Shown here piece after piece: positions 1 to 64,000 of a stretch of 64,000 nucleotides of DNA. The notes under the pieces were generated by a model. It was not told the origin of the DNA and searched no databases. It worked only from the letters and a program-made list of their open reading frames with translations. Origin of the DNA: Lingula anatina. Its lineage: Eukaryota; Animalia; Brachiopoda. The DNA lies in contig CM120648.1 of the NCBI GenBank assembly GCA_051362555.1, forward strand, positions 13,078,587 to 13,142,586, in the 5' to 3' direction. The number at the start of each line of letters is the position of its first letter. The stretch's first letter is position 1. Both the position numbers and the translations under genes were made by a program.

Positions 1-382
1 TTGTATGTACGTTTGACCTTCCAAATACCAATGAAAATAATTAAATAAACATCTCGAGCATCCACACTTTTTTGCGAGTGCATATCTACATGCATATCTA
101 CATGCATGTTCATCGGTCTGTGCAAAGACATGACACCTGCTACCAGTTTCTTGGTTTTAGCTCCAATTATACGTGGGGCAAAAAGACGAAATAAGTATGT
201 ACATGTATGTAAGTCGTAAGTTTATACATTTTACCTTTTCTTGCCTCTCACTTCTGCGTGTAAATATTATCATTATGCAGTTTATACTGTAAAATACCTG
301 TCAATTAGACCGGGTGATTTATGTGCTTATATATTCACATGTCGCGTTAATAAATAAATAATAGGCCTACTGTTGAAAACCA

Positions 383-671
383 TTAGCCTGCCTCGAGTGT
401 TCCTCTATTCGCCTCCAGACGGTACACACTGACCAGTGAAGTAATAAAGGAGGTATATCACCACTTATTTCAGCCGAGCTTGGAGAGTTACGACTGACGA
501 TTACAATGGATCTTAGGTACAAATTAGAACTGGCTTAATAAACAATCAAGAAAAATCTACATATAACGTTTAGGGTAACTACGGGTCAGATATTTAACAT
601 ATATACACATACCCTATGTCAGCTGCTGCAACAGCCAAAAAGAACAAGATCAACATTATTTTGGTCTTCAT
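383..671 (-). CDS. Secreted peptide precursor D (divergent family member; exon 1 solid, exon 2 tentative)
   Basis: Exon 1 (671-613) encodes MKTKIMLILFFLAVAAADI-G, a signal peptide with the family MKT start, followed by a phase-2 donor GG|gtatgt as in genes A-C. Candidate exon 2 (428-383, after cttcactggtcag) gives VYRLEANRGTLEAG-stop, 34 aa in total. Alternative downstream exons toward the window edge cannot be excluded. Confidence 0.55.
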
Positions 672-847
672 CTTATTAGAGCTTTATCGTGGAATGATGT
701 TACGTGTTAGCAGGAGTGATAATATACCAGTAAGTGCTTACGTCATCGCATCCAGCCAGCTTACTGCTGATCAGGATGACACATAAAGAAATGTGATTTT
801 TTTCAGCGAGTGTTAGTTCATAGGCTAAATAAATGCGGATTTTTGTT

Positions 848-848
<1 letters not shown>

Positions 849-877
<29 letters not shown>
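849..877. repeat. (AG)n microsatellite
   Basis: Direct inspection. Similar (AG)n tracts at about 13323-13365 and 33973-34001. Confidence 0.95.
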
Positions 878-880
<3 letters not shown>

Positions 881-1729
881 TAATTTAAGAACGCTAAACA
901 TTGTTATTAGCTGTGGCGGTAAACCCGAAAAGTACCTTTGTAAAGCCCTTTTAACATCTTCGGTAACCTATATAACATCTTCGGTAACCTATATTTTTTT
1001 AGTTTGATTTTATATTGGTACAATTAAAAGAAATGTTTCGGCTATTTCTTGCGTGGTCATCCTGAAAAAAAATATAATGACCAAATACCAGACGGTGATC
1101 CTTTTATTATGCTTACTTTTCCCTCTATGTATATGTACTATTTAGTTTTCATATTAGTAACATTTTAATATTAATTAAAATTAAATTAAAATTTAACAAT
1201 AATTTCGCTACCCAAAACCATGGTTTGCTTTGTCTAGCTCTGGTGGTATTAAAATGGCAGAACCGACCTTTTGTCATGGGTTACGAATCACGAGTATTAT
1301 AACTTAATTGGCCTATCACTTTAACTCTCCATCATTTGACTTGAAAAATCACCTCTGTATCAAAATACAGACTTGACATTTAATATGGAATATTTCAGTT
1401 TTAAAGGTATACCTAGGTAAAAATGCGTTCTTTTTAAAAAACTCAGATCTCACATAAGACATCTGACTGGAAAAGTATGAAATCAGGTGTGTCGCTACCA
1501 ATTAAGTGAGTACCAAGTCTGTTGCACTGCTGCATTGAGTAGTATGCAGTGATTTAATTGGCTAGTGCTCCTTTCGGCTGGTCAAAGCTTGGTTTTGATG
1601 AAGCATGGTTCTGTCAAAAAAGTATACATATGTCAGCAACTACTGTATCGAAGAATTTGAAATTTTGCATGCAAGCTGTTGGTTTTGCAGTGCGTACAAT
1701 GAATTAAGCAGTGTTTTATAAGATTGTTA

Positions 1730-2700
1730 AGCTGTGCCAGAATGGCGCGAAAAATACAGACATTGCCAGACAGATTAATGTGGCAAACGGAATGGTCTGC
1801 ACAGTTTTATAGAGTAATGCCCAAACTGATGTACCTACACAGAGGTCACACTCAATGTATCGACATCTTACCACCAGGGTACAGGACTCACTGTCCTTCA
1901 GGATGTGCTGCTGCAATTAAACCAAAACCATCCAGTCCGTTTTAAATGAGGGGCAAATTGTCACCAGAACGCATTTTTCAAGGCTCTTAGCGAACACCAA
2001 AATGGTTTCAGCAGGTTAGGATATCAGGCGACCTCTGTGGAGGCCACTGTAAACAGCAAAACAGCGTAGTCTGTTTCTCTAATGAATTGGGGACCATGAC
2101 CGTTTCTGGGTAGAACACTGAAACCGCATGGCTTTCTTTATAGAGGTCAGATTTCACCCGTACCGCTAAACTGGTCAAAACAGAGTTTACAGACATCCTG
2201 AAGAGGCCTACGACAAGGCGTGTGCCACCTCTTAAGTGACTAGGGTCATTCACAACGTCACTATTTGGAGTGGATACCGCATTGGTGCCAAAACACTAAT
2301 GGAAGCCATCGATGAAAATCTGAACCAGATCAAATAAAGGAATACTCTGGGAACCGCTTGACCATCATTTGATAGGGGACACCTTAGGAACAATTTTAGA
2401 TTGCACGATGAGTTTGTCGGTTCACACAGAACACTTTTAATAGCAGATTACTTACAGAACCAAGAGAATGAGCAGCAACCTTGGTCATCAAAATCGCCAT
2501 ATTTGAACCATATAGCCTACATGTGGGTAGGTCATTACTCGCCGAATCAACGGTCCTACATCAAATTTGAACCAAAAAGGACAAGTTTAAACCGTTGCCT
2601 GGAATTTTATTCCAGATTAAACTCTAAAAACCTATCCTAAGGAATGCCTTGCCGCTTGAAAGCTCTGGTAGCAGCAAGATGAGGTCCGGCGTAACAGCGA
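1730..2700 (+). mobile_element. Decayed Tc1/mariner transposase
   Basis: Frameshifted fragments: TDIARQINV (HTH-like), VVCFSNE (cf. VLFSDE), and HDEFVGSHRTLLIADYLQ..QPWSSKSPYLNHIAYMW (cf. Tc1 QDNAxxH..WPSxSPDLNPIE.W), then PCRLKALVAAR. Catalytic residues are degenerate. Confidence 0.75.
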
Positions 2701-4120
2701 CCATTGCTGTGACTAGACACTGACATCAGGGGCCATGTTGGGGCGTGTAACTCTTTTAAAGACGATAATTTGGAAAATATAGAGATCCAAAATATCGCTT
2801 TCAATGGTTGTAGTATGACTTAAAATAGGCAATGTATTTTTGTTTGCTTCACTGGCGAATTCAATTAATATACTGATGTCAGAAATGACATCGCACAGAT
2901 TATCAAAATTTTTTAAAACACAATTTTAATCTATATTTTCATTTATCAGTCAGCAAAATAGGAAAAAACTGATGAATTATGATTTGGAGAAAATATTCCA
3001 TATTAAATGTCAAGCCTGTAGATAAAAAGTCACATTTCATATATACAGCCTAACATCAATTTACGATTCAGTAAGCGTTACCTTGTCCCAGAATGTAAGA
3101 CTAACATAAACAATGTAACCTTGAGTCGCGTGGTACAAGTCACCTACAGCTGTGTGACACGTGTCGTCTTAAAATAATTAACTTTCTGTTCACACCAGTT
3201 TTACATCAAACGCCTGCCTTTATATTCATTTCTCCAAATAAAATCTAACGATGGGAATAAACATTCTTCGCCATTAAATGTTACCATCTTTGTAAATAAC
3301 TCGGCACGATTTCCTCTAACACTTGACACTTTAACATTGCGATGACACTTAATTTTTCAACCCAAACTATTCAGTCGTACCTAATTATCAATCAACTGTC
3401 CCGTGTCAAAAAGATTGTTTGCCTATCTGGACTTCCCTCTTCCTAAATGGCTATTAGGCATTTCTGTAAAATATAACATGTTTATATTACTGATTTTTTT
3501 TTTTTTGTGTAATCGTTTCACCTGCCAAGTGAATTGAGAGGGAAGGTCGTGCGTCAACAAACAAGCACTACATGTTATGAAAACATTTTGAAACATTGCT
3601 TTTTACTTTAGGTATTAACTCTTTTAAATTATTCATTTTAGCTATGTAAGTATTGATCGTGACTCATTATAATGAATTAAGTGAAAGTTAAATAAAAATG
3701 GCATATATGTTTTAAAATTAAGACGTCTTGTTCCTCGGTGTTTTATTCTCATATTCCATCTGCCTTTACTCTAGATAGTCTTTTGTTGCACTTGATGCAA
3801 CATAATCCGTTATTGTTTGCTCACGTCGATAGCAATTTCTTTAAATTATCGAAAAGGGAAACTAACGTGAGGCAATTAAGAAGGAGCAGATTATGTTCGT
3901 TGGATCGACTAATTTGGATGTCCGATAAGGATTACTTGCCGATTCTCCTACTCTGTAATTGTCATGCGGACTCTGTTGTTGAACCATGCGGGTAAGGGTT
4001 GGGAGTCCATGCGGCTTTTTAGTAAAGTTAGATTCCGGCGGCACTGTACATCATGCAACCGTAACAATTTTACAGTGTGACCACGCACTTGTTCGCGTTA
4101 CCTAAACCGCAGACTTAGAT

Positions 4121-4333
4121 CCCATTTCCAGAGATTAGATCGATCTACTTTAGATCGACCTAACTCCCTGGGGGTTCACGCTAAATAGCTGTCAGCCGGG
4201 CGGACACGAAAGTTAATAACCCCCTTACAGCTTGTAGTAGGCGGGACGGACATTTAAGCCGGATTATCTGACAGTAATCTAGTGAGACTCCCCGCGGGGA
4301 TAGATCGATCTAAAAGCTCTGGGAATACAGCCT
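4121..4333. mobile_element. MITE of about 210 bp, copy 1
   Basis: Imperfect TIRs atttccagagattagatcgatcta / tagatcgatctaaaagctctgggaat. A similar copy lies at about 11655-11868. Confidence 0.75.
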
Positions 4334-5607
4334 TAACCCCAGTCTCCCATAAAGTCAAGTAACGAGATGAGGTATATATTTATAATACATTCGAAGCTCA
4401 AATCAAGACACAAAGAATATAATATTGATACACTGAATCTTTGTTTGGTGGGTCACCGTACTATCCGCCACTGTGATAAAACCAGCTGACACATTCCACC
4501 AGACTTCATTTCTATTACGAGAGGCAAGCAGTTACTGCCATTTTAACTTCCTTACTTTAAGAAGTTCGGCAACAAATCAACCAGTAACAATATAGGCACG
4601 GTGCGATTTGTTAAACTAAACCAAAAGTTTACTTAGATTGAATGAAATATTTACTGGTGACATCTTTATACATGTATTATTATTTATAATCACATTGGCA
4701 TTTTTCTCTTAAAAATAACGGAAGTGTTGTCGGTTGACTATCAAAATGACTATACTTTACATATCATATAAGACAAGCTTTGACCCACCAAGCTACCTGA
4801 GAAATATTAAGTGCGCATGCTCATCAATAAAACTCGAGGTGAAGAAAGCATGGCGGATGGAGGCGATCGAAGGAAAAAAGCTCTTCTGTTCTATTATCTT
4901 TCAAAAAGGAGACGAAAAAGAAATGAATTGGCCCGTAGAGCAGCAATGAATCGTCTATCTACGGAGCTAATGTCACCAGAGATATTTACGGAGACATTCA
5001 TGGAGCCCCAGTAGACGGAGGAGGAGGAGGGCAGAATTTTTGCGTATGCAGTCTCGTCAGAGGGCGCAGTTCGTTCTGATGCTGATGTTTGCCTTGTTTC
5101 CTACGCCTGATCGAACTGGAAGGGGGGGGGGTTCACGATTTTGATCCCGATTCATAGCTGCTCTACGAGCCGATTCATTTCTTTTTCTCAGGTAGCTTCC
5201 GCATGGCGAACGGAGCCTAGATTTAATGACTGTACCCCGCAGGGACGACGTGTGGGGAGGTGTGTGAGAGGCGGAGAGACTATTAAAAGATTAGGCGGTT
5301 TTCCTCTCATGTACGTCTGCCAAATTTAGTCCCAGGATTTGTAAAGCCTGGCTCACATCGTTGTGAATGCGGTCTTAGTATACCGGTATAAGCGATCAGA
5401 ATTGATATCTTGGGAAAAGGGAAAGAGGAGATTGGGAGAGACGATCTTGGGAGCATGTAGAAGACGGACCTGGGGAATTCACTTAGAGTATGTAGCTACC
5501 GAGCGTCGAGGAAAAGATCATTTAACTGGTCATTCCTAGTATGTGGACTTAAGATGTGCCCACGTGGCCATGTAACCTTGGTTATCAAGTTCTTGGTCAG
5601 GGAACCT

Positions 5608-5657
5608 GATTATTATTATTATTTTTTTAAATTTATTTATCTATTTATTTATTTATT

Positions 5658-5688
<31 letters not shown>

Positions 5689-5707
5689 CTATTTATTTAT
5701 TTATTTT

Positions 5708-5746
<39 letters not shown>

Positions 5747-5770
5747 TCATTATTATTATTATTATTATTT
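5608..5770. repeat. (TTA)n/(TTTA)n simple repeat
   Basis: Direct inspection; it explains spurious ORF 5554..5775. Confidence 0.95.
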
Positions 5771-7092
5771 TGTGAAACCGGGGCCTGAAACCCCCTAAGA
5801 TTCACTGATTTATTCTAACTGAAGATTGTTTTTTAAAAGCTATTGCACTTACCGGCAGTTGTTAGTGCTAGGGCTAAAGGAAAACTTAATTGGGCAAGGC
5901 CAAGGGTAGATTATAGTCGTTACCGTTTATCAGAAAGGGATGAGGACCGTAATCCTTTTTACATCAGAGAGACATCACTGAAAACGCGCGTGTTAAAATA
6001 GTGTAGAGCTAGTGCAACATCTGAGGTATCTAAACATATTTTAATTAAAATTTTGACAACCCAGGTCATGAAACTGTTAAAAGGTGAATATATTGGACGA
6101 AGGACCAAGATTTCTTTGAAAGAGAAGTGAAGAGGGTTATTTGCATTATTTAAAGATTTACTGTTGATTTACTCTATAAAAACGTGATTTTTAGCCCTAT
6201 TTGGGTACAGTAACTTGCCCAGTGTATGGGACAGCCTGTTAGATTTTTTTGAAAGGGAGGGAAGGACTCGGTCCCTGGAACTTAAAATTCCTCTCCCTCC
6301 AGTGTCTACAGCGACATCTATTGGTAGTCCAGTAAACGAATCAAAAGTTATGTCGTGAATCAAAAATGTTTTGTTTCCTCGTTCTGAACAAGTCTCTAAA
6401 ATAGAAATAAACAACATTCTGACCGGTGAGTATAGCAATTGTTTATTTTCATTTCTATTTTAGAAAAGCACTATTCCAATTTATCAACGTTAGTTTTGGT
6501 CATTTGGTCATGATGATAGTATATTGAAATTACATTGTGTGTTTTTCATTTATGCTTAATTTGTTTTCTCTACAGAAAAAAAAATATTAAAGTATGTATG
6601 CAGCTTCCTTAATTAAAGCAGTACTATTCAACAAGTAACTTTCATGCCCTTTCCAAGATTTCTTCAAGAATGGCTTTCTAATAAGTGTCTCTGGTCAACA
6701 AGCTCTCCAGAAACTCATTCATAGGGCATCTGCAATAAAGTAACATACAATATCATAATGCAAATATGTAATAGAGCATAATAATATTTTGCAAAGGTGC
6801 TTATATATATATATATATAATTTTTTTTTTTGGGGGGGGGGGATAATTGATTATGAGTAAACATATTTTTTCCGTATGTACCTGGTATATACTCAGAACA
6901 AACCTGTACTGCCTTGTTTCTATTTTTTTCCTTTTGTTTTCTTGCGTCATTTAACAAGCACACTTAAAGACAGACAACGTGCGTTAGAGCATATAGGGAT
7001 AGATTTGAAGCAAAATATTAATCGAATTTGTGTCCCAGGATATTGTTTTTGATTGTAGATACTGTACTTATTCCCGTTGAAACTGGACTGTT

Positions 7093-10000
7093 TTAGCCTA
7101 CCGAATAAATAATTAGGAAACGGACGCCATGTATCTGTATTTCGATGATCAACGGAATTCTCTCACGCTTTCAACCAATCGCAATATTTCAGAGATAAAG
7201 TAACATGAATAGCGCGAGTCTCAAATAAGAAAGTCTTAATTAAAAACGTTTTAGAACTCCCAGCAGTTTAGAATAGGAGATACTTCGGCCATTATGGGAA
7301 ATGTGATGAAATTTACAAGAAAATTAATTTTTGGCTAAATAAAGGTCTAACGCGCTTTGTTTGTCTTTAATTTACTTATATAATCAGTAATTCGTGACAT
7401 GGTTAGACCGACGACCATTTACACCTTACCACAATCCGGCGAATATATAGTTAAACATCTGATAATATTCGGGGTTTCCACAGCCCGTTTGGCTTTGTTC
7501 AGGGTAGACTTCTCTGCAAGTGGTCCTCTGACATAGAAAGGAAATAATCGTTTTAATTTATAACTTAGCTTTACCTATATTATGGCGACCTTTGAGCATC
7601 CCTTGTGCACTGTTGCCACTTGTATTACTAGTATAAGTATATAGATGTTTGTCCATTTGTATGTAATAAAACAAATGCACACCAATGGATTTGTGAAGCA
7701 ACTGCATGAAAATGACAATGTTTATTTCTGCATTATCTAAGAAGATCAGGAAAAATATCTTAACGTATCTATCCCCCTTAGGACGCCACCTTTTCCATTA
7801 TCGGTTAATAACATTATTTTATATTATTGTGCATGTATATTTAACATTACAGATCGTTCATTATTTTGTTTCTAATCCTCTTTATCATTTTATTATTTGG
7901 TTTGATAAGTTACCAATTTTCAACCCCTTTTGATATTTATTTTAATTACAGTACTTTTTGGATTGATATATTACCTTGGAGAGGTAGGGTTGTCTGATGA
8001 GCTATCAATCAAATTATTGTAAATGCTAAATTAGCTTAACTGCTTCGATTTCAACTCACATAATATGGATTTTACTATGTAAAGGTTGAGTTAAAACTGT
8101 TACATGTATATTGCTGGCTTTGCAATTTCTATGTGGATTTAGGTTAACTTAACATTCTAAATGACTCACCGAAAGGTGTTAAGAGTGTGTAGTCATGCGG
8201 TCTCGATATTCTTCATGGGGATTCAGAATTTCACCGAGTATTGTACAACTTAGACCTTATCAAAATTAGGCAAAGACAGACAACCAAGAATTTACCTTTC
8301 CGTCCTCTGGTTGTCAACCGCACGTTTGATGACCTTCATTAGGGTACCCTCGGCAATACCTGGACGTCCTCTGAGGAAGAAAGCAAAAGAATTGTATGAA
8401 TTTACGACTAATATGACACCAGTTACTTCCGCCTAACGGACAACCAGCAGAGCATTGCATGGCCGCCTTCTGAATTGATGCTTGTAGCTTTTTAAACATT
8501 AAAAAATTTAAGCAAAATTTATTCAGAAGAACGAAAAGAAGCAAATTGTTTCTAGCTTTATATGCTCTTCTTAAGATAACAAAAATATATATTTTTATAT
8601 GAGTCGTATATACAAAAAATTAATAAAGATAAAAAGACAATTTAAAAATGAATAGAAACATCCATAACCAAATGGACATAATGCTTATAAACAACTAACT
8701 AGATAGATGAATGAATGAAGAAAGAACATCGATTGTACTATTTACACTCGAAATAAACCATTTTTCAAAATTGAATTTAAAAAATGATACCCTTCAAGTA
8801 CTTTCAACGTTGTTAAGTAGGAATGAACAAATATAATTTCATTATGTCCAACAGTGACAGAAACTGGGTTAAAATTCAAATTCGTTGGTCGAAATGTTTT
8901 GGGAGTGCGGAAGTATGTCGACGTCAACATTCTCTTGACGGATAAAGAAAAAATAATAAAGAATTGAAAAGAAAATGAAAGCAACAATTTTAGTGTGCCC
9001 CTGGATTCTCTTTGAATTACCTCATACCTTCACAATTGAAGCATTTGTCTATACAGTGTGAGCACTTATCCTATAAACACAGTGTATACATATATACTTT
9101 ACAATGTATTTATATTAGACGCTTGATCAATATTCAATATTTGTCTCACAAACACATAATTATATAACACAGAAAATTACAGAGCTTGCAAAAATGTATG
9201 CATGTACCATTTAAAAAATATTATTATCATTATTAATGTTTTTATTATTAACTGCCTATTTTGAGTGATCACAACAGCTGAAACGGGGCTTAAATGTCCT
9301 GAACGCAGTGACGTGACGCAGTTGTCGCCACCTGTGTGTTAAATGGGGCGAGCCCACATTCAGAACAACATACAGGTAGTTGTTAGTACATCCAGTACAT
9401 ACATAAAGGTTGGATGAGGGCGAACATTAAAAGCCTTAAAAGATGGAAAGACTGAACTGATAGGATTTACATCAAGATTTAAGATAAATAGGGGAAATAC
9501 AACGAAATCTAGTATTTTTACACTATATCTTTTTACGTGAAAGATCTGGGTGTCACTTTTGATAAATATGGAACTTTGGATAGACAGTCTCTGGAATGTC
9601 CAAGTCAGCATCATATTCACTCTGGCGATTTAGAAAGAAAAAAAAAGAAATGAGAAATGAAAAAAAAAGATATGTTTAGTACATTCTTTTATTACTTGTA
9701 AACTGGATTACTGAAATAGTCTCCTACATAGTTTAAGCAACCATTATTTGAACAAACTGCAATTATTTCAAAATTCTGTAACCAGGCTGCTAACAAAAAT
9801 GGGAATGAACAGTCGAGAACATGTAACACCTGTATCGACGTAACATTATTGAAAGAAAATTTTATTTAAAGTTCTATGTTACAAGGCAGTTACAAAAACA
9901 ACCCACTCTATATCTAATTTAGCCAAATCAGCAGGGACGGATTACTAGGTCTTCAACTTTTAGCCGCTTACTCTTAGAATGTACTGTTTTAGAGAAAAAA

Positions 10001-11335
10001 GCCTGGTAAATTTTTCGGAAAAATGGCCTCACAACTCTGGAACGGTTTACCGGCTCAAATAAAAGCAGCAGGTGACACAGGTTTTTTTTAAAGACACTTT
10101 TCAAGACTTACTATTTATTATTATTAATTATCGAGCAATTTTTAAACTTACGATCCTAGTATTCATAATTGACATATTTAACTCTTTAACTTAGATTTTA
10201 GATTAGTAATGAGCTATATATCTGTAGTATTATAACAAAGTTTGAACTGCTATTTTAGCTCTCAACTTTATCATTTTAAATCTTCATTGTAATGTTTGCC
10301 CTTTTATATTGTTTTAAATTGTAATACTTAGCTTTTTCATATATTACTACTTTAAACAGCTACTTTAAACAATTGTAAGGTGCATTGAGATTATAATGAA
10401 ATATGCGCCATATAAGAAGCAATTGGTATTTTTTATTATTATTATGGCTGTCAAATAAACTGATGCTCGGCACCATGTGAATCGTAAACCTTTTTTATTA
10501 AGTTAGTGTAATGGGTGAAATGTTTCATACCAGTGACAATCCTGTGGTGACGACTTGTAGTGGTCGTCCAAAGAAAACAGCAAGATATAAACCATGTAGT
10601 TTATTACTAAAGCTTAAATTCTAGTTTTCTGTTTAGATTACAGAGTTGATAAAATTTTGAATCTAATACATTTCATTTTCATTATAATTCATTTAAATCT
10701 ATTAGGGAATGTCTCACATTGTCCAATGTTCAAGCATTAATAATGCTATAGTGTTGTTTAATGTCACTAAATGTCTTCTTACCTACAATACTGTATATGT
10801 AGATAAGCATATGTCAAAGTTGCTCTGTATAATTGTTAAATCATAGCCTTTGAAAAGTGCTTATATAAAAATATCGTAATACAAGTGTTGTAGAAATAAC
10901 TTACTCTGCCCGATTGCCGACAGGCAGTTCGTCCGTGAGCCCCCACCTGTAAAAAAATATTCCAGATAAAGCTCACAGAAACTATACTGCTCAGTATGAA
11001 TTGCAGATACCAGAAGCGCGAATAGGGAAACCCAAAGGTGTTTCTCTCTACCGGAGGCCCTTCTAGCTGTCACAAATTTGGTTGGTGGATTTCGGCCCAT
11101 TTTTTGTCAGCTAGCTATATAAGACCCCTGGTATACAGTAAGGTCAGCTAGCTATAGGTAGACGAATAAAACAGCTTTACCAGTTACAAATCCGAAATTT
11201 GACTAAATAACCAATCGAATTAACATAAAAGCGGTATGTTTAAAGTGCATGTAATAACAGATAGAATAATTTTCTATAGACCTACCAAGCCTCAACAAAA
11301 GTAAGAATCATCATCAGCAACAGCGCGGTCTTCAT
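7093..11335 (-). CDS. Secreted peptide precursor A, 89 aa, 5 coding exons (signal peptide, KR sites, amidated two-Cys peptide)
   Basis: Exons 11335-11286, 10946-10905, 8370-8296, 7527-7430, 7097-7093. All introns are GT-AG with compatible phases (2,2,2,1); 270 nt, no internal stop. Translation: MKTALLLMMILTFVEA-WWGLTDELPVGNRAEGRPGIAEGTLMKVIKR-AVDNQRTERGPLAEKSTLNKAKR-AVETPNIIRCLTIYSPDCG*. Paralog B has the same exon structure. Confidence 0.82.
9360..10443 (+). mobile_element. 5'-truncated L2/CR1-clade LINE fragment in intron 2 of gene A
   Basis: Degenerate RT C-terminal motifs KTELIGF, VKDLGVTFD, LDY.NSLLH and EHVTPV; 3' end gcgccatataag followed by (tta)n. Also present in unit 2, so it predates the duplication. 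Confidence 0.8.
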
Positions 11336-11445
11336 TATTGTGCTATATCGCATAATGTATACGTATAATGTTATTTCTAAGGCGCAGTAAGGTGTATCTG
11401 TTTGTCAGGACAGCCCTGACCTGCAACCAGGCCAAGTTATTCAGA

Positions 11446-11456
11446 TACGTCACCAC
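11446..11456 (-). promoter_or_regulatory. CRE/ATF-like element GTGGTGACGTA upstream of gene A
   Basis: About 110 nt upstream of the A start codon. The identical 11-mer lies about 130 nt upstream of gene C (24695-24705), and TGACGTAA lies about 67 nt upstream of gene D (738-745). Confidence 0.45.
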
Positions 11457-11580
11457 TTATTCAACAGAAACATTCGGAAAAATTTTGCGATTTAGGTACG
11501 ACTTATTGATAATTTACCTACATACATCTTTGACTTAAGTACCTGCAGAAAGGGGAAAAGTGAGAATTGTTGCATTATCC

Positions 11581-12926
11581 CGGTGTAACAGTAATCCAAG
11601 TCCCCCAGGAACCGAGGTCCTACATGGGAATGGTATTCCCACTGGGACTTACACCCCATTTCCATAGATTAGATCAACCTACTTTGGAACGACCTAACTC
11701 CATGGGGGTTCGCGCTGAATAGCTGTCAGCCGGGCGGACACGAAAGTTAATTGCCCCTTACGGCTTGTAGTGGGCGGGGACGGACACTTAAGGGGGATTA
11801 TCTGACGGTAGTCTGGTGAGACTCCCCGCGGTGATAGATCGATCTAAAGCTGTGGGAATAGACCCTTAGGTTCCTGGCTCATAATTATAGTAGGTAGAGC
11901 TTGTATTACTGGCGGACTTTTATTCCTGTTACATTATAACAGTAATGGGCGTCCGGCCATTTGAAAGTCCTACCCCTATGCAATAATACGGTTAAATGAT
12001 ACAATTACAAATGTATATGAAAATCATTCTGGTGAGCCATATATAAGACAGAAAATGAAGGGTTTGCAACTTCAGCTCGTCGGTGTAGGGGTTAACGTGC
12101 CCTGTGACATCCTTAGGTTCGAGACCTACCTTTGACGTGACCTTGCTCCCCTCCCCCTCCATCCCCCACCTTGCTTTAGCTACTGATGTTTTTAATGTAT
12201 AATATTCTAAATTCTGTGATTATTAAACTTACTACTAGTTTTTTTGTTTTGTTTTTTAACTCAAAGCGCCAACATAGCAAAGGAATATAACAGAATATTA
12301 TATATAATTTCAAATTCTACACTGTCTTGATTTGCCTTATATCCAAGAGCAAATTTCCATTGGATTTAGGGTTATTTTTCAATTTCTGTTAGTGTAAACC
12401 GAAAAATTAATCTAAGAACAGAGATCCCGTGTTTTGTGTAAAGTGATATTCCCCTCATTTGAAAGCCTAAGTAGGTCAATGGCTCATACAAAACTATGCG
12501 TATACTACAAGAAAAATACACAAAATAAAATTAATGAAGGAAAACTATGGGAACCGTGTTGCTTTTGTTACTTCATTAATATGTATGTAAACTGCCTATC
12601 GGAACATAAAAACATCGTAAAGTATTAAAATAAAATGAAATAAAGCAAACCTTTATTATATCTTTAAATCTAGCATATCTCTATATCTATTTATTCATGT
12701 CATGCCTCGGTGTAAACTATATAGGACATGCATTACTAAAATGTTAGGAACGCACGTCCCATTAGGACGTGCATTACTTGGAAGCCCTCGTCCTACGGAC
12801 ATTGAATCCTAGTAACGTATGTCCTAGGACCTCCATTCCTAGCAATGCATGCCCTAGGACTTGCATTCCCAGGACTTAGTGTCCGGGCGGACTTGCGTTA
12901 CTAGGACGTGCATTCCTGCCACCCCG
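11581..12926. mobile_element. Non-autonomous DNA transposon with TIRs, internal short tandem repeats and a nested MITE
   Basis: Left end cggtgtaacagtaatccaagtcc matches the reverse complement of the right end (cggggtggcaggaatgcacgtcc). Degenerate taggac.tgcatt.c repeats at 12720-12915. Absent from the equivalent site in unit 2 (about 22540). Superfamily not assigned. Confidence 0.7.
11655..11868. mobile_element. MITE of about 210 bp, copy 2 (nested)
   Basis: Same sequence family and orientation as 4121-4333. Confidence 0.75.
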
Positions 12927-13317
12927 GGGTCCTTTATTTTAGAAACCAGGGGTCTTTGAAATACCAGGTCCCAGACTCGGATACACGGTAAGTTTGCATA
13001 GGGTTTTAACGATTATTAATTACTTTAGGCAAGTCCAAGTAACTACTGATGTCCACATTTGTTAACATTCAATATTAACATGCACAGCAAGATCAATTCT
13101 GTAGATTTCCCTACAGCCCCTCAAACAAAAATCAGCACAAACGCTTTTTCTCCGATTTATTTTGTTAAAATGACTTCATGCAGTTTTGTTCTGAACGAGG
13201 CTCTTGAAATATAATTTGACAACAACAATCTGGAGTGTGTGTTGCATAATTGTATATTTTATTTTATTTATTTTCTTTTCCAATTTGGAAAATACTAATA
13301 AACAGAATTAACAATGT

Positions 13318-13366
<49 letters not shown>

Positions 13367-13682
13367 AAACAATATCGTTGAGAAGTTTATAACGATATTT
13401 AATTCCATATACACCTTATCAAACATAAAAGTGAGAAAAGAATGTAGTGCAAAGGTGAAAGATTCTGGTTTTCTCTACATAAACAATAGCACTACAAACA
13501 ATGAGCATGATATCGTTATGGTAGAAATATCATGAAAAATGTAAAAAGAATATTATGACAAAGCTGCATTTACTATTACTATTGCACGAAATGCCTACGG
13601 TGACAAGTGCTTCAGGCTTGTAGATTCTTCATTTTATAACTATTTGAATATATCTGAGCAGAGTTTAAAATACGTTTATTAC

Positions 13683-13969
13683 CAAACCCTATTGCCGATA
13701 GGCAAATATTCCTTCTCGCTGTCACTATCCATTATGTCACAATGGTTCTCGTTTCTCTTCAGCTTTCGAGCACTGGCACTTTCAAATTTCTCTCTACCGT
13801 CTGTACTGTCATCAGTTTCCCTGTATATCGGTTTGCCCCAGCTACCACGTGGATTTTCTCTCAGATACACTTTCTGGTCTTCTGATTTTTTTCTTTTGCT
13901 CGGTTCGCTTTCGCTATGTTAAGTGCTCACATCCGTAAGACTTATGACAGGCAGCGCCGGTGACTGCAT
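13683..13969 (-). pseudogene. Decayed exon related to precursor exon 2
   Basis: The frame ends ...RKLKR...KEYLPIGNRV-W at a phase-2 donor (cf. exon 2 ELPVGNRA-E at a phase-2 donor). It has an in-frame TAA. The duplicate at about 23285-23553 is frameshifted and has lost the donor. Confidence 0.45.
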
Positions 13970-13976
13970 CGTTCAG

Positions 13977-14111
13977 GGCTCCGTTACTCGAAAGCATAGC
14001 GAATTGCGAATAGCGATACCACCTTTTATTTCGAGGCTATTATATGGAGACAGCAAATCCCGAGACGCTTGCGCTCTGTCGCAATTCGCGATGCTTTCGA
14101 GTTACGGAGCC
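13977..14111. mobile_element. 135-bp PIF/Harbinger (Tourist)-type MITE
   Basis: TIRs of about 33 bp (ggctccgttactcgaaagcat... / ...atgctttcgagttacggagcc) with a 3-bp TSD CAG. The empty site is visible in unit 2 at about 23560. Confidence 0.85.
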
Positions 14112-15569
14112 CAGGTGTCTGCGTATCACTTGATACCACAATAGCTCCACCCATTCCATAGCAACTAGGGCGGAGTCAACTGGCAGTATTTATTGCGGTT
14201 ACCAATGGGATAAATGCAAACATTAAAATCTTATAATTTCGAGGAAATTTTTATTGTTTTTAGTCAGCAGAAGTGTAAACAGAAAATTAGACAATAATAT
14301 ACATAAAAAACTCTTTTTATGCACTCTGATGATAATAAAGGGATACAATATCCTTAAGCCCGTTTCATTCATGATAAAGACTATGTTTGACCATTTCTGA
14401 TCTGAAATTGAAGATTACCGCCGTTACATGCTCAGTTGTGCATGTCACTGTACTTGTAACATTTTCTGTATTTCCACACAAACAATAGTAATAGTATTTG
14501 TGCTGTAAAGTATTATCCAATATTATTTTATGCACTAAAATTATTATTCACATGTATGTATTTTCAGTGTGTGAATTTGAACTCTCATGGACCTGACGTT
14601 ATATTGCTATTGTCTATGCCATCTCTTAGGTATGTGTTGATCATTTTGCTCTTAAGCATTTTTTGTTATTGTTTAAAATTGACAAAAAAGAGCATTTAGT
14701 GCATCCTTATTTTCTGCCTTTGCTCTGTGCATTTGAAAGCTTTGCTGCCTTGTTTTAATATTTAGATGCACGATGCTCCGAAGGAGTTGATAATTTATTG
14801 CATTACAAAATGCCTGTTATGTCTCATTTGTAGATGAATAAAAAGACTAAAAATACACATTTGCTATTTGTGTTTGACAGGTTATTAGATAGATGTCATG
14901 CACAGCCCGTTTTATTCGTCCAAGGTAAGCAAAAACATACCTTGGGCGAGCTATTATGCGCATGTTAATGTTCTAGTCTTTCTTTTCCTTTTGCAACTGA
15001 CTTACGTGTGGTATATAAATTTTTTTCTTTTGTTATCTTAAGGAGAGCATAATATGATATATACTATTTGCCCCCTTACAAATTAAGGCCCGAAGCTAGC
15101 AATTTCAAAAGGGGGTTCTTTTACCATGAAATCGTCATGTATCTCGATAAAATTTTACCCAGAGGGTACCTTTTCCCGGCAAAAGGGGTGATTCTTTCGA
15201 ACCCTACACCCCCCCCCCTCTCACGGGTCTGAAATGTTATTTGAAGTTACCAAGTTTTTTGTGTTCTTTAACTTTTGCCTTACTTACTATTAACCTCCTT
15301 ATCTTTTTCTTAATAAAAAAAGCCGTCGTAACAAATTCACGATATTTTTCCGAGTGGCTTTAAATATATACAAGCTAGATCGTCTAGCAGTTTCAGCACC
15401 TGCTTAATAAGCGGTGACATGCAGGCAACTATAGGACTCAGCCTGATAAGCTGCCTACTGATTGTGTAAGGACTATATAAGCTGTGTAAGGGCTATATAA
15501 GCACTAGCTTAGCCACTTACATTGTCACTGCAGCTTGGATATAGCATCGTCTTAAAATACAACACGAAG

Positions 15570-15817
15570 ATTAACACCACACGCGTGCTGCTTCTGGTAG
15601 TTACGGTTCTTGAGGCCTAGTAGGTCTCCGCATCTCTCCTAAGTCACAATTACATGTAGTTCTTTTAAATGGTTAATCAGTCTTTAGGTTTATAGAAATA
15701 AAGATTTTCTAACCGTCTCCCTTCACCATATTCGGGTCTCTTAAAACTTTCGAAAAATTTTCACCTATGTTTTGTCTTAACAGGTGGGGGCTCGGTGAGG
15801 CACTGCAAGAAGGCGGA
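15570..15817 (+). pseudogene. Pseudogene copy of peptide precursor C (exons 1-2 only)
   Basis: Aligns to 24835-25115 but has ATG>ATT, the split Trp codon TG|G changed to TA|G (stop), and the exon-2 donor GT>AT. No exon 3 was found before the duplication breakpoint. Confidence 0.8.
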
Positions 15818-17626
15818 TAAGTTGAAAACAAAATTTATTTGTTCCAAGGATTTTAAAGATAATGACCTAGCTCACGATTATATATTACAATCATGACATA
15901 ATATACATAATATTCATATACATGTAATATACAGGTATACTAGTAGTTTTTAGTATTCAAGAATATTAGCTGTTGATTCAAGAAAGGACTACTTATTCTT
16001 ATACAAGAATCATAACCAACACAGCTGATGAAATTCTTTTCTAGCTCATTAATGTCTGTATGACAGCCCCGAGAACCAAAAGTAGTTCAAACACAGCTGT
16101 GTTGGTTATGACTCTGGTCCATGTTATCTACTTTTTTACGTAAACCAAGAATGATTTTGTTTCCACGTTTGAACGAGTCTCTTAAGTCAAAAATTAACAA
16201 CAAACTTACCTCTGAGCATTGCAATTGTTAATTTTAAATTTTATTAAGAAAAAATACCACTTCAATTCTATTCATAGAATTTTATAAACGTTAGTTTTGA
16301 TCATGATGAGGGTATTTTCAATTTGCGTTGTGTATATCTGTGGTCTCCGTCCGTCTTTTTTTTTTCATAATTGTCAAAATATTCACAGAAATACATAGAA
16401 AAAACTTAAAGGTTTATCGTCAGACCGTCAGAATGACCTACATGGAGCACATTCTTCAGAAAACATGCCCAACTAATGTTATCATAATACACAAATTAGA
16501 AGGTAATTTTGTAAATTTTGAGCTTCGAAAAACCTCAATTTTAGCTAGGTCTGGGAGTTAATGAGCAACGTGATCACGTGGTCCGGTGACGACATACAAG
16601 CTACCGGAGGAGAGAGCCAGCTTGTTATGTAAACTGTCAACTGAGCTACCATTATCTACTTGAAAGATGACTTTTCAAACTACTGAGAACGATTTGTACC
16701 CATTCACCTGTCTTACTTGAGGAGTTTATATCCTGGTGAACCAGGTGCCTGTCTATTCAATTATTTAACTAGCATTTAATTACGATTATCCCAACTAGTA
16801 TAAAATAGTGCATTCGAATGACTTGAGGGAATTTTGATCATTCAATATGAGATTCATATTATTTGTGAAATTTTTTAATTAAAATTCAATTCAATTCAAT
16901 TTATGAAACGCTTGAGCCCTACAGCTCATCAGAATGAAATGCAGTAAAAATATAAAGTCATAACAACAACAATTCAACTACTACTACAACTACTAATAGT
17001 AATAATAAAAAAACTCATCAGATTTACGTTAATCATAACTTCGATGAGCATTTTAAGTTCTTTTCTAAGTTGTTTAATTGTGAAACATTGTTAAGTGATA
17101 ACGACTTAATAAGCTTGAAAACACTTTGCTTTGTTTTACAAAATTTTTGATGTATTCCTGCCCAATCACTCTGTAGCAATGACACTTAAGAACAAAATAA
17201 GTAATGATTTTTAAACATGCTGCTAATAGCAACAATGCTTTTTCCTTGTTCTGCTATATGTTTTTGGGTTTGACATTACTTTTGAATTTGCGAAAAGTTA
17301 TGCGTACGCACGCAGAACTTGGGTTTCAAATTATAAAATTATAAATCTTACTAACAAATACGTCAAAATACATGAATATGCACTTTCTTGAATAACAAGC
17401 ATTGCTAATCAACAAGAAATGTTTATGGATGCTCTATCCAAGATTTCTTCCAGAATTGCTCCCTAATTTGCCTCTGGTCAATGGTCCTATGCTTGTCAGG
17501 AACTCATTCACACGGCACCTGCAATAAAATAAGGTACGAACTTTAACCGAATATATATCATAATAAACTTATTGTGCATTTAGGTGCATTTATTGTATTT
17601 TTTATTATTATTTGGATAAGTATATA

Positions 17627-17790
17627 CTGGACGAGCGACCTAGAAAAACTAGACAAAAAAACAGTCCAGGCCGAGTTAAGGAGATGGGTTTGACCCGGGG
17701 CAAGATAGGTAAGGTAGCGAAAGACCGCGAAGAATGGCGTCACCGTGTCGCGACCCTAGTTCCCAACAGGGAAGAGGGGATACGTAAGTA
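17627..17790 (+). mobile_element. RTE-clade LINE 3' fragment
   Basis: Encodes GRATx..VQAELRRW/EMGLTRGKIGKVAKDREEWRHRVATL across frames, resembling RTE ORF C-termini. Absent from unit 1. Confidence 0.65.
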
Positions 17791-18099
17791 ATATACTAGG
17801 TGAACAAAAAAAGCCAATAATAAATCGAAAAATGGTCATAATTATCTTACTCAAACCAATTATGAGTAAACGGCTTTTTCCATATGTACCGTGAAGATAC
17901 TGAGAACAAACCTGTGCCGTCATACCTCTATCTACTTCACTTTTGCTATCTTGTGTTATTAAACAAGCACATATAAAGACAAACAACGTGCGTTAGACCA
18001 TTGTACAGGGATAGTTTTGAAGGAAAGTGTTAATCACATTTGTATTGTGTGATCTTATTTTTGATTATCCATTCTCACACCCATTGAAACTAGACTGTT

Positions 18100-21000
18100 T
18101 TAACCTACTGAAATTAGAATAAAAATTAGGAAACGAACACCATGTATCTGCATTTAGAAGGTCAACTGAGGTACATGATGTAGAGTTATCTCACGCTTTC
18201 GACAAATCACAATGTTCAAGAGATAAAGTAACATGGATAGCAACTTAAGGTCACAAGAAAGCCTCAAATAAATACGTTAAAAACGGTTTCTCAAGGATTT
18301 TGGATAGGTTATGCCTTGGCGATTACTGGAAATGTGATGAACGTATCAGTATTTTATTTATTTATTTATTTATTTATTTATTTTATTTTATTTATTTTTT
18401 TTTGCTAAATGAAGGTCTAAATGAAGGTCACTTTGTTTGTCTTTAATTTTAAGACCTTAAACGACATTTAAGATACGCAATGTCTATCTTATCAAAGTTT
18501 ATCTTATCAGTTTATCTTATCGACCGACGACCGCTTACACCTTACCACAACTCGGCGGACACCTTCCTAAAATTCGTTGAAAATTCTGGGTTTCCAGAGC
18601 ACGTTTGGATTTCTTCAGGGAAGATCTCTCTGCAAGTGGTACTCTGAGAGGAAAGAAATAATCTTGAGTTTTAACTTAACATTGGACCGTCTTGTGCCAA
18701 CACTTGTGTTATTAATGCTTACATAAGTATGTGCATGTATTTAAAATAGGATTGTTGAATCAACGCCACAAAATTACAGAACATGACAACTTTGTCTAAA
18801 GAAATAAGGATACATATCCTAACGTATACATGCATAACCCTCAAGACGCTTTTCTTTTGGGGCGGTAGGGTTAGGTGATTGCATGATCGGTAACATTTTC
18901 ATATCTTTGTTATATATAATATAATATAATAATGTTATTTTAAATCTTTTTCAGAACACTCCATGATTAGCTATTTACAGAATTATTGCCAATTTAGCTT
19001 AACTGTATTGATTTGAATTTATATAATTTGGATTGTACTATGTAAAGTTTGACTTAAAATTCATACATGTATATTGCATATTGTAGGCTTTGCAATTTCT
19101 TTGTGGATCTGTGTTAAACTTTACATTCTGAATGACTGATCGAAATGCATTAAGTACGTCTTCATGTGGTTGTCGATTATCTTTATGGGGATACAGAATT
19201 TCACCGAGTATTGTACAACTTCCATCCATCCATGTGTGTCCTCTCTTCTGAGGTTGACGTGAAATGGCCTCTTTCATTGCACTCTTCCATTGATTTACTT
19301 GTCCAACTTTTGATGTCATCCATCCATGTTAGTTTTTGTCTCCCTCTCCTATGTGTTCCTTGGACCTTCCCCATCTGCTTGCCGATGGTTTCATGCCTGG
19401 CTACGTGAACAAAGTATTGCAGTTTCCTGCACTGTATACAACTTAGACCTTGTAATGTAAGGCAAAAACAGAACACCAAGAATTTACCTTTCCATCATCT
19501 GGTTGTCAACCGCACGTCTGAAGACCTTCATGATGATATCCTTGGTAATATCTGGACGTACTCTGAGGAAGAAAGCAAAAGAATTGTTTGAATTTACGAA
19601 TGTGACACCAGTTACGACCGTCCAACGGACAACCAGCAGAGCATTACAGCGTTGGTCAGAATGTATTGGGAGTACGGAAGTATGTCGAAGTCAACATTCT
19701 ATTGGTGGATAAAGAAAAAGAGGGAGAACGTGCAAGCAAAAAATAATGATAAAGAATTAAAAAGAAAATTTATGCCACAATTTTAGTGTGCCCCTGGGTT
19801 CTCTTTGAATTACCCCCTCTTGGCCGCCGTTTAAATCTATAGCTTGTACCTTGTTTCTTACTCTCATTATATTTAAAAATAAGATTCTTTAATCTAATGT
19901 CACATCTGTCGAGTCAATACGGTAACGCACCCACCCATTACAAGCTATATTTAAGAAAGGCACTGTATACATATATACATATACATGTAGAATGTATATA
20001 ATAAACAGATGCCTTCACAACTGAAGCACTTAACCTATAAACACACTGTTTATATATACTTTACAATGTATTTATGTAAGACGTTAGATCTATAGTCAAT
20101 ATTTGTCTCACAAATACATAATCAAATAACACAAAAAATTACAGAGCTTGCAAAGATGCAAGCATGTACCAAGCATGTTTAAAAGATGAGATCATTATTA
20201 CTGTTCTTATTATTAACTGCCTTTTTGAGTGATCACAACAACTGAAACGAGGCTTAAGTGTTCTGAACGCAGAGACGTGACGCAGTTGTCCCCACCTGTG
20301 TGTTCAATGGGGCGAGCCCACATCCAGAACAACATGCAGGTCGGTTGAGGACGAACATGTTAGCCTTAAAAGATGGCAAAACTGAACTGATAGGGTTTAC
20401 ATCAAGGTTTAAGATAAACAGCAAAATCTAGTGTTTTTACACCATATCTTTTTACGTGGAAGATCTGGATGTCACTTTTGACACATATGGAACTTAAGAT
20501 AGACGGGTATCTGGAATTTGCAAATCAGCATAATATTCATCTGGCAATTAAGAAAGATGCACAGCTTACTGGACAAAAAAACCATCTCAGATATTAGTAT
20601 ATTATTTCATTACATGTTAACTAGATTACTGCAATAGTCTCCTACATGGTTTAACCAACCATTATCTGAACAGACTGCACTTATTTCAAAATTCTGTAAC
20701 CAGGTTGCTAACAAAAACAGGAATGTACAGTCTAGAACATGTAACACCTGTATTGACGAAATATTATTGCCTTCTCATAAGACAGAGAGTTTTATTAAAA
20801 GTTCTATTTGTAATTTTTAAAGCAGTTACAAAAACAAACCACTCTATATCTAATTAAGCCAAATCAGCAGGGACGGATTACTAGGTCTTCAACTTTTAGC
20901 CGCTTACTCTTAGAATATATCGTTTAAGAGAAAAAAGCCTGATAACTTTTACAGAGAAATGGTCTTAACGCTAAACGTGTCCAAACTCTGGAACAGTTTA

Positions 21001-22274
21001 CCGGGTGAAATAAAAGCAGCGGATGACAGAGATTTTTTAAAGACATTCTTAAAGACTTACAATTTATCATTATTAATTATCAAGTAATTATTAAACTTTA
21101 AGATCCTAGTATTCATAATTGACAATATTTAACTCTTAAACTTAAATTTTAGATTATTAATAAGCTATATATCTGTAGTGTTATAACGAAGTTTAAACTG
21201 CTATTTTAGCTCTCAACTTTATCATTTCAAATCTTTATTGTAATGTTCATTTCAAATCTTTATTGTAATGTTTTGTTCCTTAAAATTGTTTTAAATTGTA
21301 ATACATATATTTTACATATATGTAGCTATTTAAAACTATTGCAATGTGCATTGAGATTTTAATGGAATATTCGCCATATAAGAACTAATCATTATTATTT
21401 TTATTATCAAATAAACTGATGCTCGGCACCATGTGAATCGTAAACCTTTTCATTAAGTTAGTGTAATGGTTGAAATATTCCATACCAGTGACAATCCTGT
21501 TGCGATGACTTGTAGTGGTCAAAGAAAACAGCAAGATATAAACCATGTACTTTATCATTGAAGCTTAAATTCAAGTTTTCTGTTTAGATTACAGAGTTGA
21601 TTAAATTTTTAATCTAATATATTTCATTTTCATTTTAAATCATTTTAAATTCGTCAGGGGACGTCTCACATTGTCCAATGTTCAAGCATTAATAACGCTA
21701 GTGTTGTTAAATGTCGATAAAGTCTCCCCACCTTCATTATAGATAAGCACATGTCAAAGTTGATCTGTATGATTGTTATATCATAGCCTTTGAAAAGCGC
21801 TTATATAAAAACATCGTAATACTAGTGTTGTAGAAATAACTTACCTTGCCCGACTGTTGGCAGGTAGTTCTTTCATGAGTCCCCTGTAAAGAAAAATATT
21901 CCGGATAAATCCCTCAGAATTTATACTGCGTAGTATGACTGCAGCTACCATTAAATGAGGAATAAGGAAACATGATGCTCGTGTACTCTCCACAAGAGGC
22001 CCTTCTAGCTGTCACAAATTTGGTTGATGGATTTCGGCCATTTTGTGTCAGCTAGCTATATAAGACCCCTTATATACAGTAAGGTCGGTTAGCTATAGGT
22101 AAACGAAGAAAACAGTTTTATCAGTTACAAATCCGAAATGACTAAATAGCCAATCGAATAAACATAAAAGCGGTATATTTAAAGTGCACGTAACTACGGA
22201 TAGAATAAATTTCTATAGACCTACCAAGCCTCAACAAAAGTTAGGATCATTAGCAGCAGAAGTGCGGTCTTCAT
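18100..22274 (-). CDS. Secreted peptide precursor B, 88 aa (89 with the alternative acceptor), 5 coding exons
   Basis: Exons 22274-22225, 21883-21845, 19562-19488, 18643-18546, 18104 (or 18107)-18100. All introns are GT-AG with phases 2,2,2,1. Translation: MKTALLLLMILTFVEA-WGLMKELPANSRARVRPDITKDIIMKVFRR-AVDNQMMERVPLAERSSLKKSKR-ALETQNFQRILGRCPPSC(V)G*. Confidence 0.82.
19222..19436 (-). mobile_element. 5'-truncated RTE LINE in intron 3 of gene B
   Basis: RKLQYFVHVARH..MGKVQGTHRRGRQKLTWMDDIKSWT matches the RTE C-terminus. It has an (ATGG)n tail and an 8-bp TSD tacaactt (19214-19221, 19437-19444). The empty site is in unit 1 at about 8245. Confidence 0.85.
20325..21405 (+). mobile_element. L2/CR1-clade LINE fragment in intron 2 of gene B
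   Basis: Duplicate of 9360-10443; motifs VEDLDVTFD, LDYCNSLLHGL and EHVTPVL. Confidence 0.8.
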
Positions 22275-24834
22275 TAACGTGCTATATCGCATAATGTATA
22301 CTTGTAATGTTATTTCTAAGGCGCAGTAAAGTGTATGCATAATGCAAGTCAGCCTCGAAAGCCCTGACGTCTAACCAGGCCAAGATATTCAGATACATCA
22401 CCACTTATTCAACACAACATTCGAAATATTTTTCCGAGTTAGGTACGACTTATTGATAATTTACCTACATAACTCTTTGACTAATAAGTGCCGGGTACCG
22501 GTACCTGTAAAACAGGAAAAAGTGAGAAATGTCCTATTATCCAGGGTCCCGATATTTCAGAAATCAGGGGTGCGTGAAATACCAAGTCCCGGACTCGGAT
22601 ACATGGTAAGTTTTGTATAATGTTTCAGACTTTAGGCAAGTACAAGTAACCACTGATGTCCACATTTATTAACATTCAATATTATCATGAACAACAAGAA
22701 GATTGTAGTTTTCCACCGCTTCAATAGCCCCACAAACCAAAATCAGCACAAACACGTTCTTGTCTGATTTATTTTGTTAAAATGATTTCGTGCAGTTTTG
22801 TTTTGTTTTGTTTAAAAACATAACTTGACAACAACAATCTGGAGTGTGTGAAGCGTTATTGTATATTTTGTTTTCTTCATTTTCTTTTCCATTTTGGAAA
22901 ATACTAATAAACAGAATTAACAATGTAAAATGAGAGAGAGATAGGGGGAGAGAGATGGAGAACAAACAATATTGTTGAGCAGTTTATAACGATATTTAAT
23001 TCCATATACACTTTATCAAACATTTAAATTAAAAAAAAAGAACGAGTGTGAAGCTGTAAGATTCTGGTTTTCTCTACATAAACAATAGCACTACAAACGA
23101 TGTGCATGATATCGTTATGGTGGAAATATCTTGAAAAAATATGAAAATAATATTATGACAAATCTGCATTTACTATTACTATTGCGCGAAATGCCTACGG
23201 TGACATGTGCTTCAGGCTTGTGGATTCTTCATTTCATAACTATTTGAATATATCTGAGCAGAGCTTAAAATGCGTTTATTCCTAAATCCTATTGCCGATA
23301 GGTAAATATTCCTCCTTTCTGTCAATGTTCATTATGTCAGAATGTTTCTCGTTTTTCTTCAGCTTTCGAGCACTGGCACTCTCAAACTTCCCTCTACCGT
23401 CTGTGCTGTCATCAGTTGGCCCAGCTACCACGTGGGTTTTTTCTTAGATACGTTTTCTGGTCTTCTGATTTTTTTTCGCTCGGTACGCTTTCGTCTCCCT
23501 ATGTTGACTGCTCACATCCGTAAGACTCATGACAGGCAGCGCCGGTGACTGCATTGTTTAGGTGTCTGCGTATCACGTGACACAACAGTAGCTCCACCCA
23601 TTCCATAGCAACTAGGGTGGAGTCAACCAACAGTATTCGCTGTGGTTAACAACTGAAAAAATGTAATATTTTCGAGGGAATTTTTATTGTTTTTAATAAG
23701 CAGAATTGTAAATAAAAAATAACAATAATATGCACGAAAAATTCTTTTTATTGACGATAATAAAGGGTTATAATATCCTTAAGACTATTTCCTTCATGCT
23801 TAAGACCATGTTAGAGCAAGTCTGATCTGAAAATGAAGATTAACACCATTCCAGAGTCACTTGTGAGTGCCATTAAAGACCTGAACTAGTAACATTTTAT
23901 GTATTTCCACACAAATAATAGTACTAGTGTTTGTGCTGTTTTAACTGAAAAGTATAATGCAATGTTATTTTATGCACTATAATCATTATTTACATTTTTG
24001 TATTTTCAGTGTGTGAATTTAAACTTTCATGGACCTAAATTTATATTCCATTTGTCCTTGTCACCAGTTACGTATGATTAAAATTTGTTGATCATTGTGG
24101 TCTTAAGCATTGTTTATTATTGTTTCAAAACTGACAAAAGGACCGTTTTGTGTATCTTTATTTTGTTTTAATATCTTTACTGCATGATGCTCCAATGGTC
24201 GTGATAGTTGTACCACGGTTGCTAATTTTTATCATATAACAAAATACCAGATACATATTTGTCCCGTTTGTAGATTAATGAAATACTGGAAATGCACATT
24301 TACTCTTTGTGTGTGACAGGTCATTAGTTAGATGACACGCACAGTCTATTTATTCGTCCAAGGTAAGCAAAACAAACTGGGCGAACTTATATGTGCAGTA
24401 AGATTGTAAATGCATTGTTTTTCTTTTCCTCTTGTAACTGACTTACACGTGATTTTTTTCTTTTTCTTTTGTTATCTTAAGGAAAGCATTTGCCTCCTTA
24501 CAAATGTAAATTGAAGTTACCAAACTTTTTGTCTTCTTTAAATTTTGCCTTACTATTTGCCTTCTTATCTTTTTCTTGAATTAACTTCGTATGGGAACTT
24601 AATAGAGAAAAGTCGAAGTAACCAATTCACGATATTTTTCCGAGTGACTAATTACAAGCTAGATCGTCTGGCAGTTTCAGCAACTGCTTACTACGTGGTG
24701 ACGTAACTATTGGGCTCGGCCTGATAAGCTGCGAAATAGGTGTGAGGGTTATGTAAGCTGGCGTCACTTACCCAGCTACTAATACATTGTAACTGCAGTT
24801 TGGATACAGCATTGTCTTACGATACAACACGAAG

Positions 24835-27800
24835 ATGAAGACCGCACTCGTACTGCTACTGGCATTTACGGTTGTTGAGGCTTGGTAGGTCTCTATGAAA
24901 TACTCATACCTGCATTTTTTATAAACACTTCTCTTCTACTTCTACGTTTAAGTTCTTTTAAATGGTTATTCAGTCTTTTCAGATTTATAGTGAGAAAGAT
25001 GTTCTAACCGTCTCCCTTATTTCACCATACTCGGGTGTCCTTAATCTTTCGAGAATTTTTCACCAATGTTTTCTGTTAACAGGTGGGGCCTGGACGAGAC
25101 ACTACAGGACGAAGAGTAAGTTGATAACAAAAAAAGAAAAAAGGATTTTAAAGGATTCTAAAGGTCCTAACCTTTCTAACGATTATATATTACAATCATG
25201 TAATATATTCTGAGGGTAAGAGGATCTATGGGTACAGTCGGTAATACATGTTTATTCTCGGTCATACGACTTGGTCTTCCCAGTAGTCTATGGGCCACTG
25301 TAGGCCCCATTCCCCTTAGTGATTTTCGTTCACTATGTTTTTCTGATAGCTTTTATTTCCTGCTTGTTTGCAATTAAACTGGTGGTGGGTGTGAGTGCTG
25401 CAGCTGTTGCTACCTGTATGGTAACGTCTGGCATTAAAAATTGAGATTTCTGAGGCCAAAAATCTTTGATATTTCAAATGCATTAAATAAATGGATTTCA
25501 AAATAAAGTATAGTTTAAAAGCTACGCTACACTTCACGATCCTCAAAAAATTCCAAGATGGCAGGCAAATTCAAGATGGAGGCCAATTTTAGCTGGTTTT
25601 TGAGTAGTTTAAATTATTTTTGATATTAGTGTGTTTTTTTTTTTTCAATTTTTAAGGAATCGGAATGTGAGATATGTTTTGACGTAACAGAATAGCAGAA
25701 AGTCTCTACTTTATATTTATAGTGTTTGTTTAAGGTGAAACCTTTTAAATTTGATGTAAAATCCTGAAATCTAAGATGGCTGCAACAAAATGTCTTTCAT
25801 TATGGCCGCCAATATGCTTTTGCACACTTGCTAAAATTGATGTATTATATTATTCCAACAAAATATTAATTTTAATTATCTCAAACTAACTTAGTCCAGT
25901 TAGTGATTTTTATTTACTATAATTTTCTGGGAGCTTAGGTTCTAAACATTTATTTTCTGCTTGTTTGCCATTAAACCCTCGGTTGAATTGAGTATCAGAG
26001 CTGTTGCCATGGTAATATCTGGGGTTGGAAATTTATTTTTTAGAGACAAAAATAATTAAACATTTCAAATGCATCAAAATTCATGGAATTCAAAATCATT
26101 CCAGATGTGTGGTTTTAGAAATGTTATATATCATTAAAATTTTCCAAGATGGCAGCAAGTGCAAGATGGTGACAAATTTTTGCTGATTTTGGAATGATTT
26201 TTTTTTAATATTTGTGTTTTGAATTAATTTCATAATTAATTATTTAAATGCAATGCGTCATATGTTTTGATGTATAATAGCGGCAAAAAGTCTCTGCTTT
26301 CTGCATAAAGTGCTTGTTTAAGGTTCAACCTTTTGATTTGTCGTAAAATCCTGGAATCCAAGATGGCTGCCACAAAACATGTCTTTAATAAACGGCTGTC
26401 CCAGCTGAAAAGATGCCACATTAATCATTCCAAATTACATCCTTTATTACTTTATCTTGCCATTTTCAATGAAATATGTTCATTAGGTTATGTATTTAAG
26501 ATTTGCTGCAACCTCTGAGACTTTGGGTTTTTAAAAATGTAAGATGGTCTTCATCTATATGACTAAATGGAATAAAACATTTACATGTATATGCAATAAT
26601 TCCTTTTCATACTGCTAGGGAAGTAAAATAATGTCCACATTTTGGAAAAATCAATATGTCCACTAACTACAATTCAATAAATAATTTAAATTAATTTATA
26701 TGATACTTTACATAAAATATAATTCTATAAAAATGCAAAATTACCATCAATATTTGCAAACCAGTTACCTTTCACTGAAAATCAGACTATTTTTTGCCCT
26801 TCAACTTGCCCAATAGGTGGAAGAGGGATCCAATAATTTCAACCATCTGTGATAATCTACCAGTAGATTTTGGTAGACCAGCTTGAGTTAGTACAAATGT
26901 TCAAGTTTTTGGCTTCATATTATTCATTACATGAAAAGATAATAATAATAGCAAAATAATTAAATAATAAATAAAGATTGAAAGAAGGCAGTTTTGGAGA
27001 AAAAAACGTAGTCTACAATATTTGAAGTTAGAACAGCAATGTGAACCAAAAAAATCACCAAGGATTTGTTGGGGCCATTTTGGATTTCAAGTTTTTTGTT
27101 CTTAAAATGATAATTATAGGAGTAACAATAACTACATGTATAAGCAGTAAGTAAAAACCAAATACCATATAAATATCAAAATACTTAACATTTTTCGATC
27201 CCAATGCTATTTTTTGAAAGTTTCAACATAAGCTACTAACAGTAGGAACAGGTTAAGAAATCAGCTAAAATCGGCCGCCATCTTGAAATTGCCGCCACCA
27301 TCTGAGATGATTAAAGAAAGTTTTTCCATCATAAATTACCACAAAAATAAATGTGTTAGTATTTCAAATAAGTTAACATTGTTATTGAAATTAATATGTT
27401 TAAAATGTTTGATGTTTTCTTTGTCTCAGAAATGTCAGTTTCTAAACCCAGTGTCACTATGGCAATGGTCACACCCACCACCAGTCTAATGGAGAACAAG
27501 CAGAAAATAAAATTTTAGGACGTAAGCTATATATAACAGTAAATGAAAGTTGCTAAATGGGGGTGGGTGGGTTGGATCAGCTTAATAAAATCGATCTAAG
27601 TAACGTTCTTTTGAAATATTCCATCAATTTAAGCCAGAGTGTATCATATATGATAGTATACAGAAGTATATTGACTCAAATGTATTCTTTTCCATATCAA
27701 CTGTGAGTGACTAGCATGTACATGAAACTTAAGGCGATTTCTTAGGTGAAATGTAAGTGACTTGCATTTATTATGGGTTTTATAAATGTGTCTTCAGTCA

Positions 27801-30800
27801 AGTCTTTGGATTTTGTTGACCATTGGCCGCCATCTTGGAAAATTTTGGGGATCGAAAAGCATAGTGAAATTCTTAGACTACACGTCTGGAATGATTTTGA
27901 ATTCCATTTAGTTAATGCATTTGAAATATTTAAGATTTTTGGTTTCAGAAATTTCAATTTTAAACCCGTGCGTTACGGCTGCAGCACTCAAACCCATCAC
28001 CAGTTTAATGGCAAATAAGCAGAAAATAAAAGCTTAAGACCTGAGCTATCAGAAAAACATAGTGAATGAAAATCACTAAAAGGGGGGCTGTTTCGGTATT
28101 TGGCCCATAGACTACAGCAATCACAGAACTTGCCATCGGAAATCAAGGTTAATTTTTCTTATGGTTTTCTTGCGACTAATATATATGAAGGTCAAACTGT
28201 CATCAAAAGGCGTTTTTCAAAGTCCATTTTAACCGTAAGACTAGTTAAGGCAGGTCACTTTACCATGCAATAGTATATGTAATAGTTTATATACATCTTT
28301 GCAGAAGACAGGGTCAAGTAACGCCCTGTATAGGAGGTCCGTCTTGCGGTGGTATTGGAATCACTTCACTTCCTAACTCTAATAATCCCCCTTTTCTCTT
28401 CCTCAGAGGAGCACGACGTATTAGCGAGGGTATCGTCATGAAAGTCATCAAACGTGCAGTTGACAACCAGGAGATGGAAAGGTAAATAGCTGGCGTAGGA
28501 ATTGTAATTTTGATGTATGTATTATTTTTTATTTTTTTTTTTTTTATTATTTTATTTTCATAACATTTCGATAAATTTATACAAGTTTGTATAATTTAAC
28601 CCAGATCCACTAAAATCAGGCGTTGTTTGAAACACCAGTTATTATCAAAGTTTAACCTAACTTCAGCATTGTACAATCCAAACGGTATATATATCCACCT
28701 ATATTATCATTATTATTAAAATGTTAAAAATGCAAACATCACTGAAGAGCAGTTGTGGATTTAGGGGGTATCAGGGGGTCCTGAACCCCCGTATGGTTTC
28801 TGAAAAAAATCATAGAAATGGCCCCCTCTTGAAATTAGAATTTTGACCAGCTGAATCATATTTCTAAACCGTACCATCGTGTTTGAACTAGTGCCCCTTG
28901 ATCAGCTGCAGCCTCATACATGTATTTATACTTTTCACCTGATGCTTTCATTTTGGCTGTTACAAAACTGTAGTTTAACCTTCAAGCGAACTCCGAAACT
29001 CAAAGCCAGACTAACTATCTAACCCTTAAAACAGAACCTCCTGACAGCTTAAAGCTCGCGGCAGTCGGCAAAGTGAATGTGGTTTGAGCCACACATCCTG
29101 ATGTGGGCTTCTGCTGAACAAAACAAGTTTTGAAAACAGTATGACTATCCCACCTACTTTAAGCCCGCAGACATGAATGTTCTAAAAGAGGGATGGTCTC
29201 TCGCCTGTTCATTAGGATACAGGCATGTTTTATTTGATGTTTATAATGTGTGTTCAAGAGATATCGCACAGGGTTTTCTGGAGTAAGAGCGACTAAGCTT
29301 CAGCGTGCTAATATGCCCAATATGGGATTAAGGAGGGAATGTAGGTTTGAGATTTTTCTCTTAAAATAAAGGTCTTGGCTTTTTTATTCCTGTCACATTC
29401 ATTTAACGTATCTTCAAAATATGTAATTTTGCTTGGAACACAGCTTTAACTTCATCGTGTGACGTAATATTGGGATTTTGGGGACAAAAACACCATTTTT
29501 ATACACCTGATTTTCTCAGGCACCTGGACAGCTATAAACTTGCTTTTGATGTCATTATGACACTTGAACAAAGTACTACAGCATGGAGTCAGGGATTTTT
29601 CTTCAGACACTTATTGTTGAGTTTATCTATAAAAACGTGAAATGACATCAAAATATTAGGGAATTTTCACTTTCAAAGTCTATAAATTAGAAAAGAGAGG
29701 GTCAATCAAAATTTCTTAAAAAGCACTTTTAGAGCATACTGTTCATAATTAGCATGGTGAATTTGGTCTCCCTGGTGTACAGGTAGATAGTTAAAGCTTG
29801 TTAAGATAACGCTATCTCGTCAATATTGAAAGCAAAGAAAACGAGCAAAAACCCTTTCAGTGAAGTTAATTGTCCTATAAGCAAATAAAATTGTTGACAG
29901 CTTTACCTGTTATCGTTCTGACGATCGCGAAGATGGGTACTCTTTTGCCGGTTGAAATTAGCTTGTTTGCATGTATTTGGATGTCAGAAAATCTTATTTT
30001 TGTATCAATCTCACCTCCTGTTAGTAACTTCAAGGGGTTACCGCTAGCACTGCCAGAATGATTGACAGGCAATCAAGTAAGCCCTAATGACCCAAGCAAT
30101 CAGTGGCCACGTCAATTGCCGTCGGGGCAAGTGTTAGGGATGCGCTCTAGGATATGCACACAATAGCAGCATCGCATGCGGTCTTGTCCACATTCGCCAA
30201 GCGAAAAATGGTTCGAAAACACGGTCGTGTTACAGGACGCCGATCGGACCACCAACAACAAAAAAATAGACGCAACCAGAAAGGCTTTGTTAGAGGAAAT
30301 GTCTAAAGTTGGGTGAGTCAGGAAAAATTCTGCGATAATTTTTGAAGAAAAAAAAACAATATGTCGGCCTTTAAAGTGCGTACATGAATCCAGAACTGTA
30401 CCTAGAATTGATGCTAAGGCTAATTCTTAAGCTCATAATTCGGAGTCTAGCGATATCATTAGATTTATTTGCTTTACTTTCTTTAATGCACATGTATTGA
30501 ACCTATGCGCCACCCAGTGAATAATTATGCTAGGGTGTGGGCTCAAGTCTTGTATTTACGCAAAACAATCTTGTGTGTTATTCCAGTATATTCCATACAG
30601 GTGACTTTAATAAGCAGAGAATTTCTTTATATTCCGTGAAAAATACACTAAATTTATATAAAATAATATCATGGTTGGCCAAAAAATGTACGCACAGTGC
30701 ATCCGTGCGTATGCCTAGTTACCCCCATGTATATTTTTAAAATCTAACACTAAACTGCATCGACCTGTTGGCGAAAATAGATAGAAAGAATGACGATTGT

Positions 30801-33704
30801 TGTCACGGGTAGCAAGCAACGGAATTTTCTTCTTTTCTTTTGGGTATCTCAAAAAGTTAACAAGAAAATCGAAAGAACGCGTGTAACAACAAGCAATATT
30901 CAAGGGAGAACGAGTATTTCGAGCAAATCCAATGTGTCGGAAAAGATTCATCTTAGCGCTGATCACAATCAAGAGAGACTATCAAAACAGCTTAAGCGGA
31001 ACAATAGGCACTGCTTTGCCGATCGCTGTTTATGACAAAGGGGGCATGGCGCATCCCTGTTCTATTGTTTCCCTAGACGTGCTGATGCTGCTAAGGTCCG
31101 CCCACCGAGTTTACCCATGCCAACGGCCCTTGACAACGAAGGCGGGGCATATACCAGGCCACCGCTGTCGATGTGTGCAGCATCAGAATAATCAGAAAAA
31201 ACAAATTTTTTGTTCAAAATGTAAAAATTTTATTCTGTTAAACGTTAAATACACGTTTAATTAATAATTAGACATAAAAAACCAAAAATGGCTATTTTTA
31301 GCTATATTTGGGTACATCCGCTCCTTAACGGATGCCTCACGTGTTTCTTAAAGTAACTTGGAAGAGTTTTTTTTTTTTTCGTACCACTGCAAAAATGTAA
31401 TGGGCACTTAGATAAAGTCCATGTTTTTGCTGAATGTCGTTGACAAATTAAAAAGTAGCTGTTTTGCATAACGTTCCTTATAAGGTCACGTTAGTTCACG
31501 TGAAATGTTCTCAAGGAGCGTGGGAATAGGTGTTAGATGTTTTTGTGACCGCGTGATTTATTCAGTGCTGTCATCGTTGAACTTTTGGTTCATATGCAAA
31601 CGTCATAACGACGTTACCTTGTCATGCCATTATACGTGTAAATTAGTGTGTACTTATTTTCTGTTCTTTTTTTTTATATATTATCAGTCTATACAGTTCT
31701 GTAACCCGTTCCATATTTTCTTTCATCTATGTTATACATTGTTGTTTCTTACTGGTCGATTGTTCCCACCCTCGAGTTTCTTTGTCCATGTAAGCACGGG
31801 ATTCAAATGACTGCACATGCGCGAAAGTGCGTTGTTTGAAATAAACAAGTTGATGAAATTGACGAAGTCTGCCACTGTTTACAGTCTGGTTGATTTAGTT
31901 TAATTTGCTTCCTGGTGTCGTTTTGAGAAATTATATTGGAAATATTCTGTTGGTTGTATGTATTAAAAAGTAAAGCCATCGGACTTTCCTTAGAATAACA
32001 TTTATTTTGCCTTTATTGTGAGGGGATTCCATTTGTATTTATAGTGTTATATATGGCCCCAAGGGAATTTTCCACCACTCCCCCACTCTTGATAAGGACA
32101 TAAGGACTTGATCGTTGACATGTGCGTTAGTTTCAAAGAGCAGCTCCCGCACACCTGGGGGTACTAGATAAAATCTGAACACCAGGTTTATTGATGAGCT
32201 AGAGAAACAAAGGAAGAATTTTTCCTGCAGAGTTTTTGGGTTTGACAAAGCTTACAAATTTGCAAAAAGTTTTGCGTACAGACGCAGAACTTGCTTTTCA
32301 AGTTATAAAATGATAAATCGTTTAAATTATTTTATATGTCAGATGAAATAACCTTCAAAAACAAATCCTTAACACATAAACGAATTAGGATTACGGACCA
32401 TTTTATTACAGCAGTTCCCAATTTTTCTTTAATATACCCCTCTTTTTCTGTTTTTCCTCAACACGTTTTCTTCCATGAAAGTAATGCCTATGCATACGCA
32501 TGCTTCAAGATACCCTGAGAGCAATTACTTTTATTGATGTTCGCGACCGTGTTTGAACTCAATTGTTAAAAAATATTGATATTTAACGTCATTTACAAAT
32601 GCCAATAATATAACCCCATGAAATAAATTAGATATATTGAAAAATATGAAAGCTCACCAAGACGAGTTTGATACCTGTTTTTACCTGGCTTGGGAAGTGC
32701 AGCGGTGCATAATTAACAGGTTTTATTGTTAACGATCTCTTGGTCAACTACAATGCATTTAAAATGCATCAGCAATTAGTAAGCTGCCAACTGACAGTTA
32801 ATCTGAAAGACTATCAGCTTTTGATATGATCTAAATCACCTGAGGTGACCATGATCTCATCGCATCGCAACTATTGTCACCGAAGTTACTAAGTCACGGA
32901 ACACCGTCACGGACAAAGAAAAGATTGTGAACGAGTGCTGCAATTTTGGTGAATCCCACGGCAACACACTGAGGCATAACGAAAATTGCTCAACTCCGTT
33001 CAACACAACTTTCCTAAACTTCTCTGCCTGTATGCACTTGCAGCTCAGTTGAGTCTTATAAATATATGTTGACCTTTATCCTCATTGTCGTCACAGTACC
33101 ACGTGACCCCGATCAGTTGCTTCATTTATGCATATTGAGGTGAGGTTTACTGAAACGCTTTTTGTCTACTAATAGTTGTTTTTATAATTTTTAAATGGCG
33201 GGGATCGATTAAAACATAACTGTAGTGTATAGATTAAGTGCTGGATCTTCAGAATTCGAGAAATGGATTTTTATATGACTATTGTCCTTTAACCCTGTGT
33301 CCTTTGGATAACAACTAATACAGCTATAGGGTGTGTCCTGTTGTGTATTTTGATATCGAGCTTGTATAATTATTTCACTAGCTTTTTAAGACAATTTCCT
33401 GAATGTTTGTTTTAAGATAAGGTTTGAAGCCTCATATATAAAACAAAATTCCTGTCCTTCCCATACTAATAGAAGTCCATAGAATCATTCAAATCACACA
33501 GGAATAAAACCGAATGAAACACACTCTAATGTTGCACATTCATTGCTTGGAGAAGCCCTATCACAAATGTTCTCCAACAGCTTTACTGTCACATAAATAG
33601 AGCGTTCCATATCATTTTTCAGGTCATGTCCAAGGTGCATCACCAAGGAAATCATAATGGAGGTTATCAAACGTGCGGTTGACAACCACAAGATGCAAAG
33701 ATAA
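24835..33704 (+). CDS. Secreted peptide precursor C (exons 1-3 solid, 3' end tentative)
   Basis: Exons 24835-24884 (MKTALVLLLAFTVVEA-W), 25083-25115 (WGLDETLQDE-E) and 28407-28481 (GARRISEGIVMKVIKRAVDNQEME-R), all GT-AG and phase 2. A further exon-3-like exon at 33623-33704 (SCPRCITKEIIMEVIKRAVDNHKMQR*) is in phase and is followed by AATAAA at 33751. It may be the terminal exon of C or an orphan relic. Confidence 0.62.
25284..28114. mobile_element. Academ-like non-autonomous foldback element in intron 2 of gene C
   Basis: Termini TAGTCTATGGGCCA / TGGCCCATAGACTA with a 3-bp TSD CAG (25281-25283, 28115-28117). Imperfect inverted arms several hundred bp long are built of repeated units rich in CAAGATGGC. 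TAG..CTA ends with a 3-bp TSD fit Academ. Confidence 0.75.
29328..31328. mobile_element. Kolobok-like DNA transposon of about 2 kb (coordinates include TTAA)
   Basis: Left ttaa-ggagggaatgta matches the reverse complement of the right end, ttaa-ggagcggatgta. TTAA TSD with GG..CC termini; no intact ORF. Confidence 0.55.
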
Positions 33705-33973
33705 ATAACTGATGGTCTATGCTTTCCTTGTACTTGGTAATATAACGTATAATAAATAAGGTATAACATTCAATTCGCATTTTTTAAAAATCAAAATACA
33801 TAATTTAATGCTCGAAATACAAGTCATTTATTTGATTCATCCTAATCTTTACCATTTGCTGCTTGAAAAGCCTTGTCACACTTGGAAAACACATGGCTCC
33901 TTAATACTCTCGAACTGGGCGTCAGTTGCAAGTACCACGGATAGGATGGTGACAACACAGGTGAACAAATTTT

Positions 33974-34005
<32 letters not shown>

Positions 34006-35165
34006 AGTGTGGTGGAACGATCAATATACGTATTTGATTTTCAAAGACAACAATTTGCACGAATGGTACACAAACACAGATAACTTTACAGCACTTTTCC
34101 GGAATTCAAATCTTATATTTTGATCAACCGATAGATGTTGAGTTATATACAAGATGAATCGTTATAAAATATGACCATAGAATTTGCTGCACTATTCATT
34201 TATCTAAAAGAACCGTTTCTCACTTATGTTATAGTCACCCTCTCAATATTGGCTATAAACAGTAAGCGCGTTTTTCGTAGAAATATATAGACATATATAC
34301 CAGGTACATCTATGTTACGTTGCTTTTATTCAAACAACACTAATTATCAATTTACAAAACTCTGCATCTAGACTCATGTGAGTTATTCATGGAATTCAGA
34401 TTTTTAAAAAGTCTCCTATACGTACATGTGCTAGCATATAATGTCATAACGCTGGTAGTTTGCCATGTATGGTAAAACCTGGAGCCATCAGATTTCTGGT
34501 CATCCACGTCTATGAGACAAACCAAGGGGAAAACATAAAAATTCAACTCCGAAAAAGTCCTTAATCAGAATGATGCAAATGGGTTGCAGTTTTCGACATG
34601 AATATAACCTAATTTCTATACATTGAATCAGAACATGAATCAGCTTCGTATTTCAACGAGATTTTACCTTGCAACACGTTTATACAGTTTATTGCCAGCA
34701 TTAACGACCCAACGCAGACCAATTTTCTGACATTTAGTAGAATTCCCCCCCCCCCCCCCCCCACCCTTGCATTACTTCTACATGCTAGAGCGGTCCATTA
34801 TATGAGTTATTTGCTCTTCTTTTTGTCCTTTTGCACTAACATTATACATTTTCAGTAATTTCATTTAACTAAAATTCACGTACAGGGGTAAACAAGGAAT
34901 GGATATCGTTAGCCTTATTAAATATACACATATATTAATATCGGAAAAGGTCAAACACTATTTTAATTCAAAATTAATAAGTCTTTAAAATACAGCAAAA
35001 CTGTCATTAAGGTATCCCTGCCCAATTTGCTTTCCTTTTCCAATCTAGGGTAATCGGCGTCATGTAATCGACCCACGGTTTTCATTGTTTCTGTTTGCTT
35101 GACTCCTGTCACCGAGGGGGCCTGAAGCTGCTTCGCTCGTTGGTTCATCATGTTGGTCAGGAGTG

Positions 35166-38100
35166 TCAGTAGCCTGAAGGAGAGATTGGATTGTTTGAAT
35201 CTGTGCCCTATATTGAAACAAAATATATATACACTCATTTACAGCGCTCGCGCACACACACATACACACACACACACCAATACATACCAAGTCGTCCTCT
35301 GCGTCAAAACCCTCCACTGTGTCAGGTATAGCTCTTCCTCCTGACATACCAGCTCTTCGTTCTGTGAGGAGATACAAACAAGAGAAAATGAGTGCGTCCA
35401 TTTGTTTAAAGATACAAATATGTATTGTAATAAAGGGAGTGATCACTGATTGATATATTTTTTTTATTAAACAATAACGTTAAATAAATGTCAATCTACA
35501 TTAATTAAGATGACAATTAAATGATGTTGAAAAAGAAGCATATCTTTAACCTGTATCCTCAAAAGTTGTTTGCATCTTGCGAATATGTGAGAGGCATGTC
35601 TTCGCATCCCACCTCTTATTTGGGTCTCTTTCCAACATGCCTAAAAGTAACTCTTTAAAACCTGGGCAGTCGAATGAAATCTGCAATGAAATTTTATTTA
35701 CCACAAACTGCATTAGGTGCACCTAAGTTAGAGATGATAACAACATAATGAAAAAGCGAATAAAAAACATTGAGATTCTGTAAGAGTGATTTACACGGCT
35801 ATTCAAACAAGCTGTTGCTCCACAGAAAAAAATATCCGAACTAATACACTATAAAATATACACTTAGTGAAAGCAATAGTGGACAATAAAATAGAGCAAG
35901 CTAAGTTTTGGCTGAAAAAGACTCGGTACCAATCTTCTGTATTTAATTGGAGTATCAATGTGTTTAGAAAACTATTTTAAAATTGAAAAATCAAAAAAGT
36001 AAAAACAAATCAAATACAAGGCGATAAAGTATGCGGCTGACAGTCATTAATAACATAGCTTTGCCTTTCCAGTAAAATAATCACTGACAAATTAACAAAA
36101 ATGTCAAACGTTGCGCCTTAAGTTAAAATATGACTTAGCAAAGCAGATTTTAAACTCTCGCGAAGCTTTGTAACATAAGAAATGCAAACAAAAATTAAAG
36201 GACAAGCAAAAATTTCCCCTCACTCTGTCGAGGCAATGACGAACTTCTTGCCAACTATTCCAGTGATGGTTACCAAGTATCAGAAACAGAGCGCAGCATC
36301 CCAGAGACCAAATGTCCATCTTGGGGGTGCATTGGTAGGGAGGCCCGCAAACCTCTGGAGCAGCGTAGAGCCTGGTTATTCCTATCAACAATAAACATAA
36401 AAGTCCAAGAAAGCTATCCATATTACCAGATGAGATTTTTAGATGAAGAAATGTTATATCATTATTATGAACGTATACATGTACTGTGGACACTATCATG
36501 ATATAGTGAATAACTCTCGCATAAAGACACCAAGCCACAGCCTGCACTCCATTCTTGTCTCTTAACACACTACTATTTCAGAAGTTTACTTATAATTCGT
36601 TTTAGACAGATTGGCTCTCAGGTCAATATAATACCCAATTACTATAATCAAACCATTCAAGCGGAATGGGCCAGAAGGAATGAATAAAAAAGAAGCGCTA
36701 GTGTGAAAATCATAAGTATCAGAATTAACATCATTTGTGAAAATGTATAGCGACCAACTACTTGTTAGTACACTTTACACACGAAACAGACGTAAGATGC
36801 ATACAGGCAATACCAGATTGCGAGAAGTCGTTGGGTCGACGACGAATTTCAGATATATAATTTAAGGTAAGCGACTTTGTTGGGCCAACATCAGGTCTAG
36901 GAGCGTCCCTTGCGTCTTCTTCTGTTTAAAAGAATGACGTAATGTTTAAAACAAATGTGCTCGACGGTAAGTAACAGTTCGTGGATAAGGTACTTGAATG
37001 GCCGTCTGTATATTGTTCTAGATTGGTGCCTTGCTTACTTTATTTAGACAAAACTCTATGCACTGTTTGATATTCTGCTAAATGAAAATAAACATTTTGT
37101 CGTATTTTTCGCTACTGTAGTTCGCGGTCATTATACTTGATAAGTGGTCAAACGTTACAATATTTTCTTAATTATGAGTTGTTTGTTTTGTACAAATGAT
37201 CTTATAACAACTACGTTTGATAACTGTACCCATAAAGGTCATTTAACTGGTCGAGTGATTTATTTCTTTATATTGAAGCTATAAAGAGGGTTCAGTTGGG
37301 TCTTTCATTATTGATGGTAACAGCATGCCACTACTCTAAACAGCTTAAGTCATTTGATTAGAATACTTGTTCATAAGACCACTCAACTGTATTATCGCTT
37401 AAAATTGGAGTTTTATTAAAATAAACTATAAAATAAACTATTACATGTACGAAAGGGGCAAAGAAGGTGCAAGTGTCCTTAAAGCCTGACAGACAAACTA
37501 GTAATACTGTAAATTAATCTATTCATTATTTTTAACATTTTGGAGAAATAGCTAAAATGTACAACACTCCAAAACATTAGGAGTTCATCGCCAAGGAATA
37601 CAAAAACGTGTTTAAATAAGCTGACTAAGCAATTATGAGTTGTTAAAGGCATTACATTACCTACAAAGTCCTGTGTATCATCTGGGGTGATAGCAGAACC
37701 TAGGTCCAGAATAACTACACGCCCGTCCGCCATCAGGCCAATATTGTTGGCTAAGAATAAAAGACAGCAATGGTAGTGAAACTTAAAAAGCTGATTTATT
37801 CAAAATATGGAATGGTGAAAAAAGCAAAGATAAAATCAATTGTTATGTAAGGAACCTTTAAATTGTTGAACCGTCAATGCCTAAATCATTCTGCTCGCGT
37901 GTTTCCCATACATTTAGGTTATGAGAAGGAAAAAAACCGTTGTCCCTAGACAGATATGCGTACATGTTAACTCCAATATGTAAACTCACGTTTTAAATCC
38001 CTGTGAATAATTGAACATCTATGCAGTTGCTCAAGCCCTGTCAAAGCTCCCAACAGGCACTGCAACGTCTCCTGTTGCTGAAGAGGTCCGTTGAGAATCA

Positions 38101-41100
38101 TCTCAAACCAAGTGCCGTCTGAAACACATGTTTTATTCATATATAATATAATATAATATAATATAATATAATATAATATAATATAATATACAGGTAATAT
38201 CGTCTATTTAAGTTCCGTAGACTAGTGCTCTTCCCATTGCTAAGAGATGATTATTAAAGCAAGAAAACTATGTTTAACTTTTTGAACTATAGAAGTATTA
38301 TGTGCTAGAATAGAATACTTCTAGAAAAAGCTTCGGACTAAAGTTATGCTGTGAAATAGGCCACTGCCATGAGTGAGGAATCAATGCCCTATACTAGCAT
38401 GTTGACAGCAGACCGTATTTGGTTTAGTACTATCGTATTTTAAAAACAATCTTTCAATTATAAAATTAGATTGCAACAGCTCTTATTTTTCACAATTGCA
38501 TAGGCTTACTTGTGGCTTTCTCCATAATAATTTCAATACAATTTCCGCGACGTATCAGACCATACAACTTTATGACGTTTGGGTTGTCGCAGAGGTTTAG
38601 AATACGTGGTTCTCTCCGATTGAATTCTCCGATAGGTATCTGTAATAATATGCAAATAAAGAAGCTCGTTGATATTGACTTCAGCAGCAATAGAACAGCA
38701 TATGCAATGACATTCGAAATAAAAACCATTGATTAAAATGCCTTTTACGGATAAACAAATCAGTATACAGGTATATTATTCACAGCATTGTTCTCAGAAT
38801 AAAGTATTTTTTCTTGAATCAAGAGCTTAATATTGAAATAATTTGTCTCTGATATTTTGATGTCTAACAGAGCACCTTCACCAGAGAATTCAAGTTTTCA
38901 GAAATTAAAAAAGAAGCATTATCTCTGGATTCATCAATCAAATGTGATCACCTTTTTCACAGCAAACGGCATTCCACTTTGAATATCAAAACCAAATGAT
39001 ACTTCTCCATAAGCTCCGCGACGTGGCTGCCCTTCCTTAGCAAAATGCATGTTTTCATCATACCTTCCATTATCGAGGCGAAGACCCTAATAAAAAAGAG
39101 AAACTTGCAAGAGATACTGACACTGAATATAAATGTGTTTCCACAAAGAGAATGCTGGTGTATACTTTTACGGTTAAAACAATACCTGTGTAGACCAATA
39201 TATAACTTAAGTGATTGGAGAAGGAAGATATCTGCTAATAATTAAGAATTAATAAATTAATTATAATGCAGCGATCTTTTCATTGCCTTGGATTGAACGC
39301 CTCTGATAATGTAAAACACTTCTACACGCACTGGACAATAGAAGTGTCACCCCTACTGAACCAATACTTTGGTTGAGATAAATGAATGAATGTGGAAATA
39401 TATGCTCCTGGTATCATTTTATTAACATCAAATTTCACAAAAAGGCCAACAATAAAATTCCATGGTACAGCGGTTTTATACCCATTAGTCACATTACAAC
39501 TTTGATTAATCTGATTCAGGGGGTGACACTTCTATTGTCCAGTGTGTGTACTATCCTGCCAGTAAAAATTATGAAACGTGATAACCTCAAACAAGACCAA
39601 TCCCTCAGCTTCACCATCGTTTTGATCTCCATAAAAACTCTCTTGATCCAACAAGCCATGTAAAGCATTATTATCTCCGTATGATATCTTTCCGTGATGC
39701 CCAAATCCCGTTGAAACTGGCAGATCACTCCCTCCCTCGGCGCCCCTTCCCAAATTAGGGTCATTAAATGGTGAGGAGTTGCTTTCTCTTCCTGTTGTTA
39801 CAGCTGAAGCCTCGCCTGAACTGAAGTCACTGTCAACACACTGTTCTGCCTCGGACAGATCCTCTACCTGTGTTGGCGATTGTTCATGTAGCACAACCTG
39901 CAAGGACAGATGGTAATGTTATACGCCTACATTTCACTTTAATCTTACTCATAACATGTTATTTTTATTTTGGCAAAAACGTGAGGGCACATTGAGATAC
40001 AAATTCCTTACTTCCTGTCCAAAGTACTGTCCAGTTGTCTGAGTTTCCGTGGATGAACAGATAGGCACAACACAACATATAACCAACGTCCAAACAAAGA
40101 CATGACGATATAGCCATTGTGCACACTTTTCAAACAATGTGGCTAGGTACTGAGGTCTGGTATCTGAAAGAAGAATAGTGACACCTTCAGTATGTAATAG
40201 TGTCGATGAAAAACTTGATGGATTTAACTTTATCCAAATTGCATCCTATATGCAATGACTAGAATTTGTACTTACTGGGTATATGTATATCCTGTTTATC
40301 CTTCGCCTTCCTACTTTTATTCAAAGGGGCAACTCGCAAACCACGTCTATTTTTGAACGGCCGTATGGTTTTAGTTTTGGTTGCTGGTGGGTAGCTAGTT
40401 TCCGCATTAAAATTACTCAGACACCAGTCCCAAAAAAGTATGTTTTGCTTAGTTTCGACGACAGTTATGGAAGCGATGACATCCATTGATTTGGCATCTC
40501 CTCGGTAGAGTGTGTAGCGGACTGTGTACTTTCCAAGAAAGCTGTGGCAAGGGTAACGCTTCAATACCTGATTACTGGATTCGAAACAAGCCTTGATGAC
40601 TTCAGCATCGAGGATATTTTTGAAGTTAACTTTCTCGACTGAGGCGTAGGTGGCCATAGCAAAATCGATGCCAAGATACGGAACCAAGTCAATCTCAGAC
40701 ACTTTTAAATTCTTTAGGGTCTCAGTGACCCGCAAGACAGATGAAATGGAGCTGACTGTCTGACTAATTAGACGAATCATGTCGGTGTCGATGTTGAAGG
40801 TAGTACGGTAGACAGTGGGAATGGTCTCGTCGTTTGCCAGTAAAGCACAACTGGAGCGTTTAATCTTGGTGGGGGTGGGGAACAGAGAGTAACAGTTGGA
40901 GTCGACGACAGCACTTGCAGGTGTCTGAGGAGCAATGGGGAGAGACGGTTGTTTCTTAGGCTTATGGTCGAGGTCAGCACTGAGATAGTCCATCTTCTTG
41001 TCGACACGAGCGTATTTCCCCCCTTCCACTCCTGCATGTTCGAAGATTGCCCTTTCGTCAGAAGTGACATCCACTGGTGAGTGCACTGTCAACTGCCTTT

Positions 41101-41638
41101 GTTCCGACAAGTTGATGATTTTTTCTGGTGTGTTAATGCCTGTGTGTACGTTTTGCCACACATCACCTTTGTTTGACAAAGGGTTTGCAATAAGTTCCTC
41201 GTCCGAATTTCCGGATACCACGAGTTTACTTGGACATTTACCCACCGTCGCTATATTTTCCTGCACTGGGTTCTGATATGAAGCTACCAGTAAATCAACA
41301 GTGATTTCTGACTGCTCACATCCTTGTGCGTTCTGTTGACCATCCACAGAACATATGTCCAATTTATTAGTGCAAAAGGCATAGTCTTCTTGTTTGAAGG
41401 TTGTTTCTTGGTTTAGGTTAGAGTTTGCTGATTCGGCAGGCTGCACTCCGTTCCGCAATTTGCTCTCTGAAAAGTCATGCCTACTAGTAACGCCCAGTTG
41501 TTTCAATAGTTCAGGTTTGCTTTCTGAATGTGAGTTATCTTCTGACCATATTTTATTATTGGGGATACATGTGTCTCTTGGATAATTGTTTCCCTTTGAT
41601 CCTTCGAAACGAAGCCTGTTGTTTCTCATGCATTCCAT
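35166..41638 (-). CDS. MAP kinase kinase kinase of the MAP3K8 (Tpl2/COT) / MAP3K14 (NIK) family, 904 aa, 11 coding exons
   Basis: Exons 41638-40276, 40163-40012, 39897-39586, 39086-38952, 38639-38510, 38118-37990, 37750-37661, 36381-36224, 35680-35551, 35361-35288, 35207-35166. All GT-AG and phase-compatible; 2715 nt. Kinase motifs: RGAYGEV, AVKK, alphaC Glu (FNRREPRIL), HRDLKPNN, DLG, YAAPE, DIWSLGC, LERDPNKR. The pre-kinase segment EGLVLFEGLRLDNGRY matches the extension shared by NIK (NEGVLL..KLKPVDYEY) and Tpl2 (ESGILL..PQNGRY). The last two small exons are less certain. Confidence 0.88.
38140..38190. repeat. (TAATA)n microsatellite in a kinase intron
   Basis: Direct inspection. Confidence 0.9.
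39323..39550. mobile_element. Tc1/mariner-type MITE, copy 1
   Basis: TA-flanked TIRs of about 28 bp, CAC(G/A)CACTGGACAATAGAAGTGTCACCCC. Confidence 0.88.
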
Positions 41639-41992
41639 TTCGAATGAAGATTTCTCTAAAAGAAAACAAATGTTATTATTGAAGAACACAACGTTTGTTA
41701 AAGTGTATCTTGTGAATGCGGTGCTCTGGAGTTAAATTTTACATATACGAATTTCATGTATCCTACTTCATTGATTAGTATTGAATGGTATTGTAGCTCT
41801 CTTTTAGCATATATTGATATACCAATAAGCTTATGTGGTGCATAACCAAAATAATATCGGTATTTCATAAATAATGTTAGGGGTCGTAAACGGCACACTC
41901 AGTAGGAATATGTAACAAAATATGAGAATAAATCGTCATAATGATGCATCTATGAAGACCTACTAAAAAGATGTAATATTCTGCCCATGATC

Positions 41993-42232
41993 TACACACA
42001 CTGGACAATAGAAGTGTCACCCCCTGAATCAGAGTAACCAAAGTTATTAACCTAAGGTGGAATATAAGCAATGTCAGAATATCGATACAGTTGAATTATT
42101 CAGTCAAAACCGTTTCTTTTGTGAAAGTTGATGTTAATAAAATGGTACCAGGAGCATATCATCCCACAGTCATTTGTCTCCCACAAAGTATTGGTTCAGT
42201 AGGGGTGACACTTCTATTGTCCAGTGTGCGTA
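41993..42232. mobile_element. Tc1/mariner-type MITE, copy 2 (inverted relative to copy 1)
   Basis: Same TIRs and TA flanks; the internal sequence is the reverse complement of 39323-39550. Confidence 0.88.
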
Positions 42233-44189
42233 CACAGTGATTTGAAGAGTTTTTCAAAATATGAGAATGACAAGATTTGTCGGTTTTGTGAGCTCTTTTC
42301 TTCATTAAACCTGTTACGACACTTTTCTTTATTTTTAACATAATCAGTTGCAAAATTCGATTAGATCAGGGGGCTGCTCTACTTGTCACAAAATTGAAGA
42401 GTCTAATTAACTTCAGAGCACTATATCTTTGTCATAGAAGTGTACCTGTAGTCAGAGCTCTTTACCATTCAGATAAGATCAATGACCCAAGTCACCTCCT
42501 TCTCTCTATTTCTCCAAATCCTTTTCATTGCACACTTTGTCTTAAAATTCAGTTTCAGTGGTCGTAAATAAAAAACACTATTTTGAAAAAAAAGAGAAAA
42601 GAATGTTTGGGCCAAATGCTGCTGTTGCAGTGGTTTTTACCATTTTGAAAACTTTTTTGGTGGGATCTGCATTAAGTGTAAATCTTTTCCTTCCTCACAG
42701 GACATCAAAAGCCTCTTGCTTTCCTTTCAGTCATCATTTAGATGAGTACCACAGGTGGTATGCCTGAGATATTCTTCCTACCTGTTTAATAAAGCGCGGA
42801 TAAATCAGCAGAAGAACTAATTTGAAAACAAGAGGAATGTGGTTTGATGAACTATTCCCTTTTCAAATGAAAAGAAATTTGCCCTCGATATTGCCATAAT
42901 GTTGGCATTTTCCCTGTGGTAACGGGACTTCTCTCTGAAGTAAGTTTATGGGAGGAGAAACTTAATTGACTGATGTGCTTCTTAAAATGCAGTGGTGTTA
43001 GTTTTGTCACATCGTTGTGTGATCTATGACGCGTCTGTATAAGCAGCATTTTCTTGAAAGATTTGTAACAAATAGAGTAACCTGCTTTTGTACAACCAGT
43101 AAATCATGCGTAGCTTGACATATTATATGGTTGGGGACATAGGACGATATTGTTAAGGTGAAGCAAAAAGTCAATAACCCTTTTTCATTAAAGATATTGT
43201 GTACTTTGGCTATTTAATTTCTAAAGTTATTTTCAACAAATAACCATTTGTTAAATAATGTAAAGATTCATTGAGCAACTATTTAAGATTTCCATATTTC
43301 CTAAACAAGCAAAGGGTACCTACACATTTCAGAGTAGACCACTGAACATGGGGTTAATCTTTTCACTCTTAAAATTGATTTTGAAAAGAAGAAAAAGATA
43401 TATAAGTGTATTTTCCTATGCCTGGCCCTTTATGGTGAACCCAAATTCCACATTCATATTGTGCAACATTAAATATGTGGGTGTCAGATAAGTATGTAGC
43501 AGTAATGTGATTCAAGCTCATTTCATATTTTTATCTTCGACCCTATAAAGCCAATTGTTTTTGGACTTTGCGGAAAAACTACTATTATAATTCAATGTGA
43601 AACCCAAATAACAAAATTCGTTAACTGCTTCGAGATTTTGGCCTTTACAAGACAACACTTCGTAAGGCTATATATCGCCCCTTTTTCTAAATATCAATAC
43701 TTTCTTACATTTACAGTCAAAGACTATTTATCAGTCTTTATTGATGAAGTATTTTACGTTTTTGTGAACTTTCTTTACAGTCAGAAAATAAAGACATGGC
43801 GTCCACGTACCTGAGTAACTAATACCTGCTATACTGTACAACCAACTAATTGCATTCGGTTCTTTTTTTCTAATTCAGTTTCGCAGCCATTAACATACAG
43901 GTAATAAAGAACAAGAGACCAAAGTTCTGAATAAAGATCCCTCTTTTATTTTTTAAGAATAATTAGATTTTCCCATTTAACAAAGTACCAGTTTTCACAT
44001 AATCATAAGGGCTTTATAGCATTGTTTAACGTCCGAGGCCCAACTTCAATTAAGTTGTCATAATTTAGCTACATTTATGGTATCAAAACATTATTTACAA
44101 TAAAGCATGAAATCTTCTTTTAGAAACATGTTCTATCCGCTTTATAACATGTCCCATTTTCTATTCAACCTCATGACCCATTTAAGATA

Positions 44190-45118
44190 TTTATACAAGT
44201 GCGTGTACACTAAGTTTGAGGTTAATATTTCCCTGGAAGTATTTATCAATAGTACCTCTTGAATGTATATTCTGTTTGCAGGGTCTAGGTCGTTGAGGGT
44301 ACTGGAAATAGATCTAGGTTAAAATTCACAACAAGGTACACGTGTTAGCCTGGATACCTGTCATTTAACTTGACTTCCTTCCTTGGGGTGGTGGGTGCTT
44401 ATCAGACTAAAAAACAGCATACATGTATGTCTTTTTTCTGAATTTAAAATGTAACTTAAATATACATTTGATCAAATAAATCCTTAACTTAAGAGAGTAT
44501 TCAGGCCAGGAATACCTAAATTATGATAATGCGCCTAGAGAGCACCTCTAAACGTACACAAAATTGCTCATACCATTTGAATGCGGATGTATTTGCCTGC
44601 GCTATAACTTGAGTGCCATCACTGTAAATTCTTTCAAAATGACATTACTCGGTGTGTTTATCTATTTAACAAGTAAATAAGAAACAGGAACCTTTTTTCA
44701 AAAACATTAAGATATTGTTTTTTTTATTTTTAGTACATTTATATATTAATAATAATGATTTAAAAATCCACCCCGAGAACTACCTATGAAACTGGCAAAC
44801 TAGCTACATTGTATATATAGACACCATGAGCCAATTGCAAAAAGCCTCTAACCAAAGCTTTCTTTATACATGAGTGCAAGGTGCATATAAAACCTAAGTT
44901 ATGACAGCCCCTTTGAACACCAGTCACGGCCATATGGATTATCGATAAATACTGGAACTCCTATCAGTGGGACCACGAAACAAACCCCCTGACATCATAA
45001 CATCATAAAACAACATTTGACAATCCTTAAAGAAGCCTACAATCTAATGGCAGTACACGTTGTGTAAAAATTTAATACAGAAAGATTCTGTTGTTCATTC
45101 ATCCATGTGTACTATCAT

Positions 45119-45158
<40 letters not shown>

Positions 45159-47770
45159 CCCTACTACCGGCACATATATTGCTTTTTAATTGTGTAGCAA
45201 TATTGTCCTGCATGTGTTCATTTATTATACATTAACGTTAATACAGAGACTAGTATTATCACTGAATCACGCAGTATTACCACATAGGTGGTTTACCGCT
45301 GATAAAATCCTTGACCATAATGTTCATTTTTAATCCCTATTTAAGCTACCTCTTTAAATATCTCTTTAATATCTCTTTTAATACCTCTTTTAACAACTGC
45401 TATTTGTGAAGGACTCGAAAACGTGATTTTGAAATAAACATGTTTATCCACCAGACCTGTGAATGTATGCGGCATACAATGTATGTGAACGGGCGAAAGT
45501 GCTGCGAAATGAGACATGGTGTGTTTTATGGAAAAACGGACATACACGAACACAAACGGAAAGAGACGAACACACTACACTAACACAGTCACAATCGCAC
45601 ACATAAGTATACTGTATGTTACAATGACACTTTCTTTTAAGATTCACTTCCATGGTTGTCAGGATGTAAACGTATACGTACTTTGAAATTAAAATGCAAG
45701 TTCAGGGCCACAGAGGGATGGGGGTGACAGGAGTGCAGGTGACTCCCCTGAGATAAAAAAAAGAATTTTAAGCGATCTTTATAAAACAGCCCTTTCCTTC
45801 CTTTCAATGAATTAGAATGCCTTAACGTCAGTCGCCATCTGGGTAAATGAAAGACTATGTTTTTATTGCGAAAGAAAAAATACAGAAGATGAGCTTCACT
45901 TCCTTATAATATGTCCTTTTTATTCAGATTCATGACAAGAACTTTTAGATAAATGTCACTATTTTAATCCATGTTTTAGCAATTATAGTGATATAGAAAA
46001 AATTGTTTTTATTATGAATTGTGAATACCAATTTTTATTAGCTAAGACAGTTTTTAAAATGTTTAAAAGACGGAAATCTTTTAAATATGTCTCATAAGCT
46101 AAATATGGATGGATATTCTTTTTAACTAGTAGTTTACTTTATGCTGGTTTGCATGTATTTTATGTTTTAAGAATATGCGACACTTTAAATAAATAAAGCT
46201 ATAAATAAATAGATAAGTACCACAGGGGTAGTCAAAAATGCATTTATGCCTTCCAACCACCGTAGATATTGGCTTTGTGGATGGTGTATCTAGTGGCAAT
46301 AAAATAACTTCTTTAAGCAACATGTATTCCATTCCCATCAAAACAGATCCAATTTACTACACAGACTCATGTCTCATATAAAATCGAAGGTAAACATTCC
46401 ATTTATATCAATAAAATAGGTTGAATACACACTGGGGTTATCATGTTGCAGAGTCTGGGTCTTTGAGGGCACGCGGGATATATAGATCTATGTCACAATT
46501 CACAACCAGGTACATGTGTTGGCCTTTAGAAACTGTTATTTAAATTGGCTTCTTTCTTTGGGGTGGTGTGTCTTGGACTCAAGAATGCATATGTCTTTTT
46601 TATTTAAAATGTAACTTAAATATACATTTTGATATAATAAATCCTTTATTAAAGAGAGTATTTAGGCCAGGGATACTTAAATTGAAGTAATGCAATTAAA
46701 GAACACTATCTAAACGTGCACGGATTTTGATGCAGGTTTTTAGTTTCATTTTTTTTTAAACACGTATCTTGTTCATGTCATTCATATGTGGATCTATTGA
46801 CTTGTTCCCCAAATAACTTGTCTTTTATCACTATAAATTCATTCAAAATTCCATTGATCTGTGGGTTTATCATTTTATTCTTTAACATACATGTAGTGAC
46901 AAAAACATTTTCTCAAAAACATTGAATCCAACCTGGCAACTGCCTATAAAATTGACAAACTAGACACCCTGAGTTAACTGCAAGAAGTCTCTACCCAAAG
47001 CTTTCTTTGGACATGAGTGCAAGATGCATATAAATCCATATTTATACAAGTGCGTGTGACCTAATGTTAAGGTATATATTTCCATAGCAAATTTAGTCAA
47101 TACTACTACGTAAATGTGTTGAGGGCACGGGAGATAGATCTACAGGGTTACCACTTAATATGGAATATTATTTTTTGGCGAGTAAATTTTCTACAAAATA
47201 TTCAATTTCTCTCTAACTACTTTAAATCCAAAGCTGAGGTGTCACTCCATGTGTAGGTTAAAATTCACAACCAGGTACACGTGTTAGCCTTAAGCAACTG
47301 TCATTTAATATGGCTTTCCTCTTCATGGGGAGTGGGGTGAGACTCACAACCACGAACATTTCTTAAATTGAAGATGCAATCCTTTATGAAATCAAGTCTT
47401 CAAGTCAAGAATGCATGTACCTGAATTGCGATTATCCTCTTAGAGTTTCAACGTGTACCGTTTTTGGTGTACAGGTGGATTTATAGTTTCATTTTTCTTT
47501 TATATCAGTAGCTTATTCATACCCTTTGTATGTGGATCTATTGGGTTTTTTACAATACTGTTTATAGAATGGGCAAACGAGCTACCATGAGTCAATTGCA
47601 ACAAGCCTCTAACCAAATCTTTCTTATCATTTTTGGTCAGAAAATAATCACATGGATCTGAATACATATAAAACCAAAATCATGAAAGCCTCTTTAAAAT
47701 ACCATTTACAGTCAAAGGGAATGTTTATTTTGATTACTGGAACTCCTTCCATTGAGACCACAATGTCCTA
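44190..47770. repeat. Degenerate local triplication of a 0.6-0.8 kb unit upstream of the kinase
   Basis: Copies at about 44190-44980, 46450-47040 and 47041-47770 share anchors such as aattcacaacNaggtacaYgtgtt, ttatacaagtgcgtgt and actggaactcct. Confidence 0.75.
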
Positions 47771-47797
47771 TTCCCACAGGGTCCTATACCAATAGGC

Positions 47798-47960
47798 AGG
47801 GCCGTAGCCTCCGGGGGGGGGGGGGGGGGGGGGGGCAGGGGGGCAGCTGGGATTTAGAATTTTCCACACTGGTAGAGGGACATCCCCTCCCCCCTCGGGG
47901 GCTTCGCCCCCTCCCGTCCGCTCACTGCCCCCCTGGCATTTTGCTCAGGCTACGGCCCTA
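47798..47960. mobile_element. Short GC-rich inverted-repeat element (MITE/HINE-like)
   Basis: agggccgtagcct ... aggctacggccct inverted ends around a poly-G tract. Similar GC-rich hairpin elements lie near 15090-15230, 28745-28800 and 63520-63576. Confidence 0.6.
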
Positions 47961-48767
47961 ATAGGTATCAAAAAATCGTGGGATCTTTATAGTGTTAGCT
48001 TTTTCCTTTCTCTCAGTCTATCAGATATCTCTAAGGCTTAGCTAGTCTTTCTTTCGGCCAGCGTCTTGATAAGTACCACAGGAGGTTAACTAATAAAATA
48101 TTTCCTGTATTGTGGGCCTACACGTAGCCCTCTACATCTGCCTCCCCACCCTTTTCCCCAGGGGTGTACATATCTCAGCATATGGCTGAGGCTGGTGTAT
48201 CTAGCAGAGGCAGAACATCTCACCTTCTTTTAGCAACTTATATATTCCATCCACTTTATCACAGTCCCTGCTTACTTTCCAAGCTCATAACCTACATGTA
48301 CATACAATATAGACCGACTATACCGGACATGGGAGATTGCTTGTATCAACGCATTCCAACATATTTTTTGTTGTGAAGCGCAATCTTATTCATACCATGA
48401 GTTCATTGATGTATTGATCTCAAATGTGAAATTGTGAAAAATAACTTCAATAGAGTTTTGGCAAATGAATCATATGTTTCTACTTACTTTTTAACTAACT
48501 GCGCAGTTGTGTCGAAGCTACATAGGCGCTCGGCTGTCACCTTGATTGGATAGTAAACGATTGTCGTAAAGTCGCTAAATGATTTTAAAACCGGGTGCAT
48601 AAATTTTAAAACCACCTAGAACAATCTTAGACTGCCACATGAACATAATGCAATGCAAAAAACTATCAAAAGTGGTTAAAGCCTTCAAACCGAATGTCGT
48701 AAAGTCCCCATTTACCCCCAGAGGTCGCATTACACCGGGCTTACGGAGAAGAAGCCATGTCATTGGC

Positions 48768-48815
<48 letters not shown>

Positions 48816-49278
48816 ATTGACGCTGAGGTCAATATTTATAAATGACGAAATTCCACGTGGTGTTTACATCTGGGCACTGGGGCTAACGATGTTAACGCAG
48901 GAGGAAGCGCTTGGGGTACCAGTGCTTGGACACAATATTCTGTTATGTGGACAAGCTGGTACAGGAAAGAATACAACTCAAGAATAGTGAATGAATTAAA
49001 GAAGAAATACAAAAAAGTAAGGAATATGAGTATATACATGTACATGTAGCACACAAGAAGTTTTTTTTTTTTTTGTGTTCTTTCTTTCACTATTTTTTCG
49101 CCCATTGTGTAGGCGTACAATTTATGTACTATAAATAACAAATGGCCCTTGATCACTTAATAAGAAAACAAACATGGTGTGTGTACGAGTGTAAAATGCT
49201 TTCAACGCATGTAAATTTGATTCATATTCAGGTATGTTGTTTTTGCTGTTTTATATGTATTCTTTAAAATAAAACACA

Positions 49279-49436
49279 CTTAAATGTTCATTCTATACAC
49301 ATGGGTGAAAGTTTCAGGATTATGCCTGATTTCAGGATTTGGTCTTCATTTTGATTTTTTTTTTGATGGTCTAAATGAGATGAGAAATTGCAAGCTATGT
49401 TTTCAGGATTTTCAGTTTTAACAACTTTCACCTATG
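49279..49436. mobile_element. Small MITE
   Basis: Inverted ends catgggtgaaagtt / aactttcacctatg and internal tttcaggatt repeats. Confidence 0.55.
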
Positions 49437-50974
49437 CATACAAATTATTTGCAATGCCCCAGATGTTTTATCCTAAATTCTAGACAGTGTGTGTGTCTGC
49501 TTTGTATTAACACATTTAACTTTAATCCCTCACTAGTGTCACAGAGGACAGAACAATTTTAATGCAATAATTTTGGATGATTGGACTATCATAACCGAAA
49601 GGCATTCTGTGTGTCCAAATTTAGATTGTAAATGAGTGTTTATTGGAGAATAAACAGGTTCAGCTTAGGGACTTTTAAGTGCCCAAATTAAATTGAGAAA
49701 AACACGTGTTTATAAGACGGTACTGGAAAATATACAAGCTAAGCTTATGAATGTCTACCTGCCTAGATTAAAAATGAGCATTTCAATAGAGAGGTATTTG
49801 ACAATGCACAGATTGATCTTTTAAGTATCCATCATACAATGATTGAAACTTCTGATACTTGAACATTGACCCCCACTTGAATATTGACTGCCCAGTAAGC
49901 TGATTTAAGGTGCCTGGAAAGAGGGCTAGTGCTGATGTGCACGGAACACCTTATTAGTACATTAACTGGTAACTTGCTGAAATCAGAACTGTAAGCTGTT
50001 GATGAAATTTCCAATCTGTGTTCTTGTGACTTTTATTAAAGTAGCCAAGTAATGAAATACATATACCGGGCTTATTAAAATCCATGAAGCCTTTTAGGAC
50101 AATGGTACACTACCCCAATTTAAGTTCAATGAATCAAGCATTAAAACAGAAAATAAGAATGAATGGCAGTCATTCAGTTTACCAGAAAATCCAGAAATTA
50201 ATTTGTGTCGATTTTTTAGCCTTTAATTATTACATTTTTGCTATTTAACTGGAAATTTAAGATGTCATGTTCATGAATTATCTCTCTGTCTTTGTCACAA
50301 CAACAGGGATATCTGCCCTCCTTTTAAAAAAGATCGGTGCCCGCAGAGTGCATTCAACTTTTGCTTTGGATGATGGAAGACACAACAAAGAACACTTGGC
50401 CACCCGTATTTTGAGGGACCCCCAATACAAAGGCAGATATAATGGAATCACAAATATGGACTGTCTTATTTAGGATGAGGTGTCCATGTTTTCTGAGGTT
50501 GTTTGAGCAATTCGAGTACGAGCTGTCAGAGGATCTTAGATATTGATGGGGGGGTGCAAGTCATTTTCAGTGGTGATTTTTAGCAACTGCCACCTGTCCC
50601 AAATCATGATTATGTGGATTATGTGCATTTTGCTTTCCAGTCGGATATCTTTAGCCAAGTCTTCCCACATTACATATTGTTGACAGATGTCAAACGCCAG
50701 TAGGATCCTTCATTTATTGCTGCTATTCAGGAGTCAGCAAGAAGTTTTCTCGCTAAAATATCTGATGACTATCTTTTGGGACACTCTCGTACCCTATCAG
50801 ATAAATCTACAAACCCAACGTTTCTGTTTGCAACCAAATTCGAGGTGGAGTACCACAATGCCAGAGCCCTATAAAGACTACCAGGAGATCCAACAATTAT
50901 AACATCTCAAGATGAGGGTGACGTGTGTATTCAGACAAGGCTCATGAGTAGTTGGTGATAGATGTTATTACTTA

Positions 50975-52133
50975 GGCCATAATTTTTTTTATTTTTATGG
51001 ATGACATCCTCTGGAGACCCCGAAATCGGCGCGAGCGGGCGAAAAAAAAAACAGTCCAAAAAAACAACAAAATGCTACTTAAGTAAAGGAATGCTGTCAG
51101 TACACAGCTATAAACACATTTACCACCGAAATACGTATCAAACCAACACTATGTCTTTATCCATGCCCTCAAAATATTAAAGCATTGTCAATATTACGTA
51201 GAAAGGTAAAAAAAGGTTATGAATAGATATGCTGCATATTACCAAATCTATATTAAGGTTATTTTATGCAATTTGCTGGTATAACAATCAATAAAACAGA
51301 TAATAAACAAACAGTGTGTCTTTATTTGTGCTCTCAGAATATTAAAGCATTATGAACACTTAACAGAAATGTTAAAAAAGCATTCAAAGATATGCTTTAC
51401 ACTACCAAACCTATTAAAGGTCATTTCGGTCAATGCCGTTTTGTCTACTTTGACTCGCACGAGGCAGCCAATCTGTCGGGTGGCCTGTCCGACCTTCAGC
51501 CCACCTAATACCTCGACGACCTTGTCGACCCTGTTTTCGCTACAAAAAACATGTGCTGCCTTGGACAGAATGCCACTGAAATTTTGCGGGCGATAATCAC
51601 TGGCCGCTGCCAGCCTTTCATATAGAGGTAAATGTGCAGGGTCTAGCAGACGATACACTATCCGCCATATGAAATGTGTCAAATGAGAAAGGTGTGTCCG
51701 CACTTGTAAATTTTATAAACAGTGCTATGAGAAAACGGAAGCTATCCAAAATGAGATGACACCTGGTATTATACTTTAACTTTATTATTACTATGTACAT
51801 GTATTTAAACTTATGTATATTATAATTAGTAGTGTAGAGAGCCCATAAATGTACACTCATTTCATGTGCTCAAAAAATTATTATTATTAAATTATTATTA
51901 TATAATTATAGTGATATCTCCATGCCCAATATCAATGGCATACCAATCCAAAACGACGGCCTCCGTCCTCTTTGTGACTTTAATTGTGGTGTAACTTGAC
52001 TGTAATCCTATAGAGATGAATTTGACGTTTGCGACAACCGACTTGGTTGGGGGGGTGAGTTTTTTTTTCCGGAGAACGGACGAAAATCGGTGCGCGCGCA
52101 TGATGTCATCCATATAAATAAAAAAGTGTGGCC
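50975..52133. mobile_element. Zator-like non-autonomous DNA transposon nested in the helicase gene
   Basis: TIRs of about 32 bp (ggccataatttttttt..atggatgacatc / gatgtcatccat..aaaaaagtgtggcc) with a 3-bp TSD TTA. GG termini with a TWA TSD fit Zator; Harbinger is not excluded. Confidence 0.7.
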
Positions 52134-53167
52134 TTACTATGAAAACTAAAGGACCCCAGAGCAAATACTGTTTGATCATGTGCGTTCTTTAATAAAAAAA
52201 ATCACTTACACATTTAATAGTTTTACAAGAAACGTTTAAATGTAAACTTTGTCAACTTTTCCCTTCATTGTAGGCACTCTGTGATAAGAGAGGATTAATT
52301 GCAGATAATAAATACTAAAGAATTTATTCCATTCATTCATATAAAAGAAAACTATTAGCTTGATAAGAAAGTTGAAAGGTATAATGAAATTTAATCAGAC
52401 AAGATTTGTTGATATTTTATACATACATGTATTTTAGTGAGATATAATAATTTGATGAACAATGATATATATATATATAAATCATATTTGTGGTTAATCT
52501 AATATTACACATGGTGAGAAGATGTAAAAAACATTTTGAAAATTAATAGAAATTTTACGAAACTTCATTGAAAGGTGAAAAAAATTCACATACATATAGC
52601 CCATATAACTTTTCTCAATACCCCCTTATGTCATTTTCAAATTTCAAAACCTAATTTTTAGCTTAAATTTTCTCCTCCAACCATTCCCCTCCCTCCCAAC
52701 TTAAATAATGACCAGCCCCTTGGATACCATTTTTATACACATTCCTATATATGAAAGAAAATGATATAATCTTAAGAAATAGCTGCAAAATCCAACTATA
52801 GTTGATTATCATTTGTAAGACAAAAACAAAAAACCATATTGATGTCATTTTCAATCTTTGCAGTTATTGCGACTTAAACCAGATGTTCCAGTAATGTAAA
52901 TAACCTTTCAAAAGACCTGGTAAATGGCATGCAAGGGAAGGTTGTTGCAATAGATGAAGACAAGCCAGAGTTTAAAGTACATTTTCCAGACAACGAGAGG
53001 ACCATAGCATTGTCGCCTTATACATTTACAAGGTATGGGCAAGTGCATATGTTACTGTAAAATAACATGCCTTTTTGCATTTCGTTATATCTGCTATGTG
53101 CTCTTTACATAGATATAGCTTTTGAAAATCACACCGTCATACAAAAATAGGCAGTCAGAAATGTTAA

Positions 53168-53506
53168 AGGGATAGTAACTCTTCGTATGAGATTTATATT
53201 TCACAATAAAAACATTGTGAATAACTCACAGTAATATAATATATTCTGTTTTACCACAAAAATGGCAGTTATAGCTATTATTCTGATATCTGAGCTGGTC
53301 TTCAGACCACGTGACCTCCATTGACGGCTATACTCTGTTATAATCTCTTAAGAGATTTTAACAAAAAACCAAATTTTTAGAAAAAAAAAAACAGGGACTA
53401 ACTTTGAATGTAAAAATGGATTCATTAACCATTGGTAAGTATGGGAAAATTGTTGTTTACTCCAGGAAAATTCATTTTTTGGCCAAAACGAAGAGTTATT
53501 ATCCCT
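53168..53506. mobile_element. Kolobok-type MITE (TTAA TSD)
   Basis: ttaa-agggatagtaactcttcgt ... acgaagagttattatccct-ttaa. Confidence 0.8.
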
Positions 53507-55866
53507 TTAAGTAACTGATGTGAATGAAAACGCAACATGAGTTGATCAGTTCTTTCAATCTATGCTCTACACGTAACAAGGAGTTAAAATTTAAAAAAAG
53601 AAAAAAATTATCTTTAACTGAATGATTTTTAAAAATAAAACCACTGGATGTAAACAGAGTATTCTAATCTAATGGCTCCAACCTATAAAGTAATTTCAAA
53701 GGAAGTATAAACCACTGGTATTGTCAATGAAGTGCATTGGTTTTCATTTACAGGCACAGCAAACAATTGTGGAAAATCACGGCAACGAGGTCTCAGATAC
53801 CATTAGTCCTAATAGTGCCAGGGGATTACTTTGGACAGCGCTGTTATTGATGCCAGGTGTGCCTTTAAACATGGTCAGGTGAGTGTGGCAGTTGGCTGGG
53901 TCAGGAAACCTGAAGATGTACAACTGGTGAACTACAGTTCTCACAAGTGCCCAGTCCCTCCAACTGAAATAGTACAGTTTTATCAGACATTTGATGAGGT
54001 TGGTGCTCAACCAAGTGAGAATTTATCTTGCTACAGAGTTGAATACAAAGTGTGTGAGACACCCTTAATACCAATAGAACCTATCAAGGAAGAGCTAGAT
54101 GAGGGGGAAGAATGAGAACAAGAAGACGAAGAGCACTATTGTTCTGTGGAGGGATTTTTAACTGAAGATGTGGCTGATGTGCAGCCATTGCCACATGAGT
54201 TGCAAATTGACCCCCACCCCCCACCCCCCATTGACACTGCAGCAATTCTAAATAGTATCCGTGTACAAAGTCCAGAGACAAAGCAGCAGACGGACTTGAA
54301 CTCTGCTGCAGTATCACTCACTCCTGAGTTGGAAGTTTTTTGTGAAGAAAGTCTGGTATAACATTGACAATGCTTACGAAGAAACATGTTCACCTCGCCA
54401 GAAGTTGACAACGTCCCATTTTACAGTTTTTTTTCAAAAATCCACAAATATATCACTGGACACAATTACATGCAGTCTACATTGAATGTAGCTCAAAGCA
54501 ATAGTGAACGTCGGGTGTGCAGTCTGGTTGTTGATGTCCTTCGACAAGAATACTTGAAAAGGAAATCTGCAGGGTTAGACAAGCCATCCACTAGTGAATG
54601 TGCCAATATTACAAAGATGTCTGAAGAGGGGACAGGTGCTGTTCATTATTTGGCTGGAAAAAAACAGCAAAACTTCGTAAAAAAATGGATAAAGAAAATC
54701 CTCAGGGATATGTATAGTAAAAAGGTTCAACTGCAGACATCAGATCTACTTTTGATAGCAATCCTGTTACGACATCTAGAAGAAAAATATGAAGTCCTGC
54801 GAGAAAAGTCTGCATATCAGACATCTTTGCAGGCAATTGAAAGAAAGCAGTATGCTGGTGGTGGACTAACCCACGTGTGTGTTTTTGATTTTTTTAGTGC
54901 CCTTGAGATGGACAGGAAGAGGATTCAAAATACACAGTTGTTTCATGAATCTGGAGCAAATGTCTTGCAACTCTCTGTTCAGTCATTGTTGCATAACAAA
55001 GAACTCTTAGCACATTGGACTTCACTTTTTGTAGACGATCAATTAGTTGAAGTGCATGCTGATTTTGAAGTGCACAGTTCTCTTCTTACCGATTTTGACA
55101 TTGTAAGAGATGTACTAGAATCTGTCATTAAGAAATCAACATTGCTGTGTGATCTGTTTCACCAAGTGGTTACCGCCTACATGATGGTAGCAAACAATAC
55201 ATACCGTAAAGAGATTATTCAGGAAAATTAGGAAAGAACAAAACTCTCCAACTTCGTCATGCTATCTTCCAGAAGAAGAAGGAAGCAGCACAGAAAGCCA
55301 AAAAAACTGAAGTCACAATGGAAGACATTCGTAGCAACATTTCCAAAGGTAAAGTTCACACACTTTCTCGACTTAAGGCACTGCTGGTGCTGGATCCTGA
55401 CCTTTTTGCTACTAATCGCTGGAAAAGGAAAGAACTGTTGACATTGGCTAAAGCTTCTGGGCTTCCGTACACTAATAGAATGACTGTCAGGCAGTTACAA
55501 GAACTGTTGAGCAAGGAAATTCCTTCTTTGGTGGAGGTGCGTTATGAAGAGTTGATGAACGATGATTATGAACCTCCCTCCAAGAGAGCTAAATCTGCAA
55601 CTGGCAAAGGGAAGGGAAAGGTTAAAGGTAAAGGCAAAAGCTCTTCTGTACCAGTTGTGGCTGAAACGTCAGGTAGCAACATACAATCTGAACAGGAAGA
55701 TGATGAGGGGACTTGGGTGCAATGTAACTTATGTGACAAATGGTGTCATTCTAAATGTGCTAAACTGACAGAACAAACTTACCAACAACTTATAGACAAT
55801 GAAGCTAAATGGATTTGTGACGTGTGTGAGGATAGCAATGATTAGTTACATGGATTTGAAAACAAA

Positions 55867-58800
55867 TCAAGTGAACATCCATTGAGCACCCTGGTTAATG
55901 ATAATGGTATTCACAGCCTTGCAGTACTGCAAATAGGTTGGATTGGCATTGGCCCCATTGCACATTGCCCTTTGGGAAGAAAAGACATTTTCAACCAAGT
56001 CAGAGTTCAGCCGGCCAGGTACTACATAAGTAGAAGGGAATCTCAGCAGTTTGTAATCAACATAAGAAATAAATCCTAAAATAGATGACAGATCATCCCT
56101 GGTTTGGTGGGACAGGAGTTGGCTCTGGTCGTTTGTTGTTGTTGACCATTTCGCAAACCAATCCCACACTGACTTAAATGTTGTCAGACGTTCATCCTCT
56201 CTGTCCTTGATTGGTCTGAGGTTATGTATGATTGAGATGAATTTACTTGTCTGTTCAATTAAAGCAATTGTGCCTCTTAAATCTGTTGGGACAACCTTAG
56301 TATAAAACAGCCCTGCTACAGTTAGTCATCATTGTATTAAGATGGATGGAATGAAATCTGATAGTTATTATATTACTTAGATAGGAAAATGATATATAAA
56401 TTTAAGTCTATTTAGTTACTTTTATAAAAAGTTGAGTCATATATACATGTACCTGTATCAAGTGCCACATGTCATCATTCAAATATTCAACTGCCAATTT
56501 GTTGCTCATCTTTACTACTTGACCTGGGTATATACGGTATGCTCTTGTGTCACCGGTAATGTATGCGCATAGAGTTCACCTGTGAATCCCACTCGTATGC
56601 TTTTATCCAATGGTCCCATAGGACGGGGTGACCATGTTCATCAACTTTTTTGCTCCTTTACCAGCTGTACTTTTGTTCTTCAGCAAATTATTACGTATTT
56701 TCTTCACACAGTGCTAAAAGATAAAGGGAAAATATTACAACAATTGTAATATGTTTGTAATGATAAATGTACAAAGTTGCAGAAGTGCTGAAAAAATATC
56801 AATAGAAAAAATTGATTCACAGTAAAATACAATCACATAAACAATGCAACTATAGGTGAGAAATAATCATGTTCTCAAATTTCATAAGTGGCAGGACATT
56901 TCCTATTGAAAAACGCTGGGTTTAATTTGAAATAAGCTTCAGGATAGACAATGAGTAAACATAAAGCACATACAAAAGGTGCAATAACTGATTTGATGAA
57001 ATACCTTGCAATCCATGAAGAAAACCACTTCGTGATTAGTATCATAAGGGTCTTTAACTTTGTATCTGCTTTTCCTATCACTTTTTTCATGAAAATGTAG
57101 CTGCAGGAAAGACCTGTTGTTAGCAGCTCCATCAAAGCATGTGTAATCTAATGGATACTGTATATTACCAATCTTTAATACTATAGCTTCACAGATTTGC
57201 TCTGTGGAAACCTTCAATCTCAAACACTTCAGTGTACATAAAATTGAAAACTGCCCGCTGTCCTTTTCATTTTTAAAATTTTCTACATTTTCAAAGCACA
57301 ACTTGAATAATGACAAAAATGTAAACCTACTATAAAGTCCCAGCAATGCAAATGTGACACTGTCCTCCAAAATACAGTGTAAAGTTCTGGGGTTGTAGCA
57401 GCATTTATTGATGTGATATGTGCAATGGGGAATCTAAAGCCAGTGTCCCCCAGAAAAATCATCTGGAGAACATGGTCTGCTAGTTTGATTTCTTGTTTGT
57501 CTAAAAGTTAAAAAAAAAGTTCAATAAAAATAAAGGTCATTTCATATTTCCATTAGTTATACCTATGCATCAAATTTAATTTCATTTTAATAATAGGGGT
57601 CATGAAACACCTTATTCTTGATACTAATAAAAAATTAAGGCATGTTCATTGTCAACTTAACCTTAATCTGTTCTGTTAAGTACAGTTAAATGAAGTTAGA
57701 ATAATTAAAATGATAGGTACGTTACAGGTAAAAAAAAAGATGTAAAATGTCCTTTGAATTGGAATATTAAATAATAGTTCATGATTTAATCAGCCTGCAT
57801 TGTGCAGCATGAACTGTTTCTGCAACGTTACCATAGGCATATGCATACCATGATTCAGTTTCATTACTGATGGAAACAAATCCAATCAATGTATGCACAT
57901 CATTCTCCCTGTTCATCTGCAAGTCCTCCTATAAGAAATAACACATACATGTACAATATAGTATGTAAGAAAATAACTGTTAGGGTGTACTAGGGAGGTA
58001 TGTGTACCAGCGACATACATACATAAAATAATTTTCACCAGTCAATGATAACCATGCTGGCATAACATTAATATAGCTTGATTACAAGTATGTTTGCTAG
58101 CATGTTAAGTGTATACCTGTATAGACATTTCGTCAAATATTATGCCTCCTCTCTCTGCGTCCATGACTTGGCACATTCAAGCGTTGTGCTTCAAGGTGTA
58201 GCCATCTAAACTGATTATCTTGAAATCCAGAAGTCTGCGGTATACTGTTTTTGTACATTTGTAATAATCTTGTGGATGGAAAGATGAGAAACACACTATC
58301 CTTGAGAGTGCCATATGCTTTTGGACTTCTCGCCCATAGGGACAAACAGAGGCGTATTATTCTGAAATATGACACACATGATAAGTATTTAGTAATAATA
58401 CACTGATGTGTTTTATTATGAAGTTGTCGTGTAATTCTAAATATCATTTAAGTTTTAAAATATAGATGAGGATGATGATATTGACATTGTTTGCAACAGA
58501 AAAAAAGTTTTAATTGAAATATTGCATTATTGACTGAAAGCTTATCATATCACTTTGTACACCAATAATCAGCACCTAAACTGTATTTAAATTATTTAAA
58601 AATGAAATGCACTCACCGGTCTGGAATCTGTTTCTCCAGTTGCTTCATGTTAAATGGAAACAAAGTTAGAATGAACTGAACAACAAATAATAAAAATTAG
58701 TTTTAAAAAATTCAGGTTAGACAATAAAACAAAAAGTAATTAACATCCACAAAATTTGCTCATGCATATTTTCAAATTAAAAATTTTAAAGGCACAATGA

Positions 58801-60030
58801 CAGAGTAATGTTTTTTTTTTCTTTTTCACTCATTAAAATTTTAGAGGATGTGCTGAATTATAACTACTCCAGTGATAATGCAATTACATTTCAGGCCATA
58901 ATAACTGCCTAACAGATTATCATTATATAATTTGATTTTATAATTGGATAGTCATCAGATCAGACTTCTGAGGTCAAAGCTGAAGTTATAAAGAATTTCT
59001 TTACAAATGACATACTTGTAACATTAACGTGTATGGGTTTGTCAAACCCCAATGTTGAAGTCTGATGTGATTCAAAGTAACAAGAAGTTCAGAAAAAATT
59101 ATAATGCAGTCTACAGGTAGTTAGATTGAGTTACCTAGGGTCCCAACGATGGCGTCTCTTGTCAGTCACACCAACATTAGCTACCTGTGAGTTAATTAAC
59201 TAACAGAAATTCTCGTTGTCTGCAAGAGTGGGGTGGAATTATTTGATGACGGCTTGAAGGTCTCTGCCGTCAGCTACACTGACCTCAGTTGTTTGGTCTG
59301 TATGATTCTTGAGGCTACGACGTATACACTGCAAACAGTTGTAACACTTGCTTGTACTGGCATTAAATGGGGATACACCCCAACACATTTTAGAACTCTC
59401 TTTTTCTCTGCTCGTGCAGAGAATCAAACTATTAATACTGTTTAAGAAGGTATGCACCTTATGTGCAGCCAAGCTGTTCAATGGCTCAACACCAACTTTC
59501 TCAAGATGCACATCGTGGCTCAGGTGAGAGAATCTGAGATTTCCTGGCCCACTGCTATTTATGGTTAACTTCTTCACCAACCGGGCACCCGCTGACATGG
59601 ATTCTGTTTTTTTTTTTTTTAGTGTTTTTCCATTGAAACAACCTGGCATTGGTCAGACATGTAGATAGTGAAACCTGCTTCTGTGAGGGCATTAGTTATG
59701 CTACTTGGAAAGTCCAGAATGTCATTATTTTTTCCGAATCAGGAACTTTTTCCAGGATGATTTTGTATTTCGTACCATTTTCAACAAGTCTGACTGACTT
59801 TGGCAGTCCTAATGCTCTATTTAAAATTTTACCAACTATTAAATAACCTACAGCATTTGCTCCATGTTGGTTAGCAGCTTGCTCATAAGATTTATAAATG
59901 CTACAAAACTTCCTGGGCTGCATAAGTGGTCTGTGGCGGTAGTCAGCTATAACCCTACAAGAAAATGTATATGTGCTGAGCACCTGTGGCTTAATTCGAG
60001 GGGGGTACATGTTATAAAGTTGAATAAATG

Positions 60031-60072
<42 letters not shown>

Positions 60073-60250
60073 AACCTAGCTGTAAAAAAGCCACTTCAAT
60101 TTCGCGCTCACGGCTCCACTCCAGTGTACTTCCAGCTTAAAAAAAAAGACCTCGGCTTCACATCATACACCATTCAACGTGACTTCCACCACAATTCTGT
60201 CTCCTCCGGTAAAACTAAAGCAATGATACGCCTGGGTCACAACTAAAGCA
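55867..60250 (-). mobile_element. Decayed, intron-containing P-element/THAP9-type transposase
   Basis: Motifs in order: RHRWDPR, LSLWARSPKAYGTLK...FPSTRLLQMYKN, FDEMSIQ|EDL (D1), CFDGAANNRSF (D2), FFMDCK|HCVKKIRNNLLK (DxxH across an intron), PGRLNSDLVENVFSSQR..NGANANPTYLQY (catalytic E). Frameshifts are present and the 5' boundary is approximate. Confidence 0.85.
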
Positions 60251-62954
60251 ATGACACGTGTTCCAGGTTAACTCTCCCTGCTTACGCCAATGGCACCAAG
60301 ACAAAGAATTATCGTCTTTATAACGCCAAATTAACGCTTCGTTGCATCACTGCCCTGGATGGGATAAGTGGGAGAATGAGCAGTTGACATCTGCAGTCAT
60401 AATAGGAAGACGACATAAATAAACACAAACTTATCATATCAGTGACGGAGAAAGTCAGAAGCTACATTAGTCCATTTTGATTTAGAAATTAAAACGTTAA
60501 GATATGTTAACTTTGCTGTTGCCTTGGGTACATAGCAATAAATCGTAAATGTATTCCGATTCAAAATATCATTATAGTATGTTAAACAATTAAAACATTT
60601 GATTGATTGATGCCTGTTGAAAAACGCGTTGGAGGTAGTACGTATTCCGATATATGAATTTGAATACCTTCGCATTTTTTATTCAAACTCTGGGTCTAAA
60701 AATAATGCCCAAATTGCACCTGTAATGCCAACATTTTTTTTTTCTTTTTTATAATTTCACAACAGTCTCACAATTTCATGACCTACTTATCTAAAGTTAC
60801 ACCATAGGATATTATTTAAATTAAGCGAGATTACATATGTAGTTTAAGAAATACAAGAGCCCTAATACTGATGACATGAGCTTTAAAATGTTACATAAGC
60901 ATGTGTTAACATATTATAGACATCAGCTCTCAATTTCCTCATCCTATTTCAACAACCATATAATTTACGATAAGAAGGTTTCATGAATATTATGCTTAGT
61001 AATCACTTTATAGTGTTTTAAAGACCAAGCCACTGCTCTATAAAACGGAAGGAAGCCTTGTGGAAGAAACAAAAAACATCACGTCATCAACCTCTGTCTG
61101 TGCCTGCCTAGCCATAGTGGAAAACGAACTACGACCGACATACACCACCTACCTGGTAGGCGTAAATTTACAACTTAGTCAAGTCCAAGGTAAGCACTAT
61201 TTCAGTTTGGTGCAGTTGACTTTTCTCGGGTGTAGCTTTTTGGGCTGGATGTACGCCAGCGTAACTGTCGGTACGACGTCTAACTTAAGACCGGCTGATG
61301 CAACCTGGCCCTCATGTTTATTTTTTTTCAAAATTCAAATTTGTGTCGTACATACTGAAAAATAAAAAGAGTAAAGTTCACTCCTTATATACCGCACTAT
61401 AGATGCGTCTCAGCACGGTTTACAAACGACTGGCCATTTTTGAGCAGGATGCAGTCTGGGTGTTAACGCTCTCGACTCCCCGGGGATGGATACAGCCCAG
61501 CATGCCGTATGAGGCGCTGAAGGCTAGCAAGCGAACAAATATCTTTTTTTCTGCCTGACCGGGAACTTTACCCCTGATTCAACCCCTAAGCGCTGAAAGT
61601 CAAGAAAGGAGAGACCATAGAGGTACATTAAGAGAATTTAGGTTTCTTTGACACGTGAATAAACTGAATTTAGCACATCTTGTTAAAATGTTTTTCATCC
61701 AATATAAAGCAACTATTTATCCATTACAGATACACATACACTGCTACATATTCAACATATGTACCGTTTTTACATGAACTTGTGTTTGCATGTTTTTGAA
61801 GAACGTGGGTGTTTATACTTTGTTAATTACGAGCTGCAGTTTTCACTTTCAGCTGTGTCCTGTGCCAAGTTTTACTGGCACTCGCTTTTTATCCTTTTTC
61901 AAATCTGGGAAAGATTCACGGTTACCTTCAAAGGTAATCAGAGAGAATTGTTGTTGAAGAACTGTAAAAATTTAGTGAGATTTTTTGTTCTTTAGTCTTG
62001 CCGCAGTAATAACATTGGATGAAAGATTATGAAACGGGAGACTCAGACAAATATATCATATGGATGGCGTATAATCTCATTTCATTAGTCATTTTATGTG
62101 GTAATGGATATAATAGAGATGAATTGTTGAATCATTTCCTCGCCACGTGTATTTAAAGACGACATAAATAACAAATACGTCTTAGTCTTGGAACAAATAT
62201 GAAGATAAGCTTCTTATAACAATAGGAAGCGACATATTTCTTTATTCATTTGTGTCTGGCTACAGTGACTTAGCAATTACTTGACAAGGTAAATCCAATA
62301 AGCAACTATATATTTTAGCCTGAAGTTAAAAACAGGTGCTTCCGGGGCATGCAGAATGATTATAAAATATTTTTGAAACCCCTCGGAAAAAGTTTCAAAG
62401 TGTTCACAATTATTTAGAATATCCCTTTTGCCATCTTGTATTTAGCCACATTCCAGTTATTCTGGAGGAATGTTTGTCCTACAGGCACGATGTCGGTGGG
62501 ATTAACAAAGCTGCCACCAATATTTTGACGCCAATTTTCCACCCATCTTCAGAGGTAAACTCGCCCACCCATTTCTGTTCATTGCCGGTGTACCGCCAGT
62601 ACCGTATAGTATTGCTTTGGTAGCACGTTTCCTATTTTGATTCCAAGTGCATTGCTGGTTCCTCACTAAAAAACTCTATATTTTTTAACATACCTAAACA
62701 TTAAAGACCTCATTACTGTACTGTGAGCCCCACGGCCCAGTATATCCGAGCTCCTCTCCTAGGTAACTGTAATAAATAGGACGTTGATTCAACACAAATT
62801 TCCAATTAAAATGAATGTAAAACACATAACATGTAGGCGTCATCCGTTTAGACATTGCATTCATATACGAAATTTATCATTGACATAATGAAAAACAAGC
62901 AAACAAATTTGATAAAAAGCATCCAGGTTTAAAAGACGCTGCATAAGAGAGAGG

Positions 62955-63105
62955 TCTTGAGAGGTTTTTTAGGTCATGACAGGTGATGAGGTCATGAGAG
63001 GTCATGAGAGGTCATGAAATTTCATGAGAGGTCCTGACGTCATGAAAAGTATAAAGGTCCTGAGAGTTTTTTTAGGTCATGAAAGGTCATGAAGTCATGA
63101 GAGGT
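62955..63105. repeat. Degenerate 10-bp tandem repeat (aggtcatgag)
   Basis: Direct inspection. Confidence 0.8.
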
Positions 63106-63685
63106 GAATGGCTATGATTTTTATAGCACTTTATAACACTGAATGTTTAAGGATTTTAGACTTTTTTCATATATATCTCGCAACGCCATGTCCCCAAACA
63201 TGGTCTTGTCAACTTTGAAGCACATGAGGTGCCTGAGATTTTGATTGAGAAGCCAAGCGTCATTAGATAAATTCTATTTAGTATGACTTTGTTTTATGCT
63301 GAGATTTATTGTGGTTTAAAGAAGGGGATTCCGTTTCTTTTGGAATGACAGGTCTCGGATTCGAAGCAACCCTCGCCCCCCCTTGGAGTGAGTACGGGGT
63401 CTGCTGAAGGGCCCTGGAGGTTTTTGTCTTTTGGAGGGAAAACGGTGTCATTTGGTACGGTTTAAAAGTTTGAAATGACAAGTCAAATTTCTAATTTCAA
63501 GAAAAAAAATTTTTTTTTCAGAAACCGAAGGGGAGGGGGGTCAGGTCCCCCCTGACCCCCTAAATTCGCCACTGCATAGGGTTTGACTGTCACTTTATCT
63601 AATAATATAATATTCGCTTTCTATGCCATGTATTATATTTGGTACTGTCGCAGAAATATTTCTGTTAAACTATTTGCCATGAATT

Positions 63686-63794
63686 GGGGATAACAACTGT
63701 TCATTTTGGCCAAAAAGGAATTTTTCTGGGGTAAACGGCAATATTCCCATACTTTATTTAATATTTAATGAATCCATTCAACATTCAGAATTAG

Positions 63795-63828
<34 letters not shown>

Positions 63829-64000
63829 TTAAAGTTTGCATTTTTGTAATATTCTCTTAAGAGGTTATTACAGAGTATAGTAAGCTATGGAGGACACGTG
63901 ATGTGATGGCAAGCACAAATTCTAGAATAATGCGTTAACCGCCATTTTCGGTGGTAAAATAGAATTTATTATATTTCTATGAATTGTTTACAATGTATTT
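63686..64000. mobile_element. Older inverted copy of the 53168-53506 MITE family, running to the window edge
   Basis: Reverse-complement matches to 53230-53506 (ttttggccaaaaa, ttcccatactt, aatgaatccatt, cagagtatag, gccatttt..tggtaaaa). Confidence 0.7.

Follow-up and report, generated by a model that had tools for sequence, protein, structure and literature searches.

Does a run of small exons at positions 383–33704 of a 64-kb window (the whole stretch of Lingula anatina DNA analysed here, 64,000 nucleotides) represent a real family of secreted peptides, and what might such peptides do? A sequence-only reading had described it as a cluster of precursor genes with toxin, antimicrobial peptide (AMP) or neuropeptide architecture. 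Comparison within the window indicates that the tandem cluster is real, with four related genes (A, B, C and D) and one relic (Table 1). Coding exons measure 33–98 nt and have GT-AG ends, and internal introns are all phase 2. Exons 1–4 of A and B join in frame without a stop, in keeping with the two complete precursors proposed earlier, but the 5-nt final piece then assigned to them is one of three possible endings. When neutral divergence was simulated at A–B intron rates, the ATG, the frame and six splice dinucleotides survived in 54 of 20,000 runs. A blastn comparison of A with C (5.2 × 9.6 kb) returned three matches, all falling either on exon 3-type exons or on exon 1 together with intron 1, and alignment identifies A, B and the relic as products of a 10–11 kb tandem duplication.

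The further members and the pseudogene that had been claimed were all located, C and the relic on the plus strand and D on the minus strand. An exon-1 model trained without D recovered D exon 1 (nhmmer E 2.4e-9), and its similarity to exon 1 of A and of C was reached in 0 of 1,000 shuffles each. Intron 1 of D can be aligned over its whole length with that of C, as far as the AG (3 of 1,000 shuffles; 0 of 1,000 against A), and D exon 2 itself matches exon 2 weakly (150, 279 and 198 of 2,000 shuffles). For C, no further exon-4-type exon was found up to position 64000. The relic lacks both a start codon and a GT donor past exon 2, is interrupted by an in-frame stop where exons 1 and 2 meet, and has no later exons.

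Table 1. Predicted features of the cluster (positions in the window).
Feature	Position	Strand	Remarks
A exon 1, coding part, predicted 16-aa signal	11286..11335	-	in-frame upstream ATG at 11353
A exon 2, 42 nt, phase 2-2	10905..10946	-	
A exon 3, 75 nt, phase 2-2, first KR site	8296..8370	-	
A exon 4, second KR site and Cys-bearing last peptide	7430..7527	-	apparent exon 3 duplicate without the exon-3 donor
A candidate ending C-G-stop, 5-nt piece	7093..7097	-	acceptor 3.6 bits, top 9.4% of AGs
A candidate ending C-D-A-L-stop, stronger acceptor	6719..6729	-	7.5 bits, top 1.65%
A candidate ending C-G-K-V-stop, read-through	7419..7429	-	ATTAAA at 7371
B exon 1, coding part	22225..22274	-	in-frame upstream ATG at 22292
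B exon 2, 39 nt	21845..21883	-	
B exon 3, 75 nt, RR site	19488..19562	-	
B exon 4, KR site and Cys-bearing last peptide	18546..18643	-	read-through stop 18537-18535, ATTAAA 18447
B candidate ending at CAG-TAG tandem acceptor, C-V-G-stop (proximal) or C-G-stop (distal)	18100..18107	-	4.2 and 3.6 bits
B candidate ending C-G-A-V-stop, stronger acceptor	17508..17518	-	8.4 bits, top 1.1%
C exon 1 (predicted signal)	24835..24884	+	
C exon 2, 33 nt	25083..25115	+	
C exon 3, 75 nt, KR site	28407..28481	+	
C last exon, second exon-3-type copy	33623..33704	+	AT at donor position, immediate stop, AATAAA 33751
D exon 1, predicted signal, 59 nt, phase-2 donor GTATGT	613..671	-	nhmmer and shuffles
D exon 2, predicted terminal	383..428	-	Gly-stop where other genes carry the exon-2 donor
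Relic of C exons 1-2	15570..15817 (15570-15619, 15784-~15817)	+	similarity to C
Tandem duplication of head-to-head gene pair	6354..25207		source ~6354-15905, copy ~16139-25207; blocks 70-86% identical

The 16-aa signal ending V-E-A and the two dibasic sites described earlier for A and B (KR and KR in A; RR and KR in B) are borne out. Signal peptides are predictions that combine Kyte-Doolittle hydrophobicity with the V-x-A rule: the best 8-mer scores 3.16–3.4 in A, B and C, and V-E-A places small residues at -3 and -1. An in-frame ATG 18 nt upstream in A and B may lengthen the leader to 22 aa. Comparison of A with B places the signal peptide under purifying selection (pN 0.04, pS 0.46; 5.5 of 7 changes synonymous, binomial on 5/7, p 0.013). 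Downstream, R-A is invariant in all six exon-3/4 modules, preceded by K or R, while D has no dibasic site. As expected from general knowledge of the secretory pathway, signal peptidase would remove the leader after V-E-A, or after A-A-A in D; cleavage after KR or RR would fall to a convertase of the PC1/3 or PC2 type, and a carboxypeptidase would trim the basic residues.

How A and B end determines their final residues, and three endings fit. Read-through of exon 4 to C-G-K-V-stop in both genes, with a conserved ATTAAA 48 nt (A) and 88 nt (B) past the stop, is tentatively the leading candidate, at something short of even odds. Splicing to the 5-nt piece, which would give the C-terminally amidated single-disulfide peptides favoured by the sequence-only reading, is rather unlikely. 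That piece does exist as sequence, GN-stop follows only 8 of the 442 acceptor-like AGs in the window, and in A the AG concerned is the first acceptor-like AG past the donor; yet it scores 3.6 bits, a level to which 3 of 15 reference acceptors fall in leave-one-out, whereas a downstream acceptor conserved in A and B reaches 7.5 and 8.4 bits. These scores come from matrices of 15 acceptors and 12 donors, 9 of each taken from these same paralogous genes. The donor, GTAAGG, is identical in A and B but weak (4.7 bits, with equally good sites at 3.8 per kb per strand), and agreement between A and B is not independent because the two are duplicates. In B, Gly-stop results from either AG of the tandem acceptor, whose distal AG opens the 5-nt piece 18104-18100, but the proximal CAG, normally the preferred one in such pairs, is expected to win and would leave C-V-amide. 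Less likely again is splicing to the stronger acceptor, giving D-A-L in A or G-A-V in B. A terminal Gly, the donor for PAM amidation, belongs to one of three endings in A and B; it is present in the D model, whose own Gly-stop counts in favour of that ending, and absent from C. Both 18-mers quoted in the earlier reading sit entirely inside exon 4.

By alignment, exon 4 is a second copy of exon 3 whose splice donor has been lost. An exon-4 model matches all three exon-3 copies (E 9.5e-7 for A exon 3 plus flank, 0.0053 and 0.031), and the last exons of A and C read AG/AT where exon 3 has AG/GT. Because exon 4 lost this donor, its Cys tail is likely former intron sequence. The tails of A and B can be matched to the intron downstream of A exon 3 (0 and 1 of 2,000 shuffles), a match seen in only two of eight comparisons, the other six (B and C introns) giving 743–1,964 of 2,000. 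C and D, the latter at exon 2, probably end by the same route. Alignment suggests that the family would have grown by copying the symmetric 75-nt exon 3, with one cleavage site per copy, and that new C-termini would arise when a copy loses its donor and reads into the intron, as in exon 4 of A and B, the last exon of C and probably exon 2 of D. We tentatively advance, with the odds somewhat against it, that this is a brachiopod-specific effector family with no relative found, which builds precursors by duplicating a cleavage-site exon and by repeated donor loss that recruits intron into new C-termini (disulfide loops, amidation glycines), in three events within one cluster.

The cargo diverges strongly. 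Between the last peptides of A and B, 18 of 54 nt differ and 8 of 18 residues are identical (pN 0.37), and replacements make up 38 of 46 post-signal changes (p 0.17). Divergence of the last peptide gave p 0.056 against its own 3' flank, 0.013 against intron 3 and 3e-5 against introns 1-2. We rejected positive selection as proven, since neither the post-signal excess nor the comparison of the last peptide with its 3' flank is significant. Peptide copies inside one precursor are 21–29% identical.

The ten predicted products span pI 4.4–10.3, with one above pI 10 and five acidic (pI 4.4–4.9); computed net charge runs from -3 to +3 and the hydrophobic moment reaches 2.05. Between the first products of A and B, charge shifts from -1 to +3. 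Most predicted products are not strongly cationic, and their charge misfits that of a typical AMP. Cysteine spacing is C-x7-C in A, C-x3-C in B and C-x2-C in the middle product of C, and D has none. The single disulfide per peptide previously assigned to A and B is possible, but the first Cys is non-homologous between the two, and sequence comparison points to no conserved Cys or disulfide framework among the paralogs.

Searches of protein, family, structure and supplement resources returned no homologue, in agreement with the earlier failure to recognise a known family. A exon 4 with six upstream codons had no candidate among proteins of 73–2000 aa, and a six-exon alignment search gave 680 candidates, none with E <=10. 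Against 1.84 billion representatives, phmmer gave two matches, a WD40-like repeat protein and a low-complexity repeat protein, which we rejected as 13–28 residues aligned onto repeats. The best PDB match had E 0.56, Pfam returned no family for any of eight exon peptides (23–35 aa, short queries of low power), and a degenerate exon-3 pattern had no match in JGI metagenomes. ESM Atlas hits (best 0.90, unnamed bacterial clusters) were rejected at a recognition of 1281, below the 2300 mark. Protein queries were single exons of 23–41 aa, so distant relatives could be missed. The kinase exon adjoining the cluster is 88% identical to a Lingula anatina protein, and the cluster genes are absent from the protein collection that contains this neighbouring kinase. 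Two candidate likenesses were rejected as short chance matches, KRAVET in a hagfish vasotocin precursor (vasotocin-neurophysin) and VEAWG in an ant prohormone-3; likenesses to allatostatin C and frog Rana-box we take to be of the same sort. A Lingula immune-gene survey, reportedly by Gerdol and colleagues from about 2018, could bear on novelty. Motif searches covered the available supplements of PMC8557429, PMC6425005, PMC13425148 and PMC4595640. Exact motifs of 4–6 residues had no relevant match in the brachiopod and Lingula neuropeptide catalogues among them (PMC8557429, PMC6425005), the searched part of the large PMC6425005 file holding no Lingula entry. Within the accessible portions of the literature searched, no brachiopod-specific secreted peptide family of this kind was found.

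Several known systems share parts of this design. According to the available sections of PMC5577615 and PMC12294457, mussel myticalins and modiocalins are likewise lineage-restricted multigene families of short secreted precursors with conserved signal, variable cargo, a convertase site of the KR/RR type, a Gly for optional amidation, genes in clusters, and pseudogenes, and were likewise discovered without homology. Tandem copies, a relic, a conserved signal over variable cargo and the KR/RR site match the birth-and-death pattern given for myticalins in those sections (PMC12294457, PMC5577615). Mature myticalins have pI >11, >10% Arg, one dibasic site and a C-terminal extension that is anionic, and their coding sequence comprises two exons with a phase-1 intron between (same sections of PMC5577615 and PMC12294457). 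The Lingula genes show neither this pI and Arg content, nor the two-exon, phase-1 layout, nor the anionic extension; they have four or more coding exons, phase-2 introns, two dibasic sites and products that are for the most part neutral or acidic, and no sequence similarity was found.

Spider-venom complex linear-peptide precursors (cupiennins, latarcins) also carry several peptides with short spacers between, and the Lingula stretch after KR, ending x-M/T-E-R, literally satisfies their PQM rule (Arg at -1, Glu at -2 to -4) as worded in the available part of PMC7889660. The E-R pair sits on an exon junction (AG/), so splice consensus may explain this ending. In contrast to the spider precursors, the Lingula spacers are not strongly acidic and the products not highly cationic. 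We know of no venom system in brachiopods. Conotoxin-type prepropeptides share a conserved signal exon, a propeptide with a basic cleavage site, a variable Cys-bearing C-terminal peptide and tandem copies. In the gene-structure data of PMC13542836 (available portion), the first intron of conotoxins, neuropeptides and secreted proteins is phase 1. The Lingula first intron, by contrast, is phase 2. Nor is the Cys pattern kept between the closest paralogs, in the sense of the Cys-framework concept for conotoxins. Spiralian proneuropeptides (vasotocin-neurophysin, allatostatin C, prohormone-3) resemble the Lingula precursors in pairing a signal with KR-bounded peptides (PMC8557429 and PMC6425005, in part), but the latter lack a conserved ligand motif as well as any neurophysin or multi-Cys domain, and the matches are 5-6 residues in unrelated contexts.

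The DNA itself shows the chain of exons with its phase-2 introns, a hydrophobic leader that is conserved, the dibasic sites, the duplications and the single relic; the biological role is inferred. The toxin, AMP or neuropeptide label was drawn from precursor architecture only. Our best explanation, at a probability of roughly 0.45, is a tandem family of small genes for predicted secreted prepropeptides. Prohormone convertases would cleave these at KR/RR and so free two or three short peptides, which would most likely act not like classical neuropeptides but as fast-evolving effectors, defensive or ecological, released at body surfaces. An unlikely alternative is that the peptides have no antimicrobial or deterrent role and instead are secreted for reproduction or as pheromones, or are added to mucus or shell matrix, although rapid divergence, a conserved leader and low charge suit gamete or water-borne signals equally well. 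Lingula shell proteins were themselves chosen partly for signal peptides and tandem duplication (PMC4595640, available portion), but no motif match emerged from the shell-protein supplements, a weak negative because the table there lists accessions and not sequences.

A lineage-specific neuropeptide or hormone family, with repeated KR-flanked copies acting on GPCRs, is slightly more doubtful still. A signal followed by repeated KR-bounded units is the proneuropeptide layout, but the products have no common C-terminal motif and the copies within a precursor share only that 21–29% identity. Low net charge suits ligands better than membrane-lytic peptides, yet replacements dominate between recent paralogs and several tandem genes stand beside a relic. 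Lineage-restricted neuropeptides do occur in brachiopods, nemerteans and phoronids (PMC8557429, in part), but no motif match came up among the Lingula precursors of the supplements covered. Least probable is that the copies are mostly decaying, that C and D or even the whole family go unexpressed, and that donor loss marks pseudogenisation, not new termini: the last exon of C and exon 2 of D do lack the family donor, D has no AATAAA or ATTAAA within the 382 nt to the window edge and one copy is plainly broken, but A and B keep frame and splice sites intact over ~12% intron divergence, signal pN lies far below pS, and AATAAA stands 47 nt past the C stop.

The general layout of signal, dibasic sites, variable cargo and tandem copies is of a well-known kind. 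What is likely new is exon 4 as a donor-less duplicate of exon 3, with a Cys tail from former intron. The cluster likely represents a fast-changing defence or signalling family without a relative in the databases searched. If expressed, it would supply defined peptides that are easy to synthesise, from a phylum with sparse sampling, and would show cleanly how new bioactive peptide ends arise from intron sequence.

Genes A and B, two predicted secreted-peptide precursor genes, each carry four coding exons with GT-AG ends, as a sequence-only reading of this animal DNA (~36% GC, zero N) had claimed; their introns 1-3 are all phase 2 and the reading frame is uninterrupted. The further members in that reading, C, D and a pseudogene, were all located. 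Gene D was picked up by an exon-1 profile not trained on D (E 2.4e-9), and its intron 1 aligns from donor to acceptor with that of C (3 of 1000 shuffles). The pseudogene is a relic copy of C exons 1-2, with an in-frame stop and lacking both the start codon and the second donor. Self-comparison of the window revealed that a head-to-head gene pair was duplicated in tandem over 10-11 kb: A with the relic, followed by B with C. The duplication truncated the plus-strand gene beyond its exon 2.

Exon 4 of both A and B closes with TGT G, then GTAAGGTGTAA, and three readings fit this end: splicing to Cys-Gly-stop (H1), splicing to other acceptors (H2) and unspliced read-through (H3). We scored splice sites with matrices built on 15 acceptors and 12 donors of the window, a small set in which nine of each come from the peptide family itself. 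The exon-4 donor reached 4.7 bits (top 6.8%), the H1 acceptor 3.6 bits (top 9%) and the H2 acceptors 7.5 and 8.4 bits (top 1-2%). Read-through is our tentative choice by judgement, favoured by an ATTAAA within a stretch of 19 nt that A and B share unchanged (background for such poly(A) hexamers, 3.1 per kb per strand) and by the last exon of C, which terminates because its donor was lost and is followed after 47 nt by an AATAAA. The previously claimed Cys-Gly-stop, with its 5-nt last piece and amidation, survives as one fitting ending with a comparatively weak acceptor, and we judge it doubtful. The rarity of a GN-stop after an acceptor-like AG (8/442) and the Gly-stop of D favour it; against it, its acceptor in B is a CAG-TAG tandem, and splicing at the proximal AG would yield C-V-G-stop. 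H2 is in our judgement unlikely. The odds on amidation stand apart from those on biological role.

Features of the peptide cluster and its surroundings (positions in the window)
Feature	Position	Strand	Description
Gene A, coding exons	11335-11286, 10946-10905, 8370-8296, 7527-7430	minus	50, 42, 75, 98 nt
Gene B, coding exons	22274-22225, 21883-21845, 19562-19488, 18643-18546	minus	50, 39, 75, 98 nt
Gene C, coding exons	24835-24884, 25083-25115, 28407-28481, 33623-33704	plus	50, 33, 75, 82 nt; 79-aa frame
Gene D, coding exons	671-613, 428-383	minus
Relic	15570-15817		broken gene copy
Ending H1	splice to 7097 (A), 18104 (B)	minus	C-G-stop
Ending H2	splice to 6729 (A), 17518 (B)	minus	C-D-A-L-stop (A), C-G-A-V-stop (B)
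Ending H3	unspliced read-through (A, B)	minus	C-G-K-V-stop in both
ATTAAA	7371 (A), 18447 (B)
Candidate short 5' non-coding exon	11542-11518 (A), 22504-22465 (B)	minus	conserved; strong acceptor, GTAAAT donor
Donor-/acceptor-like sites	12981/22599, 14919/24357, 15527/24792	plus	upstream of relic and C; conserved in both duplicates
Block in spacer of divergent genes	13535-13940, 23135-23560		about 90% identical between duplicates
Charged 79-aa frame	13918-13679	minus
Protein kinase gene	35000-41700	minus	multi-exon; partial matches to Pfam Pkinase (E about 3e-6), short of the curated cutoff
Its first large exon	41650-40262	minus
Adjacent long frames	54368-55845	plus	287 and 211 aa; PHD finger at end of second, E 6e-7
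Presumed transposase/helicase fragments	55867-59652	minus
Presumed transposase/helicase fragments	50200-50900, 52900-53030	plus
Long inverted repeats	25283-28115, 39313-42243, 13976-14112, 4914-5187		one within C intron 2
Presumed reverse-transcriptase relic	9420-10150 (A), 20380-21100 (B)		in intron 2

Exon 4 reads as a duplicate of exon 3. Its profile matches exon 3 of A, B and C (E 9.5e-7, 0.0053 and 0.031), all six modules (exon-3-type and exon-4 units) keep R-A at their cleavage site, and the exon 3 donor AG/GT corresponds to AG/AT in A exon 4 and the C last exon. For the Cys-bearing exon-4 tail, two of eight intron comparisons were positive, both with the intron that follows A exon 3 (0 and 1 of 2000 shuffles); the six with B or C introns showed no significant alignment. 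We propose that symmetric phase-2 exons were duplicated, each copy adding one cleavage site, and that donor loss would convert intron sequence into new C-termini. This putative origin is directly visible in C, well supported for A and B, and tentative for D, whose stop sits at the other genes' exon-2 donor position but whose exon resembles theirs weakly (150-279 of 2000 shuffles).

Cuts after V-E-A, the signal peptide end, and at the dibasic KR/RR sites would release peptides of 26-29, 21-24 and 9-18+ residues, and from D a single peptide of 17; net charge is predicted at -3 to +3 and pI at 4.4 to 10.3. Divergence between A and B climbs 5' to 3', from 0.12-0.13 in introns 1-2 through 0.17 in intron 3 to 0.21-0.22 past exon 4, with gene conversion across the 5' half possibly behind the gradient. 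In their last peptides 8 of 18 residues are identical and 18 of 54 nt have changed (pN 0.37, pS 0.22). This divergence is higher than that of introns 1-2 (12%; p 3e-5) or of intron 3 (17%; p 0.013), while its excess over the 3' flank (21%; p 0.056) is not clear-cut. Replacement excess across the A-B post-signal regions was not significant (p 0.17). Each last peptide has two Cys, so the single disulfide claimed earlier is possible; the first lies at residue 10 of the A peptide but at residue 14 of the B peptide, and there is therefore no shared framework.

Lingula anatina LOC106154991 matches the large kinase-gene exon with 88% identity across 86% of the query, the sole other match being a tubulin (27%); this points to a Lingula brachiopod as the likely source of the DNA. 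Kinase-domain exons are only 60-80% identical, which suggests a paralog or mosaic copy; a PF03953 domain is also precomputed for LOC106154991. The 5' non-coding exon stays a candidate, as the supposed next acceptor (11377) has a very low score of -12.7 bits. The conserved sites upstream of the relic and C are possible 5' UTR exons, and since 22599 and the B upstream acceptor are no more than about 100 nt apart, the head-to-head transcription units may overlap. The spacer block can be read as a shared regulatory element or transposon relic; its 79-aa frame had no Pfam match. Further out, the two long frames may be one frameshift-split gene inside a mobile element, and the inverted repeats are consistent with MITE or foldback elements. 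Other fragments we take to resemble THAP9/P-element transposase and Pif1-type helicase; none of the three transposase-like frames compared with Pfam gave a match. The intron-2 relic, which presumably resembles a non-LTR reverse-transcriptase 3' end, gave no Pfam match for the one frame compared and is older than the A/B tandem duplication.

By analogy, we favour a family of secreted effectors, defensive or ecological, with a probability of about 0.45. In the portions consulted of two reports, mussel defence peptides such as myticalins form birth-and-death families; the cluster resembles them in its tandem copies, relic, conserved leader and variable cargo, but departs from them in charge and gene structure (PMC5577615, PMC12294457). 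Its multi-peptide layout is like that of spider linear-peptide precursors, as excerpted (PMC7889660). The genes might also encode reproductive or matrix peptides, which we hold improbable, or a neuropeptide family, which is slightly less credible still. Conotoxins, neuropeptides and secreted proteins are reported to favour a phase-1 first intron, in the sections seen (PMC13542836); the phase-2 first intron here departs from that bias. Decayed copies, of which the relic is an example, are a very unlikely account of the cluster. A and C match locally in three places only, which cover exon 1 together with intron 1 and the exons of exon-3 type. Between A and B, 5.5 of 7 signal-peptide changes are synonymous (pN 0.04, pS 0.46; p 0.013), and exon-length differences are all multiples of three (intron indels, 11 of 35). 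Start, frame and splice sites were all retained in 54 of 20,000 neutrally simulated copies. The predicted members are most likely genes.

Single-exon protein queries (23-41 aa) found no homologue of the precursors among 5.8 billion proteins or in PDB, Pfam, ESM Atlas and JGI metagenomes, in line with the earlier remark that no known peptide family was recognised in them. Two matches among 1.84 billion protein representatives were rejected as repeat proteins. Exact-motif search of published supplements, some available in part or seemingly as accessions only, gave no homologue, and the literature as retrieved in part held no such family. The sequence family is real and apparently undescribed so far. 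The kind of precursor is itself well known, and amidation and function are putative; the interesting part is how its C-termini would have originated.

Follow-up and report, generated by a model that had tools for sequence, protein, structure and literature searches.

Gene organisation at the locus

The window (the whole stretch of 64,000 nucleotides of Lingula anatina DNA that was analysed) contains a cluster of related genes, named here A, B, C and C-prime. Genes A and B were spliced in silico from the window. Both are on the minus strand, both have four exons with open frames, and their six introns all have GT-AG boundaries and are all in phase 2.

Gene A encodes 91 residues. Its coding exon 1 (11335-11286) starts with ATG and encodes a hydrophobic core (Kyte-Doolittle 9-mer 2.9), followed by the donor GTAGGT; it is predicted to hold a signal peptide of 16 residues plus two further bases, the signal being assigned by hydropathy only and the cleavage site by inference. 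Exon 2 (10946-10905) is 42 nt long, in phase 2-2, with GT-AG sites. Exon 3 (8370-8296; 75 nt, phase 2-2) is the module exon, and consists of an amphipathic stretch, a KR site and an acidic AVDNQ spacer. Exon 4 (7527-7419) holds a diverged copy of the module, a KR site, the C-terminal peptide AVETPNIIRCLTIYSPDCGKV and the stop. It matches the module profile with an nhmmer E value of 8e-14, the profile itself containing this exon.

Gene B encodes 90 residues, and has the same organisation: a predicted signal peptide in coding exon 1 (22274-22225), a second exon of 39 nt in phase 2-2 (21883-21845), a 75-nt module exon with an RR site (19562-19488), and an exon 4 (18643-18535) with a KR site, the C-terminal peptide ALETQNFQRILGRCPPSCGKV and the stop.

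Gene C lies head-to-head with B on the plus strand. Exon 1 (24835-24884) encodes a related signal peptide, in which 5-6 of 16 residues differ from A and B, and the acidic exon 2 (25083-25115), spliced from the window, has 33 nt, so that the second exons of A, B and C are 42, 39 and 33 nt long, each divisible by 3. Sequence comparison identifies exon 3 (28407-28481) as a first copy of the module exon and exon 4 (33623-33704) as a second, with a CxxC pair. In the latter a stop replaces the splice donor of the other module copies, and an AATAAA follows at 33751; the predicted product has 79 residues and no disulfide tail. C-prime (15570-15816, plus strand), head-to-head with A, is by sequence comparison a decayed copy of exons 1-2 of gene C. 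It has lost both the start codon and the exon-2 donor, and a search for its downstream exons found none.

A head-to-head gene pair has been duplicated in tandem (6354-25207), with copies at about 6354-15905 and 16139-25207. The duplication is a mosaic: non-coding divergence is 0.12 from the 5' flank to intron 2 and 0.16-0.20 in intron 3 and the 3' flank (block heterogeneity P=3e-9). The cluster of A, B, C and the decayed C-prime is a birth-and-death family, taxonomically restricted in so far as single-exon queries, which have limited power, found no relatives outside the cluster. Protein searches found no homologues and no Pfam match.

A kinase gene adjoining the cluster has 88% identity to a Lingula anatina protein. 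CRE-like TGACGT elements lie upstream of A, B and C, and there is no kappa-B-like site near the genes.

Expression

RNA run X4 has depth in the five bins that contain the four exons of gene B, namely 22172-22305 (exon 1), 21770-21903 (exon 2), those within 19358-19625 (exon 3) and 18554-18687 (exon 4). All first mates are on the plus strand, which in most stranded libraries would indicate minus-strand RNA. Three listed differences in the reads fit neither A nor B fully, so the RNA on all four exon positions is that of a related variant. The bin with the stop and 3' UTR of gene B has no depth. This pattern fits a third variant with a tail too diverged to align. The expression observed is very low, with 13 reads in X4, none in X1, none in X7 and one in X9, and there are no splice joints among the matches listed in the RNA runs.

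Substitutions between genes A and B

An earlier reading, made from the sequence alone, had described a conserved signal peptide and a hypervariable C-terminal peptide, and its counts were exact. The 16 signal codons contain five synonymous differences and one replacement, while the first 18 codons past the last KR contain ten replacements and one synonymous difference; the length of the C-terminal peptide (21 residues), the KR, the last Cys and the Gly are kept in A and B, as it had said. The contrast between 5:1 and 1:10 gives a Fisher P of 0.0054, uncorrected and for a region chosen after looking. The 18-codon stretch omits three invariant codons (GKV), and 10 of 21 residues are changed in the whole peptide. 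The first Cys is shifted, from position 10 in A to position 14 in B, and despite this both tails hold exactly two Cys; in simulations a second Cys was regained at random in only 18%, which gives weak support for retention of the pair.

The hypervariability is, however, not particular to the C-terminal peptide. The pro-region, which occupies the 53 codons from the end of the signal to the start of the C-terminal peptide, has 22 replacements and three synonymous differences, a ratio indistinguishable from that of the C-terminal peptide (Fisher P=1.0), and the proportions of changed residues, 22/53 and 10/21, are also similar (P=0.80). What stands is a conserved signal followed by a replacement-rich part that extends over everything after it.

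Selection and the local neutral baseline

Maximum-likelihood omega was estimated between the two sequences A and B under three base-frequency settings, with uncorrected P values and regions picked after looking, as in all the tests given here. The signal has an omega of 0.05-0.06 (P 0.001-0.002), indicating purifying selection. The 74 post-signal codons have an omega of 2.3-2.4 (P 0.041-0.048), and the 21 C-terminal codons, a peptide borne by A and B only, an omega of 4.6-6.6 (P 0.07-0.11).

Mosaic duplication and clustered mutation can inflate a signal-versus-mature contrast between two paralogues, and the neutral baseline must therefore be local. With the non-coding distance fixed at 0.13, exons 2-3 have an omega of 2.0-2.1 (P 0.004-0.008), and with it fixed at 0.23 the C-terminal codons have 2.0-2.2 (P 0.014-0.023). 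Compared with local non-coding DNA, the N-terminal piece differs at 21 of 90 bases against 0.118 (P=0.0016), exons 2-3 have 18 replacements per 68 sites against 0.118 (P=0.0007), and the C-terminal peptide differs at 18 of 63 bases against 0.19-0.20 (P 0.045-0.067). The exon-4 baseline of 0.19-0.20 is an underestimate, as alignment was possible for only 277 of the 768 bases in intron 3 and 823 of the 1119 in the flank; in the 3' flank, 18 mismatches are reached in 2.9% of 54-column windows. The post-signal excess is only about twofold because the non-coding DNA near exon 4 is more diverged (0.19-0.20 against 0.12). By regional dN/dS, the post-signal part as a whole shows more replacement than expected, at uncorrected P values just under 0.05; the C-terminal peptide alone falls short of significance.

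The signal itself is as diverged as the non-coding baseline in total (7/48, P=0.33). Its deficit of replacements against that baseline has a P of 0.07-0.11, and its excess of synonymous differences (P=0.013) is the source of much of the signal-versus-rest contrast.

These numbers bear on a rather unlikely alternative, in which the precursors are real and secreted but their post-signal part drifts under relaxed constraint after the duplication. The excess would then reflect small numbers, the mosaic duplication and one clustered mutation of the cysteine loop, the 5' part having been homogenised at a later time, probably through gene conversion. The difference in non-coding divergence between blocks (0.12 vs 0.19, P=2e-8) favours this, as do the C-terminal dN/dS and the fact that exon 4 as a whole, with 25 differences in 105 bases, is not above its local baseline (P 0.14-0.20). 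Moreover, 14 of those 25 differences fall within a stretch of 27 bases (P=0.004), and allowing gaps in the alignment lowers the mismatches from 25 to 20; dN could therefore be inflated by a single complex mutation. The cluster also holds one decayed and one truncated relative, and the frame stays open after 55 random changes with a probability of 0.20. On the other side, exons 2-3 exceed even their own low-divergence block, and relaxed constraint predicts an omega near 1, not the value of about 2.3 that the internal test gives.

Predicted peptides and processing

The signal peptide would send the 90-residue precursor to secretion, and proprotein convertases, cutting at two KR/RR sites, would release short peptides from it. 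The products would be an N-terminal 28-29-mer, a middle 21-mer and a C-terminal 21-mer with one disulfide. The middle peptide might be cut once more, at an Arg whose codon lies at the exon junction, and the C-terminal one would be unamidated, since Val comes after its Gly-Lys. The precursor would grow by copying a symmetric phase-2 exon made up of a variable peptide, a dibasic site and an acidic spacer; the spacer is conserved, with 2 of 9 residues changed between A and B. Exon 4 of A and B is a diverged copy carrying the cysteine tail.

After the signal, the net charge is 0 in C, +4 in A and +10 in B. The tail of gene B has an amphipathic stretch (moment 0.71). The N-terminal pieces have charges of -1, +3 and -3. 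With charges from -3 to +1, the predicted peptides of A and C count as neutral or anionic, whereas typical antimicrobials are cationic.

That the peptides are not uniformly cationic would also suit a reproductive signal under diversifying selection, such as the gamete-recognition, sperm-attracting or spawning peptides of a broadcast spawner. Expression exceeds a single read in only one of four runs, which suggests restriction to a tissue or stage. The same substitution pattern is established for gamete-recognition proteins, and echinoderm sperm-activating peptides come from multi-module precursors with short disulfide peptides. However, no sequence feature points to gametes, and the many near-identical repeats of the echinoderm peptides are absent here; we regard this explanation as unlikely.

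Cleavage is not certain, because the strongest amphipathic moment (0.74-0.86) spans the KR site and an AlphaFold helix at residues 3-24 of exon 4 crosses it (pLDDT 67, low confidence). The product might accordingly stay whole, as one small amphipathic helical protein of mucus or shell or one that binds membranes, or exon 4 might be read in another frame: a second CAG acceptor, 14 bases past 7527/18643, leaves both genes with an open frame, and no splice joint is observed directly. We consider either very improbable. The dibasic site followed by Ala-Val/Leu, which is a typical convertase context, is kept in all six module copies. The alternative acceptor has no pyrimidine tract, whereas the upstream one has a tract and resembles the exon-3 acceptor, and only the frame from 7527/18643 is open through all six copies.

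Proposed role

On the basis of these observations, we tentatively favour the view that A and B are recently duplicated genes, that their peptides are likely to be defensive, and that selection likely favours change throughout the post-signal part, although this reading falls somewhat short of an even chance. Judged from sequence, they probably represent a hitherto undescribed, secreted, convertase-cut and lineage-restricted family, with diversifying selection probable and a role in defence likely. Selection would hold the export and processing signals and vary the released peptides, the pattern of an arms race in which microbes, foulers or predators are the opponents. The shift in net charge up to +10 in B and the amphipathic stretch in its tail favour this reading; the low charge of the A and C peptides, the lack of a kappa-B-like site and the very low expression weigh against it. 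Of the roles suggested in the earlier reading (defence, immunity, predation or gamete recognition), predation is improbable in a filter feeder.

It is a more doubtful proposition that this is the first arms-race peptide effector family of a brachiopod, with a self-contained exon copied within and between genes, several diversifying peptides, a variable disulfide loop, and an expressed tail that has moved beyond alignment between individuals or lineages. Literature searches found no such peptide class described for brachiopods, nor the A/B family. If the arms-race reading is true, the peptides would form a chemically new class that serves host defence or gamete recognition. Families of fast-evolving secreted peptides show where an animal contends with microbes, predators or other gametes, yet homology-based annotation overlooks them; the peptide effectors of brachiopods are barely studied. 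Each gene copy would yield three or four short peptides that can be synthesised, and their function is therefore directly testable.

Comparison with known systems

Ranid frog skin peptides have a conserved signal, a KR site, an amphipathic stretch and a C-terminal single disulfide, an arrangement that fits the tail of gene B. In the frog precursors the spacer is strongly acidic, and the single cationic peptide has a loop that is fixed; the tail of gene A, by contrast, differs in its loop and has a net charge of 0.

Unlike the producers of conotoxins, the host probably feeds by filtering and lacks a venom gland. The sequence-only reading had likened the pattern to conotoxins, and it departs from them on two features. 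Conotoxin signal exons combine low dN with low dS, their synonymous sites being conserved (Ds 0.00-0.13; PMC3862624, Table 5, in the accessible part of that paper), while the signal here has a dN of 0.04 and a dS of 0.56-0.71. Their cysteine framework is fixed, that of A and B is not, and there is no homology. As in the same source, exons approximately match signal, pro and mature regions and dN rises from the first exon to the last, here from 0.04 through 0.24 to 0.42-0.51.

It is quite unlikely that A and B are a lineage-specific neuropeptide or hormone precursor diverging after duplication, for instance a far relative of elevenin, somatostatin-like peptides or allatostatin-C. A signal, dibasic sites and a C-terminal single-disulfide peptide speak for this, as do the CRE-like elements and the end of the A tail, C-G-K-V, which may be compared with C-R-G-V in elevenin. 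However, peptides that bind receptors usually change less than their spacers, and the reverse is found here; the loops, of 7 and 3 residues, lie at the C-terminus without WK, and the introns are all in phase 2. In the available text of the sources, elevenin has an 8-residue loop directly behind the signal (PMC8557429), SSRP-like peptides require WK together with a loop of 4 residues and have introns in phase 0/1, and in ASTC the loop has 6 residues and the intron is in phase 0 (PMC9048919). All three resemble A and B as short single-disulfide peptides from signal-bearing precursors, but are conserved, not hypervariable, and mismatch them in loop size, motif, position and intron phase. The motifs RAVDN, RALETQ and VEAWWG do not occur in the PMC8557429 supplement, with its 161 Lingula entries, and with no match in these neuropeptide lists, as far as they extend, the earlier view that the pattern is unlike conserved neuropeptides is upheld.

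The myticalins and modiocalins of mussels are, in the accessible part of PMC5577615, similarly a lineage-restricted multigene family known only by genome mining, with a conserved signal, a variable peptide directly after it, KR, and a more conserved acidic piece behind. They differ in being strongly cationic and Pro/Arg-rich with one KR site, where A and B are mostly of low charge with two dibasic sites, and in having signal and mature peptide in one exon with a phase 1 intron, where A and B have a repeated phase-2 exon and a disulfide tail. No sequence similarity was found, and A, B and C lack the cationic Pro/Arg-rich peptide, single KR and phase 1 intron of that family.

MgCRP-I/CRP-I of Mytilus shares the signal, pro-region, KR, hypervariable cysteine peptide in the last exon and phase 2 intron, as well as modular multi-peptide forms and positive selection (PMC4558851, as far as its accessible text goes). 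It differs in its six invariant cysteines (C-C-CC-C-C) and conserved pro-region; A and B carry two Cys, the first unfixed, and differ at 22/53 pro residues. Synthetic MgCRP-I peptides had neither antimicrobial nor toxic activity in the same text. A birth-and-death cluster without outside relatives is likewise seen in both mussel families (PMC5577615, PMC4558851, in the parts available), and, as in rapidly evolving secreted peptide families generally, the locus combines a signal under purifying selection with a tandem multigene cluster in which genes are born and die.

Organisation of the gene family

The paralogues A and B lie on the minus strand (exons within 7419-11335 and 18535-22274), within a tandemly duplicated segment of about 9.5 kb (6354-15905 and 16139-25207). 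Each has four coding exons, with GT-AG phase-2 introns and open frames of 91 and 90 residues. Their relative C (24835-33704) is on the plus strand, head-to-head with B, and encodes 79 aa with a related signal and an acidic exon 2. Exon 2 is 42, 39 and 33 bases long in A, B and C, in each case a multiple of three. A decayed copy of the first two exons of C (15570-15816, plus strand) stands head-to-head with A. A and B were considered as uncollapsed haplotypes and this was rejected, their non-coding divergence being 12–20% against a heterozygosity of 1.6% for L. anatina in the accessible text of PMC4595640.

The repeated unit of the family is a symmetric (phase 2-2) exon of the exon-3 type, here called the module, encoding a variable peptide, an amphipathic stretch, a dibasic site and an acidic spacer. 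Gene C has two copies, the second with a stop at the position of the others' donor, and exon 4 of A and B is a diverged copy followed by a cysteine tail, the C-terminal peptide behind the last KR. In all six module copies KR or RR is followed by Ala-Val/Leu. An AG following a pyrimidine-rich stretch is found 102 bases upstream of exon 3 of gene C; its use would extend the open frame by 34 codons that include a C-x5-C pair, and the matching DNA of A and B is frameshifted. This segment (28305-28406, plus strand) is possibly an alternative acceptor or a decayed exon. Intron 2 of C is filled by nested inverted-repeat (MITE-like) elements (25283-28115).

Exon 4 of A and B has two candidate acceptors 14 bases apart, and the frame is open from either in both genes. 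A product read in another frame, or left uncut, we consider very unlikely. The upstream acceptor has a pyrimidine tract before it and is a copy of the exon-3 acceptor, and only the frame that it sets stays open in all six module-type exon copies of the window. An alternative exon-3 frame would require a GAG acceptor or an additional exon, and an early stop breaks it in C. An additional exon in intron 2 was rejected, as the intron reads (see below) lie at or beside a decayed LINE-like piece. This reverse-transcriptase fragment (about 9480-10100 in A and 20400-21050 in B, plus strand) we take to be of the L2/CR1 type, from a motif in its open frame; it was inserted before the duplication.

Divergence between A and B

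The sequence-only reading held that the signal is conserved and the mature peptide hypervariable, and its counts hold exactly: of the 16 signal codons 5 differ synonymously and 1 by replacement, and for the first 18 codons past the last KR the figures are 1 and 10 (Fisher P=0.0054). The complete tail has 21 codons, the final three invariant. The last cysteine is kept, as had been stated; the first moves from position 10 in A to 14 in B, giving a disulfide loop of 7 residues in A and 3 in B.

Selection was assessed by fitting a codon model to the two sequences, with kappa at 2.2 and under three settings of the base frequencies; all P values are uncorrected. Omega is 0.05–0.06 for the signal (P 0.001–0.002), 2.0 for the 53 codons of the pro-region between signal and tail (P 0.16), 4.6–6.6 for the 21-codon tail (P 0.08–0.11), and 2.3–2.4 for all 74 codons past the signal (P 0.041–0.048). 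Residues differ at 22/53 positions of the pro-region and 10/21 of the tail (P=0.80). The contrast is therefore between the signal and all the rest, and hypervariability is not special to the C-terminal peptide as had been claimed. Nor is the signal conserved as DNA, having 7/48 differences (P=0.33 against the non-coding baseline); synonymous changes are in excess (P=0.013) and the deficit of replacements is marginal (P=0.07).

The same reading had called for a comparison with intron divergence. An excess remains, but the baseline proves to be a mosaic, and this shrinks the excess in the tail. Over alignable columns only (277 of 768 bases in intron 3), non-coding divergence is 0.116–0.128 in the part that runs from the 5′ flank to intron 2 inclusive, rises to 0.162 in intron 3 and reaches 0.200 in the 3′ flank; the 5′ and 3′ blocks differ at P=2e-8. 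Against a baseline of 0.118 the tail (18/54) stands out at P=3e-5; against the local baseline of 0.19–0.20 it does so at P 0.009–0.015, or 0.045–0.067 when counted as 18/63. The excess over the own baseline is clearer than in the tail for the N-terminal piece, which belongs to the low-divergence block (21/90, P=0.0016); replacements there number 18 at 68 sites (P=0.0007). Relaxed drift would fit exon 4 taken whole, which is not above its local baseline (P 0.14–0.20), and fits the N-terminal piece less well; we regard it as possible but doubtful.

Within exon 4, 14 of the 25 differences are concentrated in a 27-base stretch around the cysteine loop (P=0.004 by permutation), and an alignment with four gaps brings the mismatches down to 20. 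The cluster could reflect selection concentrated on the loop, or else a single complex mutation. In A a 7-base inverted repeat flanks the hypervariable core (7430-7480, minus strand), and in B the core contains a 7-base direct repeat; either could be a mark of template-switch or slippage mutation. Overall, the comparison of the two sequences gives a roughly twofold acceleration past the signal, which suggests diversifying selection and stops short of proving it.

RNA over gene B

Raw reads of the same species from four runs (X1, X4, X7 and X9) were mapped onto gene B only. X4 gave 13 reads among 9.5 million records, X9 one, and X1 and X7 none. Depth in X4 is confined to 7 of 30 bins: five contain the four exons, with every first mate on the plus strand, which in most stranded libraries means minus-strand RNA, and the other two are in intron 2. 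No splice joint is listed for X4, so splicing is judged from coverage. Differences from B are listed at 18621, 18625 and 19522, each in 4 of 4 reads and all common to A, while nearby A-specific differences (18626, 19518 and all seven in exon 1) are absent from the list. The transcript would therefore come from a third variant, be it an allele, an orthologue or a paralogue, that is closer to B than to A. On exon 4 each read covers about 39 bases, and the stop-containing bin has zero depth, which fits a transcript tail too different to align, though the reads may simply end there.

Searches for relatives

The queries were single exons of 24–40 residues, which limits their power. With alignment A1, no homologous protein was found at E≤10 among 804 candidates of 71–2000 aa or 10 of 13–70 aa. 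A profile search of 1.84 billion representatives found no relative; its one match (E 6e-4) is an unrelated 389-aa repeat protein with only 11 positions aligned. Pfam gave no family for any of six peptide-exon queries, the best PDB matches (E 0.56 and 0.019) are unrelated chains, and the best Atlas scores (0.89) are bacterial hypotheticals under its threshold. A metagenome scan with a 20-base module motif gave six loci with matches of at most 31 bases, taken as chance; the one examined (L001) has no splice context. These searches of Pfam, PDB, two protein collections and Atlas with single exons are weak evidence of absence.

A possible likeness of the acidic spacer to fish pleurocidin propeptides found no support in a literature search. 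The literature covered, thin in subscription journals, does not describe any such brachiopod family, and the accessible text of PMC13121700 has nothing of relevance. In the supplement of a brachiopod neuropeptide survey (PMC8557429), with 161 Lingula entries, the three family motifs RAVDN, RALETQ and VEAWWG do not occur; MKTAL, CGKV and KRAVET together have 11 occurrences, of which the 5 listed are all unrelated. The accessible part of supplementary file 2 of PMC6425005 has no Lingula entries, and the present precursors may be in the remainder of that supplement.

Other features of the window

The gene at 36100-41731 (minus strand) encodes a kinase, which we take from its motifs to be MAP3K8-like, with a long N-terminal exon containing a Tubulin C-terminal-like domain (PF03953, E 1e-9). 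Over 398 residues it shares 88% identity with L. anatina XP_013385035.1, the sole match among 250 candidates. The host is therefore likely a lingulid brachiopod, of a divergent lineage or with a kinase that is a paralogue. The Lingula RefSeq protein with this fusion forms a one-member cluster, and the combination is odd and apparently lineage-specific. A small element bounded by terminal inverted repeats occurs twice, in and upstream of this gene (39313-39550 and 41991-42243), the copies being oppositely oriented. A unit of 0.4–0.7 kb occurs in three diverged copies at 44187-47625, some with a TATA-like box and none with a long open frame. The segment 53208-64000 is probably a decayed DNA transposon: inverted repeats of 300 bases (53208-53505 and 63687-64000) bracket broken open frames with a PHD finger and transposase-like segments (53777-58447). 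Open frames at 2008-2640 appear by eye to be Tc1/mariner-like transposase remnants.

Predicted products and function

The precursor would be exported by its 16-residue signal, predicted from hydropathy, and cleaved at both dibasic sites. This would release an N-terminal peptide of 28–29 residues and two of 21, one from the middle and one from the C-terminal end, the latter closed by a single disulfide. The predicted N-terminal peptide has charges of −1 in A, +3 in B and −3 in C; the C-terminal one has 0 in A and +2 in B, where its amphipathic moment is 0.71. Amidation at the kept glycine of the tail is unlikely, since Val and the stop come after Gly-Lys, a non-standard signal.

On this scheme selection would hold export and processing, and let the released sequence, charge and loop size vary. 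Conserved processing against varying products, in a cluster that has both gained and lost genes, is best fitted by an effector in conflict with other organisms, and we tentatively propose one acting in defence, at somewhat less than an even chance for this joint claim. Against defence, the predicted pieces are mostly not cationic, the strongest amphipathic helix runs across a KR site, and no kappa-B-like site is near the genes (1 match, far off, against 2.7 expected). For exon 4 of B, AlphaFold predicts a helix at 3–24 with pLDDT 67, a confidence too low for a fold search. A reproductive signal would be expected to have the same substitution pattern, and we consider it unlikely.

Comparison with known systems

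The substitution pattern first noticed between A and B thus stands. Of its interpretation, rapid change past the signal holds to a modest degree, and restriction to the tail and the likeness to conotoxins do not. In the accessible parts of PMC3862624, conotoxin signals have Ds of 0.00–0.13 (Table 5) and the cysteine frame is fixed; the signals of A and B lack the first feature, and the first cysteine of the tail is mobile. A diverged neuropeptide would have the same precursor plan of signal and dibasic sites, but the peptides of A, B and C fit neither elevenin (accessible part of the PMC8557429 supplement) nor SSRP-like and allatostatin-C peptides (PMC9048919, as available), and we regard this origin as decidedly improbable.

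The closest likenesses, in the portions of the sources at hand, are with two lineage-restricted mussel families. Myticalins have a conserved signal, a variable peptide, KR and an acidic extension (PMC5577615). MgCRP-I has signal, pro-region, KR, a hypervariable cysteine peptide and modular forms, and is under positive selection; its synthetic peptides have shown no activity (PMC4558851). The present family belongs to neither. Evidence for positive selection, from two sequences, is modest. The family of peptide precursors is real and apparently undescribed, though its general kind is known; it is distinctive in its repeated exon, its variability across the whole post-signal region and its mobile cysteine.
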